Source: Bacteroidota bacterium (GTDB taxonomy: Bacteria; Bacteroidota; Bacteroidia; Bacteroidales; FEN-979). Taken from it: a stretch of DNA of 44,321 nucleotides. Position 1 is the first letter of the stretch, and every line of letters begins with the position of its first letter. The translations under genes were made by a program, and so were the position numbers. This document shows, piece by piece, positions 1 through 44,321 of this stretch. The notes beneath the pieces were generated by a model, which saw only the letters and a program-made list of their open reading frames with translations, did no database searches and was not told the origin of the DNA. The stretch is from contig JAPLDN010000273.1 of assembly GCA_026391755.1 (NCBI GenBank), positions 1-44,321 on the forward strand. The letters are read 5' to 3'.

Positions 1-192
1 TCGGGATGATGAACCTCACTTACAATATTTGTCGCTGTACTCAATTAAAAATAGTGGTTGCCATGGGATAGGTATGTCCGGACGTGAAAGATGTTGTTTT
101 GCATAGCCTTGATATTCAGTTATATGTAAAATAGGGGGGGGTAAAATTAGGTTTTTAGAAAACCATAGTATATATTTGTGTCGAAACTGGCA

Positions 193-1782
193 TCAAAAAA
201 AGTAGTTTTTAGAGGTGCCCTTATAATAATGGAGTTGTTTGCTTGCATCCGAATTACCGTAATTCCACTGGTCGCTGACCGAAAAGAACCATTTGGGTGA
301 AATTGTAATTTCCATCAGGCCGGCAGCCCAGTTCCCGTTATCCTGTTTAGTCCACAAACCCTGGAGTTCCCAGCGAAGCGATAATTTTTTATTGACGTTG
401 AAGGTAACATCGGCAATACCGATGTTGGAATAGATCAGGGGATCTTCCGGATGGCCCTGAACAACGGCTTTGTTATACGTCTGGTAGAGGTAATCGAAGA
501 TGCCCTTTACTTTTTTTCCGAATTTTTTACTGATCTCCACCTGTGTTTCCTGCCAGTACACCTCGTTGCCGATTGAGTAAAAGTTCGTGGCATAGCCCAG
601 TGTACCTGACTGCCCTATAGGCGTGGTGTCATTGACAGGTGTTTTCTTGATCGAATTCACCTGAGAAAAATCCACGGCTATGGTGAGTCCATTCTTCCCT
701 CCAAGCCTGGTATTTTTTGGAATTGTATACATCACCCCCGCAGCAATACCGACTTCACCGGTAGTCTGGGTTGCGTAAGGATACATCGAGGCAAGTGCAT
801 AAGTATGCTCTTTGTTGATAGCCGGCAGATAATTGATGTCGAGTCCGTTGATCGTATAGCTCCGGTTCGATTTGTAGCTGAAGTTATCAATCCATTTTGA
901 TTTAACTTCCACTCCGAAATTTTTCCTTGAATAAGAAAGATCGAAGAGTATTGAATTACCGGGTTTATATATATATACGTTCATCTGAGAAGGGTCGTTG
1001 ATCTTATGGGCATATTCGGAGTAAAAATTCACACCTGCGTAGTTCAGATTAAGCCTTCCTCCGTAACAGGCTACATTTTCAGGAAGGTTAAAAGTATACA
1101 CCTTGTCACCAACAGGATAGATCATGGTTTTACCGGCCTGGTAGTCACTTACGAAGCTGCCCCCGAGGGTGATCTTCAGCTTTGCGTTAGCCAGGGCGTT
1201 GAACATCTCGTTAAGACTAAAATCTCCGTCAATCCCCTTTACAATGCCCCGGTTATTATTTTGATAAGGAATCCAGAAAGTTCTCTGGAACCCATAAACT
1301 CCGGTAAGGGTTATCCCTTTCGAAGGCATGAATTTCACCCTTAGGCCCCTCATGGAATTGTCATATCCGAGAGTCCAGTCCTGGTAAGTCCTGAATGTCA
1401 TACCCTGTGCAAATTGTTCATAAAAATTTCCGGCTGTGATTTCAAGAAGGTCGTTCTTATATTTGACATACCAGTAGGGAACGCCGGCTCCCTGGTACTG
1501 TGCGTCGTATCCTAAAAGGGGAGGCAGGTATGCTTCAAACCTCAGGCCGGCATAGAAACTTTTATATTCATAGTTCACCTCGGTATAGCCATTCATCCGG
1601 ATAGGTTGTCCGTTGAGGGATTGGCTGGTGATTCCCATGGCCGCATCAGTCTGGTACAATGCGGCATCGGCCTGGAAAGAGCCTGTAACCTGGGCATTCT
1701 TCAGGAAATCCTGAGCTGCCAGGCGGCATGGAAACATTCCAATAGTTACAATCCCAATACAAAGCAGGATACTTTTTTTCAA
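193..1782 (-). CDS. Putative outer-membrane beta-barrel (porin-like) protein, function unknown
   Basis: 529-aa ORF with the signal peptide MKKSILLCIGIVTIGMFPCRLAAQ. It has an aromatic/Gly-rich alternating strand pattern and an aromatic C-terminus (..KNYFF). It lies directly downstream of a TlpA-like gene on the same strand. A possible DUF6029-type assignment is from memory only. Confidence 0.65.
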   Translation of the reverse strand: MKKSILLCIGIVTIGMFPCRLAAQDFLKNAQVTGSFQADAALYQTDAAMGITSQSLNGQPIRMNGYTEVNYEYKSFYAGLRFEAYLPPLLGYDAQYQGAGVPYWYVKYKNDLLEITAGNFYEQFAQGMTFRTYQDWTLGYDNSMRGLRVKFMPSKGITLTGVYGFQRTFWIPYQNNNRGIVKGIDGDFSLNEMFNALANAKLKITLGGSFVSDYQAGKTMIYPVGDKVYTFNLPENVACYGGRLNLNYAGVNFYSEYAHKINDPSQMNVYIYKPGNSILFDLSYSRKNFGVEVKSKWIDNFSYKSNRSYTINGLDINYLPAINKEHTYALASMYPYATQTTGEVGIAAGVMYTIPKNTRLGGKNGLTIAVDFSQVNSIKKTPVNDTTPIGQSGTLGYATNFYSIGNEVYWQETQVEISKKFGKKVKGIFDYLYQTYNKAVVQGHPEDPLIYSNIGIADVTFNVNKKLSLRWELQGLWTKQDNGNWAAGLMEITISPKWFFSVSDQWNYGNSDASKQLHYYKGTSKNYFF

Positions 1783-1800
1783 TGCTTTACAATTTTGACA

Positions 1801-2328
1801 TTATTTGATTTCTTCGCCTTTTATTACTTTTCGCACGATGTCGATGATAGTAAACTCCCCTCCTTCTGCAAAAGTGGAATGGCTCCATACGATCTCGCCT
1901 TTTCCGTTAACAACAAAAGTCATAGGAACCAAGGGGACACCCATAGCCCGCATGAAATCAGAGTTTTGGTCGAGGAGCACTGTATATTCCCATCCTTTCC
2001 CGTCAACATAGGGTTTTACATTCAGGGTGGACCTTGCATTATCAACTGAAATGGCATAAAGTTTCACCCCGGTTTCTTTCACCCAGTCATCATAGACATC
2101 GGCTATAGCATTCAATTCGCGTTTACAGGGGGAGCACCATGTTGCCCAGAAATCGATAATAATGGGTTTTCCGTCATTGCTGATATCGGTGGTGCTGAAC
2201 ACATTCCCGTAAACATCCTTGATGTTGACCTGGGGGATGGTTTTGCGTTTGGCTGAAGCGTCTTCACTCTGGGCGAAAGTTATTACGAGAACTGAGAGAA
2301 AGATAAAGAGCAGGCTTGCTTTTTTCAT
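1801..2328 (-). CDS. TlpA/ResA-family thiol:disulfide oxidoreductase (thioredoxin fold), secreted
   Basis: 175 aa with a signal peptide, the redox motif FWATWCSPC, and a typical TlpA length. Confidence 0.85.
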   Translation of the reverse strand: MKKASLLFIFLSVLVITFAQSEDASAKRKTIPQVNIKDVYGNVFSTTDISNDGKPIIIDFWATWCSPCKRELNAIADVYDDWVKETGVKLYAISVDNARSTLNVKPYVDGKGWEYTVLLDQNSDFMRAMGVPLVPMTFVVNGKGEIVWSHSTFAEGGEFTIIDIVRKVIKGEEIK

Positions 2329-2372
2329 GAATTAAGTGTGATTAAATTAACAGTGGCAAAAGTACGTGTTTT

Positions 2373-3353
2373 TTAGACATTGTATACTTCCAATATCTTG
2401 CAGGAAGGGCGCGGGAAAAGGGTGATTTTGTCAAGAAATGCGGGAATCAGCAGGACTTCCCCTTTCGTTATATACTCTTTTCCAGATACAAAGGCGATTT
2501 CAGCATCACCTTCAAGGCAAATAAGGATCACGTAAGAGTCTATTTCAGAATAATCTTTGGCGATTGGAAGGTTGAAATCCAAAAGGCTTGTCAGGAAATA
2601 AGGACATTGAACCAGGCTGACTGTATGGTTCTCCGATGCAGAATATTCTGTTCGGTATGATTGCGGGACGTTAAAATCAATTGCATCCAGGGCAAGTTCA
2701 GTATGCATCTCCCGGGCTTTACCTTCATTGTCGACCCGGTCCCAATCATAAATACGGTAGGTAGTGTCGGATGTCTGCTGAATTTCGGCAAGGAGGATGC
2801 CGGGGCCAAGGGCATGGACCCTCCCGGCCGGCATGTAAAACACATCTCCTTTCCCGACCGTTTCAAAGTTCAGGATATTGCCCAGGGTTTTTTCCTTCAC
2901 ATTCTTAACATAAAAATCCCTTCCGATCTTCATGTTAAAGCCTGAGATAAGCTGAGCCCCCGGTATGGCATCGAGTACATACCACATTTCGGTCTTCCCA
3001 CCTCCAAGTTTGCGTTTTGCAGCCAGTGCCTCATCAGGATGTACCTGAACCGAGAGCCAGTCGTTGGCGTCAATAAATTTGACAAGGATTGGAAACTCCT
3101 CCTTGTGTTTTGCAAAATTCTTTTCGCCAACAAGCTCATCCATGTAAATTTCAAGAAGCTCATTCAGTTCATTTCCCTTTAAAAATCCGTTTGCCACCCT
3201 GGTCTGCGATCCGGGTACTCCCGAGAGCATCCAGGCTTCCCCTATGCTGGGATGAGGATCAAAATTGATCCCCAGTGAAGATTTCATCTTTTGCCCGCCC
3301 CATATCTTCTCCCGGAACAATGGCTTGAATTTTAAGGGGTATAAGGTATTCAT
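2373..3353 (-). CDS. manA: Type I phosphomannose isomerase (mannose-6-phosphate isomerase)
   Basis: 326 aa. The N-terminus LYPLKFKPLFREKIWGG and the motifs SVQVHPD and GDVFYMPAGRVHALG are cupin-type PMI signatures. Confidence 0.8.
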   Translation of the reverse strand: MNTLYPLKFKPLFREKIWGGQKMKSSLGINFDPHPSIGEAWMLSGVPGSQTRVANGFLKGNELNELLEIYMDELVGEKNFAKHKEEFPILVKFIDANDWLSVQVHPDEALAAKRKLGGGKTEMWYVLDAIPGAQLISGFNMKIGRDFYVKNVKEKTLGNILNFETVGKGDVFYMPAGRVHALGPGILLAEIQQTSDTTYRIYDWDRVDNEGKAREMHTELALDAIDFNVPQSYRTEYSASENHTVSLVQCPYFLTSLLDFNLPIAKDYSEIDSYVILICLEGDAEIAFVSGKEYITKGEVLLIPAFLDKITLFPRPSCKILEVYNV

Positions 3354-3437
3354 AAGAATAATGTTATGACGACGGATGACTTTGTTATAATTTGTAATTT
3401 TGTTTTCCCGGAAGCAAAATTAACATTTCCCGGGGAT

Positions 3438-3989
3438 ATGGTATGCATCGGAATTACCGGAACTTTAGGGGCCGGAAAAGGCACAGTCGTAGAATATCTT
3501 GAGAGATCAAGGGGATTTAAGCATTTCTCTGTAAGGGGGTTCCTGCTTGAGCTGATCCGGCTGGAAGGGATGCCCGAAAACCGGGACAGCATGTTTTTGC
3601 TGGGCAACAGGTTAAGGAAGGCTTACGGCCCTTCTTACGTTGTCGACTGCTTGTATGAGCAGGCTGCGAAAAGCGGTGAAAACTGCATCATTGAAAGTAT
3701 CAGAACGCCGGGTGAAGCCTCTTCCCTGAGAACAAAGGGTGATTTTTACCTGATGGCCGTTGATGCAGATCCGAAGACACGGTATGAACGTATAGTTGAG
3801 AGGAAATCAGAGACCGATACTGTTTCTTTTGCAACTTTCGCCCAAAATGAAGAAAGGGAAATGACTTCCACCGATCCGAATATGCAGAACATCAGGGAAT
3901 GTATACGCATGGCCGATTTCGTGCTCACAAATAACGGGAGCAGGGATGAATTGTTTACACAGGTGGAAGAAATCTTAAAGAAGATCTGA
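3438..3989 (+). CDS. P-loop nucleotide/nucleoside kinase-like protein (dephospho-CoA kinase/dNMP kinase-like fold)
   Basis: Walker A motif GITGTLGAGKGT lies right after the internal ATG at 3438. The track ORF starts at 3366, only 12 nt from divergent manA, so the later start is more plausible. The stop is 1 nt before the dCMP deaminase start. Confidence 0.6.
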   Translation: MVCIGITGTLGAGKGTVVEYLERSRGFKHFSVRGFLLELIRLEGMPENRDSMFLLGNRLRKAYGPSYVVDCLYEQAAKSGENCIIESIRTPGEASSLRTKGDFYLMAVDADPKTRYERIVERKSETDTVSFATFAQNEEREMTSTDPNMQNIRECIRMADFVLTNNGSRDELFTQVEEILKKI

Positions 3990-3990
3990 T

Positions 3991-4488
3991 ATGGAAGAGC
4001 AGCATTATATCCGACCCACATGGGACCAGTATTTCATGGAAATTGCGAATACGGTAGCCACCAGGGCAACCTGTGACCGGGGCCGGAGCGGCTGTGTGAT
4101 CGCCCGCGACAAACAGATCCTGGTAACCGGCTATGTAGGCAGCCCCAGGGGATTGAAGCATTGTGACGAGATCGGCCATCTCATGAAGAAAGTACACCAT
4201 GATGACGGCCGCATCACACAGCATTGCATGCGCACGGTGCATGCCGAACAAAATGCAATATGCCAGGCAGCCCGTCTCGGCATTTCTCTTCAGGGTGCCA
4301 GTATTTATTGCAGGATGACACCATGCCGTACCTGTGCCATGCTCATCATCAACTGCGGGATAGAACGCGTTGTATGTGAAAGGAAATACCACGACAGCCT
4401 GGAAAGCGAAGAAATGTTCCGGCAATCAGGGGTAATCCTCGATTATGTGTATAACGAAGTACAGGAGTATACTAACCAGCAGGGGTAA
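3991..4488 (+). CDS. Deoxycytidylate (dCMP) deaminase, ComEB-like
   Basis: 165 aa with the N-terminus TWDQYFMEIA and the zinc motifs HAEQNAI and PCRTCA. Confidence 0.85.
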   Translation: MEEQHYIRPTWDQYFMEIANTVATRATCDRGRSGCVIARDKQILVTGYVGSPRGLKHCDEIGHLMKKVHHDDGRITQHCMRTVHAEQNAICQAARLGISLQGASIYCRMTPCRTCAMLIINCGIERVVCERKYHDSLESEEMFRQSGVILDYVYNEVQEYTNQQG

Positions 4489-4530
4489 AGAGTGATGAAC
4501 CTGCCCGAGACGCGTTGAGAATTTAGTAAT

Positions 4531-5046
4531 ATGAACCCAGAGCACGGATTATCAAGATCCCAGTTTGAAGTTTTATTTCGCAGCGAATACAAAGGCATGC
4601 TGTTCTTTGCTATCAGTTATGTGAAGGAAGAAGAAGCAGCCAAAGAAATAGTTCAGGAAGCCTTCATCAACCTCTGGGAGAAAAGGGAAAGCATTGATCC
4701 GGAAAAGGAAGTCAGATCCTACCTTTCGGCATCCGTAAGGAACCGTTGCCTCAATTATCTCCGCGACAATAAACGTTTTGCCGGGACTTTGCTCAGCCTG
4801 GGAGGGCTTCTTCCCATTCCCTCATCCGAAGATTATGATCAAATTGAATTCAGGGAACTCAGCCGCCAGGTGCATGATGCCATTGAGGAACTTCCTGAAA
4901 AATGCAGAGAAGTATTCCGCCTGAATCGTTTTGAGCAAATGAAATACCAGCAGATCGCCGACTTTTTGCAGATTTCTGTCAAAACTGTTGAAACCCAGAT
5001 GTCGAAGGCGCTGGCACATCTAAGGACCAGGATAAAACGGAATTAA
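4531..5046 (+). CDS. ECF-type RNA polymerase sigma-70 factor
   Basis: 171 aa with a region 2 (..QEAFINLWEKR..) and a region 4 HTH (..YQQIADFLQISVKTVETQMSKAL..). It is followed by a FecR-type anti-sigma gene. Confidence 0.85.
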   Translation: MNPEHGLSRSQFEVLFRSEYKGMLFFAISYVKEEEAAKEIVQEAFINLWEKRESIDPEKEVRSYLSASVRNRCLNYLRDNKRFAGTLLSLGGLLPIPSSEDYDQIEFRELSRQVHDAIEELPEKCREVFRLNRFEQMKYQQIADFLQISVKTVETQMSKALAHLRTRIKRN

Positions 5047-5103
5047 ACTTTTTATTGATATAGTATCAGGGTAAACAAGTGTTCAGGTGTATAACAAGTG
5101 ATC

Positions 5104-6162
5104 ATGGAACAAGATCCTACATATTTTGAAGAGCTCATCGCCAGGTATTTCAGCGGGGAAGCAATGCCTGCCGAGATAACTGAATTAACGGCATGGGTTG
5201 AAGAAGATCCTGAACATAAAACGGTCTTCATGGAATCTCAGTATGCCTGGATGTCTTCTGAGCAAATTCGTGTTGCCGAGGCAGCGAATATTGATCTGGA
5301 ATGGGAGGAGTTTCAAAAGCGGGCAGGGATCGTCAAAGATCATGATGAATCTGATGACCGTTTTGCCAGCGATGATCGTGATGGTCGTGATAAAAATCTC
5401 GCTTTCTCTCCCTTTCACCATTTCGCCATTTCCAGCATTCTCATGCGGGCCGCAGCTGTCCTCCTGATCCTGGCCCTTCCTTCATTCCTGCTTTTCCGTT
5501 ATCTCAACAAACCTGTTATTAAAGAACTGGCCGCTAATACCGGCCGTATGGAAGCCCTTCTGCCCGACGGTTCAAAAGTCATCCTGAATACAGGGGCTGT
5601 GATAAAATACCCCGAAACATTCAATGGGAAGAAAAGGGCTGTGAGCCTTGAAGGTGAAGCCTATTTTGATGTGGCCCATAACGCTTCAAAACCATTCATC
5701 ATTGCAACCGACGGGATAAGGGTTGAAGTGAGAGGAACTTCATTTTATATCAATACCCGTTCCATGAGCGGTGATTTCGAACTGGTACTTACTACAGGTA
5801 AAGTGGAGCTTTACTTTGAGAACCAGCCAGGCGGGGCCAGGGTGCTGAAACCCGGTGAAAGAGCAGTAATCCATGGGGACCAGATCATTATAAACGCCAA
5901 CCAGGATGCCAACTACATGGCCTGGAAAACACACCGGATAGCATTCAATAACGATCCTCTTAATTCAGTGGCTGCCACCTTAAGCAAAGTATACCAGGCC
6001 GATATCCGTTTAAGCGATCCTGCCCTGGCCCAATGCCGCCTCACTGCAACATTTGACAATCAATCCCTTGAATCTGTACTAAACGTGATCAAAGCAACGT
6101 TAGATGTAAATATCAGGGATTCCGGATCTTTGGTGGAAATCTCCGGCAAAGGATGCAGATAG
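5104..6162 (+). CDS. FecR-family anti-sigma factor / transmembrane sensor
   Basis: It has an N-terminal anti-sigma domain, one TM helix (AAAVLLILALPSFLLF) and a FecR periplasmic domain (..LPDGSKVILNTGAVIKYP..V.LEGEAYFDV..). The ATG at 5104 is preferred over the GTG at 5098. Confidence 0.85.
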   Translation: MEQDPTYFEELIARYFSGEAMPAEITELTAWVEEDPEHKTVFMESQYAWMSSEQIRVAEAANIDLEWEEFQKRAGIVKDHDESDDRFASDDRDGRDKNLAFSPFHHFAISSILMRAAAVLLILALPSFLLFRYLNKPVIKELAANTGRMEALLPDGSKVILNTGAVIKYPETFNGKKRAVSLEGEAYFDVAHNASKPFIIATDGIRVEVRGTSFYINTRSMSGDFELVLTTGKVELYFENQPGGARVLKPGERAVIHGDQIIINANQDANYMAWKTHRIAFNNDPLNSVAATLSKVYQADIRLSDPALAQCRLTATFDNQSLESVLNVIKATLDVNIRDSGSLVEISGKGCR

Positions 6163-6185
6163 CGATCAGGAGTAAACAATTGGTA

Positions 6186-6234
6186 CATCTGAAATCTGAT
6201 GTCCGATATCTGATGTCGGATGTCAGATACCTGA
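6186..6234. repeat. Heptamer tandem array, about 7 units of TRTCNGA (catctga aatctga tgtccga tatctga tgtcgga tgtcaga tacctga)
   Basis: Read directly from the sequence. It spans the FecR stop to TonB-receptor start junction and contains the likely receptor ATG at 6213. Confidence 0.8.
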
Positions 6235-8789
6235 TTGTGATTCTTTTCCTTCTGGCAGAGTTCAGCCTGAATGCCCAGATCCTTGACAAACCCATCAGCA
6301 TACATATTAAAAACAAGCCCCTTCCCGAGGCCCTTAATGCCATATCCATTGAAGGCAACATCAATTTTTCTTATAATCCTCAAAGCATACCCGCCGATAA
6401 AACCGTAAGTTTAAATTGCCATAAGAAACCTCTGCGCGAGATCCTTGAAGCTATCTTAAAGCCTGTGGGTATCACGTTTTTTGAGCTTGAGGACCAGGTG
6501 GTGCTTAAACCGCCTGCTACCGGCCTCGTTCCACATCATGAAGAGCCTGCAAAAACGCCCCGGCATCTTACCGTCAGCGGTTATATCAGGGAAAAGAACA
6601 GCGGGGAAGCACTCATCGGGGCTAATGTTTACGCAAGCGGGACAAATTACGGCACCAGCACGAACTCGTATGGGTTTTATTCACTTACCCTTCCCGAAGG
6701 AAGCTATGTGCTGGATTATTCCTTCCTTGGCTTCAGGGAGATCAAAGAACCACTGGATTTAAGGTCTGACCAGCGTATAAGCAAAGAGATGGAAGAAGCC
6801 AGGCTTGTCATAAAAGAAGTCGAGGTAAAGCCAAAAGAAACGGGATCCGACATCCGGCGAAGCCAATTAAGCGATTTTAATTTTTCGAATAAAACCCTGG
6901 CCAGCCTGCCGGGGTTTGCCGGTACCCCCGATATCCTGAAAGCCCTTCAGGTTGTGCCAGGCATACGCTCCTACGGGGACGGCTCTTCGTTGTTCTATGT
7001 AAGAGGCGGCAACAGCGACCAGAACCTCTTACTGCTGGACGAAGCACCCATTTACAATCCCTCGCATCTCTTTGGATTTTTTTCGGCCCTCTCCCCCGAT
7101 GCGGTAAACGATATCCAGGTATACAAGGGCGATTTCCCTCCCCGCTTCGGAGGAAGGCTGAGTTCGGTTGTGGATGTGAAAGCCCGGGAAGGGAATATGA
7201 AACGCTTTGGCTTCAGCGGCAACCTGGGGCCTTATGCCTCCAATATTTCCATTGAAGGCCCTATCTGGAAAAATCACGCCTCCTTTTTTATCTCCGGCCG
7301 GCTGTCGACTCTCAACTGGTTGAATTACCTCCTGAACGACCAGCCCGGCTTCAATATCCAATTTTATGATATCAATGCCAAGCTGAACCTCATTGCAAAC
7401 GACAACAACAGGTTCTACCTCACCTTTTATACCGGCCGTGATGACTTTAACCGCATCAATACATCGGCCTACCCCACTTTCGGCATAAGCTGGAACAATA
7501 TCCTGGGAACAGCCCGCTGGAACCATGTCTTCAATAAAAAGCTTTTTTCAAACACAACCCTGAATTACAGCCGTTATAACTATTATCTTTATACAAACAG
7601 CAATCAGGATAATTTCTGGACTTCTTCCATTTCAAACTTCACCCTTAAATCAGATTTTACATGGTTCCTGAACTCCGGCAACACCTTGCGTGCAGGCATG
7701 GATGTGACGAATTACCAATCCAATCCGGGGAACCTTAACAAAGGGGCAGAAAAAAGCAAAACCTCGGCCGGCACCGTGGTACCACTTCCGCTCTGGCAGG
7801 ATTTCGGCTCCACAACCGTATTTGCTTTCGACGCCAATTACCAGCTCATCGATTCGGCGAAGTACAAGCAAAGCATCTGCTATTACACTTATTTCAGCCC
7901 GGAACCGAGGCTAAGCATTATTTACAATATCACCGAACGGACTTCCCTGAAGTTCGGATATTCCAGGAATACCCAGTTTATACAGCAGTTGTCGAACTCC
8001 ACCGGACCCTTTACATCACTGGATGTTTGGGCTCCCTGCGGGCCTAACATCCCTGCCCAGAAAGCCGACCAGTGGGCCCTCGGCTGTTACCAGAAGTTCT
8101 CCCGTGACAGGTTGTTGTTCAGCGCCGAGATCTTTTATAAAGCTTACACCGACCACCTGGACTATAAAGACCATGCCAACCTCTTGTACAATCCTCTTAT
8201 CGAAGGCGAACTCCGCTTCGGCAAAGCCTGGGCATACGGCCTTGAACTCATGCTCAGGAAATCGGAAGGCAGGCTGACTGGATGGATCTCTTACACCTGG
8301 TCCAGGTCGTTGGTACAAACCGATGCAGTCAACAACAGCGAGCCTTATCCCTCGAATTTCGACAGTCCGAACGATGTATGTATTAATGTATCATACGATA
8401 ATCACAGGCACTGGGCTTTTTCGGCCGTCTGGTATTATCATACCGGCAGCCCGGTAACTACACCCACGGGTTTTTATTATAATAACGGCTACTCGGTGCC
8501 TGTTTACGGAGCCAGGAATAACAGCAGGCTGCCCGATTATCACCGCCTCGACCTTTCGGTGACTTACCGCATCAGCAAACCCGAAAAACGTTTTCAGCAA
8601 AACGTAATTTTAACATTATACAATGCTTACGGAAGGTATAACCCGTTTTCTCTGAGTTTTAACCGCATTATGGACAGCAACGGGAATTTCGTGGTGCCCA
8701 CAAATATGCAGGGCGGGTACCAGCTTGTCCCGACCACACTTTCGGTTGCCGGGATCATTCCATCCATCAATTATCAATTTAAATTCTGA
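6213..8789 (+). CDS. TonB-dependent receptor with N-terminal STN signalling domain and carboxypeptidase-regulatory-like domain
   Basis: Signal peptide MSDVRYLIVILFLLAEFSLNAQ starts from the ATG at 6213. The track start at 6153 adds repeat-encoded residues. Domains seen: an STN-like segment (ISIHIKNKPLPEALNAI..), a CarbopepD_reg segment (TVSGYIREKNSGEALIGANVY..), a plug (..FYVRGGNSDQNLLLLDEAPIYNPSHLFGFFS..) and a C-terminal barrel ending ..INYQFKF. Confidence 0.85.
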   Translation: MSDVRYLIVILFLLAEFSLNAQILDKPISIHIKNKPLPEALNAISIEGNINFSYNPQSIPADKTVSLNCHKKPLREILEAILKPVGITFFELEDQVVLKPPATGLVPHHEEPAKTPRHLTVSGYIREKNSGEALIGANVYASGTNYGTSTNSYGFYSLTLPEGSYVLDYSFLGFREIKEPLDLRSDQRISKEMEEARLVIKEVEVKPKETGSDIRRSQLSDFNFSNKTLASLPGFAGTPDILKALQVVPGIRSYGDGSSLFYVRGGNSDQNLLLLDEAPIYNPSHLFGFFSALSPDAVNDIQVYKGDFPPRFGGRLSSVVDVKAREGNMKRFGFSGNLGPYASNISIEGPIWKNHASFFISGRLSTLNWLNYLLNDQPGFNIQFYDINAKLNLIANDNNRFYLTFYTGRDDFNRINTSAYPTFGISWNNILGTARWNHVFNKKLFSNTTLNYSRYNYYLYTNSNQDNFWTSSISNFTLKSDFTWFLNSGNTLRAGMDVTNYQSNPGNLNKGAEKSKTSAGTVVPLPLWQDFGSTTVFAFDANYQLIDSAKYKQSICYYTYFSPEPRLSIIYNITERTSLKFGYSRNTQFIQQLSNSTGPFTSLDVWAPCGPNIPAQKADQWALGCYQKFSRDRLLFSAEIFYKAYTDHLDYKDHANLLYNPLIEGELRFGKAWAYGLELMLRKSEGRLTGWISYTWSRSLVQTDAVNNSEPYPSNFDSPNDVCINVSYDNHRHWAFSAVWYYHTGSPVTTPTGFYYNNGYSVPVYGARNNSRLPDYHRLDLSVTYRISKPEKRFQQNVILTLYNAYGRYNPFSLSFNRIMDSNGNFVVPTNMQGGYQLVPTTLSVAGIIPSINYQFKF

Positions 8790-9610
8790 TGAAAAGGAAA
8801 TTGATAATACTGGTCTTGTGTATACTGATGGCAGCATGCGTCAAACAGACACAATGGAATGTGCCTGGCGTGAACCCAAACCTCATCGCGGTGGAAGGCA
8901 TACTTACTTCAGAGCGAAAGGCTCAGACCATTGTGATCAACCATCCTGTGAACGCCCTGAACGACCCTTCAGTACCTGTAAGCGGTGCAACAGTGCTGAT
9001 CTTCACCGCCGACTCAAACTGGACCCTTACCGAAACACCTGCAGGAAGCGGGAAGTATAAAACCCCTTCAACTTTTATAGCGCTTCTGAATAAGACATAT
9101 ACCCTGAATATCTATAGCGGGAGCTCGGTATATTCGGCCAAGGCATCAATGGTGCCAGGTACGACTTTCTCGCAGCTGACTTATGCGCAAAACGACAAGG
9201 ATACCCTTTACCATATAAATTATGTGGCAAGCGCCTTCAGCAGCACCCAGCCCGCTATGTGGGAAATACTGCTCGACTGGACCAAAGTACCCGGATATGA
9301 GCATGCCGATACAAGCAAATGCAAGGCCAGGATGCTGTTTTACACTCTCCCGACTTTGGATGTGAGCGAGGTCTTTGCCCCGGTGGTGGAGCAGGTCTCA
9401 TTCCCGAGGGGAACCAACATTACACAAAGAAGGTACTCCCTGGCTCCAGCTCATGCGGAATTTGTTCGTGAGATGCTTCTTGAAACCAGCTGGCAGGGGG
9501 GACTCTTCCCTACAGCCGCTGCGAATGTCATGACCAACCTGAGTGCCGGCGCAGTAGGTTTCTTCGGAGTTTGCTCGGTGAATGAGTTGTCGGTGGTTGT
9601 AGGAAAGTAA
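8789..9610 (+). CDS. DUF4249-like lipoprotein (usual partner of this TonB-receptor class)
   Basis: The TGATG overlap with the receptor stop suggests coupling. It has a lipoprotein signal (LCILMAAC) and the pattern ..VEGILTSE..VSGATVLIF..GSGKYKT..YTLNIY typical of DUF4249. Confidence 0.75.
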   Translation: MKRKLIILVLCILMAACVKQTQWNVPGVNPNLIAVEGILTSERKAQTIVINHPVNALNDPSVPVSGATVLIFTADSNWTLTETPAGSGKYKTPSTFIALLNKTYTLNIYSGSSVYSAKASMVPGTTFSQLTYAQNDKDTLYHINYVASAFSSTQPAMWEILLDWTKVPGYEHADTSKCKARMLFYTLPTLDVSEVFAPVVEQVSFPRGTNITQRRYSLAPAHAEFVREMLLETSWQGGLFPTAAANVMTNLSAGAVGFFGVCSVNELSVVVGK

Positions 9611-9625
9611 AGTCGCTCATCTTGA

Positions 9626-9659
9626 TCATAACGCCATAACGAACTTTTTTTCATAACGG
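9626..9659. repeat. Mini-array YCATAACG x2, plus a third copy after a T-run
   Basis: tcataacg ccataacg aacttttttt cataacgg lies in the 117-nt spacer before the lipoprotein gene. It is weak, with only three units. Confidence 0.35.
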
Positions 9660-9727
9660 CATCAGGGTATGATCAACCATCCGTGTATAATTAACAAAAG
9701 CTAAAATTAACCTTAATACATAGTAAC

Positions 9728-10552
9728 ATGAAAACAACGAGAATCTTCACCTTAAGCCTTGCTCTTGTCCTGCTTGCTTTCTTCGGACTGACATCCTGCC
9801 AGAAATCAAAAAGCTCTGTCGATAATCCAAACACAAGTTCTATCCAGAACCTTGCCAATGATGACAACCAGGCAAATGCCGCATCAGACGAAGCCCTTAA
9901 CGATATCAACACTGTACTCTCAGGTAACGGCGGACTGAAATCTACGGAAGGCCTGCCCTGCCATGCAACTGTCGATTCCATGTCCATTGCAATTGACACC
10001 ATGACCTATTACATAACATACAACGGAGCCAACTGCAGGGGGAATCTCATCCGTACAGGACAGATTGAGATCAGCAAACATGTGGGCACGAAGTGGTGGC
10101 AAGCCGGAGCAGCCATAACTTATAAATACATCAATTTCCATGTCACCCATGTTAAATCAGGAAAATCCATTACCCTCAACGGCCGTAAGACCTTAGTGAA
10201 TGTAAGTGGAGGACTAATCTTCATGATCCCGCAGTTCAGGACTTTTGTTACAACTAAAGACTCAGGATATATGAATGTGATTTTTAGTGACAGTACCTCA
10301 AAATTCTGGAATGTACGCCGCCAGATCACCTACACAAAGGTTAACACGAATTTAGTTTCGACTGTCGACGGTTTTGGTTCTGCCGACGGTTATGACAACC
10401 TGGTCCTTTGGGGAATCAACAGGAACAGCGAACAATTCTACATCCAGATCCTACAGTCGGTTGTTCACAGGCAGGTCGCCTGCCCGGTCAAATACAAAGT
10501 CGACTGGTACAAGAACGGCAACAGCGGAACTCTATATTTGTTCCTCCCCTAA
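9728..10552 (+). CDS. Hypothetical lipoprotein
   Basis: 274 aa with the lipobox LTSC and a low-complexity linker. I recognise no motif. It is followed by a strong terminator. Confidence 0.6.
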   Translation: MKTTRIFTLSLALVLLAFFGLTSCQKSKSSVDNPNTSSIQNLANDDNQANAASDEALNDINTVLSGNGGLKSTEGLPCHATVDSMSIAIDTMTYYITYNGANCRGNLIRTGQIEISKHVGTKWWQAGAAITYKYINFHVTHVKSGKSITLNGRKTLVNVSGGLIFMIPQFRTFVTTKDSGYMNVIFSDSTSKFWNVRRQITYTKVNTNLVSTVDGFGSADGYDNLVLWGINRNSEQFYIQILQSVVHRQVACPVKYKVDWYKNGNSGTLYLFLP

Positions 10553-10576
10553 ACTGAATATTACCTGATTCATAAG

Positions 10577-10606
10577 GCCGGGCCGTGAAAACGCCCGGCT
10601 TTTTTT
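10577..10606 (+). terminator. Rho-independent terminator
   Basis: Perfect stem GCCGGGC (10577-10583) / GCCCGGC (10593-10599), followed by T7 (10600-10606). It sits between convergent genes. Confidence 0.75.
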
Positions 10607-10611
10607 ATCCT

Positions 10612-11637
10612 CTAGTATATCATGACTTCCGGAGGGGTTACGGATGAAACAGTCCCCCTGAACATCGCGTTTGAACTGAATGGCGTGGCGATGTTCCCGT
10701 CTTTGTCAAGGGCAATAAGCCCGCCTTCTCCCCCTTTTGCTTTCAGGATATCGAAGATCACAAAATCAGCGGCTTCCTTTAATGGTTTGTTCGCGTAAAG
10801 CATCTGTGCAGAAACTGAATACGCCGCGGAGTTCCTGATGAAAAACTCACCATGCCCCGTGCAGGAAACAGCGCAGGAATTATTGTCGGCATACGTACCG
10901 GCTCCGATAATCGGGCTGTCACCCACCCTGCCGCTCATTTTCATCATCATCCCCCCGGTGGATGTGCCGGCTGAAAGGTTTCCGTAAGAATCCAGTGCGA
11001 CACAGCCAACAGTACCTTTTTTTTCTTTATCGGCGGATGTGGGAGAGGGTTGTTCAGGCCGGGTTTTCTGTTTAGCCGCTTTCCAGGCTTCAAGCCTCTC
11101 GGGCGTAATAAAATACGAAGGGTCAACGATCTCAAGGCCTTTTGCTTTGGCAAAGTCATCGGCGCCTTTTCCTATCAGCAGCACATGCTGGGTTTTTTCC
11201 ATCACAGCCCTTGCCGCGCTGATCGGGTTTTTAACCATCGTCACGCAGGCAACGGCTCCTGCCTGTCCCGTCTTTCCATCCATGATGGAAGCATCCAGCT
11301 CGGCTTTGCCGTCTTCGTTAAGGACAGCTCCCTTTCCTGCATTAAACAAAGGGCAATTCTCCATGAACCTGATCACGGTTTCAACAGCATCAAGGCTGTT
11401 TCCTCCCGAGGACAACACCCCTGCCCCAATCTGTAAGGCTTTATTAAGGGAATCGGTGTATTGCTTCTCTTTCTCCGGTTTCATTGTACCTTTTGCCGGA
11501 CCGCCGGCACCGCCATGGATCACAAGGACCCAGCGCTTGTCGACCGGATTGGCTGTAACAGCGGTTGCAGGTGTGACCTGGGCAAACAGCCATCCGCCCG
11601 CCAGGAAGAAAGCCAGAAGGAATAGTATCGTTCTCAT
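10612..11637 (-). CDS. Isoaspartyl peptidase / L-asparaginase (Ntn hydrolase), secreted
   Basis: 341 aa with a signal peptide, the motif HGGAG, and the autoprocessing site ..KKGTVGCVALD.. carrying the Thr nucleophile. Confidence 0.85.
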   Translation of the reverse strand: MRTILFLLAFFLAGGWLFAQVTPATAVTANPVDKRWVLVIHGGAGGPAKGTMKPEKEKQYTDSLNKALQIGAGVLSSGGNSLDAVETVIRFMENCPLFNAGKGAVLNEDGKAELDASIMDGKTGQAGAVACVTMVKNPISAARAVMEKTQHVLLIGKGADDFAKAKGLEIVDPSYFITPERLEAWKAAKQKTRPEQPSPTSADKEKKGTVGCVALDSYGNLSAGTSTGGMMMKMSGRVGDSPIIGAGTYADNNSCAVSCTGHGEFFIRNSAAYSVSAQMLYANKPLKEAADFVIFDILKAKGGEGGLIALDKDGNIATPFSSNAMFRGTVSSVTPPEVMIY

Positions 11638-11649
11638 AGGTTTTCAGTT

Positions 11650-12432
11650 TTATAAAATACTTTTCAGAAGATGTGTAAAGTTGATCAGTCCGCTGATCTG
11701 TAATACTGTCAGGATAATCGAAAGGATGATGACCGCCCTGATAAAACCGGCTCCTTTTTTAACTGCAAAATATGAGGCGATGAGAGCCCCTATCACGCTT
11801 CCGGCGCTCAGCAGGAGGCCATACATGTAATGAACCTGTCCGTTGATCACAAAGACGGCCAATGCGAAGATGGCATAAAAAAATACGATGAGATTTTTCA
11901 CCGCATTGGCCTTTACCAGGTCGTAACCCGTTCCCAGGACCAGGGCCATCAGCAGGAAATATCCTACGCCTACCTGGATGAATCCACCGTAAAATCCTAC
12001 GACGAAGAAGATCGCAAACTGCCACCACCTGAGTCTGCGTTGCAGGAGGGCGGGGTTTTCCTTAAGCCAGCGGTCGGGTTTATAGAACAGGAAAAAAGCC
12101 ATCAGTATCATCGCAAGTATCATCGCGATCTCTATTACTTTCCCGTTAACATCAACAGCAAGAACGGCTCCCAATACCGATCCGATTGTTGCAGGGATGC
12201 CAAGCCAGACGGGCCTGAGGTCGGTGAACATTTTTTGTTTGGTGAAGCTGCTCACCGATGAAAGCGTTTGGAAGAAAATGCTGATGCGGTTGGTGCCATT
12301 GGCTATTCCTGCAGGCAATCCAAGGATAACCAGCAGGGAAAGGCTGATCACCGACCCTCCGCCCGAAAGGGTGTTGATGAATCCAACAAAGATTCCGGCG
12401 ACGATAATGACGATGATTTCGGTGAAGGACAT
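11650..12432 (-). CDS. TauE/SafE-family sulfite/anion exporter (DUF81)
   Basis: 260 aa with about 8 TM helices, a two-fold internal repeat, and the G-rich motifs GGGSVISL and GAGFI. Confidence 0.8.
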   Translation of the reverse strand: MSFTEIIVIIVAGIFVGFINTLSGGGSVISLSLLVILGLPAGIANGTNRISIFFQTLSSVSSFTKQKMFTDLRPVWLGIPATIGSVLGAVLAVDVNGKVIEIAMILAMILMAFFLFYKPDRWLKENPALLQRRLRWWQFAIFFVVGFYGGFIQVGVGYFLLMALVLGTGYDLVKANAVKNLIVFFYAIFALAVFVINGQVHYMYGLLLSAGSVIGALIASYFAVKKGAGFIRAVIILSIILTVLQISGLINFTHLLKSIL

Positions 12433-12459
12433 AGGCGTGGTCGATTTACAATTTATATT

Positions 12460-12529
12460 TCTTGGCTCTTGGCTCTTGGCTCATGACTCATGGCTCTTGG
12501 CTCTTGGTTTATGGTTTATGGCTCATGGT
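12460..12529. repeat. Heptamer tandem array, 10 units of TCWTGGY (tcttggc x3, tcatgac, tcatggc, tcttggc, tcttggt, ttatggt, ttatggc, tcatggt)
   Basis: Read directly from the sequence. It contains the permease stop codon (12509-12511) and ends 28 nt upstream of the TauE start. Confidence 0.85.
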
Positions 12530-14431
12530 TTCCGGGTGTCTGAGATGGCTGTGTTTACGGGAATACAGGATGTAGATCGTCATCCCTATGAGCAGCCATA
12601 CCAGGAAACGCATCCAGTTGGTAAAGCCGAGGTGGACCATAAGGAAGAGGCTGGAGAGAAGACCCAATAAAGGGATCAGTGAAAGCTTTTTTATAACGGC
12701 CATCAGGGTAAGGACGACAGCCGCCACAATGAAAATGAATAAGGGCAGGTCGTCCCGGTCAAAAGTGAAGTTAAACAGCCTGCCCAGGTCATTCAGTTCA
12801 GGAGGGTTACAGAAGTACAGGACCACAGCAACCCCGGCCCAGACGAGAGGGAGGGCGTAGCGGGAGTTGATGTATGGAACATGGAAGCCTTTGGTGGTGA
12901 CCTCGGATGCCGGATGTCGGATGTCGTATGTCGGATGCGGGATCTGGGATGCGGGATCCGGGATGCGGGATCCGGGATCCGGGATGCGGGATTCGGGATC
13001 TCTTTCATCCTGCATCTTGTATCCTGCATCCGATTCATCCTTTTCATCCCCGGAGTAACGAATAGTGCGGGCAAACTGGCCATCCCGGTCTCTTCTTCCC
13101 CTGGGGTTAAGAATAAGCACTCCTCCGCTGACGAGCACAAATGCAAACAACGTGCCTATACTCGTGAGATCGGTGACTTCGGTGAAGTTAATGAACAGGG
13201 AAGGGATGGCGACAAAGAGCCCTGCAACCACGGTTGCAAAAGCGGGAGTGCGGAATTTAGGGTGTATTTTCGAGAAGGCCTTTGGGAGAAGTCCGTCCCG
13301 GCTCATGCTCATCCAGATGCGGGGCTGGCCTACCTGGAATACCAGGATCACGCTGGCCATGGCGATGATGGCAGCCAGGGAGATAAATCCTGCAAACTTA
13401 CCCATATGAATGCGTTCGAACACATAGGCCAGGGGATCGCCAACACCCAGTTCAGAATAGTTCACCATCCCGGTAAGGACCAGGCTGATCAGTACGTATA
13501 AGATTGTTGTAATGATGAGGGAGTAAATAATAGCCCTTGGCAGGTCCCGCCTTGTATTCCTGCATTCTTCGGCTGTAGTCGAAATGGCGTCGAAGCCGAT
13601 ATAGGCAAAGAAGACGCCCGATACACCTTTGAGCACCCCGGTAAGTCCATGTGGAGAAAAGGGAGTCCAGTTTCCGGGTTTTATGTAAAATGATCCCACC
13701 CCTATAATGAGCAGCAGGACCACTACTTTAAGGATGACCATTGAATTCCCGGCAACCTTGGTTTCATATATCCCCACATAGACCAGCATCGAAATAAGCG
13801 CGACTATTGCAAATGCAGGGATATTGGCGATCAGGTGCACCCCTCCCAGCACTGGGGAATTTACCCAGGCCAGGTAGGATTTCTGGATTACGGGTGCCAG
13901 CTGGGCCAGGCTGCTGCCGTGGGCAATGGCTGCACTTCCGTCAAAATACCCTCTGAGGGCTGTAACGTAATCGGTAGAGATATATTCAGGTATATGGAGC
14001 CCCATCCCGCTCATCAGTCCGCAGAAATAATCAGACCAGGAAATAGCTACCGCGATATTCCCTATGGCATATTCAATGATAAGGTCCCAGCCAATGATCC
14101 AGGCGAACAGCTCGCCGAAGCTCGCATAGGCATAGGTGTATGCGCTGCCGCTCAGCGGGATCACCGATGCAAATTCAGCATAGCATAAAGCTGAAAAACC
14201 GCATGCTATTGCAGTGAAAATAAACAGAAGGGCAACGGCCGGCCCGCCTGATGCCGCCGCGCTGCCGATAGTCGCAAAAATTCCGGAACCTACAATGGCT
14301 GCAATACCTAATGCTGTGAGGTCAAATACCGTGAGACTGCGCCTGAGCCCTCCCGAATCGCGCTCATACCCGGCAGCATCGTTAAGGATCAGTCCTATAG
14401 GTTTCTTTCTGAAAAGGTCGGAAAAAGACAA
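12509..14431 (-). CDS. APC-superfamily amino-acid permease (CAT-like, with an AA_permease_C-type tail) carrying a repeat-encoded hydrophilic insert
   Basis: 640 aa. It has a 12-TM core (..GIAAIVGSGIFATIG.., ..FAYIGFDAISTTAEE..) and a C-terminal TM pair (..TNWMRFLVWLLIGMTIYILYSRKHS). The insert is encoded by the heptamer array at 12904-13050. The last ~7 codons lie in array 12460-12529. Confidence 0.8.
   Translation of the reverse strand: MSFSDLFRKKPIGLILNDAAGYERDSGGLRRSLTVFDLTALGIAAIVGSGIFATIGSAAASGGPAVALLFIFTAIACGFSALCYAEFASVIPLSGSAYTYAYASFGELFAWIIGWDLIIEYAIGNIAVAISWSDYFCGLMSGMGLHIPEYISTDYVTALRGYFDGSAAIAHGSSLAQLAPVIQKSYLAWVNSPVLGGVHLIANIPAFAIVALISMLVYVGIYETKVAGNSMVILKVVVLLLIIGVGSFYIKPGNWTPFSPHGLTGVLKGVSGVFFAYIGFDAISTTAEECRNTRRDLPRAIIYSLIITTILYVLISLVLTGMVNYSELGVGDPLAYVFERIHMGKFAGFISLAAIIAMASVILVFQVGQPRIWMSMSRDGLLPKAFSKIHPKFRTPAFATVVAGLFVAIPSLFINFTEVTDLTSIGTLFAFVLVSGGVLILNPRGRRDRDGQFARTIRYSGDEKDESDAGYKMQDERDPESRIPDPGSRIPDPASQIPHPTYDIRHPASEVTTKGFHVPYINSRYALPLVWAGVAVVLYFCNPPELNDLGRLFNFTFDRDDLPLFIFIVAAVVLTLMAVIKKLSLIPLLGLLSSLFLMVHLGFTNWMRFLVWLLIGMTIYILYSRKHSHLRHPETMSHKP
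12904..13050. repeat. Heptamer array inside a CDS: 14 forward units SGGATNY (12904-13001) plus about 6 inverted units (CATCCTG-type, 13005-13050)
   Basis: The units read cggatgc cggatgt cggatgt cgtatgt cggatgc gggatct gggatgc gggatcc gggatgc gggatcc gggatcc gggatgc gggattc gggatct, then tcatcctgcatcttgtatcctgcatccgattcatcc. Nine GGG tracts with 4-nt spacers lie at 12939-12997. Confidence 0.9.
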
Positions 14432-14529
14432 GCTGAATTTTTGATAAAAATAGAAAGATTTTCAATTGCCGGAGCCCGGGGGCCAGAGTTTCTTCCCCGG
14501 CAGCCATTAAATTTTAGTAACTTTGCCGG

Positions 14530-15147
14530 ATGAAGATAGCAATATTTGGTGCAAGCGGGAGGACCGGGCTTTTGCTGACGTTCCAGGCCCTGAACCAGGG
14601 GCATGAGGTAACGGCATACACGCGCAGGGCCAATAAGGTCACTATTATCCACAAAAACATCAGGATAATCGAAGGAGAACCTGGAGATTATAAAAAGATA
14701 AAGGAGGCAGTTCAGGGCCAGGATGTGGTAATGTGCACCCTCGGTATAGATAAAAACAAACCAAACACTGTTCTTTCAGATGCAACAAGGCTGATCTTGC
14801 AGGCAATGGAAGAATGCGGGGTGAAACGATTCATCTGCATGTCGTCGGCCGGCGTGCTTGGCAATGACGCCGGGTTCTGGTTCGGGAAGATCATCAAGCC
14901 CCTTTTTCTGAAGCATGTGTTTATTGATAAGAAACGCCAGCTTGAGGTTGTAAAACAAAGTAAAGCCGAATGGGTGATCATAAGGCCTGTCGGGCTTACC
15001 GATTCGCCCAAGACCGGGCGTTATCAGGTCAATGAGGGTCTGCCCACTTCGAGATCAATTCCCCGTGCTGATGTTGCCGATTTCATGCTGAAACTGATGA
15101 CCGACAAGAAATACGATTTAAAGATGCCGGCCATCTCAAGCAGTTAA
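14530..15147 (+). CDS. NAD(P)H-binding protein (atypical SDR / flavin-reductase-like)
   Basis: 205 aa with the N-terminal Rossmann motif KIAIFGASGRTG. Confidence 0.75.
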   Translation: MKIAIFGASGRTGLLLTFQALNQGHEVTAYTRRANKVTIIHKNIRIIEGEPGDYKKIKEAVQGQDVVMCTLGIDKNKPNTVLSDATRLILQAMEECGVKRFICMSSAGVLGNDAGFWFGKIIKPLFLKHVFIDKKRQLEVVKQSKAEWVIIRPVGLTDSPKTGRYQVNEGLPTSRSIPRADVADFMLKLMTDKKYDLKMPAISSS

Positions 15148-15181
15148 ATCATTATTGTAAATTCAACGTAATCATATAATT

Positions 15182-15592
15182 ATGAAATCAGTATTGCTTC
15201 TTTACTGGGCCCCGAGGGTGCTTGCGATGACTGCCATCCTGTTTGTAAGCATATTTTCACTGGATGCTTTCCATGCAGGATTGCCTTTAAAAACACAGAT
15301 CCTTGACTGGCTGATGCATATGATCCCTTCGTTTGTGCTGATCATCCTGCTCGTCATTGCCTGGAAATGGGAAAATATAGGTGGTATTATTTTTCTTTCT
15401 CTTGGCCTTGCATTCTCGCCCTATGTTTTTTGGGGGAATTATACGATGAACCATTCGGTCTGGATGAGTTTTTTCATCATTCTCACCATTACTTTCCCGT
15501 TTATCCTGGTAGGTGCTTTGTTCATACTGAGCCATCATACCCGGAAAAAAGGTAATCGTTTTACCTCTTTTACAATTCCTTCCGCATCGTAA
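15182..15592 (+). CDS. Hypothetical integral membrane protein
   Basis: 136 aa with 4 predicted TM helices. Its 3-prime end overlaps the convergent dxs 3-prime end by 58 nt, so the true C-terminus is uncertain. Confidence 0.5.
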   Translation: MKSVLLLYWAPRVLAMTAILFVSIFSLDAFHAGLPLKTQILDWLMHMIPSFVLIILLVIAWKWENIGGIIFLSLGLAFSPYVFWGNYTMNHSVWMSFFIILTITFPFILVGALFILSHHTRKKGNRFTSFTIPSAS

Positions 15593-17442
15593 CCGCATTC
15601 GTGGTGAAGTTCTTCATTCTTTCCCTGTTCAATGAATTTGTCGGGAATCCCCAGGCGTTTAACCCTGGCTACGTAACTGTGATCGCTCATGAATTCCAGG
15701 ATCGAACTGCCGAACCCGCCTAAAACAGTGCCGTCTTCGACAGTGATAATACGTTTGAAGTTTTTGAAGACTTCATGAAGGAGTTCTTCATCTAGGGGCT
15801 TAACATATGGGAAATGGTAGTGGGCGGGCTGCAGATCTTGTTTATCAAGTTCAATGCAGGCTTCTTTAACGAAGTTGCCCGGGTGTCCTGTGCTGAGAAT
15901 GGCAATATCTTTCCCTTCCCTGATTTTTAGTCCTCTGCCAACAGGCATCTCTTTCATCAGGGTTTTCCATTGAGGCATTACTCCCCTTCCCTTGGGATAA
16001 CGGATTGCAAACGGACCTTTTCCGGGAAGCTGGGCGGTAAACATAAGGTTCCTGAGTTCCTCTTCATTCATCGGAGCCGCAACAGTCATGTTGGGGATGC
16101 AGCGGAGGTAAGCGAGGTCATAAGCTCCATGGTGTGTGGCTCCATCTTCACCAACAAGTCCGCCCCTGTCGAGGCAGAATACCACCTGCAGGTTTTGCAA
16201 AGCCACATCATGGATGATCTGGTCATAAGCCCTCTGCAGGAAAGTCGAATAGATATTGCAAAAAGGGATCATTCCCGATGATGCCATGCCGGCGCTGAAG
16301 GTCACTGCATGCTGTTCGGCTATGCCGACGTCGAAAGTCCTGTCAGGCATCTTATTCATCATCAGGTTCAGCGAACAGCCTGTGGCCATGGCCGGGGTTA
16401 TACCGACAATCTTAGGATTCTGTTCGGCCAGTTCGATAATGGTGCGACCAAAAACAGTCTGGTATTTTGGTGCCAGGCCATGGCATTTGTCTTCCTTGAT
16501 CTTTCCCGTTTCTTTGTCGAAAACACCAGGGGCATGGTAGACGGTCTGGTCCTGTTCGGCCTTTTCGAATCCTTTTCCCTTGACGGTATGAACATGGAGA
16601 AGTTTAGGGCCTTTGATCTCCTTGATGTCCTTTAACAGGTTCACAAGACGGACGATATCATTTCCGTCAACCAGTCCGAAATACCTGAAGTTAAAGGCTT
16701 CAAACAATCCGCTGGGTTTAAGCAGGGTGCCTTTGAGGGCGTTGCCCAGCTGTTTCACAATAGCCCTTGAGTTCTTCCCGTAACGGGTCCCCCCTCCCAT
16801 CATCAGCCAGACGCTGTCGCGGAACTTATTATACGTTTTGGAAGTGACAATATCCGCCAGGTAATCTTTTATGGCACCAACATTTTTATCAATAGCTATC
16901 TGGTTGTCGTTGAGGATCACCAGGAGGTTTGCATTCGAAACGCCGGCATTGTTCAGCGCTTCCATAGCCATGCCGCCCGTCATTGCCCCGTCGCCGATGA
17001 TGGCAACATGGTGGCGGCCGGTCTCGCCCCGGAGCCTGGAAGCCACGCCCATTCCGAGGGCGGCAGAAATACTGGTCGATGAATGGCCTGTGCCGAAAGC
17101 GTCGTATTCGCTTTCCGACATCTTTGGGAACCCGCTTATACCGTGGAATGAACGCAAGGTATGGAAGGATTCTTTACGGCCGGTAAGGATCTTATGAGCA
17201 TAGGCCTGGTGGCCAACATCAAAGATAATTTTATCGTTCGGGGTGTCGAAAACGTAATGCACGGCAACTGAAAGTTCAACCGCGCCAAGGCTTGCACCAA
17301 GATGGCCGGGGTTGAGCGAAATCACATCGATGATAAACTGCCTGATCTCGGCGCAAAGCTGGGGCAGCTGATCGACCCTGAGTTTCCTCAGGTCTTCAGG
17401 GCTGCTGATGTTCGCGAGTAAGGGACCGACAGCTGGTGTCAT
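15535..17442 (-). CDS. dxs: 1-deoxy-D-xylulose-5-phosphate synthase
   Basis: 635 aa with the motifs GHLGASLG, the ThDP motif GDGAMTGGMAMEALNNAG, and the transketolase-like Pyr and C-terminal domains. Confidence 0.95.
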   Translation of the reverse strand: MTPAVGPLLANISSPEDLRKLRVDQLPQLCAEIRQFIIDVISLNPGHLGASLGAVELSVAVHYVFDTPNDKIIFDVGHQAYAHKILTGRKESFHTLRSFHGISGFPKMSESEYDAFGTGHSSTSISAALGMGVASRLRGETGRHHVAIIGDGAMTGGMAMEALNNAGVSNANLLVILNDNQIAIDKNVGAIKDYLADIVTSKTYNKFRDSVWLMMGGGTRYGKNSRAIVKQLGNALKGTLLKPSGLFEAFNFRYFGLVDGNDIVRLVNLLKDIKEIKGPKLLHVHTVKGKGFEKAEQDQTVYHAPGVFDKETGKIKEDKCHGLAPKYQTVFGRTIIELAEQNPKIVGITPAMATGCSLNLMMNKMPDRTFDVGIAEQHAVTFSAGMASSGMIPFCNIYSTFLQRAYDQIIHDVALQNLQVVFCLDRGGLVGEDGATHHGAYDLAYLRCIPNMTVAAPMNEEELRNLMFTAQLPGKGPFAIRYPKGRGVMPQWKTLMKEMPVGRGLKIREGKDIAILSTGHPGNFVKEACIELDKQDLQPAHYHFPYVKPLDEELLHEVFKNFKRIITVEDGTVLGGFGSSILEFMSDHSYVARVKRLGIPDKFIEQGKNEELHHECGYDAEGIVKEVKRLPFFRV

Positions 17443-17499
17443 TGGTACATTGAAATTGCGGGTGCAAAGGTATGAAAAAAGATCGTGAGGAAGGACGTT

Positions 17500-17829
17500 T
17501 CAGATCAGCCCCAGTTCCACCTTCGCTTCCTCGGAGAGGTTCGCCATATCCCATGGCGGCTCGAAAGTAAGCTCGACTATTACTTTGCCGACCCCTTCGA
17601 CCCGGCTGACTTCTTCCTGTACCATGCCTGGCATGTCTTCGGCGATAGGACAGTTAGGGGTGGTAAGCGTCATCAGGATCTCTACATTGTGGTCAATATC
17701 GATCTTCAAATTATAAATCAGTCCCAGATCATAGATATTGATTGGGATCTCAGGGTCAAAAACCCTTCTCAGGGCATCGATAACAGATTGTTCGAAAGGG
17801 TTATATGGTATGGTATCCGGGGTCTCCAT
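17500..17829 (-). CDS. DUF59 / MIP18-family Fe-S cluster assembly protein (SufT-like)
   Basis: 109 aa with the motifs DPEIPINIYDLGLIY and TLTTPNCP. Confidence 0.8.
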   Translation of the reverse strand: METPDTIPYNPFEQSVIDALRRVFDPEIPINIYDLGLIYNLKIDIDHNVEILMTLTTPNCPIAEDMPGMVQEEVSRVEGVGKVIVELTFEPPWDMANLSEEAKVELGLI

Positions 17830-17915
17830 AAAAATGCAAATTTAAGGGCAAAGGTAGGGAAAATCGGGAAGGCATTGAAAACCAAGTCAGGGAATTGAGA
17901 TACCTTTGTGGTTGG

Positions 17916-18791
17916 ATGGAATATGTGACTATTGTTTTAGATTATCTTGGGAAAGTCCTAATGGCCTCTGCATACCAAATACTGGCTATTTTCGGTTTTC
18001 TGTTCCTATTTGGCATCATCTTATATTTCGTTTCACGGTCGACAAGAAAGGCTTTTGCCAATTCCAATAATCCAAAACTGGATATTTATTTTACAGGTTG
18101 GCTGGGGACACCGGTACATGAATCAGGCCATGCCTTTTTCTGTTTGTTGTTCGGGCACAGGATCACCGAGATCAGGTTCTTCAAGCCCAACAGCCTGGAT
18201 GGCTCGCTTGGTTATGTGAACCATAGTTATAACCGGGGCAATTTTTACCAGAAGGCTGGGAATTTATTCATAGGGGCAGGCCCGATAATTTTCGGTTCTT
18301 TACTGCTCTGCCTTTTAATGTTTTTACTGCTTCCAAACTTTAATGAGATAAGGGAAACTATTTCAAACGAACATCTTTCAAATAAAGGCTTTTTTGAGAT
18401 GACGGCAGATTTCGGTTCCACGCTCTCATTCGGACTTGCCCTGACAGGGGAAGTGTTTGCATTAAATAATTTCGGATCAATTTCATTCTGGGTATTCTTC
18501 ATACTGGCCTTTTGCATTTCATCACATATGCAATTAAGTCCGCCCGACATAAAAAACATGCTCACCGGTCTGGTACCCATCGCCATTCTGTTTGTAATTT
18601 TCAATGCCATCACTATACTGCTGGGGTTTGATCTTACGGGTTTCATACTTCATTTCAGCCGCTATACCGGAATACTGTCAGGAGTTTTCATGATAGCCCT
18701 GGTCATTTCACTTATTAATTTTTTATTGTCCTATCTGATACTATCCCTGTTCTATTGCCCGAAGTATAAAAGAATGTTATCGATCTTTTAA
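17916..18791 (+). CDS. Polytopic membrane protein with an HExxH motif (putative membrane zinc metallopeptidase, DUF3267-like)
   Basis: HESGHAF follows the first TM helix, and there are 6 or more TM segments. The start is ambiguous: TTG 17895, ATG 17916, or a later ATG. Confidence 0.55.
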   Translation: MEYVTIVLDYLGKVLMASAYQILAIFGFLFLFGIILYFVSRSTRKAFANSNNPKLDIYFTGWLGTPVHESGHAFFCLLFGHRITEIRFFKPNSLDGSLGYVNHSYNRGNFYQKAGNLFIGAGPIIFGSLLLCLLMFLLLPNFNEIRETISNEHLSNKGFFEMTADFGSTLSFGLALTGEVFALNNFGSISFWVFFILAFCISSHMQLSPPDIKNMLTGLVPIAILFVIFNAITILLGFDLTGFILHFSRYTGILSGVFMIALVISLINFLLSYLILSLFYCPKYKRMLSIF

Positions 18792-18813
18792 TCATTTTTT
18801 TACCCCTTGCACT

Positions 18814-19529
18814 ATGGCAAGACTAGTACTTATAATCCTGTTATTCATGAATCTAATTCAATCGTTTACCCGGATTCCATCTTCTCCCCGATCAATAGAT
18901 GCAGTAAACCGTCAACAGGAACAACTGCTGAAATTGGCTAATTCAATGGGACTAAAGTCCGACAGCGAGGTTTTTCTCAGGATCTTCAAAGAATTAAAGG
19001 AGCTGGAAGTCTGGATTAAAAAAGACAAGCAATATGTTCTCTTTAAGATATACCCAATCTGCTATGTTTCCGGCACCCTGGGCACCAAGACCAGGGTCGG
19101 CGACAACCAGGCGCCTGAGGGCTTCTATGAGATCCGGCCGTCATCAATGAACCCGGCAAGCAACTATCACCTGGCCTTCAATATCGGCTACCCCAACGCC
19201 TACGAAAAGGCGAAGAAATATACAGGCAGCGAGATCATGTGCACGGCGACTGTGTTTCTATCGGATGCTATGCCATGGGCAATGAAAACATCGAAGAGAT
19301 ATGGACCCTCATGGTCAAAGCATTTGAAAAAGGCCAGGATGTAATCAGCCTGCAGATATTCCCTTTCCGGATGACTGATCAGAACCTGAAAAGCCATCCG
19401 CAGTCAACATTCCATGAATTCTGGCTGAATCTTAAGGAGGGTTATGATTACTTTGAAACCCACAAAACGCCTCCAGTCGTGACCGTGAGAGAAGGCAGGT
19501 ATTGTGCGGGGTTGAAACAAAACAATTAA
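18814..19529 (+). pseudogene. YkuD/YafK-type L,D-transpeptidase interrupted by a 1-nt frameshift
   Basis: Frame 1 (18814-19344) encodes the N-terminal part (..GDNQAPEGFYEI..YPNAYEK..GSEIM). The catalytic motif VHGDCVSIGC continues in the next frame from 19239 (ORF 19239-19529). The sequence atcatgtgcacggc looks like atcatgGtgcacggc with one base missing. Confidence 0.7.
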
Positions 19530-19674
19530 AAAGGGCGGTTCGAAGAAACATTAAAAGGTTCCCTTTAGATTTCATGTTTGAACTGAATGTCAGCGAAACA
19601 ACCAAATGGAGGTACCAATTTGGCACTTCCAATCGTGAGAAAATGGGATTACGCATCAAATGATCATCGCGTGT

Positions 19675-20094
19675 TCACGATTTCATCTTAAACACCATCG
19701 CATACAGCTTCATCTGCTTGACCATGGAGGCGAGGCCGTTGGAGCGGGTTGGGGATAAATGTTCATTCAAACCGATGCGATTAATGAAGTTCAGGTCTGC
19801 GGACTGGATCGCGTCGGGGGTCTGGCCTGATAACACACTCACAAGCATGCTAACAATGCCTTTGGTGATGATGGCGTCGCTGTCGGCAGTGAAATATACT
19901 TTGCCGTCGCGGTATTCGGCGTGAAGCCATACCTTGCTCTGGCAGCCGGAAATAATAAACTGGTCGGTCTTGTATTTGGGATCTATGGGCGGAAGTGATT
20001 TCCCCATGTCGAGAATAAGGTCGTATTTGTCGAGCCAGTCGTCGAGGGCGGTGAATTCATCGACGATCTGAGATTCAATTTCCTGGATTGTCAT
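19675..20094 (-). CDS. sufE: SufE-family cysteine desulfuration (sulfur acceptor) protein
   Basis: 139 aa with the active-site context ISGCQSKVWL. It is the last gene of the suf cluster. Confidence 0.85.
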   Translation of the reverse strand: MTIQEIESQIVDEFTALDDWLDKYDLILDMGKSLPPIDPKYKTDQFIISGCQSKVWLHAEYRDGKVYFTADSDAIITKGIVSMLVSVLSGQTPDAIQSADLNFINRIGLNEHLSPTRSNGLASMVKQMKLYAMVFKMKS

Positions 20095-20110
20095 ATTTGT
20101 TTTGTTATTT

Positions 20111-20183
20111 CACTCGCATCTTCACACCGCCGCTGGGGTTTGCTGCGCTGCACCCAAGGCGGCTTGTGTGAAATGCTTCGCTC
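20111..20183. repeat. REP-like imperfect hairpin element, copy 1
   Basis: The sequence cactcgcatcttcacaccgccgctggggtttgctgcgctgcacccaaggcggcttgtgtgaaatgcttcgctc aligns end to end with 26863-26934. Its stems are GCAT.TTCACAC/GTGTGAA.ATGC and GCCGC/GCGGC. Confidence 0.8.
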
Positions 20184-20189
20184 ATAATA

Positions 20190-21410
20190 TCAACTGAACA
20201 TAGTCTTCACCCTACTAACCGCATCGGTAAGTTTGTCGATTTCTTCTATAGTATTATAAAATGCAAAGGAGGCACGCACTGTTCCGGGTATGCCAAAATG
20301 ATCAATCAGTGGTTGGGCGCAGTGATGCCCGGTCCTTACCGCTATCCCCATTTTATCAATAATGGTCCCGGCATCGAAGGGATGGATGTCGCCTATCAGA
20401 AACGAGACCAGGCTGGCTTTCAACAGGGCAGTCCCGAAAAACCTCATATCACGTATTGCTGAAAGCCTCTCAACCGCATGCTTCAGCAGTTTGTCCTCGT
20501 ACGCATGGATTTCTTCCATGCCCAGGTTCTTCAGATACTGCACTGCAGCCCTGAGGCCCATCACGCCTTCTACATTCGGGGTCCCGGCTTCAAACTTGAA
20601 CGGTAGCTCATTATAGGTCGTTTTTTCAATGGTCACATCTTTCACCATCTCTCCCCCGCTCTGGTATGGGGGCAGCTCTTCCAGCCACTTCTCTTTGCCA
20701 TAAAGGACTCCGATTCCCATGGGTCCATACATCTTATGCCCCGAAAAACAATAGAAGTCGCAATCAAGATCGGTCACGTCGACTTTTATATGGGATACCC
20801 CCTGGGCGCCGTCGACCACTACGGGAATGCCTTTCCCATGAGCAAAAGCAATTATATCTTTAATGGGGTTTATTGTTCCAAGTACATTGGAAACATGGGT
20901 GAGTGCGATGATCTTCGTACGGTCGGTAATCAATGAATACAGATGTTCCTGGTCAAGTTCCCCGTTGGGTAGAATATTGGCAACCCTCAGAACTGCTCCC
21001 TTTTCCCCGCAGATGATCTGCCAGGGAACGAAATTGGAATGATGTTCCATGATGGTCGTAATGACCTCATCGCCTTCTTTTAAAAACTTCTTTCCAAAGG
21101 AAGCTGCTACCAGGTTAAGCGATTCGGAAGCTCCTTTGGTAAATATGACTTCATGGGTGGAAGGGGCGTTGATGAATTCCCTGACCTCTTTACGGGCTTC
21201 TTCGAATGCCTCAGTGGCTTTCACGCTCAGGTAATGAACACCTCTGTGAATATTGCAGTTGTCATGCAGGTAATAATCACTGATTGCATTTATAACCTGC
21301 AATGGCTTCTGGGTAGTGGCCGCATTGTCGAAATAGATCAGCGGCCTCTTGTAAATAGCCTGGGAGAGGATGGGGAAGTCGGCGCGGACCTGTTGGATAT
21401 CGAAAGACAT
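20190..21410 (-). CDS. sufS: Cysteine desulfurase, SufS subfamily
   Basis: 406 aa with the PLP lysine context FSGHKMYGP and the active-site cysteine context RTGHHCAQP. Confidence 0.93.
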   Translation of the reverse strand: MSFDIQQVRADFPILSQAIYKRPLIYFDNAATTQKPLQVINAISDYYLHDNCNIHRGVHYLSVKATEAFEEARKEVREFINAPSTHEVIFTKGASESLNLVAASFGKKFLKEGDEVITTIMEHHSNFVPWQIICGEKGAVLRVANILPNGELDQEHLYSLITDRTKIIALTHVSNVLGTINPIKDIIAFAHGKGIPVVVDGAQGVSHIKVDVTDLDCDFYCFSGHKMYGPMGIGVLYGKEKWLEELPPYQSGGEMVKDVTIEKTTYNELPFKFEAGTPNVEGVMGLRAAVQYLKNLGMEEIHAYEDKLLKHAVERLSAIRDMRFFGTALLKASLVSFLIGDIHPFDAGTIIDKMGIAVRTGHHCAQPLIDHFGIPGTVRASFAFYNTIEEIDKLTDAVSRVKTMFS

Positions 21411-21449
21411 TTGTAGGTTTTATAATCATTAATACCCTGAATTCGCAAA

Positions 21450-21563
21450 TTTACGAAGTACGATTTACGATTTACGAAGAATTTGAAATCGTCATTCGTA
21501 ATTATTCGCATTATTGTTAATTTTATTGGTGCTCATTTCGGATTCGCCGAACGTCATTCGTAA
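21450..21563. repeat. Heptamer array (tttacga agtacga tttacga tttacga) with inverted partners, plus a 12-nt direct repeat cgtcattcgtaa x2
   Basis: The array is at 21450-21477. ACGATTT pairs with AAATCGT (21486-21492), and TTACGAA (21472-21478) pairs with TTCGTAA (21496-21502). The direct repeat cgtcattcgtaa occurs at 21490-21501 and 21552-21563. Confidence 0.7.
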
Positions 21564-21570
21564 ATCATTT

Positions 21571-22980
21571 TCAGATTTTTGTCATATCAATCACAAATTC
21601 CACCGGCTGCTCGGGGGTGTTGCAATGAAGCACGCAGGCTTCGCAGATCTGCAGCTCGCCCTGTAGGCGCTTCTTTACCATATCCTCGATACGATACCTC
21701 AGCGGGTCAATGGCGATTCTACTGATCACCTCATCGGCATATGCATACATTAGAAGCATACGGGCACTGTCCTCCCCTATCCCGCGCTGCCTCAGGTAAT
21801 ACATGGCATCCTGGTCAAGCTGGCCGGTTGTGGACCCATGTGAACATTTTACATCGTCGTTGTATATTTCCAGGAAAGGTTTGGAGTTCACTTTAGCGGT
21901 TTCGGTAAGCAGGATATTCCTGTTGCTCTGGTAGGCATTAGTCCGCACAGCATTGCGCTCAACTAAAACATGGCCATTGAAAACCCCGCTGGAATGCTCA
22001 TCCAGAATTCCTTTGAATAGTTCCCCGCTGATGCAATCGGGGAAGGCATGGTCGACAAACACCTGGTTGTCGATATGCTGCTTGCTGTCCATCAGGTAGA
22101 TCCCGTATATCTTAGCATCTCCGTGAGGACCGTTGAACCGCAGCCTGATATTGTTCCTAAGCAATCCGCCGTTCAAAGAAATATAATGCGACTCCAGTTG
22201 TGCCGAGGCTTCCATCTGGAAATACACAGAGCTGATCAGGGTGGAAGCATTATTCAGGTTCTGCAGCTTGTAATGATCAAGGGAGGAATATTCTCCTAGA
22301 CAGATCTCGGTCACCACATTTGAGAAGGAGGGCTGGTGGTTGTATGAATCGTCGCAATGGACCAGTGAAAGCCTGCTGTTCTTACCTAAAACAACCAGGT
22401 TGCGCGACTGCAGGAAAAGGTTTTGATCATGGTGGATCACGTTGATGATCTGCACCGGCTTGGGGCTTTTCACATTTTCGGGGACATAGATGAACACCCC
22501 GTCCATAAAGAAGGCCGTATTTAAGGCGGTGAAAGAGTCTGTATTGAAATCCGCGTATTTGCCAAGGTGTGCTTCTATCAGGGCCGGATATTTTTTCATG
22601 GCCTCTGCCAGACTGCCCATGATAATGCCGTTCCCGAGCTCCATCAAAGGCACGTCTTTAGACACATACCAGCCGTTAAGCTGACCCATGATGGCTGTAT
22701 CGAGATGCGGGATGTTGCAGCGGAAGACTTTTTGTACATCCACTCCCTGCTCGGGCTTCAGAACAAAATTGTATTCCTTCCCAAAACTTTCCTTAAGGTC
22801 CGTATTTTTCCAGGCCTCCAGCTTAATGGTTGGAAATCCCAATTCTTCAAAACGGCGGATGGCATTATCGCGCTGAACCGTGAGCGAAGGGTAATCACCG
22901 GCCGTAATCGCAGCCCTGTGTTCCCTGAAAAGGCCCGGAAAAAGTTCTTTTGTAATATTTTGTTTTATAACATCCTGCAT
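21571..22980 (-). CDS. sufD: Fe-S cluster assembly protein SufD
   Basis: 469 aa in operon position between sufC and sufS. It has the conserved C-terminal core ..NDDVKCSHGSTTGQLDQDAMYYLRQRGI... Confidence 0.9.
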   Translation of the reverse strand: MQDVIKQNITKELFPGLFREHRAAITAGDYPSLTVQRDNAIRRFEELGFPTIKLEAWKNTDLKESFGKEYNFVLKPEQGVDVQKVFRCNIPHLDTAIMGQLNGWYVSKDVPLMELGNGIIMGSLAEAMKKYPALIEAHLGKYADFNTDSFTALNTAFFMDGVFIYVPENVKSPKPVQIINVIHHDQNLFLQSRNLVVLGKNSRLSLVHCDDSYNHQPSFSNVVTEICLGEYSSLDHYKLQNLNNASTLISSVYFQMEASAQLESHYISLNGGLLRNNIRLRFNGPHGDAKIYGIYLMDSKQHIDNQVFVDHAFPDCISGELFKGILDEHSSGVFNGHVLVERNAVRTNAYQSNRNILLTETAKVNSKPFLEIYNDDVKCSHGSTTGQLDQDAMYYLRQRGIGEDSARMLLMYAYADEVISRIAIDPLRYRIEDMVKKRLQGELQICEACVLHCNTPEQPVEFVIDMTKI

Positions 22981-22983
22981 CCT

Positions 22984-23031
22984 TTATCCAGTTATCCAGT
23001 TATCCAGCTATCCAGCTATCCCGTTATCCCG
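22984..23031. repeat. Octamer tandem array, 6 units of YTATCCMG (ttatccag x3, ctatccag, ctatcccg, ttatcccg)
   Basis: It fills the whole 27-nt sufC-sufD spacer, contains the sufC stop (23008-23010), and ends 3 nt from the sufD ATG. Confidence 0.85.
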
Positions 23032-23778
23032 TTGTTCCTTCCTGATCCAGTCATACCCTTTTTCCTCGAGTTCCAGGGCGAGTTCTTTGGATCCGGATTT
23101 TACGATCTTCCCTTCGAACAACACATGCACGAAATCAGGGATTATATAATCTAAAAGCCTTTGATAATGTGTGATCACCATGAAAGCATTGTCCTTCGTA
23201 CGGAGTTTGTTCACCCCATTTGCCACAACGCGTAAAGCATCGATGTCGAGTCCCGAATCGGTTTCGTCAAGAATTGCCAGTGTAGGTTCCAGCATGGCCA
23301 TCTGGAAGATCTCGTTCTTCTTTTTCTCACCTCCCGAAAACCCTTCGTTCACCGAACGGTTCGCCAGGTTGGAAGTGAGTTCGACAAGCTTTTTCTTTTC
23401 TTCCATAAGTTTCAGGAAAGCCCCGCCTCCCAAAGGATCCAGCCCCTTAAACTTCCTTACCTCGTTAACGGCTGTGCGCATGAAATTTGTGATGCTCACG
23501 CCGGGAATCTCAACAGGGTACTGAAATCCCAGGAAAATGCCTTCCCTGGCCCTTTCTTCGACAGCCAGTTTCAGCAGGTTCCTGCCCTTATAAATGACCT
23601 CTCCCGAAGTAACATCAAACACTTCCCGGCCTGCAATCACCGAGGCAAGCGTGCTTTTCCCCGTTCCGTTCGGCCCCATAATTGCATGCACTTCCCCCTG
23701 GTTTACATCCAGGTCTATCCCTTTCAGAATTTCCTTTCCATTGATGGAAGCGTGCAGGTTTTTGATAGATAGTAGCAT
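23008..23778 (-). CDS. sufC: Fe-S cluster assembly ATPase SufC
   Basis: 256 aa with Walker A GPNGTGKST, the ABC signature FSGGEKKK and Walker B LAILDE. The last ~7 residues (RDNGIAG) are repeat-encoded. Confidence 0.95.
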   Translation of the reverse strand: MLLSIKNLHASINGKEILKGIDLDVNQGEVHAIMGPNGTGKSTLASVIAGREVFDVTSGEVIYKGRNLLKLAVEERAREGIFLGFQYPVEIPGVSITNFMRTAVNEVRKFKGLDPLGGGAFLKLMEEKKKLVELTSNLANRSVNEGFSGGEKKKNEIFQMAMLEPTLAILDETDSGLDIDALRVVANGVNKLRTKDNAFMVITHYQRLLDYIIPDFVHVLFEGKIVKSGSKELALELEEKGYDWIRKEQRDNGIAG

Positions 23779-23800
23779 TCTTTTTAAGTTTATTTAACTT

Positions 23801-23868
23801 CTGATAAATGGATAGCTTGATATCTGGATATCCAGTTATCGGCAGCGCACAGCGCTGCCTTATCCAAC
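23801..23868. repeat. Octamer array (NNGATANN x5, palindromic centre GGATATCC) with an embedded perfect GC hairpin
   Basis: The units read ctgataaa tggatagc ttgatatc tggatatc cagttatc. The hairpin GGCAGCGC-aca-GCGCTGCC (23841-23859) directly abuts the sufB stop (23860-23862). Confidence 0.75.
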
Positions 23869-25308
23869 ACTCCCCTCCAGACTTATCGACAACAACTTCT
23901 GAGCTTCCACTGCAAACTCCATGGGAAGCTGCTTCAGCACTTCTTTGGCATAACCGTTTACGATAAGGCCAATAGCGCTTTCGGCATCCATTCCCCTTTG
24001 CTGACAATAAAAAAGCTGGTCCTCGCTGATCTTTGAAGTTGTGGCTTCATGCTCAACGATACTCGATTTATTTTCAACCTGGATATACGGCCAGGTATGC
24101 GCCCCGCAGGCCGAACCCAGCAGCAGGGAATCGCATTGACTGTAATTCCTCGAATTGGCGGCATTCCTGGAGATCCTCACCAGTCCGCGGTATGAGTTAT
24201 TGCTTTTCCCTGCTGATATCCCTTTGGAGATGATCGTGCTTTTCGTATTCTTGCCAAGGTGCAGCATCTTGGTCCCGGTATCGGCCTGCTGGTGGTTGTT
24301 CGTCACTGCAACAGAATAAAACTCTCCTACGCTGTTATCTCCTAGAAGTATACAGGAAGGGTATTTCCATGTGATCGCCGACCCGGTCTCAACCTGGGTC
24401 CATGATATCTTTGAATTGCTGCCTTTACAGATCCCGCGCTTGGTCACAAAATTATAAATCCCGCCTTTCCCACTCTTATCTCCCGGGTACCAGTTCTGGA
24501 CAGTGGAATATTTGACGCTTGCGTCTTTCATGGCCACGATTTCAACAACCGCGGCATGAAGCTGGTTCTCATCCCGCTGGGGAGCCGTGCAGCCTTCCAT
24601 ATAGCTGACATAAGCGCCCTCGTCTGCAACGATGAGGGTACGTTCGAACTGCCCGGTGTTTGCTGCATTGATCCTGAAATAAGTGGACAGCTCAACCGGG
24701 CAGCGAACACCTTTTGGGATATAACAAAACGAGCCGTCGCTGAAAACAGCCGAATTCAAAGAAGCATAATAATTATCAGTATATGGCACGACCGAACCCA
24801 GGTACTGCTTTACAAGATCAGGGTGATTTTGTATCGCTTCGCTCATCGAGCAAAAGATGATCCCGTATTTTGAAAGGGTTTCCGAAAAAGTGGTCTTCAC
24901 CGAAACACTGTCGATTACCGCATCAACGGCCACACCGGCCAGCTTTTTCTGCTCTTCCAGCGAGATCCCGAGTTTGTCGAAAGTTGCCAGTAACTCAGGA
25001 TCCACCTGGTCAAGACTCTCGTATTGTTTCTTCTTCTTGGGCGCAGCGTAAAAATAAATGTCCTGGAAATCTATGGGAGGAATGTCTAGATGAGCCCATT
25101 CAGGTACTTTCATGGTAAGCCAGTGCCTGAAGGCCTTCAAACGGTATTCAAGCATGAATTCAGGCTCGTTCTTTTTTAAGGAAATGTAACGAACCGTATC
25201 CTCGCTCAATCCAATGGGAGCATATTCAGTCTCTATCTCGGTCACAAAGCCGTATTTGTAGTCGCTTTGTGTAACCTCGTTTATGATATTATCAGGATCG
25301 GATTCCAT
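23860..25308 (-). CDS. sufB: Fe-S cluster assembly scaffold SufB
   Basis: The 482 aa starting at [26 protein letters not shown] match a canonical SufB N-terminus. The track ORF (to 25575) adds 89 residues that run through the promoter region and a heptamer array, and I reject that extension. Confidence 0.93.
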
Positions 25309-25369
25309 AATGACCAATTGTCCCTGCAAAGATAAATCATTTAGGTATTCGAGTACCTGTTTGGTAACG

Positions 25370-25400
25370 CAAATTTTTTCTATCCGGGGATCTGAAACAA
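25370..25400 (-). promoter_or_regulatory. Candidate Bacteroidota sigma-A promoter for sufB (-33 TTTG / -7 AAAATTTG)
   Basis: On the minus strand, TTTG (25397-25400) is followed after 19 nt by aaaatttg (25370-25377). This resembles the TTTG-N19-TAnnTTTG consensus and lies about 60 nt upstream of the ATG. It rests on the motif match only. Confidence 0.3.
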
Positions 25401-25488
25401 AAGTAGGAAAAAATCGTATGCCGATGCCGTTCCAAACAAGAATCGACATGCCGGCTGAGCGGGATTCATGCATTTTAACCTGAGCAGT

Positions 25489-25544
<56 letters not shown>

Positions 25545-25580
25545 TAACATTCTTTATATTTACCTGATAATTCAAACTTT

Positions 25581-26801
25581 ATGGCAAACGAAGACTTCCG
25601 GATTTACAGGTACCGATGGGTAATCCTGGTATTGTTTATGTGCGTTGTGGCTGTAAACCAGTTGCTTTGGATCACATTTGCACCAATTACATGCAGTGCT
25701 GCAAAATTTTACATGGTCTCCGATCTCTGGATCGGGTTATTGTCCATGGTTTTCATGTTCGTATATATTTTCGTTTCCATCCCTGCTTCCTGGGTAATTG
25801 ATACATACGGAATTCGTGTTGCGGTAGGGATAGGAGCAGTATTAACAGGGGTTTTCGGACTGATCCGTGGCATTATGGCCGACAATTTCACATGGGTGTT
25901 CATTGCACAAACCGGGATTGCCTTTGGCCAGCCATTTCTGTTGAATGCTATGACCACTATTGCCGCACGCTGGTTCCCGATAAGGGAGCGTGCAATGGCC
26001 TCCGGTTTGGGCTCCCTTGCAATGTACCTGGGTATTGTCATCGGTATGGTGCTAACCCCTCATATGGTGATCCGCAGCGGTATGGATGGGATGCTGGTCA
26101 ATTACGGGATCATCTCAATAGCAGCGGCGGTGTTATTCCTTGTCCTTGCCCGGGAACGGCCACCCACACCTGCCTGTCAGCCGGGCCAGGAAGAACGCTC
26201 CCTGGTATTTGAAGGACTTAAAACCATGCTCCGTAATAAGAATTATATCCTGCTTCTTATCATTTTCTTTTTTGGCCTCGGGGTGTTCAATGCCGTTGCC
26301 ACCTGGATCGAAGAGATCGTGAGGCCAAGAGGGTTCACGATTACCCAGGCCGGAATGGCCGGGGGATTAATGATCTTCGGAGGCCTGGCCGGCGCAGTGG
26401 TTATTTCATGGCTTTCCGATCATTACCGCAGGAGGGTTCCATTTATCCTGCTGGCCTTATCCGCCTCCTGCCTGGGGCTGCTCGGTATCACCTTTGCCAC
26501 AACCTATTCCCTGCTGTTGTTTTCCTCTTTCGTCATAGGATTTTTTCTTCTGAGCGCCGGCCCTGTAGGATTCCAGTATGGGGCAGAAATTGCCTATCCC
26601 GCACCGGAGGGTACTTCAAACTGGTTGCTGCTTCTCATGGGACAGATCTCCGGGATCATTTTCATTTTTGGAATGGATGCGCTCAAAGCAGCAGGTAACG
26701 GGTCAATGACCACATCATTGCTCATACTTACCGGTTTGCTGCTGATTTCCTGCCTGATCGCGGTAAGGCTGAAGGAATCGTCTATGCTTACGAAACCATG
26801 A
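25581..26801 (+). CDS. MFS transporter
   Basis: 406 aa with 12 predicted TM helices and an MFS loop 2-3 motif-like segment (..DTYGIRVAV..). Confidence 0.85.
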   Translation: MANEDFRIYRYRWVILVLFMCVVAVNQLLWITFAPITCSAAKFYMVSDLWIGLLSMVFMFVYIFVSIPASWVIDTYGIRVAVGIGAVLTGVFGLIRGIMADNFTWVFIAQTGIAFGQPFLLNAMTTIAARWFPIRERAMASGLGSLAMYLGIVIGMVLTPHMVIRSGMDGMLVNYGIISIAAAVLFLVLARERPPTPACQPGQEERSLVFEGLKTMLRNKNYILLLIIFFFGLGVFNAVATWIEEIVRPRGFTITQAGMAGGLMIFGGLAGAVVISWLSDHYRRRVPFILLALSASCLGLLGITFATTYSLLLFSSFVIGFFLLSAGPVGFQYGAEIAYPAPEGTSNWLLLLMGQISGIIFIFGMDALKAAGNGSMTTSLLILTGLLLISCLIAVRLKESSMLTKP

Positions 26802-26836
26802 TGGCCTCATGTATACGCAACGTCGCTGCGCCTTAT

Positions 26837-26934
26837 CGCTCGCAATCTTGCACCGCGGCATCCGCTCGCAATCTTGCACCGCGGCTGGGGTTTGCTTCGC
26901 TGCACCCAAGGCCGCTTGTGCAAATTGCTTCGCT
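26837..26934. repeat. REP-like hairpin element, copy 2, with a tandemly duplicated 5-prime arm
   Basis: The 23-nt sequence cgctcgcaatcttgcaccgcggc occurs at 26837-26859 and again at 26863-26885. The second copy continues into the full hairpin homologous to 20111-20183. Confidence 0.8.
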
Positions 26935-26940
26935 TTTTTT
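26863..26940 (+). terminator. Probable intrinsic terminator of the MFS gene (long REP-type hairpin plus T7)
   Basis: The hairpin arms are GCAATCTTGCACCGCGGCTGGGGT and ACCCAAGGCCGCTTGTGCAAATTGC. They are followed by cttcgc and then TTTTTTT (26934-26940). Confidence 0.5.
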
Positions 26941-26973
26941 ATTTAACTTTGCAACTTCTTGAAAAAGACCCCT

Positions 26974-28050
26974 ATGCCAGATCAACAAAACAACGACTCC
27001 TCATTTAAACTCACGCCGCTTTCGGAAATCGGCGAATTCGGACTGATCGACCGGCTTACGAGTGGTATCAGACTTTACCACAAAGAGACGATAAAAGGTG
27101 TTGGTGATGATGCAGCTGTGATTGATGTAGGTGATAAGGTCATACTGCTTTCAACCGACCTCCTGGTCGAAGGGGTCCACTTCGACATGATGTACACTCC
27201 CCTCAGGCACCTGGGTTATAAATCGGCCGTAGTGAACATTTCAGATATTGCAGCAATGAACGGAATACCCAAACAGCTGACCGTTTCTGTTGCCGCATCC
27301 AGCCGGTTTTCGCTTGAAGCCCTCGAAGAGCTTTACGAAGGCATCAAACTTGCCTGCGACCGCTATAAGGTGGATCTCGTGGGAGGCGATACATCATCCG
27401 GCAACAAAGGCCTTATGATCTCGGTGACCATTCTGGGTGAAGCGAAGAAAGATGAGGTGATCTATCGCAGCGGGGCCAGACCCAACGACCTGCTTTGTGT
27501 GAGCGGGGACCTCGGGAGCGCATATATGGGCCTGCTGTTGCTTGAACGGGAAAAGGCCGTTTTCAAAGCCAATCCGAATATGCAACCCGAACTTGACGGT
27601 TTCGACTACCAGGTTGGCCGTCAGCTCAAACCCGAAGCCCGGACCGATATCCGCGAAACACTGGAAAAACTGGGCGTCAAACCTACTTCTATGATCGACA
27701 TATCCGACGGGCTGGCCTCCGAATCACTCCATCTCTGCAAACAATCGGGAACGGGTTGCAGGATATTCGAAGAGAAGATCCCTATCAATCCCCAGACCCG
27801 GGAACTGGCTATGGAATTCAAACTCATCCCTTCGGTGGCTGCACTTTCGGGAGGCGAGGATTACGAACTGCTCTTTACTATTGACCAGAAGGACTATGAA
27901 AAGATAAAGGACGCTGAGGATATCACCATTATCGGCCATATGACCGATGCTTCTGAAGGCAAGGCCATGGTGACTCCCGACAACAAGCAGGTGGAACTCA
28001 CGGCTCAGGGATGGGACAGCATGAAAATTGAAAAGACAGGGTCATTCTAA
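26974..28050 (+). CDS. thiL: Thiamine-monophosphate kinase
   Basis: It has an AIR-synthase-like N-terminal domain (..GVGDDAAVI..LLSTDLLVEGVHF..) and the motif GGDTS. The ATG at 26974 is preferred over the TTG at 26959. Confidence 0.85.
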   Translation: MPDQQNNDSSFKLTPLSEIGEFGLIDRLTSGIRLYHKETIKGVGDDAAVIDVGDKVILLSTDLLVEGVHFDMMYTPLRHLGYKSAVVNISDIAAMNGIPKQLTVSVAASSRFSLEALEELYEGIKLACDRYKVDLVGGDTSSGNKGLMISVTILGEAKKDEVIYRSGARPNDLLCVSGDLGSAYMGLLLLEREKAVFKANPNMQPELDGFDYQVGRQLKPEARTDIRETLEKLGVKPTSMIDISDGLASESLHLCKQSGTGCRIFEEKIPINPQTRELAMEFKLIPSVAALSGGEDYELLFTIDQKDYEKIKDAEDITIIGHMTDASEGKAMVTPDNKQVELTAQGWDSMKIEKTGSF

Positions 28051-28160
28051 CCTGTAAGCAAAATATAAAGAATTGCTTAGGATTTCACTAATTTTGGTGA
28101 CTGCGGATGTCGTTTTGCAATAATTGAAACAATTCCCGTTTATTGTTAAACCGGAAATTC

Positions 28161-28583
28161 ATGAACAGAAAAGATTTCTTTAAAGTTACAGCAGGGGTGA
28201 TTGCCGGGGTTGCAGTCGGAGGCAGTTTCCTTGAAAGTTGTAAAAAAAGCACTACCGGCCCGCAGGGCCCCGACGTGAATTTTACCATTGACCTGAATGA
28301 CTCAAAATATTCTGCACTATCCTCCTCAGGCGGATACGTGTACGTTCAAGGGGTGATCATTGCCCGGATTAATGATTTTGCCGACGGGTATATTGCCGTG
28401 GCCCAAACCTGCACCCACCAGGGTTGCACGGTTACGTATGCAAGAGGATCCCAAACTTTTGTTTGCCCATGCCACGGAGGCACTTACGATCTGAACGGAA
28501 ATGTTACTGCCGGTCCCCCGCCTTATGCCATCAAACGTTACACTGTTTCAAGAAACGGGAGTAACCTCAGCGTTTCAGGCTGA
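28161..28583 (+). CDS. Rieske [2Fe-2S] domain protein, exported (Tat-like signal plus lipobox)
   Basis: It has the signal MNRKDFFKVTAGVIAG..ESC and the Rieske motifs CTHQGC and CPCHGG. The ATG at 28161 is preferred over the TTG at 28143. Confidence 0.8.
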   Translation: MNRKDFFKVTAGVIAGVAVGGSFLESCKKSTTGPQGPDVNFTIDLNDSKYSALSSSGGYVYVQGVIIARINDFADGYIAVAQTCTHQGCTVTYARGSQTFVCPCHGGTYDLNGNVTAGPPPYAIKRYTVSRNGSNLSVSG

Positions 28584-28606
28584 GCCTGAATAACATTCTA
28601 TCCCTT

Positions 28607-29137
28607 ATGAATCAGAAAAAAACATTTGGCAAACAAAATACTGCTGACCGGCCTCGCATCAGGCCGGCAAAAGAACCCGTCGACTTCCTGCTGGAAATTG
28701 CGGCATTGATACTGGTAGTGGCCCTGGTAGTAATCACAGCCGTAAAATACGCCGGGCTGCCACAGCAGATCCCAACGCATTTCAATGCTTCCGGCCAACC
28801 CGATGATTACAGCCATAAGAGCATGATATGGTTCCTGACGGGCATTGCCTTTGTTATATTCACAGGTCTGAGCGTCCTCAACCGTTTTCCGTACATCTTC
28901 AATTTCCCTGTAAACATTACAACTGAGAACGCCGAACGCTTATACCGGCATGCAACCAGGAGCTTGAGGCTGATCAACCTGCTGACGACCATTATGTTTT
29001 TTTACCTTACCTGGCAATCCATTGCCGTGGCGACGGGAAAAGCCGCCGGCCTGGGAATCTGGTTTCTGCCTGTCACAGTTGGTGCCATTTTCCTGGTTAC
29101 AATATACATGGTGATCAGGATGTACCAACTTAAATAA
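28607..29137 (+). CDS. DUF1648-type membrane protein
   Basis: 176 aa with 4 TM helices and the signature ..LPQQIPTHFNASGQPDDYSHKS... Confidence 0.7.
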   Translation: MNQKKTFGKQNTADRPRIRPAKEPVDFLLEIAALILVVALVVITAVKYAGLPQQIPTHFNASGQPDDYSHKSMIWFLTGIAFVIFTGLSVLNRFPYIFNFPVNITTENAERLYRHATRSLRLINLLTTIMFFYLTWQSIAVATGKAAGLGIWFLPVTVGAIFLVTIYMVIRMYQLK

Positions 29138-29138
29138 A

Positions 29139-30956
29139 GTGAGCGCACTGAATAAATATTTCTCGCAGCTCGAACCCATCATCAGATCGCTTCCGGATAA
29201 ACCGGGAGTATACCAGTATTTCGACGAGAAAAACCGTATCATTTACGTCGGAAAAGCGAAGAACCTGAAAAAAAGGGTCAGCTCATACTTCGTTAAGATC
29301 AATTCGATCAGCGGCAAGGTGCAGATGCTGGTCAGGAAGATTGCCGATATCAAATACATAGTGGTCGCGACAGAACAGGATGCGCTTCTCCTCGAAAACA
29401 ACCTGATCAAGAAATATCGTCCCCATTATAATGTCAGCCTTAAGGATGATAAGACATTCCCGTGGATTTGCATTAAGAACGAGCCATTCCCAAGGGTTTT
29501 CAGCACCCGCACAGTGATCCGCGACGGATCCCTGTACTTCGGGCCATATGCTAATGTCAGGCTCATGCATACTCTGCTGGACCTTACCCGCCAGCTATAC
29601 CCTATCCGAAACTGCAATCTGAAGCTTACCGAAAAAAATATTGAAACCGGGAAGTTCAAGGTTTGCCTGGAGTATCATATCGGAAATTGCAAAGGCCCGT
29701 GCGAGAACAGGCAGAGCGGCTTCGATTACGACCAGAGCATTGCTGCTATTAAAGATATCATTAAAGGGAATATCTCATCGGTCGCCCGCCAGCTTCGGGT
29801 TCTTATGATGCAATATGCTTCTGAGCTTGAGTTCGAGAAGGCCCATATCGTGAAGGAAAAACTTGAACTGCTCGACAAATACCAGAGTAAATCAACGATT
29901 GTGAATCCTTCGATCAATGATGTGGACGTGTTTTCTATTATTGCCGACGGGCTCACAGCTTATGTAAACTATCTGAAGGTCATGAACGGTGCTATCATAC
30001 AGGTTCACACAATAGAATTGCAGAAGAAACTGGATGAAACGCCTGAAGAACTCCTGACCATTGCCATTACGGATATCAGGCAAAGGTTTGAAAGCAATTC
30101 CCCGGAGATCATTTTGCCATTTATGCCCGATTTCGCGATGCCCGGGATCTCGTATACAATCCCTAAGATTGGCGATAAACGTAAGCTGCTCGACCTCTCG
30201 GAAAGAAATGTGAAGTATTACCAGCTTGAAAAAGAAAAGCAGAAAGACCTGGTCGATCCCGAACATAAAAGCAAAAGGATACTGGATACCATGATGAAAG
30301 ATCTCAGGATGCCCGAACTTCCCGTGCACATTGAGTGTTTTGACAATTCCAATATCCAGGGCAGCTTTCCCGTTGCGGCCATGGTCTGCTTTAAAAACGC
30401 CAGGCCCGATAAAAACGAATACAGGCATTTTAATATTAAAACCGTGGAAGGGCCTGATGATTTTGCATCGATGGAAGAGATCATTTACAGGCGTTATAAA
30501 AGGCTGCTGGAAGAAGAAAAACCATTGCCCCAGCTGATTATCGTCGACGGGGGAAAAGGACAACTTAGTTCTGCAATTGGAAGCCTCGAAAAATTGGGGC
30601 TCAAAGGGAAGATCACCATTATTGGTATTGCTAAAAAACTCGAAGAGATCTATTATCCCAACGATCCCCTTCCTATGTACCTCGACAAAAAATCAGAGAC
30701 CCTGAGGGTGATACAGCAACTCCGTGATGAAGCCCATCGTTTTGGCATCACACACCACCGCCGTCGAAGAGAGAAGGCCACCATGGCTCCCCAGCTGATG
30801 GAGATCGATGGTATCGGTTTTACTCTGAACCAGAAACTTCTGTGGAAATTCAAATCGGTGAAAAACATCCGTGCTGCTTCACTTGAAGACTTGCAGGAAA
30901 CGATTGGGAAAGCGAAGGGGAAAGTGGTATGGGAATATTTCCAGAATAAGGAGTGA
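29139..30956 (+). CDS. uvrC: Excinuclease ABC subunit C
   Basis: 605 aa with a GIY-YIG N-terminus (PGVYQYFD..IIYVGKAKNLKKRV), a UVR domain, an endonuclease V-like domain and a C-terminal (HhH)2. It has a GTG start. Confidence 0.95.
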   Translation: MSALNKYFSQLEPIIRSLPDKPGVYQYFDEKNRIIYVGKAKNLKKRVSSYFVKINSISGKVQMLVRKIADIKYIVVATEQDALLLENNLIKKYRPHYNVSLKDDKTFPWICIKNEPFPRVFSTRTVIRDGSLYFGPYANVRLMHTLLDLTRQLYPIRNCNLKLTEKNIETGKFKVCLEYHIGNCKGPCENRQSGFDYDQSIAAIKDIIKGNISSVARQLRVLMMQYASELEFEKAHIVKEKLELLDKYQSKSTIVNPSINDVDVFSIIADGLTAYVNYLKVMNGAIIQVHTIELQKKLDETPEELLTIAITDIRQRFESNSPEIILPFMPDFAMPGISYTIPKIGDKRKLLDLSERNVKYYQLEKEKQKDLVDPEHKSKRILDTMMKDLRMPELPVHIECFDNSNIQGSFPVAAMVCFKNARPDKNEYRHFNIKTVEGPDDFASMEEIIYRRYKRLLEEEKPLPQLIIVDGGKGQLSSAIGSLEKLGLKGKITIIGIAKKLEEIYYPNDPLPMYLDKKSETLRVIQQLRDEAHRFGITHHRRRREKATMAPQLMEIDGIGFTLNQKLLWKFKSVKNIRAASLEDLQETIGKAKGKVVWEYFQNKE

Positions 30957-31003
30957 TGGCGGATGGCAGATATCTGATATCTGATATCTGATATCAGATC
31001 ATT
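30955..31003. repeat. Heptamer tandem array, 7 units of GATRKCN (gatggcg gatggca gatatct x3 gatatca gatcatt)
   Basis: It occupies the whole gap between convergent uvrC and the VanZ gene. Both stop codons (30954-30956 and 30999-31001) touch or lie in the array. There are four GATATC palindromes. Confidence 0.85.
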
Positions 31004-31391
31004 CCTGCCCCAGGAACTCATGCGCCCACAAGGCTATAACAGCCACCATAGCCCCGAAGGTATCTGCAAAGAAATCCTTCCAGTCGGCTGTTCTGAGAGG
31101 GATGACCCAACCCTGGAGAAGTTCTGTTGCCCCACCGATAAATATACTGATGATAAGAGCCCAGATCATTGCATAAGCTCCTACAATACCGGGATTCCCG
31201 GGTTTAAGGAACCCTTTTATCAGTAAGAAAGAAAAAACCATGAATATGAACAGGTGAACAATCTTGTCGGGATGCAGCCTGTCGATCCACATCGGCACCC
31301 TGGGAATAGCATTCCCGGGCATAAGCGTAAGAATCAGGATGAAAAAACCCCAGACTATGCTCCAGCGGTTATTTCTCAGGAAAATGGTCAC
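30999..31391 (-). CDS. VanZ-family membrane protein
   Basis: 130 aa with 4 TM helices, and VanZ-like motifs (..DKIVHLFIFMVF.., ..RTADWKDFFADTFG..). Confidence 0.75.
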   Translation of the reverse strand: MTIFLRNNRWSIVWGFFILILTLMPGNAIPRVPMWIDRLHPDKIVHLFIFMVFSFLLIKGFLKPGNPGIVGAYAMIWALIISIFIGGATELLQGWVIPLRTADWKDFFADTFGAMVAVIALWAHEFLGQE

Positions 31392-31406
31392 GAAAATGTC
31401 AGATGT

Positions 31407-31787
31407 TTACCCCTGAATCTGGGCCTGGTATTGCTCGGGGCTCAGCAGTTCAGCAATTTCATCACTATTGGTGATCTTGATTTTTACAACCCAGCCTTCC
31501 GTATAAGGATCTTTGTTGATAAGCTCAGGTGTGGTTGTAAGTGCCTCATTAAATTCAAGAACTTCCCCTCCGACAGGCATAAACATATCCGATACTGTTT
31601 TCACGGCTTCAATAGTGCCGAATGCTTCATGCTTTTCAAGTATTTCGCCAACGGTTTCAACTTCCATAAACACGATATCTCCAAGTTCATGCTGGGCGAA
31701 GTCTGTAATCCCGATAAAAGCATCTTCTCCATCAATTTTCAGCCATTCATGGTCCTTTGTGAACTTTAAGTTAGCAGGAACGTTCAT
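31407..31787 (-). CDS. gcvH: Glycine cleavage system protein H
   Basis: 126 aa with the N-terminus LKFTKDHEWL and the lipoyl-lysine context IEAVKTVSD. Confidence 0.93.
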   Translation of the reverse strand: MNVPANLKFTKDHEWLKIDGEDAFIGITDFAQHELGDIVFMEVETVGEILEKHEAFGTIEAVKTVSDMFMPVGGEVLEFNEALTTTPELINKDPYTEGWVVKIKITNSDEIAELLSPEQYQAQIQG

Positions 31788-31810
31788 AGTATTCAGATTT
31801 TAAGTTTTTT

Positions 31811-31818
31811 CAAAATTA
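31811..31818 (-). promoter_or_regulatory. Candidate -7 box TAATTTTG for gcvH
   Basis: Minus-strand taattttg is a perfect match to the Bacteroidota TAnnTTTG motif and lies 24 nt upstream of the gcvH ATG. The upstream TTTG is at a non-ideal spacing. Confidence 0.35.
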
Positions 31819-31880
31819 CAATTTTTCTTCCTTCAAAGGCCGGCCTGTCAATAAATTATTGTTACCTGGTTAACAATCCC

Positions 31881-31935
31881 GAATCCAGTTATCTAGTTAT
31901 CCAGTTATCTAGTTATCCAGTTATCCCGTATCCCG
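31881..31935. repeat. Octamer-to-heptamer tandem array (gaatccag ttatctag ttatccag ttatctag ttatccag ttatcccg tatcccg)
   Basis: It starts 2 nt downstream of the stop of the sprA C-terminal ORF (31938-31940) and lies about 95 nt upstream of gcvH. Confidence 0.85.
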
Positions 31936-31937
31936 TT

Positions 31938-33098
31938 TTACTGTGAAAGCGAGAACCTCAGCGCCAATCCGCCTTGTGTATTCGATGTACGGTACTGGTT
32001 CGAGACATAAGGTGTATTAATATCCTTCTTGAAATAGAACTGTATGTTGAACTTCTGGCTCAGGTTATAGTCTGCAGTAAAATTGATATTCAAAACCTGC
32101 TGCCCAATCGAGATCTGGTTGATTTCCTGGTCAACCCGGCGAAGTGTTGTGCGATTTTTTCGTATACTGAAATCCAGTTTAAGGTTCAGATCGCTTTTTG
32201 TCTTTGCTTTCTTCCCTCCTCCCAGTACACCTGAAAAATTCAGTTTTATCCCTTTGATCCTGTATCCGAGGCCAACAATGTATTCACTTGAAGCAACTTC
32301 TGTAAGCTGGTTATTTGAGAAGCTGAAGCTGAGAGCGCGGGAGCGGCGCATCTCAAAATTGGCAAGAAGGCTGTTTATGAAACCAAGGTCAATGCGGATA
32401 AGCGGACTGAATTGTTCATTAATGGTCATGACTCCTATCTGTCGTTCAGGAATGAAATTACCGGCATCATCCAGAACATTCGGATAGCCCCCGGCTTCTC
32501 CGTATTTGATGTTAGATACAAAATTGCTGACGGTATAGGTACAGATGTAAGCATGGGTAATGGTAAGTGTTCGCATGAATGTTTTTATCCAGGGCAGTTT
32601 GGCTAATCCGTCATATGTAATCCTCCAGTTCGGCAGGGGGATAGAAGGGAATGCGGTCAGATTGATCTTTGAAGGATTGCTGCCCTTATAAGCTGCAAGG
32701 AAAGCAGTGGTAAGAACGTCCTGATCAACAGGGCCATAGCCAACCGGGAAACCTGTGGAGTCAACCACCCCTTTGGAATTCGGATTCTGTGCAGCATACC
32801 GGTCGGCGATCTCTTTACGCATCTCTTTGAGTCTCTCAAAGGCAGGAGACACCCCGAATTTATCCTGTTTATCAAAGGCCGTGGCAATCATTATGGTCGA
32901 CATGGTAAAGGTTCCCATCTGTGTGGGAGAGAATGGGTAGAATCCGTCAAGCGAGGGGGACCATTTGTAAAATTCCTGCCTGGTAGTGGAAAAGTTTTTA
33001 ACAGCGTTGATCTCGATCCTGAAATCCTTGAATGGTTCCACCGATACGCTCGCAGTGAAATTCTCAGTAAACTTATTGATATATGCCGTATTCAGCAT
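31938..33098 (-). CDS. sprA: SprA (T9SS translocon) C-terminal segment, separated from the main ORF by a frameshift
   Basis: 386 aa of beta-strand-rich sequence ending ..GGLALRFSLSQ. It is contiguous with the 1971-aa ORF, and together they total about 2360 aa, the usual SprA/Sov size. Its frame is open from 33125. Confidence 0.75.
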   Translation of the reverse strand: MLNTAYINKFTENFTASVSVEPFKDFRIEINAVKNFSTTRQEFYKWSPSLDGFYPFSPTQMGTFTMSTIMIATAFDKQDKFGVSPAFERLKEMRKEIADRYAAQNPNSKGVVDSTGFPVGYGPVDQDVLTTAFLAAYKGSNPSKINLTAFPSIPLPNWRITYDGLAKLPWIKTFMRTLTITHAYICTYTVSNFVSNIKYGEAGGYPNVLDDAGNFIPERQIGVMTINEQFSPLIRIDLGFINSLLANFEMRRSRALSFSFSNNQLTEVASSEYIVGLGYRIKGIKLNFSGVLGGGKKAKTKSDLNLKLDFSIRKNRTTLRRVDQEINQISIGQQVLNINFTADYNLSQKFNIQFYFKKDINTPYVSNQYRTSNTQGGLALRFSLSQ

Positions 33099-33102
33099 GG
33101 TA

Positions 33103-36100
33103 TCACGGGTAATCCATCCTCTTTCCTATAGCCTTCTTAGGTTTCTGGCCTTTCAGTGTATCGGCACTGGCAGTCTTTGCATTTTTATCAGTAAGTTTTC
33201 CAGGTCCCCCCTTATCGTTCTTTTGGTTTTTCTGATTCCCCATATTGATCTTTTTCAGATAAGGGATCTTATTATACAGGTTTACAAAATTCAAATTCCC
33301 GTTCAGTAGCTTGGTACTATTGTTCTCGGCCGTGTTTCCAAAGGTTGGCTGAACAGAAAGGGCGCTTCCTGTCCATCGGTAGCTTCCCTGGTATCCTGCA
33401 GTAAGTGAGATCCAGTCGATAAAAGGTATTTTTGAAAGAGGCAGATCCCATGTAACACTGAATGCCTGGTTGTAATTATTCATGGTTCCGAATGAGAAAA
33501 TCTGGTCCCATACCTGGGAACGGTTTGAGCGGTCGATCACTCCGGGCGGCTCATTGATAAATGCCTGGGCATTGGCTACAAGGCTAACTTTAAAAGATCT
33601 TGCAAAGTCCCATTTCAGGTCATACAGCCTGCTCCAGTTCCAGGTTTTGATATAAAATGTTTCCATAGGAACCATGGCCTGGGTTTTGTTCCTGAACTTC
33701 CGGGTATCGAATTCCCGGTTCATATCGGTCCTGAATGAGAACGATTTGGGCAGGTACGAGAAATTGAAATCCCTGAAAAGTGAAAGGTATTTCGATTGCA
33801 GGAACTTAACTTTGCTCAAAGGAACTACCGACGGGGGAATGGCACTGTAATTATATGCCAGAGCACCCAGGTACTTTTTCTGGAGATCGTACTCGATATC
33901 GACATCCCTGTGAAAGATTTCCGAATATGCATAGCTGATGTTGAAATTCTCAATATCGTATATCTTTGGCTTCCTGCTCAGGTTGGTTTTTTCCTTCCTC
34001 ACATTCATAAGGTTGAAATTCTTCCGGTATGTATATCCCTCGGTGAGCTGCTTTATTGAGTCCTTTTGTGCCTGGGTGTCATAGATCTTCAGAACATCCG
34101 AGAGATACAGGTCAGGGTTAAGAGGATCATATTTCGGGGTATTTTTCTGCATTGAATAATCAAAATGCATTGGGATGCGGATACCTGATTTAGCAGGAAA
34201 GAATTTGCCAAGTTCCAGATCTGTATCAAAGCCAAACATAGTGATGGCTTCCATTGCACGCTCGGTTTGTTTTTGTTCGAGGGAACCAAAGCCGGAGCTT
34301 GAGTAACTTCCTGTAAACTGCACCCGTCCCAGGTCGGCAAGATCCACGGCCAGCCTTGCCGTGGCCGCCCATCCTCCCTGTTTGTTAAATCCTGTAAGAC
34401 GCAACTCATCGACCCAGATCTCGGCACATTTTGCCTGGCCGTCATCATCTTTGTTCTGTCCTCCCTTTTTCGGATTTCTGACGCCGATCATGATGGATTT
34501 GACATCGCTGATGGTGGGCGAGCCTACAATGGTTATCATGTTGGCTCCGTCCATTTCCGAATAAGGGTATGAAAGGCTGACATTAGCCCCGTGCTGGGCC
34601 ATCACCACATAACGGTTATATTTAACCTGTACCAGCCTGTTCAGGTCTATGTTAAACGCATTGGCATCGGGCCAAATGGCATCGGGATTGTTGGCACTTG
34701 TCCCCCAGGGTGTAAAATGGAGCGGGATATCGTATTCATAAAAGTTATCAGTGAAGTCCGATCCTATCCGAATGAACACGGTAAGGTCCCCGGTTTTAAC
34801 ATCCTGGCTTTCGATCGACTTTTCGGCATGTACGAACATGTTAAGGAACTTGAACTGGCGGAAATCGAATTCACAGGTCTTGTAAGCACCGCGTGCATCC
34901 CCATCGACCAGATTGCAAACTTTGAAGGACATGGATTGTTCGTTCAGTTTCTGCATATTGGTCGAACCCCAGTTCGTTTCCCTTTCTATTCCCGGGGGCA
35001 TCACGTATGGGATTGGTTGTTTGCTCCCGTTTTCCTCGATACTTACTGTTGCAATATCAAAGGTGGTCTGGCTTTGTTGATTGTCGGGGATATATTCTCC
35101 CGGTGCCAGCAGAGAGTTGGTATACCTCCTCCATTCGCCCCTTGTGAGTTCAAGGGTTGCAAAACGGCAAACGATGGGTCTTACGAAATTCTTAAAGAAG
35201 ACACGCATAAACCGGATCGAAGTAAAGTCTGAAATATTACCGATGACCTTATCCGGTGTACGGACAGGAATTTTAAACTGGTACCATTTTACAGCCCCTC
35301 TCTGACCGTTGGCCAGAGGGATATTTGTTGCATAATACACGTTATTGATATAGTTCATCCCTGCCTGCATCTGGTCACGGCGCAAGTGCACTATGTATTG
35401 GTAATAGCGTTCAGCTTCACTGAGAGTGTTGTCTTTATTGATATCTTCGACATTAGGAATTGTGGTTGCGAGTGTCGGGTATGATTCAGGAGACTGAGAC
35501 TGGGTTGGTGAATTACCTTCAGGACCGTTGAACATTTTATACCTCTCTAAAACACTGCTGTACTGAGGGTCATTGTCATAATCGGTGCCTCTGAAATAGT
35601 GATAATCGTCGCCGGAAGGGTCAGCCGATGCATTTTTAAATGCCTGGGAACCTGAGCCGAAAGCTCCCCTTACCTTGCTTACATAAATGGTGTCGAAGAA
35701 TGTCCGCTCATCGGCATCCATCAGTCCGTCATACCCGACATCCTGGTATGGCCTTGAAGCGGGGTCGTTATCAAAAGCGTCGACCAGCGCCTGCAATCTT
35801 GGGACACGACCCCAGATGGTCGTATCAACAATCGCTTCCCCTGTCGCATCCCTTGTTGAAGCGGTGGTGGGCAGCCCGTTTTCATAACTTTTCCTCCCAT
35901 CCCTGAGGATATCTTCGGAAACATCCCCGAGGTTGAAATATAATTCCCCCGAATTGGTGGAATCATAGGCAAAGGGATCCATCATCCAGAATTCAATATA
36001 CTGAACATTGGCGGCATCAAAGTCGGTGGTTTCAATTCTCCGCATAATCCCTCCCCATCTTGTCTCAGGAAAAGCGAGGGTCCCTTCCTGGGTAAGTCCT

Positions 36101-39018
36101 TTGGAAAAAGCCGTGGGCAGAACATCATAATTATATGGTCCTTTATCCTGGGGATAATACGCGAAATTCAGAACGGCAAGGTTGACGGGAACACCATTTA
36201 ATGGCTGCTTGTTTGGGAAGACTTCCGTCTCCCATACCTGCCTTGCATACTGGGTCGACAACTCCTGGCTTGTAACATTGGGAGGGACCAGGCTTGTATT
36301 TTTATCGTAAAACAAGGGGTCGATGATGTACCACGCAAGTTTCGCACGATTGAAGCCGTATTCACGTTTTGTGCCGTTAGCCGCCTCCGGGAACATACCA
36401 AGAGTGGTCTGCATCTGGGGAGTTGAAGCAAGGTACCATGTACCTATGTTTTTCAAGTCGATCGTCGACTTGGCTCCTTCAAAATCATCAATATAGGTCG
36501 TGCCGGATTTCCCGATTGCCTTGGAATGTCCCGGTATGAACTGGGCAAATTCTGCGTCAATTGAAACGTTGGAAGGGGCTTTGGTTGAAATGAAAGGCAG
36601 GGCATCGACAAGCCGCGTGATCAGGCGGGACTGGGCGCGGTATGAAAGGTTAACACCCCAGATTGTGTTCGACATGGGCTCATCCCCGTAATTCACTTTT
36701 GTTGTAAGAGGGCGCTCATTCAGGTTCATGATGGTGGCGCCTATATTGAAATCTTTGTTCAATTTATAATCCAGGTGAGCGCCTATCAGGCGTTTGGTCT
36801 GTATATTGAACATCTGGTTGCTTTCCATCGATATATTGATGGGGGTTCCCGAATTGAGCAGTCCTTCATTAATGATACGAACCCGGCCAAGGGTATAATC
36901 CACGGTAAAGTCTACATTCTCGGTAAGCTGCACTCCGCCGGCGGTAACCCTGACCGAACCCTGGGGTACGTTAAGAGCATTAAGTGATATTTCAGAACCC
37001 GTAGTGGATTTATAAAACCCGTCCAGGACAAACTTGTTTTTATCAGGATATTGCCGGGCCTGAGACTTTGTAAGAGTGTAAAGGGAGTCATAGCAATATT
37101 TTGCTGCAATCGCGAGAGACCCGGAGGGGTCATTGGGATCGTAGATCGAATCCCTCAGGGATTGTCCGAAAGGTTCCAGGACTGTAAAAAATATCCTTCC
37201 GTTGGACGATTGAATAGTACCCCCCATCGTGGCAGCCTGGTCAAGAAAATCGAACATCCCATCGGGCGGAGGGTTCCACTGCATGTTCAGGTTGTCGAAA
37301 TTTAAAACCCTGAGAAGTGGTACACCTTTGATGCGGCTTTCACTGATATATGCTGTAGGCACACCATTGGAATTTCCGTTATAGAGCACATTGAGTGTGA
37401 AGTTTGCCGACTGCACCTGGTATGCACCAAGCGAATACACATTTTTCATCATCAGGTTCCAGAGGGGAATACGCGTATTCAGCGAGGTACTCTTCAGGAG
37501 TTTAACAACGAGACTGTTTGGTGTGTTGATACCCTGGTCTGAAAACTCCCCAACCTGGTAAACCTTTGGATCACCAACAATCTGGTACTGGTATGAAACA
37601 GCAAGTGTCTGATCGGAATTGAGATTGGTGTTAAGGGAGATAAAACCAAGCTTGGAGTTGAAAGAGTATTCCGTCGGAAGCAGCTTTCGCGCACTTTCGA
37701 TCTTTTCAAAATCCAGACCCGAAACCAGGAAAAACGGTGAGCCTTTAAGATATTCTGTAACGGTGTTTATATTGCGGACCTTGGCGGAGTCAGCGGCGGT
37801 GGGCATTATCCTCGAGAAAAGGGTGTTCGAAGAATTAGAAGGCAGAGACTGCCCGGGATTGGGATAAAACTGCTGCTTATTATAGGGGTTGAATTCACCC
37901 AGGTCCTGGAAAGCAACGATATTACGGTTCTCCGTAACAGCAGCGCCGATATTGGTGACCCATACTTCAATTTTTACAATATTTACAGCAGAGTTGACGA
38001 TCGGAAGTGACTTCAGGGCTTCCCGATAATGATCCCGAAAATACTGAGCAACAAAGAAATGGCGATTCTCTTCATATTCATCGGCCCTCAGCCTGAACTT
38101 GTTTGTTTGCGCATTTCCCTGGACCGTAAGGGTTTTCGTTTCGCTTTTTTGCTGGGAATAGAGAGCTGTTACACTCAGGCGGCCGAATCTCAACTTGGTC
38201 TTGATCCCAAAGAGGCTTTCGGTACCTTTGATGAGAGTTGTATTCAACGGCATGTTTACATTACCCCCTTCGATCAGCTGGATGATATCATCTTCCTTGC
38301 CCTCATACTTAAGTTTGAGTGTGTTCTCAAAATCAAAAGTGGCCTGTGTATTGTAATTGATCTTGAATTCAATCTTGTCGCCGATCTTTGCGATCACATT
38401 CAACTGGATCTTTTCATCAAAATCAAAATTGGTCTGCCTCCTTTGTCGTGTATTCAGCATGGGGTCATCTCTCCTGTTTGAGACTATGCCGAAATTGATC
38501 TGTGCTGATCCCTGCGGACGTATATCAACAGTATTGTTCCCGAATATAGTTTCAAAGAATTTTCCCGGGATATGAATCTTGGGGATCATTCCCCTTGAGT
38601 TATCCATCCCTGCAGCCTCAGCCCGTTCCTTCCAGTATGATTGCAGGAGATTCTGCATATCCTGGTCCTGGAACTCGCTGAACGACATGGTGGTGGGAAT
38701 ACGGTAGGTTTCATTCCCGACTTTATAAAGATTATAATACTGGTTGGTGGCGGGGTCGTATTCAACGACTGTTTTAATGTTCGAAGGGGTTTTAAGGTAA
38801 AGAGGGCTGGTTTTTCCCCCTCCCGGCAGGGTCCCGTCGTACGAAAAGGGATATCTCAGGGTAGTATCGGAATTCCTGTTTGTATCAGCTGCAAAAAGAA
38901 GATCCGGGGTTCGTCCAAGGCTCTGCCCCGGCCGACCGGAATATGACGGCATAGCAAGACCTTGGAGAACCAGTAAGACAAGACAGTATTTTACAGCAAT
39001 GTTAAAGTAATTCACCAA
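33103..39018 (-). CDS. sprA: SprA (T9SS translocon, Sov-like) N-terminal 1971-aa segment
   Basis: Very large secreted beta-barrel protein. The N-terminus (..LRYPFSYDG..SPLYLKTPSNIKTVVEYDPATNQYY..) and the ruvA-sprA-gcvH neighbourhood fit Bacteroidota sprA. The start is uncertain (TTG 39018 or GTG 39015). It ends in a Lys-rich linker just before the frameshift. Confidence 0.85.
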   Translation of the reverse strand: MVNYFNIAVKYCLVLLVLQGLAMPSYSGRPGQSLGRTPDLLFAADTNRNSDTTLRYPFSYDGTLPGGGKTSPLYLKTPSNIKTVVEYDPATNQYYNLYKVGNETYRIPTTMSFSEFQDQDMQNLLQSYWKERAEAAGMDNSRGMIPKIHIPGKFFETIFGNNTVDIRPQGSAQINFGIVSNRRDDPMLNTRQRRQTNFDFDEKIQLNVIAKIGDKIEFKINYNTQATFDFENTLKLKYEGKEDDIIQLIEGGNVNMPLNTTLIKGTESLFGIKTKLRFGRLSVTALYSQQKSETKTLTVQGNAQTNKFRLRADEYEENRHFFVAQYFRDHYREALKSLPIVNSAVNIVKIEVWVTNIGAAVTENRNIVAFQDLGEFNPYNKQQFYPNPGQSLPSNSSNTLFSRIMPTAADSAKVRNINTVTEYLKGSPFFLVSGLDFEKIESARKLLPTEYSFNSKLGFISLNTNLNSDQTLAVSYQYQIVGDPKVYQVGEFSDQGINTPNSLVVKLLKSTSLNTRIPLWNLMMKNVYSLGAYQVQSANFTLNVLYNGNSNGVPTAYISESRIKGVPLLRVLNFDNLNMQWNPPPDGMFDFLDQAATMGGTIQSSNGRIFFTVLEPFGQSLRDSIYDPNDPSGSLAIAAKYCYDSLYTLTKSQARQYPDKNKFVLDGFYKSTTGSEISLNALNVPQGSVRVTAGGVQLTENVDFTVDYTLGRVRIINEGLLNSGTPINISMESNQMFNIQTKRLIGAHLDYKLNKDFNIGATIMNLNERPLTTKVNYGDEPMSNTIWGVNLSYRAQSRLITRLVDALPFISTKAPSNVSIDAEFAQFIPGHSKAIGKSGTTYIDDFEGAKSTIDLKNIGTWYLASTPQMQTTLGMFPEAANGTKREYGFNRAKLAWYIIDPLFYDKNTSLVPPNVTSQELSTQYARQVWETEVFPNKQPLNGVPVNLAVLNFAYYPQDKGPYNYDVLPTAFSKGLTQEGTLAFPETRWGGIMRRIETTDFDAANVQYIEFWMMDPFAYDSTNSGELYFNLGDVSEDILRDGRKSYENGLPTTASTRDATGEAIVDTTIWGRVPRLQALVDAFDNDPASRPYQDVGYDGLMDADERTFFDTIYVSKVRGAFGSGSQAFKNASADPSGDDYHYFRGTDYDNDPQYSSVLERYKMFNGPEGNSPTQSQSPESYPTLATTIPNVEDINKDNTLSEAERYYQYIVHLRRDQMQAGMNYINNVYYATNIPLANGQRGAVKWYQFKIPVRTPDKVIGNISDFTSIRFMRVFFKNFVRPIVCRFATLELTRGEWRRYTNSLLAPGEYIPDNQQSQTTFDIATVSIEENGSKQPIPYVMPPGIERETNWGSTNMQKLNEQSMSFKVCNLVDGDARGAYKTCEFDFRQFKFLNMFVHAEKSIESQDVKTGDLTVFIRIGSDFTDNFYEYDIPLHFTPWGTSANNPDAIWPDANAFNIDLNRLVQVKYNRYVVMAQHGANVSLSYPYSEMDGANMITIVGSPTISDVKSIMIGVRNPKKGGQNKDDDGQAKCAEIWVDELRLTGFNKQGGWAATARLAVDLADLGRVQFTGSYSSSGFGSLEQKQTERAMEAITMFGFDTDLELGKFFPAKSGIRIPMHFDYSMQKNTPKYDPLNPDLYLSDVLKIYDTQAQKDSIKQLTEGYTYRKNFNLMNVRKEKTNLSRKPKIYDIENFNISYAYSEIFHRDVDIEYDLQKKYLGALAYNYSAIPPSVVPLSKVKFLQSKYLSLFRDFNFSYLPKSFSFRTDMNREFDTRKFRNKTQAMVPMETFYIKTWNWSRLYDLKWDFARSFKVSLVANAQAFINEPPGVIDRSNRSQVWDQIFSFGTMNNYNQAFSVTWDLPLSKIPFIDWISLTAGYQGSYRWTGSALSVQPTFGNTAENNSTKLLNGNLNFVNLYNKIPYLKKINMGNQKNQKNDKGGPGKLTDKNAKTASADTLKGQKPKKAIGKRMDYP

Positions 39019-39068
39019 TTCCGTTTTGTTCCGTTAGCCAAGCTGAGTGAACTCAATGCAAACAAACG

Positions 39069-39653
39069 CTATAACATCCTCAGCGCCTGCTTGATAAGCT
39101 GTTCCACTGATAAACCGGAGCCTTCTGCTTCGATAATCTTGTTTAATACTTTCTCCGCCAGCACCTTGGGAAAACCCAAAATACCTAATGCAGATAACGC
39201 TTCTTCCCGGCTTGTATTGTGTAAAACCCCTGATTTTTCGGAAGGAATCAGGTGCCTGGAGAGTTTGTTTTTTAAGTCGATAATGATACGTTCGGCTGTT
39301 TTACTTCCAATCCCTTTAATTCTTTGCAGCATCGGGGCATTCCCGTCGACTATGGCCTGGGCTACTTCATTGGGATTCAGTGATGAAAGAATTATGCGGG
39401 CTGTATTTACGCCAACCCCTGATACGCTGATCAATTGGCGAAAAAGGTCCCGCTCCCCTGTATCTATAAAACCGAAGAGCATATGCGCATCCTCTCTCAC
39501 GACCAGGTGAGTGAACAGAAGGCAGCTTTCTTCATCGCCAAGTCTGGAATAAGTATAAACCGAAATATTCAGGTAAAATGCAACACCATTGCAATCGATC
39601 ACTGCGTAGGCAGGATTCTTTTCGACCAGGCGGCCTTTAAGATATTCATACAT
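39069..39653 (-). CDS. ruvA: Holliday junction branch migration protein RuvA
   Basis: 194 aa with the N-terminus MYEYLKGRLVEK and the HhH motifs ..LISVSGVGVNTARIIL.. and ..RIKGIGSKTAERII... Confidence 0.93.
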   Translation of the reverse strand: MYEYLKGRLVEKNPAYAVIDCNGVAFYLNISVYTYSRLGDEESCLLFTHLVVREDAHMLFGFIDTGERDLFRQLISVSGVGVNTARIILSSLNPNEVAQAIVDGNAPMLQRIKGIGSKTAERIIIDLKNKLSRHLIPSEKSGVLHNTSREEALSALGILGFPKVLAEKVLNKIIEAEGSGLSVEQLIKQALRML

Positions 39654-39656
39654 AAA

Positions 39657-41024
39657 CTATTTTATTTGTTGGTTCAATGCCTGCTCCAGCTCACGCCACG
39701 TAATAGGTTTGGCAATAATCTTTTTATCCCGGTCGAGAAGGTACATCGTGGGAGTTGCATAGATATTATATTCGTCTTCGGCTTTGCCGGAATAACCCTT
39801 CAATTCAGAGACATTGATCCAGTTAAGCTTTTCCTTTTTTATGAAAGAGGCCCACGCAGTCCTGCTGGTATCAAGGGAAACGGCAACAACCTCGAGCCTT
39901 TTTGTTTTCTGTTTATCATACCATGCTTTGAGATTCGGCATCATTTCAGTACAATGTGGACACTGGCTGGACCAGAAAACCAGCAGGGTGAATTCGTTTT
40001 TCAGGGCAAGCAGGCTTATTGTATTCCCTTTAAGATCGGGAACTTCGATTGCAGGCGCTGTCTTCCCGATAGACAGTTTCTTGAAGTTATCCAGTTTTTT
40101 CTGCAGGGTCGATTTTCGCGCAGCATCTTCGCATGAAAACGGATCCTGGAAGTTGTCGGCAATATAGGTTATGACATCATCAAAATGGTATTTATCGAAA
40201 CCTCCTACGAGATAATCAAGCATGAACTTATAAACATTGGGGTTTACCGAGGCGGCACCGAGGGCCACTGTAACGGCTTTGATGAATTCGCCCTCAAGTT
40301 GTCTCTGGCTGAACCGGTTATTCTGATATAATGCGAGGTAAGAGATTATCTTATCGGCAAATACATTGCTCCTGAGAAGGGCTGTGTCGTTGAAATCAAC
40401 CTTATCCCAGTAATGCTGCTTAAGAAATTCTATCCTGTCATTTGCAGAAAGAGAGGCTGAAATATAAGGTGTACGTATCACCTTTTCCATCCTGATTGCA
40501 TATAATCCCGGATATTTATCAGATACCGAATCCAGGCGGGCAAGCTGAATTTTCTGGGTTGTTTCAAACTCAGTCACCGCATTTCTGTAAAATTCATTCC
40601 TGGCAGGGTAAAAATCCACCAGGGGCATCAGCAATTCCAGTTTTGACTGGCTTGTCCTTCCCATTGAAGTAAACGATTGAAATATCTGATTTTCCAGAGA
40701 TGACAATACCTTAAGTGAGTCCTGAGGAAAGCTGTCCCAGGTCTCAAATTTCACGTTTTCACGGTTCAGGATAAGGTTTACAAATCCTGTCTTGCTCCAG
40801 CCCACCTTGTAAAAACCCGGGGCGAAGCCAGTTGGTAAAATAAAGTGAATCCTGCCCAACGAATCGGAGATGGTTGAATCCGACACCTTTATCCGCTCCC
40901 CATACATACCTGAAAGATAAACCTTTGAATTTGACAGAGCGTGGATGGTCCCCTCAAGCGAGTTCTGGGAGGAACATAACACAGATGAAAGAAGAAACGC
41001 CGGCAGCAGAACCTTTCTGATCAT
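39657..41024 (-). CDS. Thioredoxin-fold (TlpA/AhpC-TSA-like) protein with a ~300-aa N-terminal extension
   Basis: 455 aa with a signal peptide and a C-terminal redoxin domain carrying FWSSQCPHC. Confidence 0.8.
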   Translation of the reverse strand: MIRKVLLPAFLLSSVLCSSQNSLEGTIHALSNSKVYLSGMYGERIKVSDSTISDSLGRIHFILPTGFAPGFYKVGWSKTGFVNLILNRENVKFETWDSFPQDSLKVLSSLENQIFQSFTSMGRTSQSKLELLMPLVDFYPARNEFYRNAVTEFETTQKIQLARLDSVSDKYPGLYAIRMEKVIRTPYISASLSANDRIEFLKQHYWDKVDFNDTALLRSNVFADKIISYLALYQNNRFSQRQLEGEFIKAVTVALGAASVNPNVYKFMLDYLVGGFDKYHFDDVITYIADNFQDPFSCEDAARKSTLQKKLDNFKKLSIGKTAPAIEVPDLKGNTISLLALKNEFTLLVFWSSQCPHCTEMMPNLKAWYDKQKTKRLEVVAVSLDTSRTAWASFIKKEKLNWINVSELKGYSGKAEDEYNIYATPTMYLLDRDKKIIAKPITWRELEQALNQQIK

Positions 41025-41064
41025 TTTTCGGAGTATTAAAGTTTGGAATCTTCGGATAATAACA

Positions 41065-41090
41065 CCGCCGGGATAAAACTATCCCGGCGG
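41065..41090 (-). terminator. Stem-loop downstream of the TlpA-like gene (likely terminator)
   Basis: Perfect 11-bp stem CCGCCGGGATA-aaac-TATCCCGGCGG lies 20 nt past the stop at 41111. On the minus strand it is followed by tgttattat, a weak U-tract. Confidence 0.55.
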
Positions 41091-41110
41091 CATCAATGAA
41101 AATTCGATTT

Positions 41111-42247
41111 TTACTTCTTTCCCTTCTTTGCGACAACTTTCTTTTCAGGAACTGCAGGACCTAATAATTCTGCAAGTTTCTTTGTAAGATCTTCACCGCG
41201 GAGGTTCCTTCCGACAATCTTCATGTCTTTGTCAAGCAGCACATTGGCAGGGATAGACATAATTCCATAAAGTTTCCCGGCAGCATTGCCCCAACCCTGG
41301 AGATCGGAGACCTGGTTCCATATGAGCCCGTCGTCTTTAATAGCCTTTACCCATTTTGCATGGTCCTTGTCGAAGGAAACCCCAAGGATATCAAAGCCCT
41401 TTCTATTATATGCTGAGAAGGCTTTTACCACATTTGGATTTTCGCCACGGCAGGGGCCGCACCAGGATGCCCAGAAATCAACAAGTAGCACTTTCCCCTT
41501 CAGGGAAGACAGGGTAAGCGGTTTCCCTGTGGTATCGTTCATTGTGAAGTCAGGAGCTACCTGACCTATCTGAACCGATTTAAGAATTTCAATTCTTTTT
41601 TTAATGGTCTGCACATAGGTAGAAGCATTAAGACCGGTATCGAATATTGCTGCAGATTCTTCAAGTTCGGGGAGTTCAAACTGGTAAGCAGAACGCATGA
41701 TCAGGTATGGTCCAACTACAGAGGCAGGATTAGACTTTGCAAAAGCTACGACATTCGTTTTAACGGCCTTATCAAGAGCGTCGGAGACCGAATCGGCTTT
41801 TTTCATTTTCACTGTATCGTTTACCTCTTTTGCCGCCCTGTACTCCTTGTAACAGGCTTCCATCAGCTTGTTCAGGCTGTCACTCTGTTTTTGGTATTTT
41901 TTAAACAGGTCGTTAGTGGCAGAACCGGTAATAACTGCCTTATCCACACTGTCGGCATAAACTTCTATATTGATTTTTGCATTCTCAACAAAAACGGGCA
42001 AAAACAACTTGCTTTTATCGGTGATAAACCACATTTCGGGAAGGCCAATCTTTCCTTTGAAAGTGAACGAACCTTTCTGAAGCTTGGCCGAATCGATTTT
42101 CACCCAATCCGAGACTTCGTATTTCTGAAGATAAACAGTACCGCTGTCTGTGCCGATGATCTTACCACTGATAGTGAAACTGTCCTTTTTCCCTGCGCAG
42201 GATGCCAGGATGGCCCCTATAAAAAGGAGTAATGCAATTTTTTTCAT
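41111..42247 (-). CDS. TlpA-family disulfide reductase lipoprotein (DUF4369-like N-terminal domain plus thioredoxin domain)
   Basis: 378 aa with the lipobox ILASC and the motif FWASWCGPC. It has a Lys-rich C-terminus. Confidence 0.85.
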   Translation of the reverse strand: MKKIALLLFIGAILASCAGKKDSFTISGKIIGTDSGTVYLQKYEVSDWVKIDSAKLQKGSFTFKGKIGLPEMWFITDKSKLFLPVFVENAKINIEVYADSVDKAVITGSATNDLFKKYQKQSDSLNKLMEACYKEYRAAKEVNDTVKMKKADSVSDALDKAVKTNVVAFAKSNPASVVGPYLIMRSAYQFELPELEESAAIFDTGLNASTYVQTIKKRIEILKSVQIGQVAPDFTMNDTTGKPLTLSSLKGKVLLVDFWASWCGPCRGENPNVVKAFSAYNRKGFDILGVSFDKDHAKWVKAIKDDGLIWNQVSDLQGWGNAAGKLYGIMSIPANVLLDKDMKIVGRNLRGEDLTKKLAELLGPAVPEKKVVAKKGKK

Positions 42248-42410
42248 GTGACGGTTTTTTTAATTGATTGCAAAGGTATGGATTTCCCCAATAAAAAATT
42301 TTCTATTTTTACCGGAGGATTGGATATCCCGGGCCCAGATTACTGCTGTTTCTCCTTTTACAGGGTAATAGCAAGGATTAAAGGCTTTTATTAACCGTAA
42401 CCCGGCATTT

Positions 42411-44321
42411 ATGAAATATATCGCCATTCTCTTAAGTTTCCTTTTCATCTTTTGCGAAAAGGGTTATTCACAGCCTGAGGCAAAAAAATCATTGCCTAAG
42501 TACGATCTCAACACCGAACCTGTGCTCTACACAGTGGCTTACGCGCATCTGGATACCGAGTGGAGATGGGATTACGAGGAGACTATTAATAAATTCATCA
42601 AAGCCACGATGGATGACAATTTCCAGTTCTTTGAGAAGTACAAACAATATGTTTTTACCTTTTCCGGCGCCAGGCGTTACAAGATGATGAAGGAATATTA
42701 TCCCGAGCGGTATGAGAAAGTAAAAAAATACATCAGCCAGGGCCGGTGGTTTGTTGGAGGTTCATCGGTGGATGAATGCGATGCCAACATTCCATCCCCT
42801 GAATCCATTATCCGTCATGTATTATACGGAAACAATTATTTCAGGAGTGAATTCGGTAAAGAGAGTGTGGATTTCCTCCTTCCCGATTGTTTTGGTTTCC
42901 AGGCAAACCTGCCCTCGGCACTCGCCCATGCCGGGTTGAAAGGTTTTTCGACCCAGAAGCTTGTATGGGGCTCGGCTGTGGGTATCCCGTTTAACATAGG
43001 AACCTGGAAAGGCACCGACGGCAAAGGAGTGCTTGCCGCCCTTAATGCTACTGACTACGGCGGGGATGTTGAGCCCCGTTGTGATACTGTCAAGGCATGG
43101 GTTGACCGTGTTCTGGATAATGGAAAGAAATATGGAGTTTACGCCGATTACCGGTATTTTGGCACCGGCGACATTGGCGGCGCTCCTTCCCCTTTGGCCG
43201 TAAAAAACGCAATAGGTTCGCTGAACAATCCCGACAGCAAAATAAAACTTTACTTATGCTCCTCCGACCAGCTGTTCAGGGACCTTACAGAAGCCCAGGC
43301 AGCAAAGCTTCCAACCTATACAGGGGATCTTCTGCTGACCCAGCATTCTGCAGGATCCCTTACTTCCCAAGCCTATATGAAACGCTGGAACAGGAAGAAT
43401 GAACTCCTGGCTCAGGCTGCCGAGCCGCTTGCAGTTTTCGCCGACCTGGCCGGTGGAGTCAGATATCCGCAGTCACAACTTAATTCGGCCTGGTGGCTGG
43501 TACTCGGAAGCCAGATGCACGACATCCTGCCCGGAACCTGCATCCCGAAGGCCTATGAATACGCCTGGAATGATGAAGTGCTGGGGCTTAACCTGTTCTC
43601 CGGCGCTTTGCAATCATCGGCAGCTTCGGTGATCCATGGAATGGACACAAGGGGCAGCGGCCAAAGTGTCGCGGTTTACAACCCTCTTGCCATCCCCCGC
43701 AAAGCTATTGTTGAAGTGGAACTTAACTATACCGAGGCCCCTCCTGAATTCGTAAAAGTAATGGGACCCGACGACAAAGAGGTTCCTGTTCAGATCCAGT
43801 ATAAGACGAAACATTCCATGCGTATCTTATTCCTGGCTTCACTACCATCATTAGGGATTTCGGTGTTCGACGTCCAGCCGGCTGTTACAGCTGCAGTTAT
43901 GAAACCGGCGCTAAAAGCCACTGCAAACAGCATGGAGAATGAATTCCTTAAGGTTACCATAAACCAAAATGGCGATATCAGCAGTATTTTTGACAAACGC
44001 ATGAATAAGGAAATGCTGTCGGCCCCGGCCCGACTGGAGTTCCTTCATGAATACCCCGAATATTGGCCGGCCTGGAATATGGACTGGCGCGACCGGAAAA
44101 ACCCGCCCATAGATTATGTCAAAGGCCCCGCAACAATAAGCCTGGTATACAACAGCAACCTCAGCGATGTGATTAAAATAGAGCGCAAAGGCAGGAATTC
44201 TGATTTCACCCAGTATATTTCGCTCACTGCCGGGCAGGAATGTATTGTCGTACGCAATGAGGTTGCCTGGCAGTCGAAAGGCGTGAGCCTCAAAGCTTCA
44301 TTCCCGTTAACAGCATCCAAC
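42411..44321 (+). CDS. Glycoside hydrolase family 38 alpha-mannosidase (5-prime partial, continues beyond the window)
   Basis: This gene is not in the supplied ORF track because it has no stop in the window. From the ATG at 42411 there are 637 open codons to the last base. It has the signal MKYIAILLSFLFIFC and the GH38 motifs AHLDTEWRW, GRWFVGGSSVDE and LPDCFGF. Confidence 0.85.
   Translation, partial: MKYIAILLSFLFIFCEKGYSQPEAKKSLPKYDLNTEPVLYTVAYAHLDTEWRWDYEETINKFIKATMDDNFQFFEKYKQYVFTFSGARRYKMMKEYYPERYEKVKKYISQGRWFVGGSSVDECDANIPSPESIIRHVLYGNNYFRSEFGKESVDFLLPDCFGFQANLPSALAHAGLKGFSTQKLVWGSAVGIPFNIGTWKGTDGKGVLAALNATDYGGDVEPRCDTVKAWVDRVLDNGKKYGVYADYRYFGTGDIGGAPSPLAVKNAIGSLNNPDSKIKLYLCSSDQLFRDLTEAQAAKLPTYTGDLLLTQHSAGSLTSQAYMKRWNRKNELLAQAAEPLAVFADLAGGVRYPQSQLNSAWWLVLGSQMHDILPGTCIPKAYEYAWNDEVLGLNLFSGALQSSAASVIHGMDTRGSGQSVAVYNPLAIPRKAIVEVELNYTEAPPEFVKVMGPDDKEVPVQIQYKTKHSMRILFLASLPSLGISVFDVQPAVTAAVMKPALKATANSMENEFLKVTINQNGDISSIFDKRMNKEMLSAPARLEFLHEYPEYWPAWNMDWRDRKNPPIDYVKGPATISLVYNSNLSDVIKIERKGRNSDFTQYISLTAGQECIVVRNEVAWQSKGVSLKASFPLTASN

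Follow-up and report, generated by a model that had tools for sequence, protein, structure and literature searches.

Heptanucleotide tandem-repeat arrays at gene junctions and within genes of a Bacteroidales contig, and their possible origin

Background

What are the short, imperfect tandem repeats that recur along a 44,321-nt contig of an uncultured Bacteroidota bacterium (Bacteroidales, FEN-979; assembly GCA_026391755.1, contig JAPLDN010000273.1; hereafter the window, W), and why do so many of them touch the ends of genes? The initial annotation of this DNA compared them with the STRR repeats of cyanobacteria, which is a fair analogue, and knew of no equivalent in Bacteroidota. The latter statement is wrong, since tandem TAACTGA heptamers have been described in five Bacteroidetes genomes (MacGregor 2015, PMC4679880), in a study which proposed the TAACTGA repeats of Beggiatoaceae as RNA-level binding elements. 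Heptamer repeats of Xanthomonas and Nostoc have nearly the same anatomy as the window arrays, and inverted heptamer repeats occur in pairs in Xanthomonas (Rehm 2015, PMC4692102). Mrazek 2007 is reported to have found heptanucleotides the commonest class of long SSR and to have proposed polymerase slippage as their source. Heptanucleotide repeats are already known from cyanobacteria, Xanthomonas, Beggiatoaceae and a few Bacteroidetes, and the window arrays belong with them.

Identification of the arrays

A period-7 or period-8 array was found by TRF at all nine places listed in the initial annotation, and the units were confirmed by reading the sequence (Table 1). The weakest and most degenerate of them begin at 6186 and 23801. 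The expected excess over a shuffled control was also recovered: the window holds 11 period-7/8 rows with at least 3 copies, whereas 100 dinucleotide-preserving shuffles averaged 0.11 and never exceeded 2 (a real excess of about 100-fold). A stringent lag-autocorrelation scan of the window detected lag 7 at 5 loci, lag 8 at 2 loci and lag 4 in one segment, with no signal at lags 5, 6 and 9-12. As had been proposed, the architecture is a single recurring one and is not CRISPR: units stand head-to-tail, spacers are absent and no Cas domain was detected by Pfam in 20 of the larger ORFs. The shared GGAT/ATCC core holds for most window arrays (5 to 7 of 9) but not for the arrays of relatives at the same junctions. 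The 7- and 8-nt GGAT families are indeed related, because arrays switch period internally and homologous arrays of the relative L090 mix TTATCCAG and TTATCCCG.

Table 1. Tandem-repeat arrays of the window (coordinates in nt; units of minus-strand rows in gene sense unless marked)
Position	Strand	Unit and copies	Setting	Basis
6186..6234	+	ATCNGAT, near-palindromic heptamer (TRTCNGA in the initial annotation), ~7 units	fecR/TonB-dependent receptor	TRF, sequence
12460..12529	-	GAGCCAA/GAGCCAT, ~10 units	permease 3' end	TRF
12904..13050	-	21 heptamer units (147 nt, 49 codons)	in frame, permease residues 461-509 (…DPESRIPDPGSRIPDPASQIPHP…)	TRF, translation, Pfam
21450..21477	-	TCGTAAA x4	160-nt sufD-sufS spacer	TRF, junction view
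22984..23031	-	8-mer CTGGATAA/CGGGATAR x6	sufC-sufD junction	TRF
23801..23859	-	degenerate palindromic GGATA-type array (23801-23840) and G+C-rich hairpin GGCAGCGCTGTGCGCTGCC (23841-23859)	sufB-sufC spacer	TRF (weak, score 34)
25489..25544	.	YATCCYG x8 (+ strand reading)	divergent sufB/MFS transporter spacer	TRF
30955..31003	.	GATGGCR x2, then palindromic GATATCT x4	uvrC-vanZ spacer	TRF, Pfam
31881..31935	-	TTATCYAG x5, then TTATCCCG and TATCCCG (+ strand reading)	gcvH-sprA spacer	TRF; 16-nt higher-order period at 100% match

The claim that the arrays sit on gene boundaries was too broad: it fails for 12904-13050 and probably for 6186-6234, because both lie within coding sequence. The contacts with the stops of sufC, sufB, uvrC, vanZ, the permease and the SprA C-terminal ORF, and with the sufD start, all hold. 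Every junction inside the suf operon is occupied by an array. The sufC-sufD array codes for the last 7 residues of SufC (RDNGIAG), spans the sufC stop (23008-23010) and leaves only 3 nt to the sufD start codon (22980); the next one, with its hairpin, lies directly 3' of the sufB stop and fills most of the sufB-sufC spacer. Inverted related words (ATTTACGAATGACG) precede the TCGTAAA array in the sufD-sufS spacer, and the array upstream of sufB lies between the sufB start (25308, minus strand, assigned by alignment to relatives) and the MFS transporter start (25581). Elsewhere, the 12460-12529 array encodes the final residues of the permease, includes its stop (12509-12511) and finishes 27 nt short of the tauE start (12432). 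The uvrC-vanZ array fills a 42-nt convergent spacer between the stops of uvrC (30954-30956) and vanZ (30999-31001). The last array is directly 3' of the stop (31938-31940) of a 386-aa ORF that aligns to SprA residues 2018-2401, in the spacer upstream of gcvH.

Within the permease gene, 12904-13050 consists of two inverted half-arrays (CAGGATG-type then ATCCCGS-type in gene sense) and is crossed by one frame that joins AA_permease_2 (residues 33-444) to AA_permease_C (585-628). The loop that carries it is hypervariable in length and shows a 7-aa periodicity in homologues, and the intact permease genes of the relatives L001 and L005 also contain arrays. The 6186-6234 array begins 24 nt downstream of the fecR stop (6160-6162) and is flanked by FecR and TonB receptor Pfam domains. 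From the reading frames, it probably lies in the N-terminal coding region of the receptor, in the signal-peptide n-region (…KSDVRYLMSDVRYL…), because a receptor ATG at 6153, overlapping the fecR stop, is conserved and no stop interrupts its frame across the array in W, L001, L003 and L005. The lengths are consistent with an in-frame position in both genes: the permease array has 21 units, and between W and L001 the receptor array changes in length by 21 nt (3 units).

Predicted RNA folds range from z = -8.3 to +2.4 and only some arrays form hairpins. About half are simple direct repeats that show no more structure than expected (z -0.6 to +2.4); the 12460-12529 (z = -0.6) and 25489-25544 (z = -0.4) arrays are unstructured. 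Hairpins are predicted at the fecR/receptor array (z = -4.5), the sufB-sufC spacer of the window (-5.1) and of L005 (-3.7, despite different units), the uvrC-vanZ array (-3.1) and, strongest of all, the sufD-sufS spacer of L001 (-8.3, a nearly perfect stem of ~26 bp); 12904-13050 gives z = -2.7. At sufB-sufC in L003, an inverted TTTCGCT partner is present, yet the whole spacer is not significantly folded (z = -0.5). No terminator-like T-run was found at the uvrC-vanZ array, no terminator-like site or T-tract coincides with the arrays, and they gave no Rfam hit.

Distribution and turnover among related loci

In the window and 84 fetched loci, a few of which are duplicates, arrays have period 7 in 94 cases, 8 in 15, 6 in 4 and 9 in 12. 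Over 80 orthologous loci period 7 prevails, in scattered lineages only: arrays are frequent in the clade of the window, in several further MAGs of Bacteroidales and at two loci of Pyrinomonadaceae, whereas most of the remaining loci have none. The enrichment outside coding sequence that had been anticipated is about 6-fold, with 64 of 97 arrays wholly outside CDS calls that span 88.5% of the DNA (P = 1e-36). Density is similar in convergent, co-directional and divergent spacers (1.48, 1.51 and 1.22 arrays per kb), and 16 of 90 start-side boundaries have an array at most 10 nt away. Orientation is inconsistent: most unit families occur both ways round, and GGAT units reverse between genomes at the sufB upstream spacer. 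When pairs at different junctions of one genome are compared, 14.4% have identical units; the figure is 1.1% for pairs from unrelated genomes and 0.12% for random heptamers. Outside arrays the unit words are not enriched (GGAT 502 observed, 496 expected), with the longer words CAGGAT and CGGGAT about 1.5-fold up. More than 120 metagenome contigs, which vary in G+C, carry the YTATCCMG unit.

The junctions that hold arrays in the window also hold them in relatives (permease identity, where measured, 81-91%). The units there are periodic too and differ in copy number or sequence: some arrays are homologous with other copy numbers (x7 vs x19.8; x6 vs x10, differences that rest on short-read metagenome assemblies able to mis-size repeats) and some have unrelated units. 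At sufC-sufD, L001 has a homologous GGGATAAC x8.9, L003 a degenerate seed only and L005 a different unit, ACTGGGT; the GGATAA-type seed is expanded in W and L001 only. The sufB-sufC units are TATCAGA in L001, AGCGAAA x14-16 in the L003 species, inverted ACTGGGT in L005 and ACCCAGTC in L091. Upstream of sufB, L090 combines GGATACA x5.7 with inverted TCCTGCT x14.4, and L091 GGATRCA with ATTTCACC. The homologous uvrC-vanZ array of L090 is longer (x4.4 + x5.3), that of L091 is an unrelated CCCAGTCA x4.6; at gcvH-sprA, L090 has a homologous 8-mer array of 19.8 copies and L091 ACCATTTC x6.9. L092 lacks arrays at these last three junctions, with a much shorter uvrC-vanZ spacer (33-nt junction stretch), and has arrays elsewhere. 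The permease-tauE junction has a homologous TGAGCCA array in L003 and other units in L001 and L005 (AAATCGT, GCAGGAT); AAATCG(T/A) remnants stand upstream of tauE in 4 of 4 genomes, expanded in L001 only. Members of the AAATCGT family, to which the sufD-sufS array belongs, also occupy other junctions in L001, L008, L009 and L028.

Strains with 98.8-99.97% identity across 8 kb differ from one another in the unit number and variant order of the AGCGAAA x14-16 array. The degenerate arrays of the same strains are identical except for one SNP, and seven assemblies agree base for base. Judged from these sequences, the long homogeneous array varies within one species and the short degenerate arrays stay fixed.

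Origin of the arrays

We lean towards reading the arrays as self-propagating heptanucleotide microsatellite families (with 8-nt variants) of the STRR or Mrazek long-SSR class, born by slippage and tolerated where selection allows. Sequence patterns suggest that an array would start from a seed of 1-2 units, local or imported, and it would presumably lengthen and shorten when strands slip and mispair at replication; the strong preference for a 7-nt register is a putative property of the replication or repair machinery of the lineage. The strain comparison points to a life cycle in which long homogeneous arrays are hypermutable and others are made degenerate and stable by point mutations. Because the same units stand at unlinked junctions of one genome, arrays would also seed one another; ectopic template switching or gene conversion between arrays would be the simplest route. 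Selection appears to filter location only: arrays persist in spacers of every type, over the first or last few codons of genes and, as multiples of three units, in protein segments that tolerate them, for example the permease loop and, probably, the receptor signal-peptide n-region. Hairpins in RNA or DNA from palindromic units or inverted half-arrays, new stop or start codons, new C-terminal tails and 7-residue peptide repeats would be by-products rather than causes.

Two readings at the RNA level have to be weighed against this one. The arrays might be cis-acting elements in operons and 5' UTRs, tandem sites for a single-stranded-RNA-binding protein covering ~7 nt per monomer (a cold-shock-domain protein, ribosomal protein S1 or, for CAGGATG-type units, a CsrA-like protein), whose binding would adjust mRNA stability or the initiation of translation, in a phylum without Shine-Dalgarno pairing. 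CsrB-type CsrA sites have the consensus CAGGAUG. The arrays at every suf junction, one of them so close to the sufD start, the start-side contacts, the recurrence of unit families in one genome and the lack of structure in direct arrays, as expected of an S1 or CSP landing pad, fit this proposal, which follows the TAACTGA idea argued for Beggiatoaceae (MacGregor 2015, PMC4679880). We nevertheless regard it as unlikely, as units differ wholly at the same junction in relatives with such similar permeases, most families and the GGAT units at sufB occur in both orientations, convergent spacers, which have no 5' UTR, are equally dense in arrays, some arrays are coding and L092 does without three of them. 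Rather improbable, too, is a REP-like role, in which palindromic or inverted-half arrays form transcript stem-loops or DNA cruciforms at 3' ends and between cistrons for exonuclease protection, attenuation of read-through or differential operon expression, with slippage building and resizing the hairpins. The five strong folds given above, the sufB-sufC hairpin retained in W and L005 and the paired inverted heptamers of Xanthomonas (PMC4692102) speak for it; the structureless half of the arrays, the lack of terminator-like sites, the hairpin-forming arrays inside coding sequence and a density not biased to 3' ends speak against it, and, unlike REP families, the window arrays have no palindromic unit conserved across loci.

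Binding of double-stranded DNA every 7-8 bp by a GGAT-recognising regulator, a nucleoid protein or DnaA-like titration is very unlikely. Duplex binding is orientation-independent and would suit the inconsistent orientation, the frequent GGAT/ATCC core and the wide occurrence of YTATCCMG; TTATCCAG matches 7 of 9 positions of the DnaA box, TTATCCACA. The earlier suggestion of a protein binding GGAT at 7-bp spacing is nonetheless unsupported, because the units of relatives at the same junctions are unrelated and GGAT orientation is not conserved. GGAT is also missing from the GAGCCAA and TCGTAAA arrays of the same genome and is at its expected frequency outside arrays (the 1.5-fold excess of its longer words notwithstanding), a 7-bp spacing puts successive sites on different helix faces, and copy number varies freely. 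Contingency loci, where units gained or lost would move a reading frame or alter promoter spacing and so switch genes on or off, have a slimmer chance still: unit lengths are not multiples of three, a one-unit change in either in-frame array would frameshift an envelope-protein gene (TonB-dependent receptor, permease) and one long array is polymorphic between strains, but the spacers of housekeeping genes (suf operon, uvrC, gcvH), where unit number has no bearing on any frame, hold most of the arrays, and both in-gene arrays are of the degenerate, stable kind and intact in all relatives examined. Assembly or sequencing artefacts are hardly credible. Short-read assemblers can mis-size repeats, and of 149 metagenomic 8-mer arrays 24 reach the end of their locus; against this, same-junction arrays recur in independent NCBI, ENA and JGI assemblies (L026 and L028 being long-read MAGs, judging by contig names), degenerate arrays are equal in seven strain assemblies, and long ORFs and downstream Pfam domains are intact across in-frame arrays.

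Returning to the microsatellite families, slippage alone does not explain the 7-nt preference and its patchiness among related lineages, nor the identical units at unlinked loci and their roughly 10-fold excess over chance in unrelated genomes; a trans-acting factor may lie behind the arrays. Junctions hit in 4-5 related genomes with unrelated units, notably those of the suf operon, could reflect selection for a spacer or structure instead of mere tolerance.

Six of the seven AAATCGT-type arrays read in the sense direction, which favours the RNA elements and counts against our preferred explanation. Several sufB-sufC spacers retain a hairpin though their sequence differs, an observation that counts against a reading of pure tolerance.

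Arrays of the window and their gene context

All nine arrays of head-to-tail 7- or 8-nt units that the initial annotation named from the sequence (starting at 6186, 12460, 12904, 21450, 22984, 23801, 25489, 30955 and 31881) are real: Tandem Repeats Finder (TRF) returned a period of 7 or 8 at every place and the units are legible in the sequence. With a threshold of at least three copies, TRF gave 11 rows of period 7 or 8 in the window, against a mean of 0.11 and a maximum of 2 in 100 dinucleotide-preserving shuffles. A stringent autocorrelation scan of the window found lag 7 at five loci, lag 8 at two and lag 4 in one segment, with zero signal at lags 5, 6 and 9-12. The units are ATCNGAT, GAGCCAW, CNGGATR, TCGTAAA and CTGGATAA, and the most degenerate arrays are those at 6186 and 23801.

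The gene layout was obtained from Pfam scans and the annotations of relatives and agrees with the gene names of the initial annotation. Seven of the nine occupy intergenic positions or the 3' ends of housekeeping genes. The earlier placement of the arrays on gene boundaries holds for most of them; the exceptions are 12904-13050, in the permease coding sequence, and 6186-6234, probably in that of the receptor. The gene-end contacts claimed earlier were also mostly right: the sufC and permease stop codons fall inside arrays, uvrC, vanZ and the C-terminal SprA ORF are abutted by arrays at their stops, and an array ends 3 nt before the sufD start. The sufB stop is 20 nt away from its array, with a hairpin between them.

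Gene layout of the window around the arrays
Gene(s)	Position	Strand
fecR	5098-6162	+
TonB-dependent receptor	6153-8789	+
asparaginase	between receptor and tauE
tauE	11650-12432	-
CAT-type amino-acid permease	12509-14431	-
dxs	between permease and suf genes
sufS, sufD, sufC, sufB	20190-25308	-
MFS transporter	25581-26801	+
uvrC	29139-30956	+
vanZ, gcvH	after uvrC	-
SprA	31938-39018	-

Arrays inside coding sequence

The permease array comprises 147 nt, that is 21 units or 49 codons, read in frame as residues 461-509 (…DPESRIPDPGSRIPDPASQIPHP…), and the AA_permease_C domain (Pfam) continues downstream of it in the same frame. Among permease homologues of 70-91% identity, the loop at these residues is hypervariable in length and sequence, and several homologues have a 7-residue periodicity of their own, at the loop or in the C-terminal tail. 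In the AlphaFold model of the permease, the stretch from residue 441 to 516 lacks predicted secondary structure; with its shallow alignment and a mean pLDDT of 43, the model is not good enough to establish that the insert is disordered.

Upstream of the array at 6186-6234, an ATG conserved in four genomes overlaps the stop codon of fecR. In all four the receptor frame is open through the array to the signal peptide, and the window and L001 (a locus of the nearest relative, a Lake Pavin MAG) differ in length by exactly 21 nt; the array is therefore probably translated. Both in-frame arrays, in genes of envelope proteins, are degenerate and intact in relatives.

The same junctions in relatives and strains

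Syntenic loci were compared from the Lake Pavin MAG (GCA_026391735.1, loci L001 and L090; permease 91% identical), from a widespread species represented by L003 and six more strain assemblies (permease 86%), from L005 and L092 (about 81%) and from L091. The same junctions between neighbouring genes are occupied again by arrays in these relatives. In the nearest one the arrays are homologous and differ in size: in short-read assemblies, on which all our copy-number and strain comparisons rest, the 8-mer array 3' of SprA has 19.8 copies in L090 vs 7 in the window, and the uvrC-vanZ array about 10 units vs about 6. More distant relatives have unrelated units, or no array, at the same junction. 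The sufB-sufC units are GATA-type in the window, TATCAGA in L001, AGCGAAA (14-16 copies) in the L003 species, inverted ACTGGGT in L005 and ACCCAGTC in L091, and the permease-tauE units are GAGCCAW (window, L003), AAATCGT (L001) and GCAGGAT (L005). Short seeds are seen where arrays are small or absent; AAATCG(T/A) remnants occur upstream of tauE in all four genomes compared, and a GGATAA-type seed at the sufC-sufD junction.

The seven assemblies of the L003 species are 98.8-99.97% identical over 8 kb. In the five that span the long homogeneous AGCGAAA array, both the number of units (two fewer in L003) and the order of unit variants differ, and the short degenerate arrays are present in all seven, identical but for one SNP. 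Turnover is fast: long perfect arrays mutate and degenerate ones freeze. Such polymorphism of long arrays and stability of degenerate ones fits the expected life cycle of a microsatellite.

The ends of the convergent genes dxs and DUF7670 overlap by 58 nt in the window (15535-15592). In L001 they are bridged by a 14-unit ATCTGMC array (8741-8845), which is absent from the window, L003 and L005.

Unit families

When arrays from different junctions of a single genome are paired, their units are identical in 14.4% of cases and differ by at most one mismatch in 19.5%; the corresponding values are 1.1% and 3.9% for arrays of unrelated genomes, and 0.12% and 2.5% for random heptamer pairs. The arrays are thus genome-specific unit families and not independent accidents. 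Amplification of common genome words was rejected, since the unit words are not enriched outside arrays (observed/expected 0.6-1.6). A MITE-like mobile element is unlikely because loci with the same unit have, by inspection, no flanking sequence in common. The TTATCCAG unit (22984-23031 and 31881-31935) shares seven of nine positions with the DnaA box consensus, TTATCCACA; as the differing positions are important for DnaA binding, this likeness is probably coincidental.

Distribution among genomes, viral and metagenome contigs

One scan of a genome collection provided 80 permease-anchored loci from named species. Over all loci, 7 is by far the commonest tandem-repeat period (94 arrays, against 15 of period 8, 4 of period 6, 12 of period 9 and 34 of period 12). 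Only scattered lineages have such arrays: the window's clade, with 2-3 arrays per 10 kb in syntenic relatives, several more Bacteroidales MAGs (L009, L010, L017, L018, L026 and L028) and two Pyrinomonadaceae (Acidobacteriota) MAG loci (L076 and L079). Most permease-anchored loci of Prolixibacteraceae, Chitinophagaceae and Sphingobacteriales have none. Around the permease homologue of L076 and L079, the period-7 units are AGTGACA/CTTGTCA, TTGGTCT and others, TTGGTCT being one mismatch from the cyanobacterial STRR unit TTGGTCA.

GGAT at 7-nt spacing matches over 120 viral contigs at least, some of them saturated with their own unit families. Two such IMG/VR contigs, L098 (IMGVR_UViG_3300009494_000037; 15 arrays in 14 kb, mainly TAATCCT) and L122 (IMGVR_UViG_3300043295_000206; 10 arrays in 12 kb, of CAGTGAT/TTACTGA type, like the published TAACTGA), extend the phenomenon to putative viral or mobile DNA. 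Four units of YTATCCMG (CKGGATAR on the other strand), the window's own 8-mer, occur in at least 120-odd metagenome contigs (L213-L332). Among the matches listed, the G+C content of these contigs ranges from 0.39 to 0.65, the longest arrays have about 77 copies, and the end of the locus is touched by 24 of 149, a position which suggests that such arrays may break short-read assemblies.

Location, orientation and structure

Intergenic enrichment, which the initial annotation had proposed to check, is strong: 64 of 97 arrays lie wholly outside coding sequence and 20 straddle a boundary, in DNA that is 88.5% coding (P = 1e-36). Within array-rich loci, the density per kb of spacer is the same between convergent (1.48), co-directional (1.51) and divergent (1.22) genes, which shows that location is set by tolerance and not by spacer type. 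Most unit families have no conserved orientation with respect to transcription, which lends no support to a strand-specific role; the sole hint is the AAATCGT family, with six of seven arrays in sense. Read in sense, 27 of 48 units contain a stop codon, and in antisense 16 of 48 do, figures that we judged uninterpretable because ORF-based gene calls end where the array supplies a stop.

According to predicted folding, arrays with palindromic ATCNGAT units or inverted half-arrays form hairpins (z from -3 to -8) and direct arrays are unstructured (z from -0.6 to +2.4). Hairpins are not a general rule, about half of the arrays being without excess structure. An intrinsic terminator consists of a G+C-rich stem-loop followed by a T-run; none of the eight terminator-like sites in 20000-32200, a count below the shuffle mean, overlaps an array, and we rejected the arrays as intrinsic terminators on this ground. 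A sigma-70 promoter scan, using a model ill-suited to Bacteroidota, gave none at arrays and counts at or below shuffle levels, and Rfam 15 had no match in the window at the gathering score. Taken together, none of the location, orientation, folding, terminator, Rfam and unit-word tests points to a single shared cis-acting function.

Comparison with known repeat systems

Heptanucleotide tandem repeats, first reported in cyanobacteria, are among the most abundant and least understood classes of bacterial repeats. Among them, STRR are a few heptamers, each in tandem at many dispersed, mostly non-coding loci, and are lineage-restricted; the classical units are CCCCAGT, TTGGTCA and CAACAGT. CRISPR have repeats of about 24-48 nt, unique spacers of similar length and usually cas genes nearby; here the units are contiguous, of 7-8 nt, and no Cas domain was found by Pfam in 20 of the larger ORFs, so that this class was rejected. 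REP/BIME, defined by a conserved imperfect palindrome of 20-40 nt at many extragenic sites, were rejected as well, since only some arrays fold and no palindromic consensus is common to the loci. Contingency loci are defined by an SSR in the promoter or 5' coding part of a gene for surface or restriction-modification functions, whose expression switches as the units change.

The arrays have the properties of long SSR/STRR-type heptanucleotide repeats: contiguous 7-nt units without spacers (TRF, lags 7 and 8), dispersed occurrence far above chance (nine in 44 kb vs 0.11 TRF rows expected), mostly non-coding location, a limited unit set re-used in one genome, and variation of copy number and sequence among close relatives, as seen in short-read assemblies. 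Like STRR, those of the window form a limited, lineage-restricted set of heptamers, dispersed and mostly non-coding; unlike STRR, they have other unit sequences, none equal to one of the three classical heptamers named above, and their hosts are uncultured Bacteroidales instead of heterocystous cyanobacteria. The L005 unit ACTGGGT is one mismatch from the complement of CCCCAGT.

In anatomy the arrays closely resemble heptameric repeats that have been published. Rehm et al. 2015 (PMC4692102) described GGGAATC in Xanthomonas and GGGGAYT in Nostoc/Anabaena, about 90% intergenic, near ORF ends and with paired inverted copies, related species keeping the same junctions while length and sequence vary widely. 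Arrays of the window type are likewise intergenic, near ORF ends, in inverted pairs and variable at shared junctions. The Xanthomonas and Nostoc genomes, however, have one dominant G-rich, quadruplex-forming unit, whereas several unrelated, mostly non-G-rich units, 8-nt variants and in-frame translated arrays are found here, in another phylum. The initial annotation knew of no equivalent in Bacteroidota, yet MacGregor 2015 (PMC4679880) reported TAACTGA direct repeats in Beggiatoaceae, cyanobacteria and five Bacteroidetes, including Gramella and Aequorivita spacers with long TAACTGA arrays and other heptamer repeats, as well as close relatives sharing the gene neighbourhood without repeats. Common to both are intergenic tandem heptamers, patchiness across phyla, occasional copies within ORFs and no excess of singleton units. 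In 'Maribeggiatoa', TAACTGA is the one dominant unit, mostly forward, directly upstream of start codons and in 2-6 copies, in contrast to the many units, inconsistent orientation and position and 4-21 copies of the present arrays.

In the survey of Mrazek, Guo and Shah 2007 (PMC1895974), as summarised by later authors, heptanucleotides are the most abundant class of LSSR (5-11 nt), LSSR are scattered over the phylogeny, units whose length is not divisible by three are kept out of genes, and polymerase slippage is the proposed cause. Heptamer dominance and scattered phylogeny recur here; the survey predates these MAG lineages and, in those summaries, does not include genome-specific unit families or turnover at orthologous junctions. 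The tandem repeats of Borgs, as reported by Schoelmerich et al. 2023 (PMC9879509), evolve rapidly, arise independently and, within genes, create new, probably disordered protein segments, as the in-gene array creates a new segment in the permease loop; unlike the present arrays, they belong to archaeal extrachromosomal elements, the host genome being reported as virtually free of them.

The new elements are, taken together, modest. They are the lineage, uncultured Bacteroidales related to the Lake Pavin MAG; the coexistence in one genome of several unrelated unit families and of 8-nt variants; documented unit replacement at fixed junctions; the quantitative demonstration of genome-specific unit families; and a 21-unit array translated inside a transporter.

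Origin of the arrays

We lean, with moderate confidence, towards the arrays being slippage-driven heptanucleotide microsatellites that seed one another and are filtered only by tolerance. This reading builds on the observed period specificity, turnover, polymorphism of long arrays and stability of degenerate ones, together with the tolerance pattern, the in-frame arrays in multiples of three units and the genome-specific unit families. The engine would be slipped-strand replication, units would spread by ectopic template switching or gene conversion, and by-products would include hairpins, newly formed protein termini and the permease insert of 49 residues. The 7-nt register would reflect the replication or repair machinery, as Mrazek proposed according to others who cite that work.

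A regulatory role of the arrays at the RNA level is possible, as is a REP-like role for the subclass predicted to form hairpins. It is unlikely, in our estimation, that a trans-acting system, dedicated and transferable (candidates being a factor that binds nucleic acid or one of polymerase/repair type, with a 7-nt register), makes the arrays in place of passive microsatellite evolution, copying genome-specific units into new spacers as a 'copy-paste' microsatellite and being common to scattered Bacteroidales, Acidobacteriota, cyanobacteria and Beggiatoaceae and to their mobile elements. Room for such a system is left by identical units being in excess both at unlinked loci and between unrelated genomes, by the very patchy lineage distribution and by the IMG/VR contigs saturated with their own unit families; if it existed, the arrays would be tunable spacers or hairpins within operons.

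The window and its relatives amount to a natural experiment, in which close, syntenic genomes have homologous, expanded, replaced or absent arrays at the same junctions. The arrays rewrite gene ends, supplying tails at the C-terminus, start codons and, in one transporter, an insert of 49 residues, and create spurious ORFs; annotators of Bacteroidales MAGs should expect them.

Additional features of the window

The SprA coding sequence is broken into two ORFs that differ in frame (33103-39018 and 31938-33098), with the junction near 33098-33105 and no repeat evident at the split site. The 386-aa ORF matches residues 2018-2401 of the SprA of PDB 6H3I (E = 3.6e-63), and in relatives SprA is one protein of 2402-2424 aa; the split reflects either a sequencing error or a real frameshift (pseudogene). 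A 19-nt direct repeat of about 2.2 copies (5065-5104; TRF consensus unit ATCAGGGTAAACAAGTG), unrelated to the heptamer arrays, lies in the spacer that separates fecR from the ECF sigma factor gene. Finally, the G+C-rich hairpin GGCAGCGCTGTGCGCTGCC at 23841-23859, directly after the sufB stop, is of non-heptamer sequence; L001 conserves part of it, and it may represent an RNA structure between cistrons of the suf operon.

Follow-up and report, generated by a model that had tools for sequence, protein, structure and literature searches.

A translated heptanucleotide repeat of a mainly intergenic type in a variable loop of a Bacteroidota amino-acid permease

How can an array of 7-nt units, a length that is not a multiple of three, lie deep inside the gene for a conserved membrane transporter, and does it do anything there? 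The question is raised by a contig of 44,321 nt from a Bacteroidota bacterium (JAPLDN010000273.1), the whole of which is called the window here. The reading favored by the data, at a probability of roughly 0.8, is that the array is a two-armed heptanucleotide simple sequence repeat (SSR) belonging to the intergenic repeat families of this lineage, and that it is passively translated in a permease loop that tolerates it. The gene, the loop and the two arms of the array are located as follows.

12509 to 14431, minus strand: CAT/APC-type amino-acid permease gene, 640 aa, TTG start (ORF list, Pfam, GkApcT match and synteny).
12887 to 13108, minus strand: segment coding for aa 442-515, the hypervariable loop, which is bounded by 'VLIL' (end of TM10) and 'FHVPY' (protein alignments).
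12904 to 13001, plus strand: long arm, 14 tandem heptamers, five of CGGATGY type and nine GGGATSY (sequence and tandem repeat scores).
13006 to 13050, plus strand: short inverted arm of about six units, CATCCTG CATCTTG TATCCTG CATCCGA and two degenerate ones.

The identity of the host gene is clear from its matches. The 640-aa protein matches AA_permease_2 (2.7e-49), AA_permease (5.5e-28) and AA_permease_C (1.4e-12) in Pfam, and its best match among solved structures is GkApcT (5oqt, E = 9.5e-120). The combination of Pfam core and C-terminal matches with a solved CAT homologue identifies it, by homology, as a CAT-like amino-acid permease of the APC superfamily. It is a transporter of housekeeping type, encoded within a conserved syntenic block in a free-living lineage, and its syntenic orthologues measure 573-640 aa. 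The AlphaFold model is poor (mean pLDDT 59.6, built on a 70-sequence alignment), so the topology rests on homology to GkApcT, and the model was used for helix positions and loop disorder. The original prediction had counted 12 TM helices before the repeat and one helix pair behind it; this placement was wrong, as the GkApcT alignment puts the loop after TM10 and four helices are predicted to follow it (523-541, 559-580, 585-601 and 603-627), for a 14-helix protein with 10 helices before the loop and four after. GkApcT has ~15 residues at this site versus 142 in the permease, the surplus being the 74-aa loop and two extra helices. The helix pair just after the loop weakly resembles a duplicate of TM9-10. 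By reference to the APC fold, a cytoplasmic position of the loop is implied by its positive-rich start, NPRGRRDRD, and by the even number of TM helices.

At the DNA level, the long arm reads CGGATGC CGGATGT CGGATGT CGTATGT CGGATGC GGGATCT GGGATGC (units 1-7) and GGGATCC GGGATGC GGGATCC GGGATCC GGGATGC GGGATTC GGGATCT (units 8-14). Read from the minus strand, it takes the form (CCCGNAT)n / (CCGNCAT)n, as DPESRIPDPGSRIPDPASQIPHPTYDIRHPAS, and the short arm becomes GDEKDESDAGYKMQDE. Tandem repeat analysis recovered 13.6 copies of period 7 at 12905-12999 with a score of 90, scores of 108 and 101 at periods 14 and 21, and 3.7 further copies of period 7 at 13006-13031; matches within the array rise from 81% at period 7 to 89-90% at the two longer periods. 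When the window was resampled with a first-order Markov model, TRF rows averaged 0.67, compared with 21 in the real sequence. The array is thus a heptanucleotide long SSR (LSSR) by the usual marks of that class, with head-to-tail units in the 5-11 nt range, a length beyond chance and copy-number polymorphism at the orthologous locus. Positions 12931-12957 are complementary to 13007-13033 at 78%. Many self-pairings in the arms arise because GGATCC, present at 12954, 12968 and 12975, is itself palindromic. The predicted architecture of 14 forward and about six inverted units, arranged as an imperfect palindrome with three GGATCC sites, is therefore confirmed. GGATC, GGATG and GATATC also occur within the units, as candidate decoys for restriction enzymes.

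The array lies 1,431 nt from the start of the ORF and 393 nt from its stop, and is read within it as ...DPESRIPDPGSRIPDPASQIPHPTYDIRHPASE..., a series of SRIPDPG-type heptapeptides. All six frames of the array were checked for stop codons and none was found; since the unit has no stop codon in any frame on either strand, the array is simply translated. AlphaFold models residues 460-521 as coil, with pLDDT below 50 over most of 458-511. The in-frame reading and the Pfam matches agree with the earlier description of a translated array in a hydrophilic loop of a single permease ORF, and the position of the gene on the minus strand makes the plus strand its template, as had been stated.

The G-rich strand of the array also carries a potential secondary structure.

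12939 to 12997, plus strand (template strand of the permease): (G3N4)8G3 potential G-quadruplex (G4) motif (regex scan and G4Hunter).
The G-rich repeat in oligonucleotide notation: d(GGGATCCGGGATGC)2-type.

The predicted canonical G3N4 motif is present as nine GGG tracts with 4-nt spacers, where four or more G3 tracts separated by short loops define the pattern. The 44 kb contain just two matches to G3N1-7 x4, both within heptamer arrays. The G4Hunter mean is moderate, at 1.14. Folding of the plus-strand DNA of the array gives −41.1 kcal/mol (z = −4.3), a hairpin that would compete with a G4, and the mRNA segment folds with −61 kcal/mol (z = −2.5). A scan for promoters and terminators detected no sense-strand terminator-like site or other sense-strand signal in the array, and Rfam at its gathering threshold gave no match in the window. 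CsrA-like binding to the GGA motif of CAGGAUG units was considered and dropped, as there was no supporting evidence and the Bacteroidota are generally not known to have CsrA.

Evidence for the family to which the array belongs came from two further arrays in the window and from repeat densities across the lineage.

25489 to 25541, plus strand: intergenic array of the CATCCYG/TATCCCG family, between sufB and an MFS gene.
12460 to 12531, minus strand: second heptamer array, GCCAAGA/GCCATGA/AACCATA in sense, covering the last ~7 codons and stop of the permease and the spacer to TauE.

The short arm of the loop and the intergenic array at 25489-25541 are built from units of one family, and the loop array therefore belongs to the intergenic repeat families of the genome. 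Arrays occur at gene ends in every suf operon spacer, at the FecR/TonB-receptor junction and at the permease stop codon, and in orthologous permease tails both unit sequence and length differ. Per 10 kb, the window has 2.0 arrays of period 7 or 8 and loci of close relatives mostly have 1.3-7.8 (none on two short contigs); the figure is 0.62 for 80 further genomes, mostly of Bacteroidota, sampled over 957 kb. The loop array had been described as the only one inside a long ORF. This holds for ORF interiors, since true heptamer arrays deep in long ORFs amount essentially to this loop alone in ~1.2 Mb of loci around the permease gene, but not for gene termini, where other arrays extend over the stop of the permease, the tail of SufC and the N-terminal end of the TonB-dependent receptor.

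Further evidence for passive translation is the variation of the loop among relatives. Loop lengths were taken from a protein alignment of 120 homologues. In the 33 near relatives (70-100% core identity) the loop spans 15-74 aa, with a median of 39, versus 13-30 aa and a median of 15 in the 87 farther homologues (63-69% core identity), each of which has one continuous ORF without arrays. In a comparison of the kind proposed in the original prediction, a shorter loop is seen without the array. A regex search found the loop in 8 of 80 distant loci. A scan of genome contigs with the permease protein returned, among the matches listed, relatives of at most 68% identity, none with the array. A metagenome scan with the conserved flank GGCTTCCAYGTYCCNTAYATCARCTCCCG added 5 loci, which provide qualitative variants and are too few for population statistics.

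Relatives at 76-94% core identity, whose loops measure between 15 and 74 aa, have the same array with 2, ~8 or ~10 units, or have other fillings. L081, which is fully syntenic and 85% identical in nucleotide sequence upstream of the loop, has three contiguous units (21 nt) fewer, and ~10 units; L091 has ~8 long-arm units; and L083/84/88/89 have 2 units only, being 105 nt shorter. In other relatives the opposite, short arm is expanded, to ~12 units in L085/L090 and ~7 in L093. L087 has a different heptamer in the loop, AGCGAAT, and L092 and L086 have a ~70-nt palindromic REP-like element in place of the array. The latter element is intergenic in the window, at ~20105-20185 and ~26850-26930, and its presence in these loops means that the loop accepts both intergenic repeat classes. 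Sister lineages have thus filled the same loop with heptamers of at least three unit families, with an expansion of either palindrome arm, or with a REP-like hairpin element. P0022 and P0168, from one 90%-identity cluster, differ by exactly one ASRIPHP, so that both closely related comparisons (the other being the window and L081) give a difference of exactly 21 nt, or three units. All loop variants recovered, from ~30 distinct close homologues, keep the reading frame. The proposed count of units yields variable numbers (14 in the window; ~10, ~8 and 2 in relatives) with length changes that preserve the frame. Compensating frameshifts between the window and L081, whose sub-arrays differ by 2 and 1 units, were considered and rejected, because one contiguous 21-nt indel across the sub-array boundary suffices.

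Several other explanations have to be weighed against these data. The original prediction had suggested that the array may be an old intergenic spacer, with the 640-aa ORF a read-through fusion of two genes, and the spacer-type content of the loop (heptamer arrays here, a REP-like element in relatives) is consistent with this. However, all 120 listed homologues are single ORFs, GkApcT is continuous across the site with its last two helices aligned to those of the permease, and neither half alone would complete an APC fold. Because distant homologues have a 13-30 aa loop within a single ORF, a gene fusion is refuted and has next to no chance of being correct. Alternatively, the unit number or arm arrangement could reflect short-read mis-assembly of the repeat: the window's own species and its allele are represented by one contig only, repeats of the same families exist elsewhere in the genome, and L094 and L095 possibly contain a chimeric join at such a repeat. 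This is very unlikely, given that the whole structure is ~147 nt and in frame, that the order of sub-arrays (CCC-type units, then CCG-type) is common to the window and L081, and that arrays of relatives are exactly reproduced in independent assemblies and samples (L081 = L082 and L085 = L090). A regulatory model would have the template-strand G4, or the DNA or mRNA hairpin, regulate the permease, or the TauE/asparaginase genes downstream of it, at the level of transcription, mRNA stability or translation. The motif, the folding energies and the in vitro G4 formation by related GGGAATC repeats (PMC4692102) support this model, but the structure is not kept in sister lineages, the G4Hunter score is only 1.14, an RNA G4 is impossible because the mRNA carries the C-rich strand, and no regulatory role was found for the analogous repeats by Rehm et al. 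(PMC4692102). We consider such regulation improbable.

Slightly better placed, and still unlikely, is the proposal that the locus is a contingency switch, in which slippage by one or two heptamers would reversibly frameshift away the last four helices as a form of bet-hedging over amino-acid uptake. The 14 units of 7 nt and the variable unit number in relatives are compatible with this proposal, as is simulation: gain or loss of one or two units ends the protein at 536-550 aa with all four downstream helices lost, in agreement with the predicted effect of a frameshift. A 450-aa allele ending in the loop was also seen in two samples (L094, L095), but it is a junction to unrelated DNA, from a rearrangement or an assembly chimera, and not a unit slip. 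Moreover, the reading frame is intact in all of the ~30 distinct close homologues, the difference is exactly 21 nt in both comparisons of close relatives, the array has interruptions of a kind that damp single-unit slippage, the same loop holds non-SSR DNA in sister lineages, and the gene is of housekeeping type in a free-living lineage. Both out-of-frame tails were searched against 5.8 billion proteins, and neither gave a match. While no out-of-frame allele was found among close homologues, sampling is thin, at 1-2 contigs per long-array lineage, which makes this a weak test; the idea of a contingency switch is, on present sequences, unsupported. Repeated filling of the same loop could be due to selection alone or to targeting. 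A departure from passive tolerance in either direction, whether an on/off switch by 7-nt slippage or a dedicated repeat-generating or homing mechanism aimed at structured DNA here, is unlikely. If targeting were true, the loop would be a natural in-frame reporter of the mechanism. The locus points to no new mechanism unless out-of-frame alleles emerge from read-level data.

Under the preferred reading of passive translation, GGATSNN-type units from families that occupy intergenic spacers and gene ends form a partly palindromic array with two arms, and this array lies in the one part of the permease that would tolerate almost any sequence, the presumed cytoplasmic loop after TM10. The product would be a disordered linker rich in Pro, Asp, Ser and Arg, in which the 7-nt period surfaces as a 7-aa period. 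The array would grow, shrink and turn over fast, with replication slippage or hairpin-mediated misalignment as the most likely cause, and purifying selection on the four downstream helices would let pass only net changes that preserve the frame, such as 21 nt or three units. The turnover suggests that the peptide sequence of the loop is probably not itself selected. A function that depends on loop length or disorder is possible, as the clade has a median of 39 aa versus 15 aa in distant relatives. The G4 and hairpin potential would be intrinsic to the unit family and not a function specific to the permease. The locus would then be a clean natural example of a non-triplet microsatellite living inside an essential-looking membrane-protein gene, under three conditions: a unit that is stop-free in all frames, a disordered cytoplasmic loop, and selection that passes only 21-nt net changes. 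The post-TM10 loop of Bacteroidota CAT-like permeases appears to tolerate 15-74 arbitrary residues, which would be useful for engineering tags or insertions. There is also a warning for annotation: in this lineage, segments of heptapeptide repeats and C-terminal tails that vary are likely by-products of DNA repeats rather than conserved protein motifs.

Several known systems can be compared with the permease array. The permease is a clear homologue of GkApcT and the SLC7 cationic amino acid transporters (5oqt, 6f34, 9fqt), with an APC/LeuT-type core and an AA_permease_C end, and its repeat-encoded loop has no counterpart in these solved structures. Phase-variable contingency loci of Haemophilus and Neisseria (PMC11868660) likewise have a non-triplet SSR in an ORF, where a slip of one unit would truncate the protein. 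The permease array shares this frame-shifting placement, but it has imperfect units (seven variants among the 14 of the long arm) where contingency loci have a long perfect tract that supports frequent slippage, it has yielded no out-of-frame alleles among the few contigs of long-array lineages, and its host is not a surface or host-interaction gene and belongs to environmental Bacteroidota. In many prokaryotes, heptanucleotide repeats outnumber every other class of long SSR, in the account of Mrazek (2007) given by PMC4679880, and Bacteroidota have a high density of short tandem repeats, coding sequences included (PMC12699852). Prokaryotic LSSRs, as PMC4679880 and PMC4692102 relay the work of Mrazek, Guo and Shah (2007), resemble the permease array in unit size (5-11 nt), beyond-chance length, lineage-specific abundance and a proposed origin by slippage. 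By the same second-hand account, LSSRs with non-triplet units are normally kept out of coding regions; the permease array would persist through a net length that is a multiple of three.

TAACTGA repeats of Beggiatoaceae, Cyanobacteria and five Bacteroidetes (MacGregor 2015, PMC4679880) are likewise heptamer arrays at gene boundaries, and some overlap stop codons or are translated, as the heptapeptide LSVISYQ, mostly at protein peripheries. They have another unit, and their main location, immediately before start codons, suggested that they play a part in translation. Their in-ORF cases are terminal or in hypothetical proteins, in contrast to the permease array, which occupies an internal loop of a polytopic transporter. 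A close parallel is provided by the GGGNATC and GGGGA(C/T)T SSRs of Xanthomonas and Nostoc (Rehm et al. 2015, PMC4692102), G3N4 heptamer arrays whose number varies between relatives. They likewise have a 7-nt unit with a G3 tract and 4-nt spacer, form tandem and tandemly inverted arrays, occur in many genome copies, mostly at gene ends between co-oriented genes, and differ in unit number and sequence at the same locus in close relatives; their G-rich strand is under-represented as coding strand, and in the permease, too, it is the template. The two also differ. The permease unit is GGGAT(C/G)(C/T), in Bacteroidota, rather than GGGAATC; it has nine G-tracts (14 units) versus a preferred four; it is translated deep inside a conserved ORF, whereas the repeats of Rehm et al. 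are predominantly non-coding and near gene ends; and its G4 is predicted from sequence scores, whereas theirs form G4 in vitro, by analogy with which a G4 in the permease array is plausible. Because composition is related and base order differs, the permease array is an analogue of GGGNATC and GGGGAYT repeats and not a member of the same family. Set beside these systems, it is a clear, ordinary example of a known repeat class.

The array lies within a permease gene and consists of two arms in opposite orientation.

12509..14431, minus strand: permease ORF containing the array, 640 aa
12904-13001, plus strand: long arm, 14 head-to-tail heptamers, five CGGATGY-type followed by nine GGGATSY
After a 4-nt gap, to ~13050, plus strand: short arm, inverted units CATCCTG CATCTTG TATCCTG CATCCGA, four good and two degenerate
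12954, 12968 and 12975: GGATCC sites

The original prediction described the array correctly in every detail, from its units to the three GGATCC sites. Tandem Repeats Finder gives the long arm a score of 90 for period 7 (13.6 copies, 81% matches), which is outscored by periods 14 and 21 (108 and 101, 89-90% matches), and finds 3.7 copies in the short arm; the program returns 21 rows for the real window versus a mean of 0.67 for first-order Markov resamples of it. The arms are 71-80% complementary, bearing out the imperfect palindrome, and the long arm can also self-pair, GGATCC being palindromic. The predicted (G3N4) G-quadruplex (G4) motif is present as nine GGG tracts with spacers of exactly 4 nt at 12939-12997, and the only two G3N1-7 x4 motifs in the 44 kb each lie within a heptamer array. 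Stop codons are absent from all frames of both array strands.

The permease matches Pfam AA_permease_2 (2.7e-49), AA_permease and AA_permease_C, as well as GkApcT, a solved bacterial CAT homologue (5oqt, E = 9.5e-120). Query residues 202-442 align with GkApcT 158-398, and 584-632 with 414-462, the last two hydrophobic helices of GkApcT; 142 query residues therefore stand against ~15 in GkApcT. The extra residues form a hydrophilic loop of 74 aa (442-515), in which the array is translated as had been claimed, and two additional helices (523-541 and 559-580). An AlphaFold model, poor overall (mean pLDDT 59.6), has coil over 460-521, mostly at pLDDT <50, followed by four helices. The layout is thus 10 TM, loop, 4 TM, rather than the 12 + 2 TM first proposed. 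An Arg-rich start and the APC topology, with the N-terminus inside and an even number of helices, make it probable that the loop is cytoplasmic. In the permease mRNA the long arm is present as its C-rich strand, (CCCGNAU)n, which translates as DPESRIPDPGSRIPDPASQIPHPTYDIRHPAS; the translation of the short arm is GDEKDESDAGYKMQDE. The additional helices align weakly to the TM9-10 region of GkApcT and therefore look like an old internal duplication; this alignment suggests that the hypervariable loop marks its junction. Within the permease itself (12509-14431, minus strand), the post-loop helices (FHVPYINSRYALPLVWAGVAVVLYFCNPPELNDLGRLFNF..., aa 516-580) resemble the TM9-10 unit (FRTPAFATVVAGLFVAIPSLFINFTEVTDLTSIGTLFAF..., aa 394-441).

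The loop was compared across related permeases. A protein search recovered ~30 distinct close homologues, encoded in Bacteroidota MAGs, which all share one neighbourhood (NAD-binding protein, permease, TauE, asparaginase) and are 76-94% identical to the window protein with the loop left out. Their loops span 15-74 aa (median 39), and the window has the longest of them. Loops of 13-30 aa (median 15) are found in the 87 homologues whose core identity is 63-69%. The two-arm array recurs with three contiguous units (21 nt) fewer in L081, a relative's locus with 85% nucleotide identity upstream of the loop; four others (L083, L084, L088, L089) retain two units and have 105 nt fewer. L091 has ~8 units. 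In L085/L090 the other arm has grown, (GCAGGAT/ACAAGAT) x ~12, as it has in L093 (x ~7), with just 3-5 CCCGCAT-type units in each; the L093 loop holds two further heptamer families, and that of L087 AGCGAAT-type heptamers. A single 90%-identity cluster includes P0022 (607 aa) and P0168 (614 aa), whose difference is exactly one ASRIPHP, or 21 nt. A separate observation concerns P0162, a 450-aa permease allele from two samples (L094:661-2013 and L095:446-1798), which ends inside the loop; the DNA beyond an AGCGAAA-type remnant is unrelated to permease, the repeat having been either the site of a rearrangement or the cause of a chimeric assembly.

Two homologous loops, in L092 (protein P0007) and L086 (P0010), have no 7-nt periodicity and contain instead a ~70-nt palindromic element (…GCAATTTGCACAAGCGGCCTTGGGTGCAGCGAAGCAAACCCCAGCCGCGGTGCAAGATTGC…) with the core GCGGCCTTGGGTGCAGC...ACCCCAGCCGCGGTGCAA. 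This REP-like element had no Rfam match, and a 17-mer probe for it has 2 window matches versus 0.11 expected.

L092:170-260 and L086:4375-4500: loop copies, in frame in the permease
~20105-20185, minus strand: intergenic copy between sufE and sufS
~26850-26930, minus strand: intergenic copy after an MFS gene, right end tandemly duplicated

The permease loop has therefore taken in both intergenic repeat classes, in frame. The heptamer class is represented by at least nine arrays of 7-8 nt units in the window, nearly all at gene boundaries, including the following.

6187-6234: array at the FecR/TonB-receptor junction
12460-12531: array over the last permease codons and stop codon
21449-21477, 22984-23033, 23809-23832 and 25489-25541: arrays of 7- or 8-nt units, one per suf operon spacer (range examined: sufS to upstream of sufB)
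30969-30999: GATATCT x4.4 at a gene end
31883-31937: ATCCAGTT x7, directly following the stop codon of ORF 31938..33098 (minus strand)

Period-7/8 arrays have a density of 2.0 per 10 kb within the window and mostly 1.3-7.8 in close relatives' loci (none on two short contigs), compared with 0.62 across 957 kb of DNA belonging to 80 further genomes, most of them Bacteroidota. Unit families reappear at separate loci, the loop short arm matching the intergenic array 25489-25541, and in syntenic relatives the same spacers hold arrays of other unit numbers or even other units. The loop array thus belongs to a genome-wide class. True heptamer arrays deep in long ORFs are essentially confined to the permease loop in ~1.2 Mb, a limited comparison because this DNA was sampled around the same permease gene.

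Several further arrays were observed. The same suf spacers hold GGGATAAC x8.9 in L081 and AGCGAAA x13.7 in L083, and array 22984-23033 codes the last ~8 residues of SufC. The ATCTGAT/GTCGGAT-type array at 6187-6234 lies inside the called receptor N-terminus (MSDVRYL...), ahead of a signal-peptide-like stretch, and its family recurs at the equivalent FecR/TonB-dependent-receptor position in L081 (18353-18422). L081, from the 91%-identical relative, also has a 105-nt ATCTGAC/ATCTGCC array of 14 copies after dxs (8741-8845); in the window, dxs overlaps a neighbouring DUF7670-like ORF and has no array there. A GGAT/ATCC or GATATC core is common to many units across the window. The permease C-terminal tail and stop codon are coded by the second array (12460-12531); orthologous tails vary in length and frame (P0007 vs P0164, P0017 vs P0159, L081 ...GNRKSSIVNRQS), and frameshifts there appear to be tolerated.

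The preferred explanation, with a probability of about 80%, is that a hypervariable heptanucleotide simple sequence repeat (SSR) from the lineage's intergenic families occupies a permissive cytoplasmic loop. It would be translated because its units are stop-free, would turn over rapidly through slippage or hairpin misalignment, and would be filtered by selection such that only frame-preserving net changes persist; the peptide repeat would be a by-product of the DNA repeat. The net changes seen were 21 nt, in each of two comparisons between close relatives, and 105 nt versus L083; the slightly better 14- and 21-nt periodicity fits array growth in larger steps.

The original prediction raised a contingency switch, in which unit slippage turns the permease off and on. 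The potential exists, since a one- or two-unit change would end the protein at 536-550 aa. However, while unit number does differ between relatives, every loop variant is in frame, and the out-of-frame tails have no match among 5.8 billion proteins. Moreover, the tract is imperfect, non-SSR DNA fills the loop in sister lineages, and the single truncated allele, P0162, joins unrelated sequence rather than showing a slip. A switch is therefore unsupported and unlikely, its probability being set no lower because long-array lineages are very thinly sampled; that either a real slippage switch or a mechanism repeatedly targeting repeats to this loop operates is doubtful. A functional G4 or hairpin is also improbable. 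The plus strand has a folding energy of -41 kcal/mol (z = -4.3) and the mRNA segment one of -61 kcal/mol (z = -2.5), but the structure is not conserved in relatives, the mRNA bears the C-rich strand, G4Hunter gives 1.14, and a promoter/terminator scan found no sense-strand terminator-like site. Read-through fusion at a former gene boundary is refuted by homologues that are single ORFs with short loops and by GkApcT, which runs unbroken through the site; the orthologue alignment yielded array-free loops (L092, L086 and the 87 short ones) and no constant loop length. An assembly artefact is highly unlikely, given that independent assemblies have identical arrays (L081 = L082, L085 = L090).

In many prokaryotes, long SSRs fall most often in the heptanucleotide class, and coding regions are depleted of non-triplet SSRs (Mrazek 2007, as summarised in PMC4679880; PMC4692102; PMC12699852). 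The TAACTGA heptamers that MacGregor described occur in Beggiatoaceae, Cyanobacteria and five Bacteroidetes; in some cases they lie across stop codons or are translated at protein peripheries (PMC4679880). The loop peptide, searched with phmmer against 1.84 billion representatives, has 185 matches at E <= 1e-3 (median length 183 aa). Most of these are short ORFs composed of heptapeptide repeats, in which gene callers have read through an array; a few lie in long proteins. Heptamer arrays that are translated are therefore nothing new and occur widely; it is uncommon for a conserved polytopic transporter to have one in an internal loop. A parallel in behaviour is with the G3N4 arrays of Xanthomonas and Nostoc (GGGAATC and GGGGAYT) reported by Rehm et al., which are genome-wide, mostly non-coding, sometimes tandemly inverted and variable between close relatives, and which formed G4 in vitro, with no function found (PMC4692102). 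The loop array, where G4 is predicted from the motif, behaves alike but has a different unit, and so falls outside that exact family.
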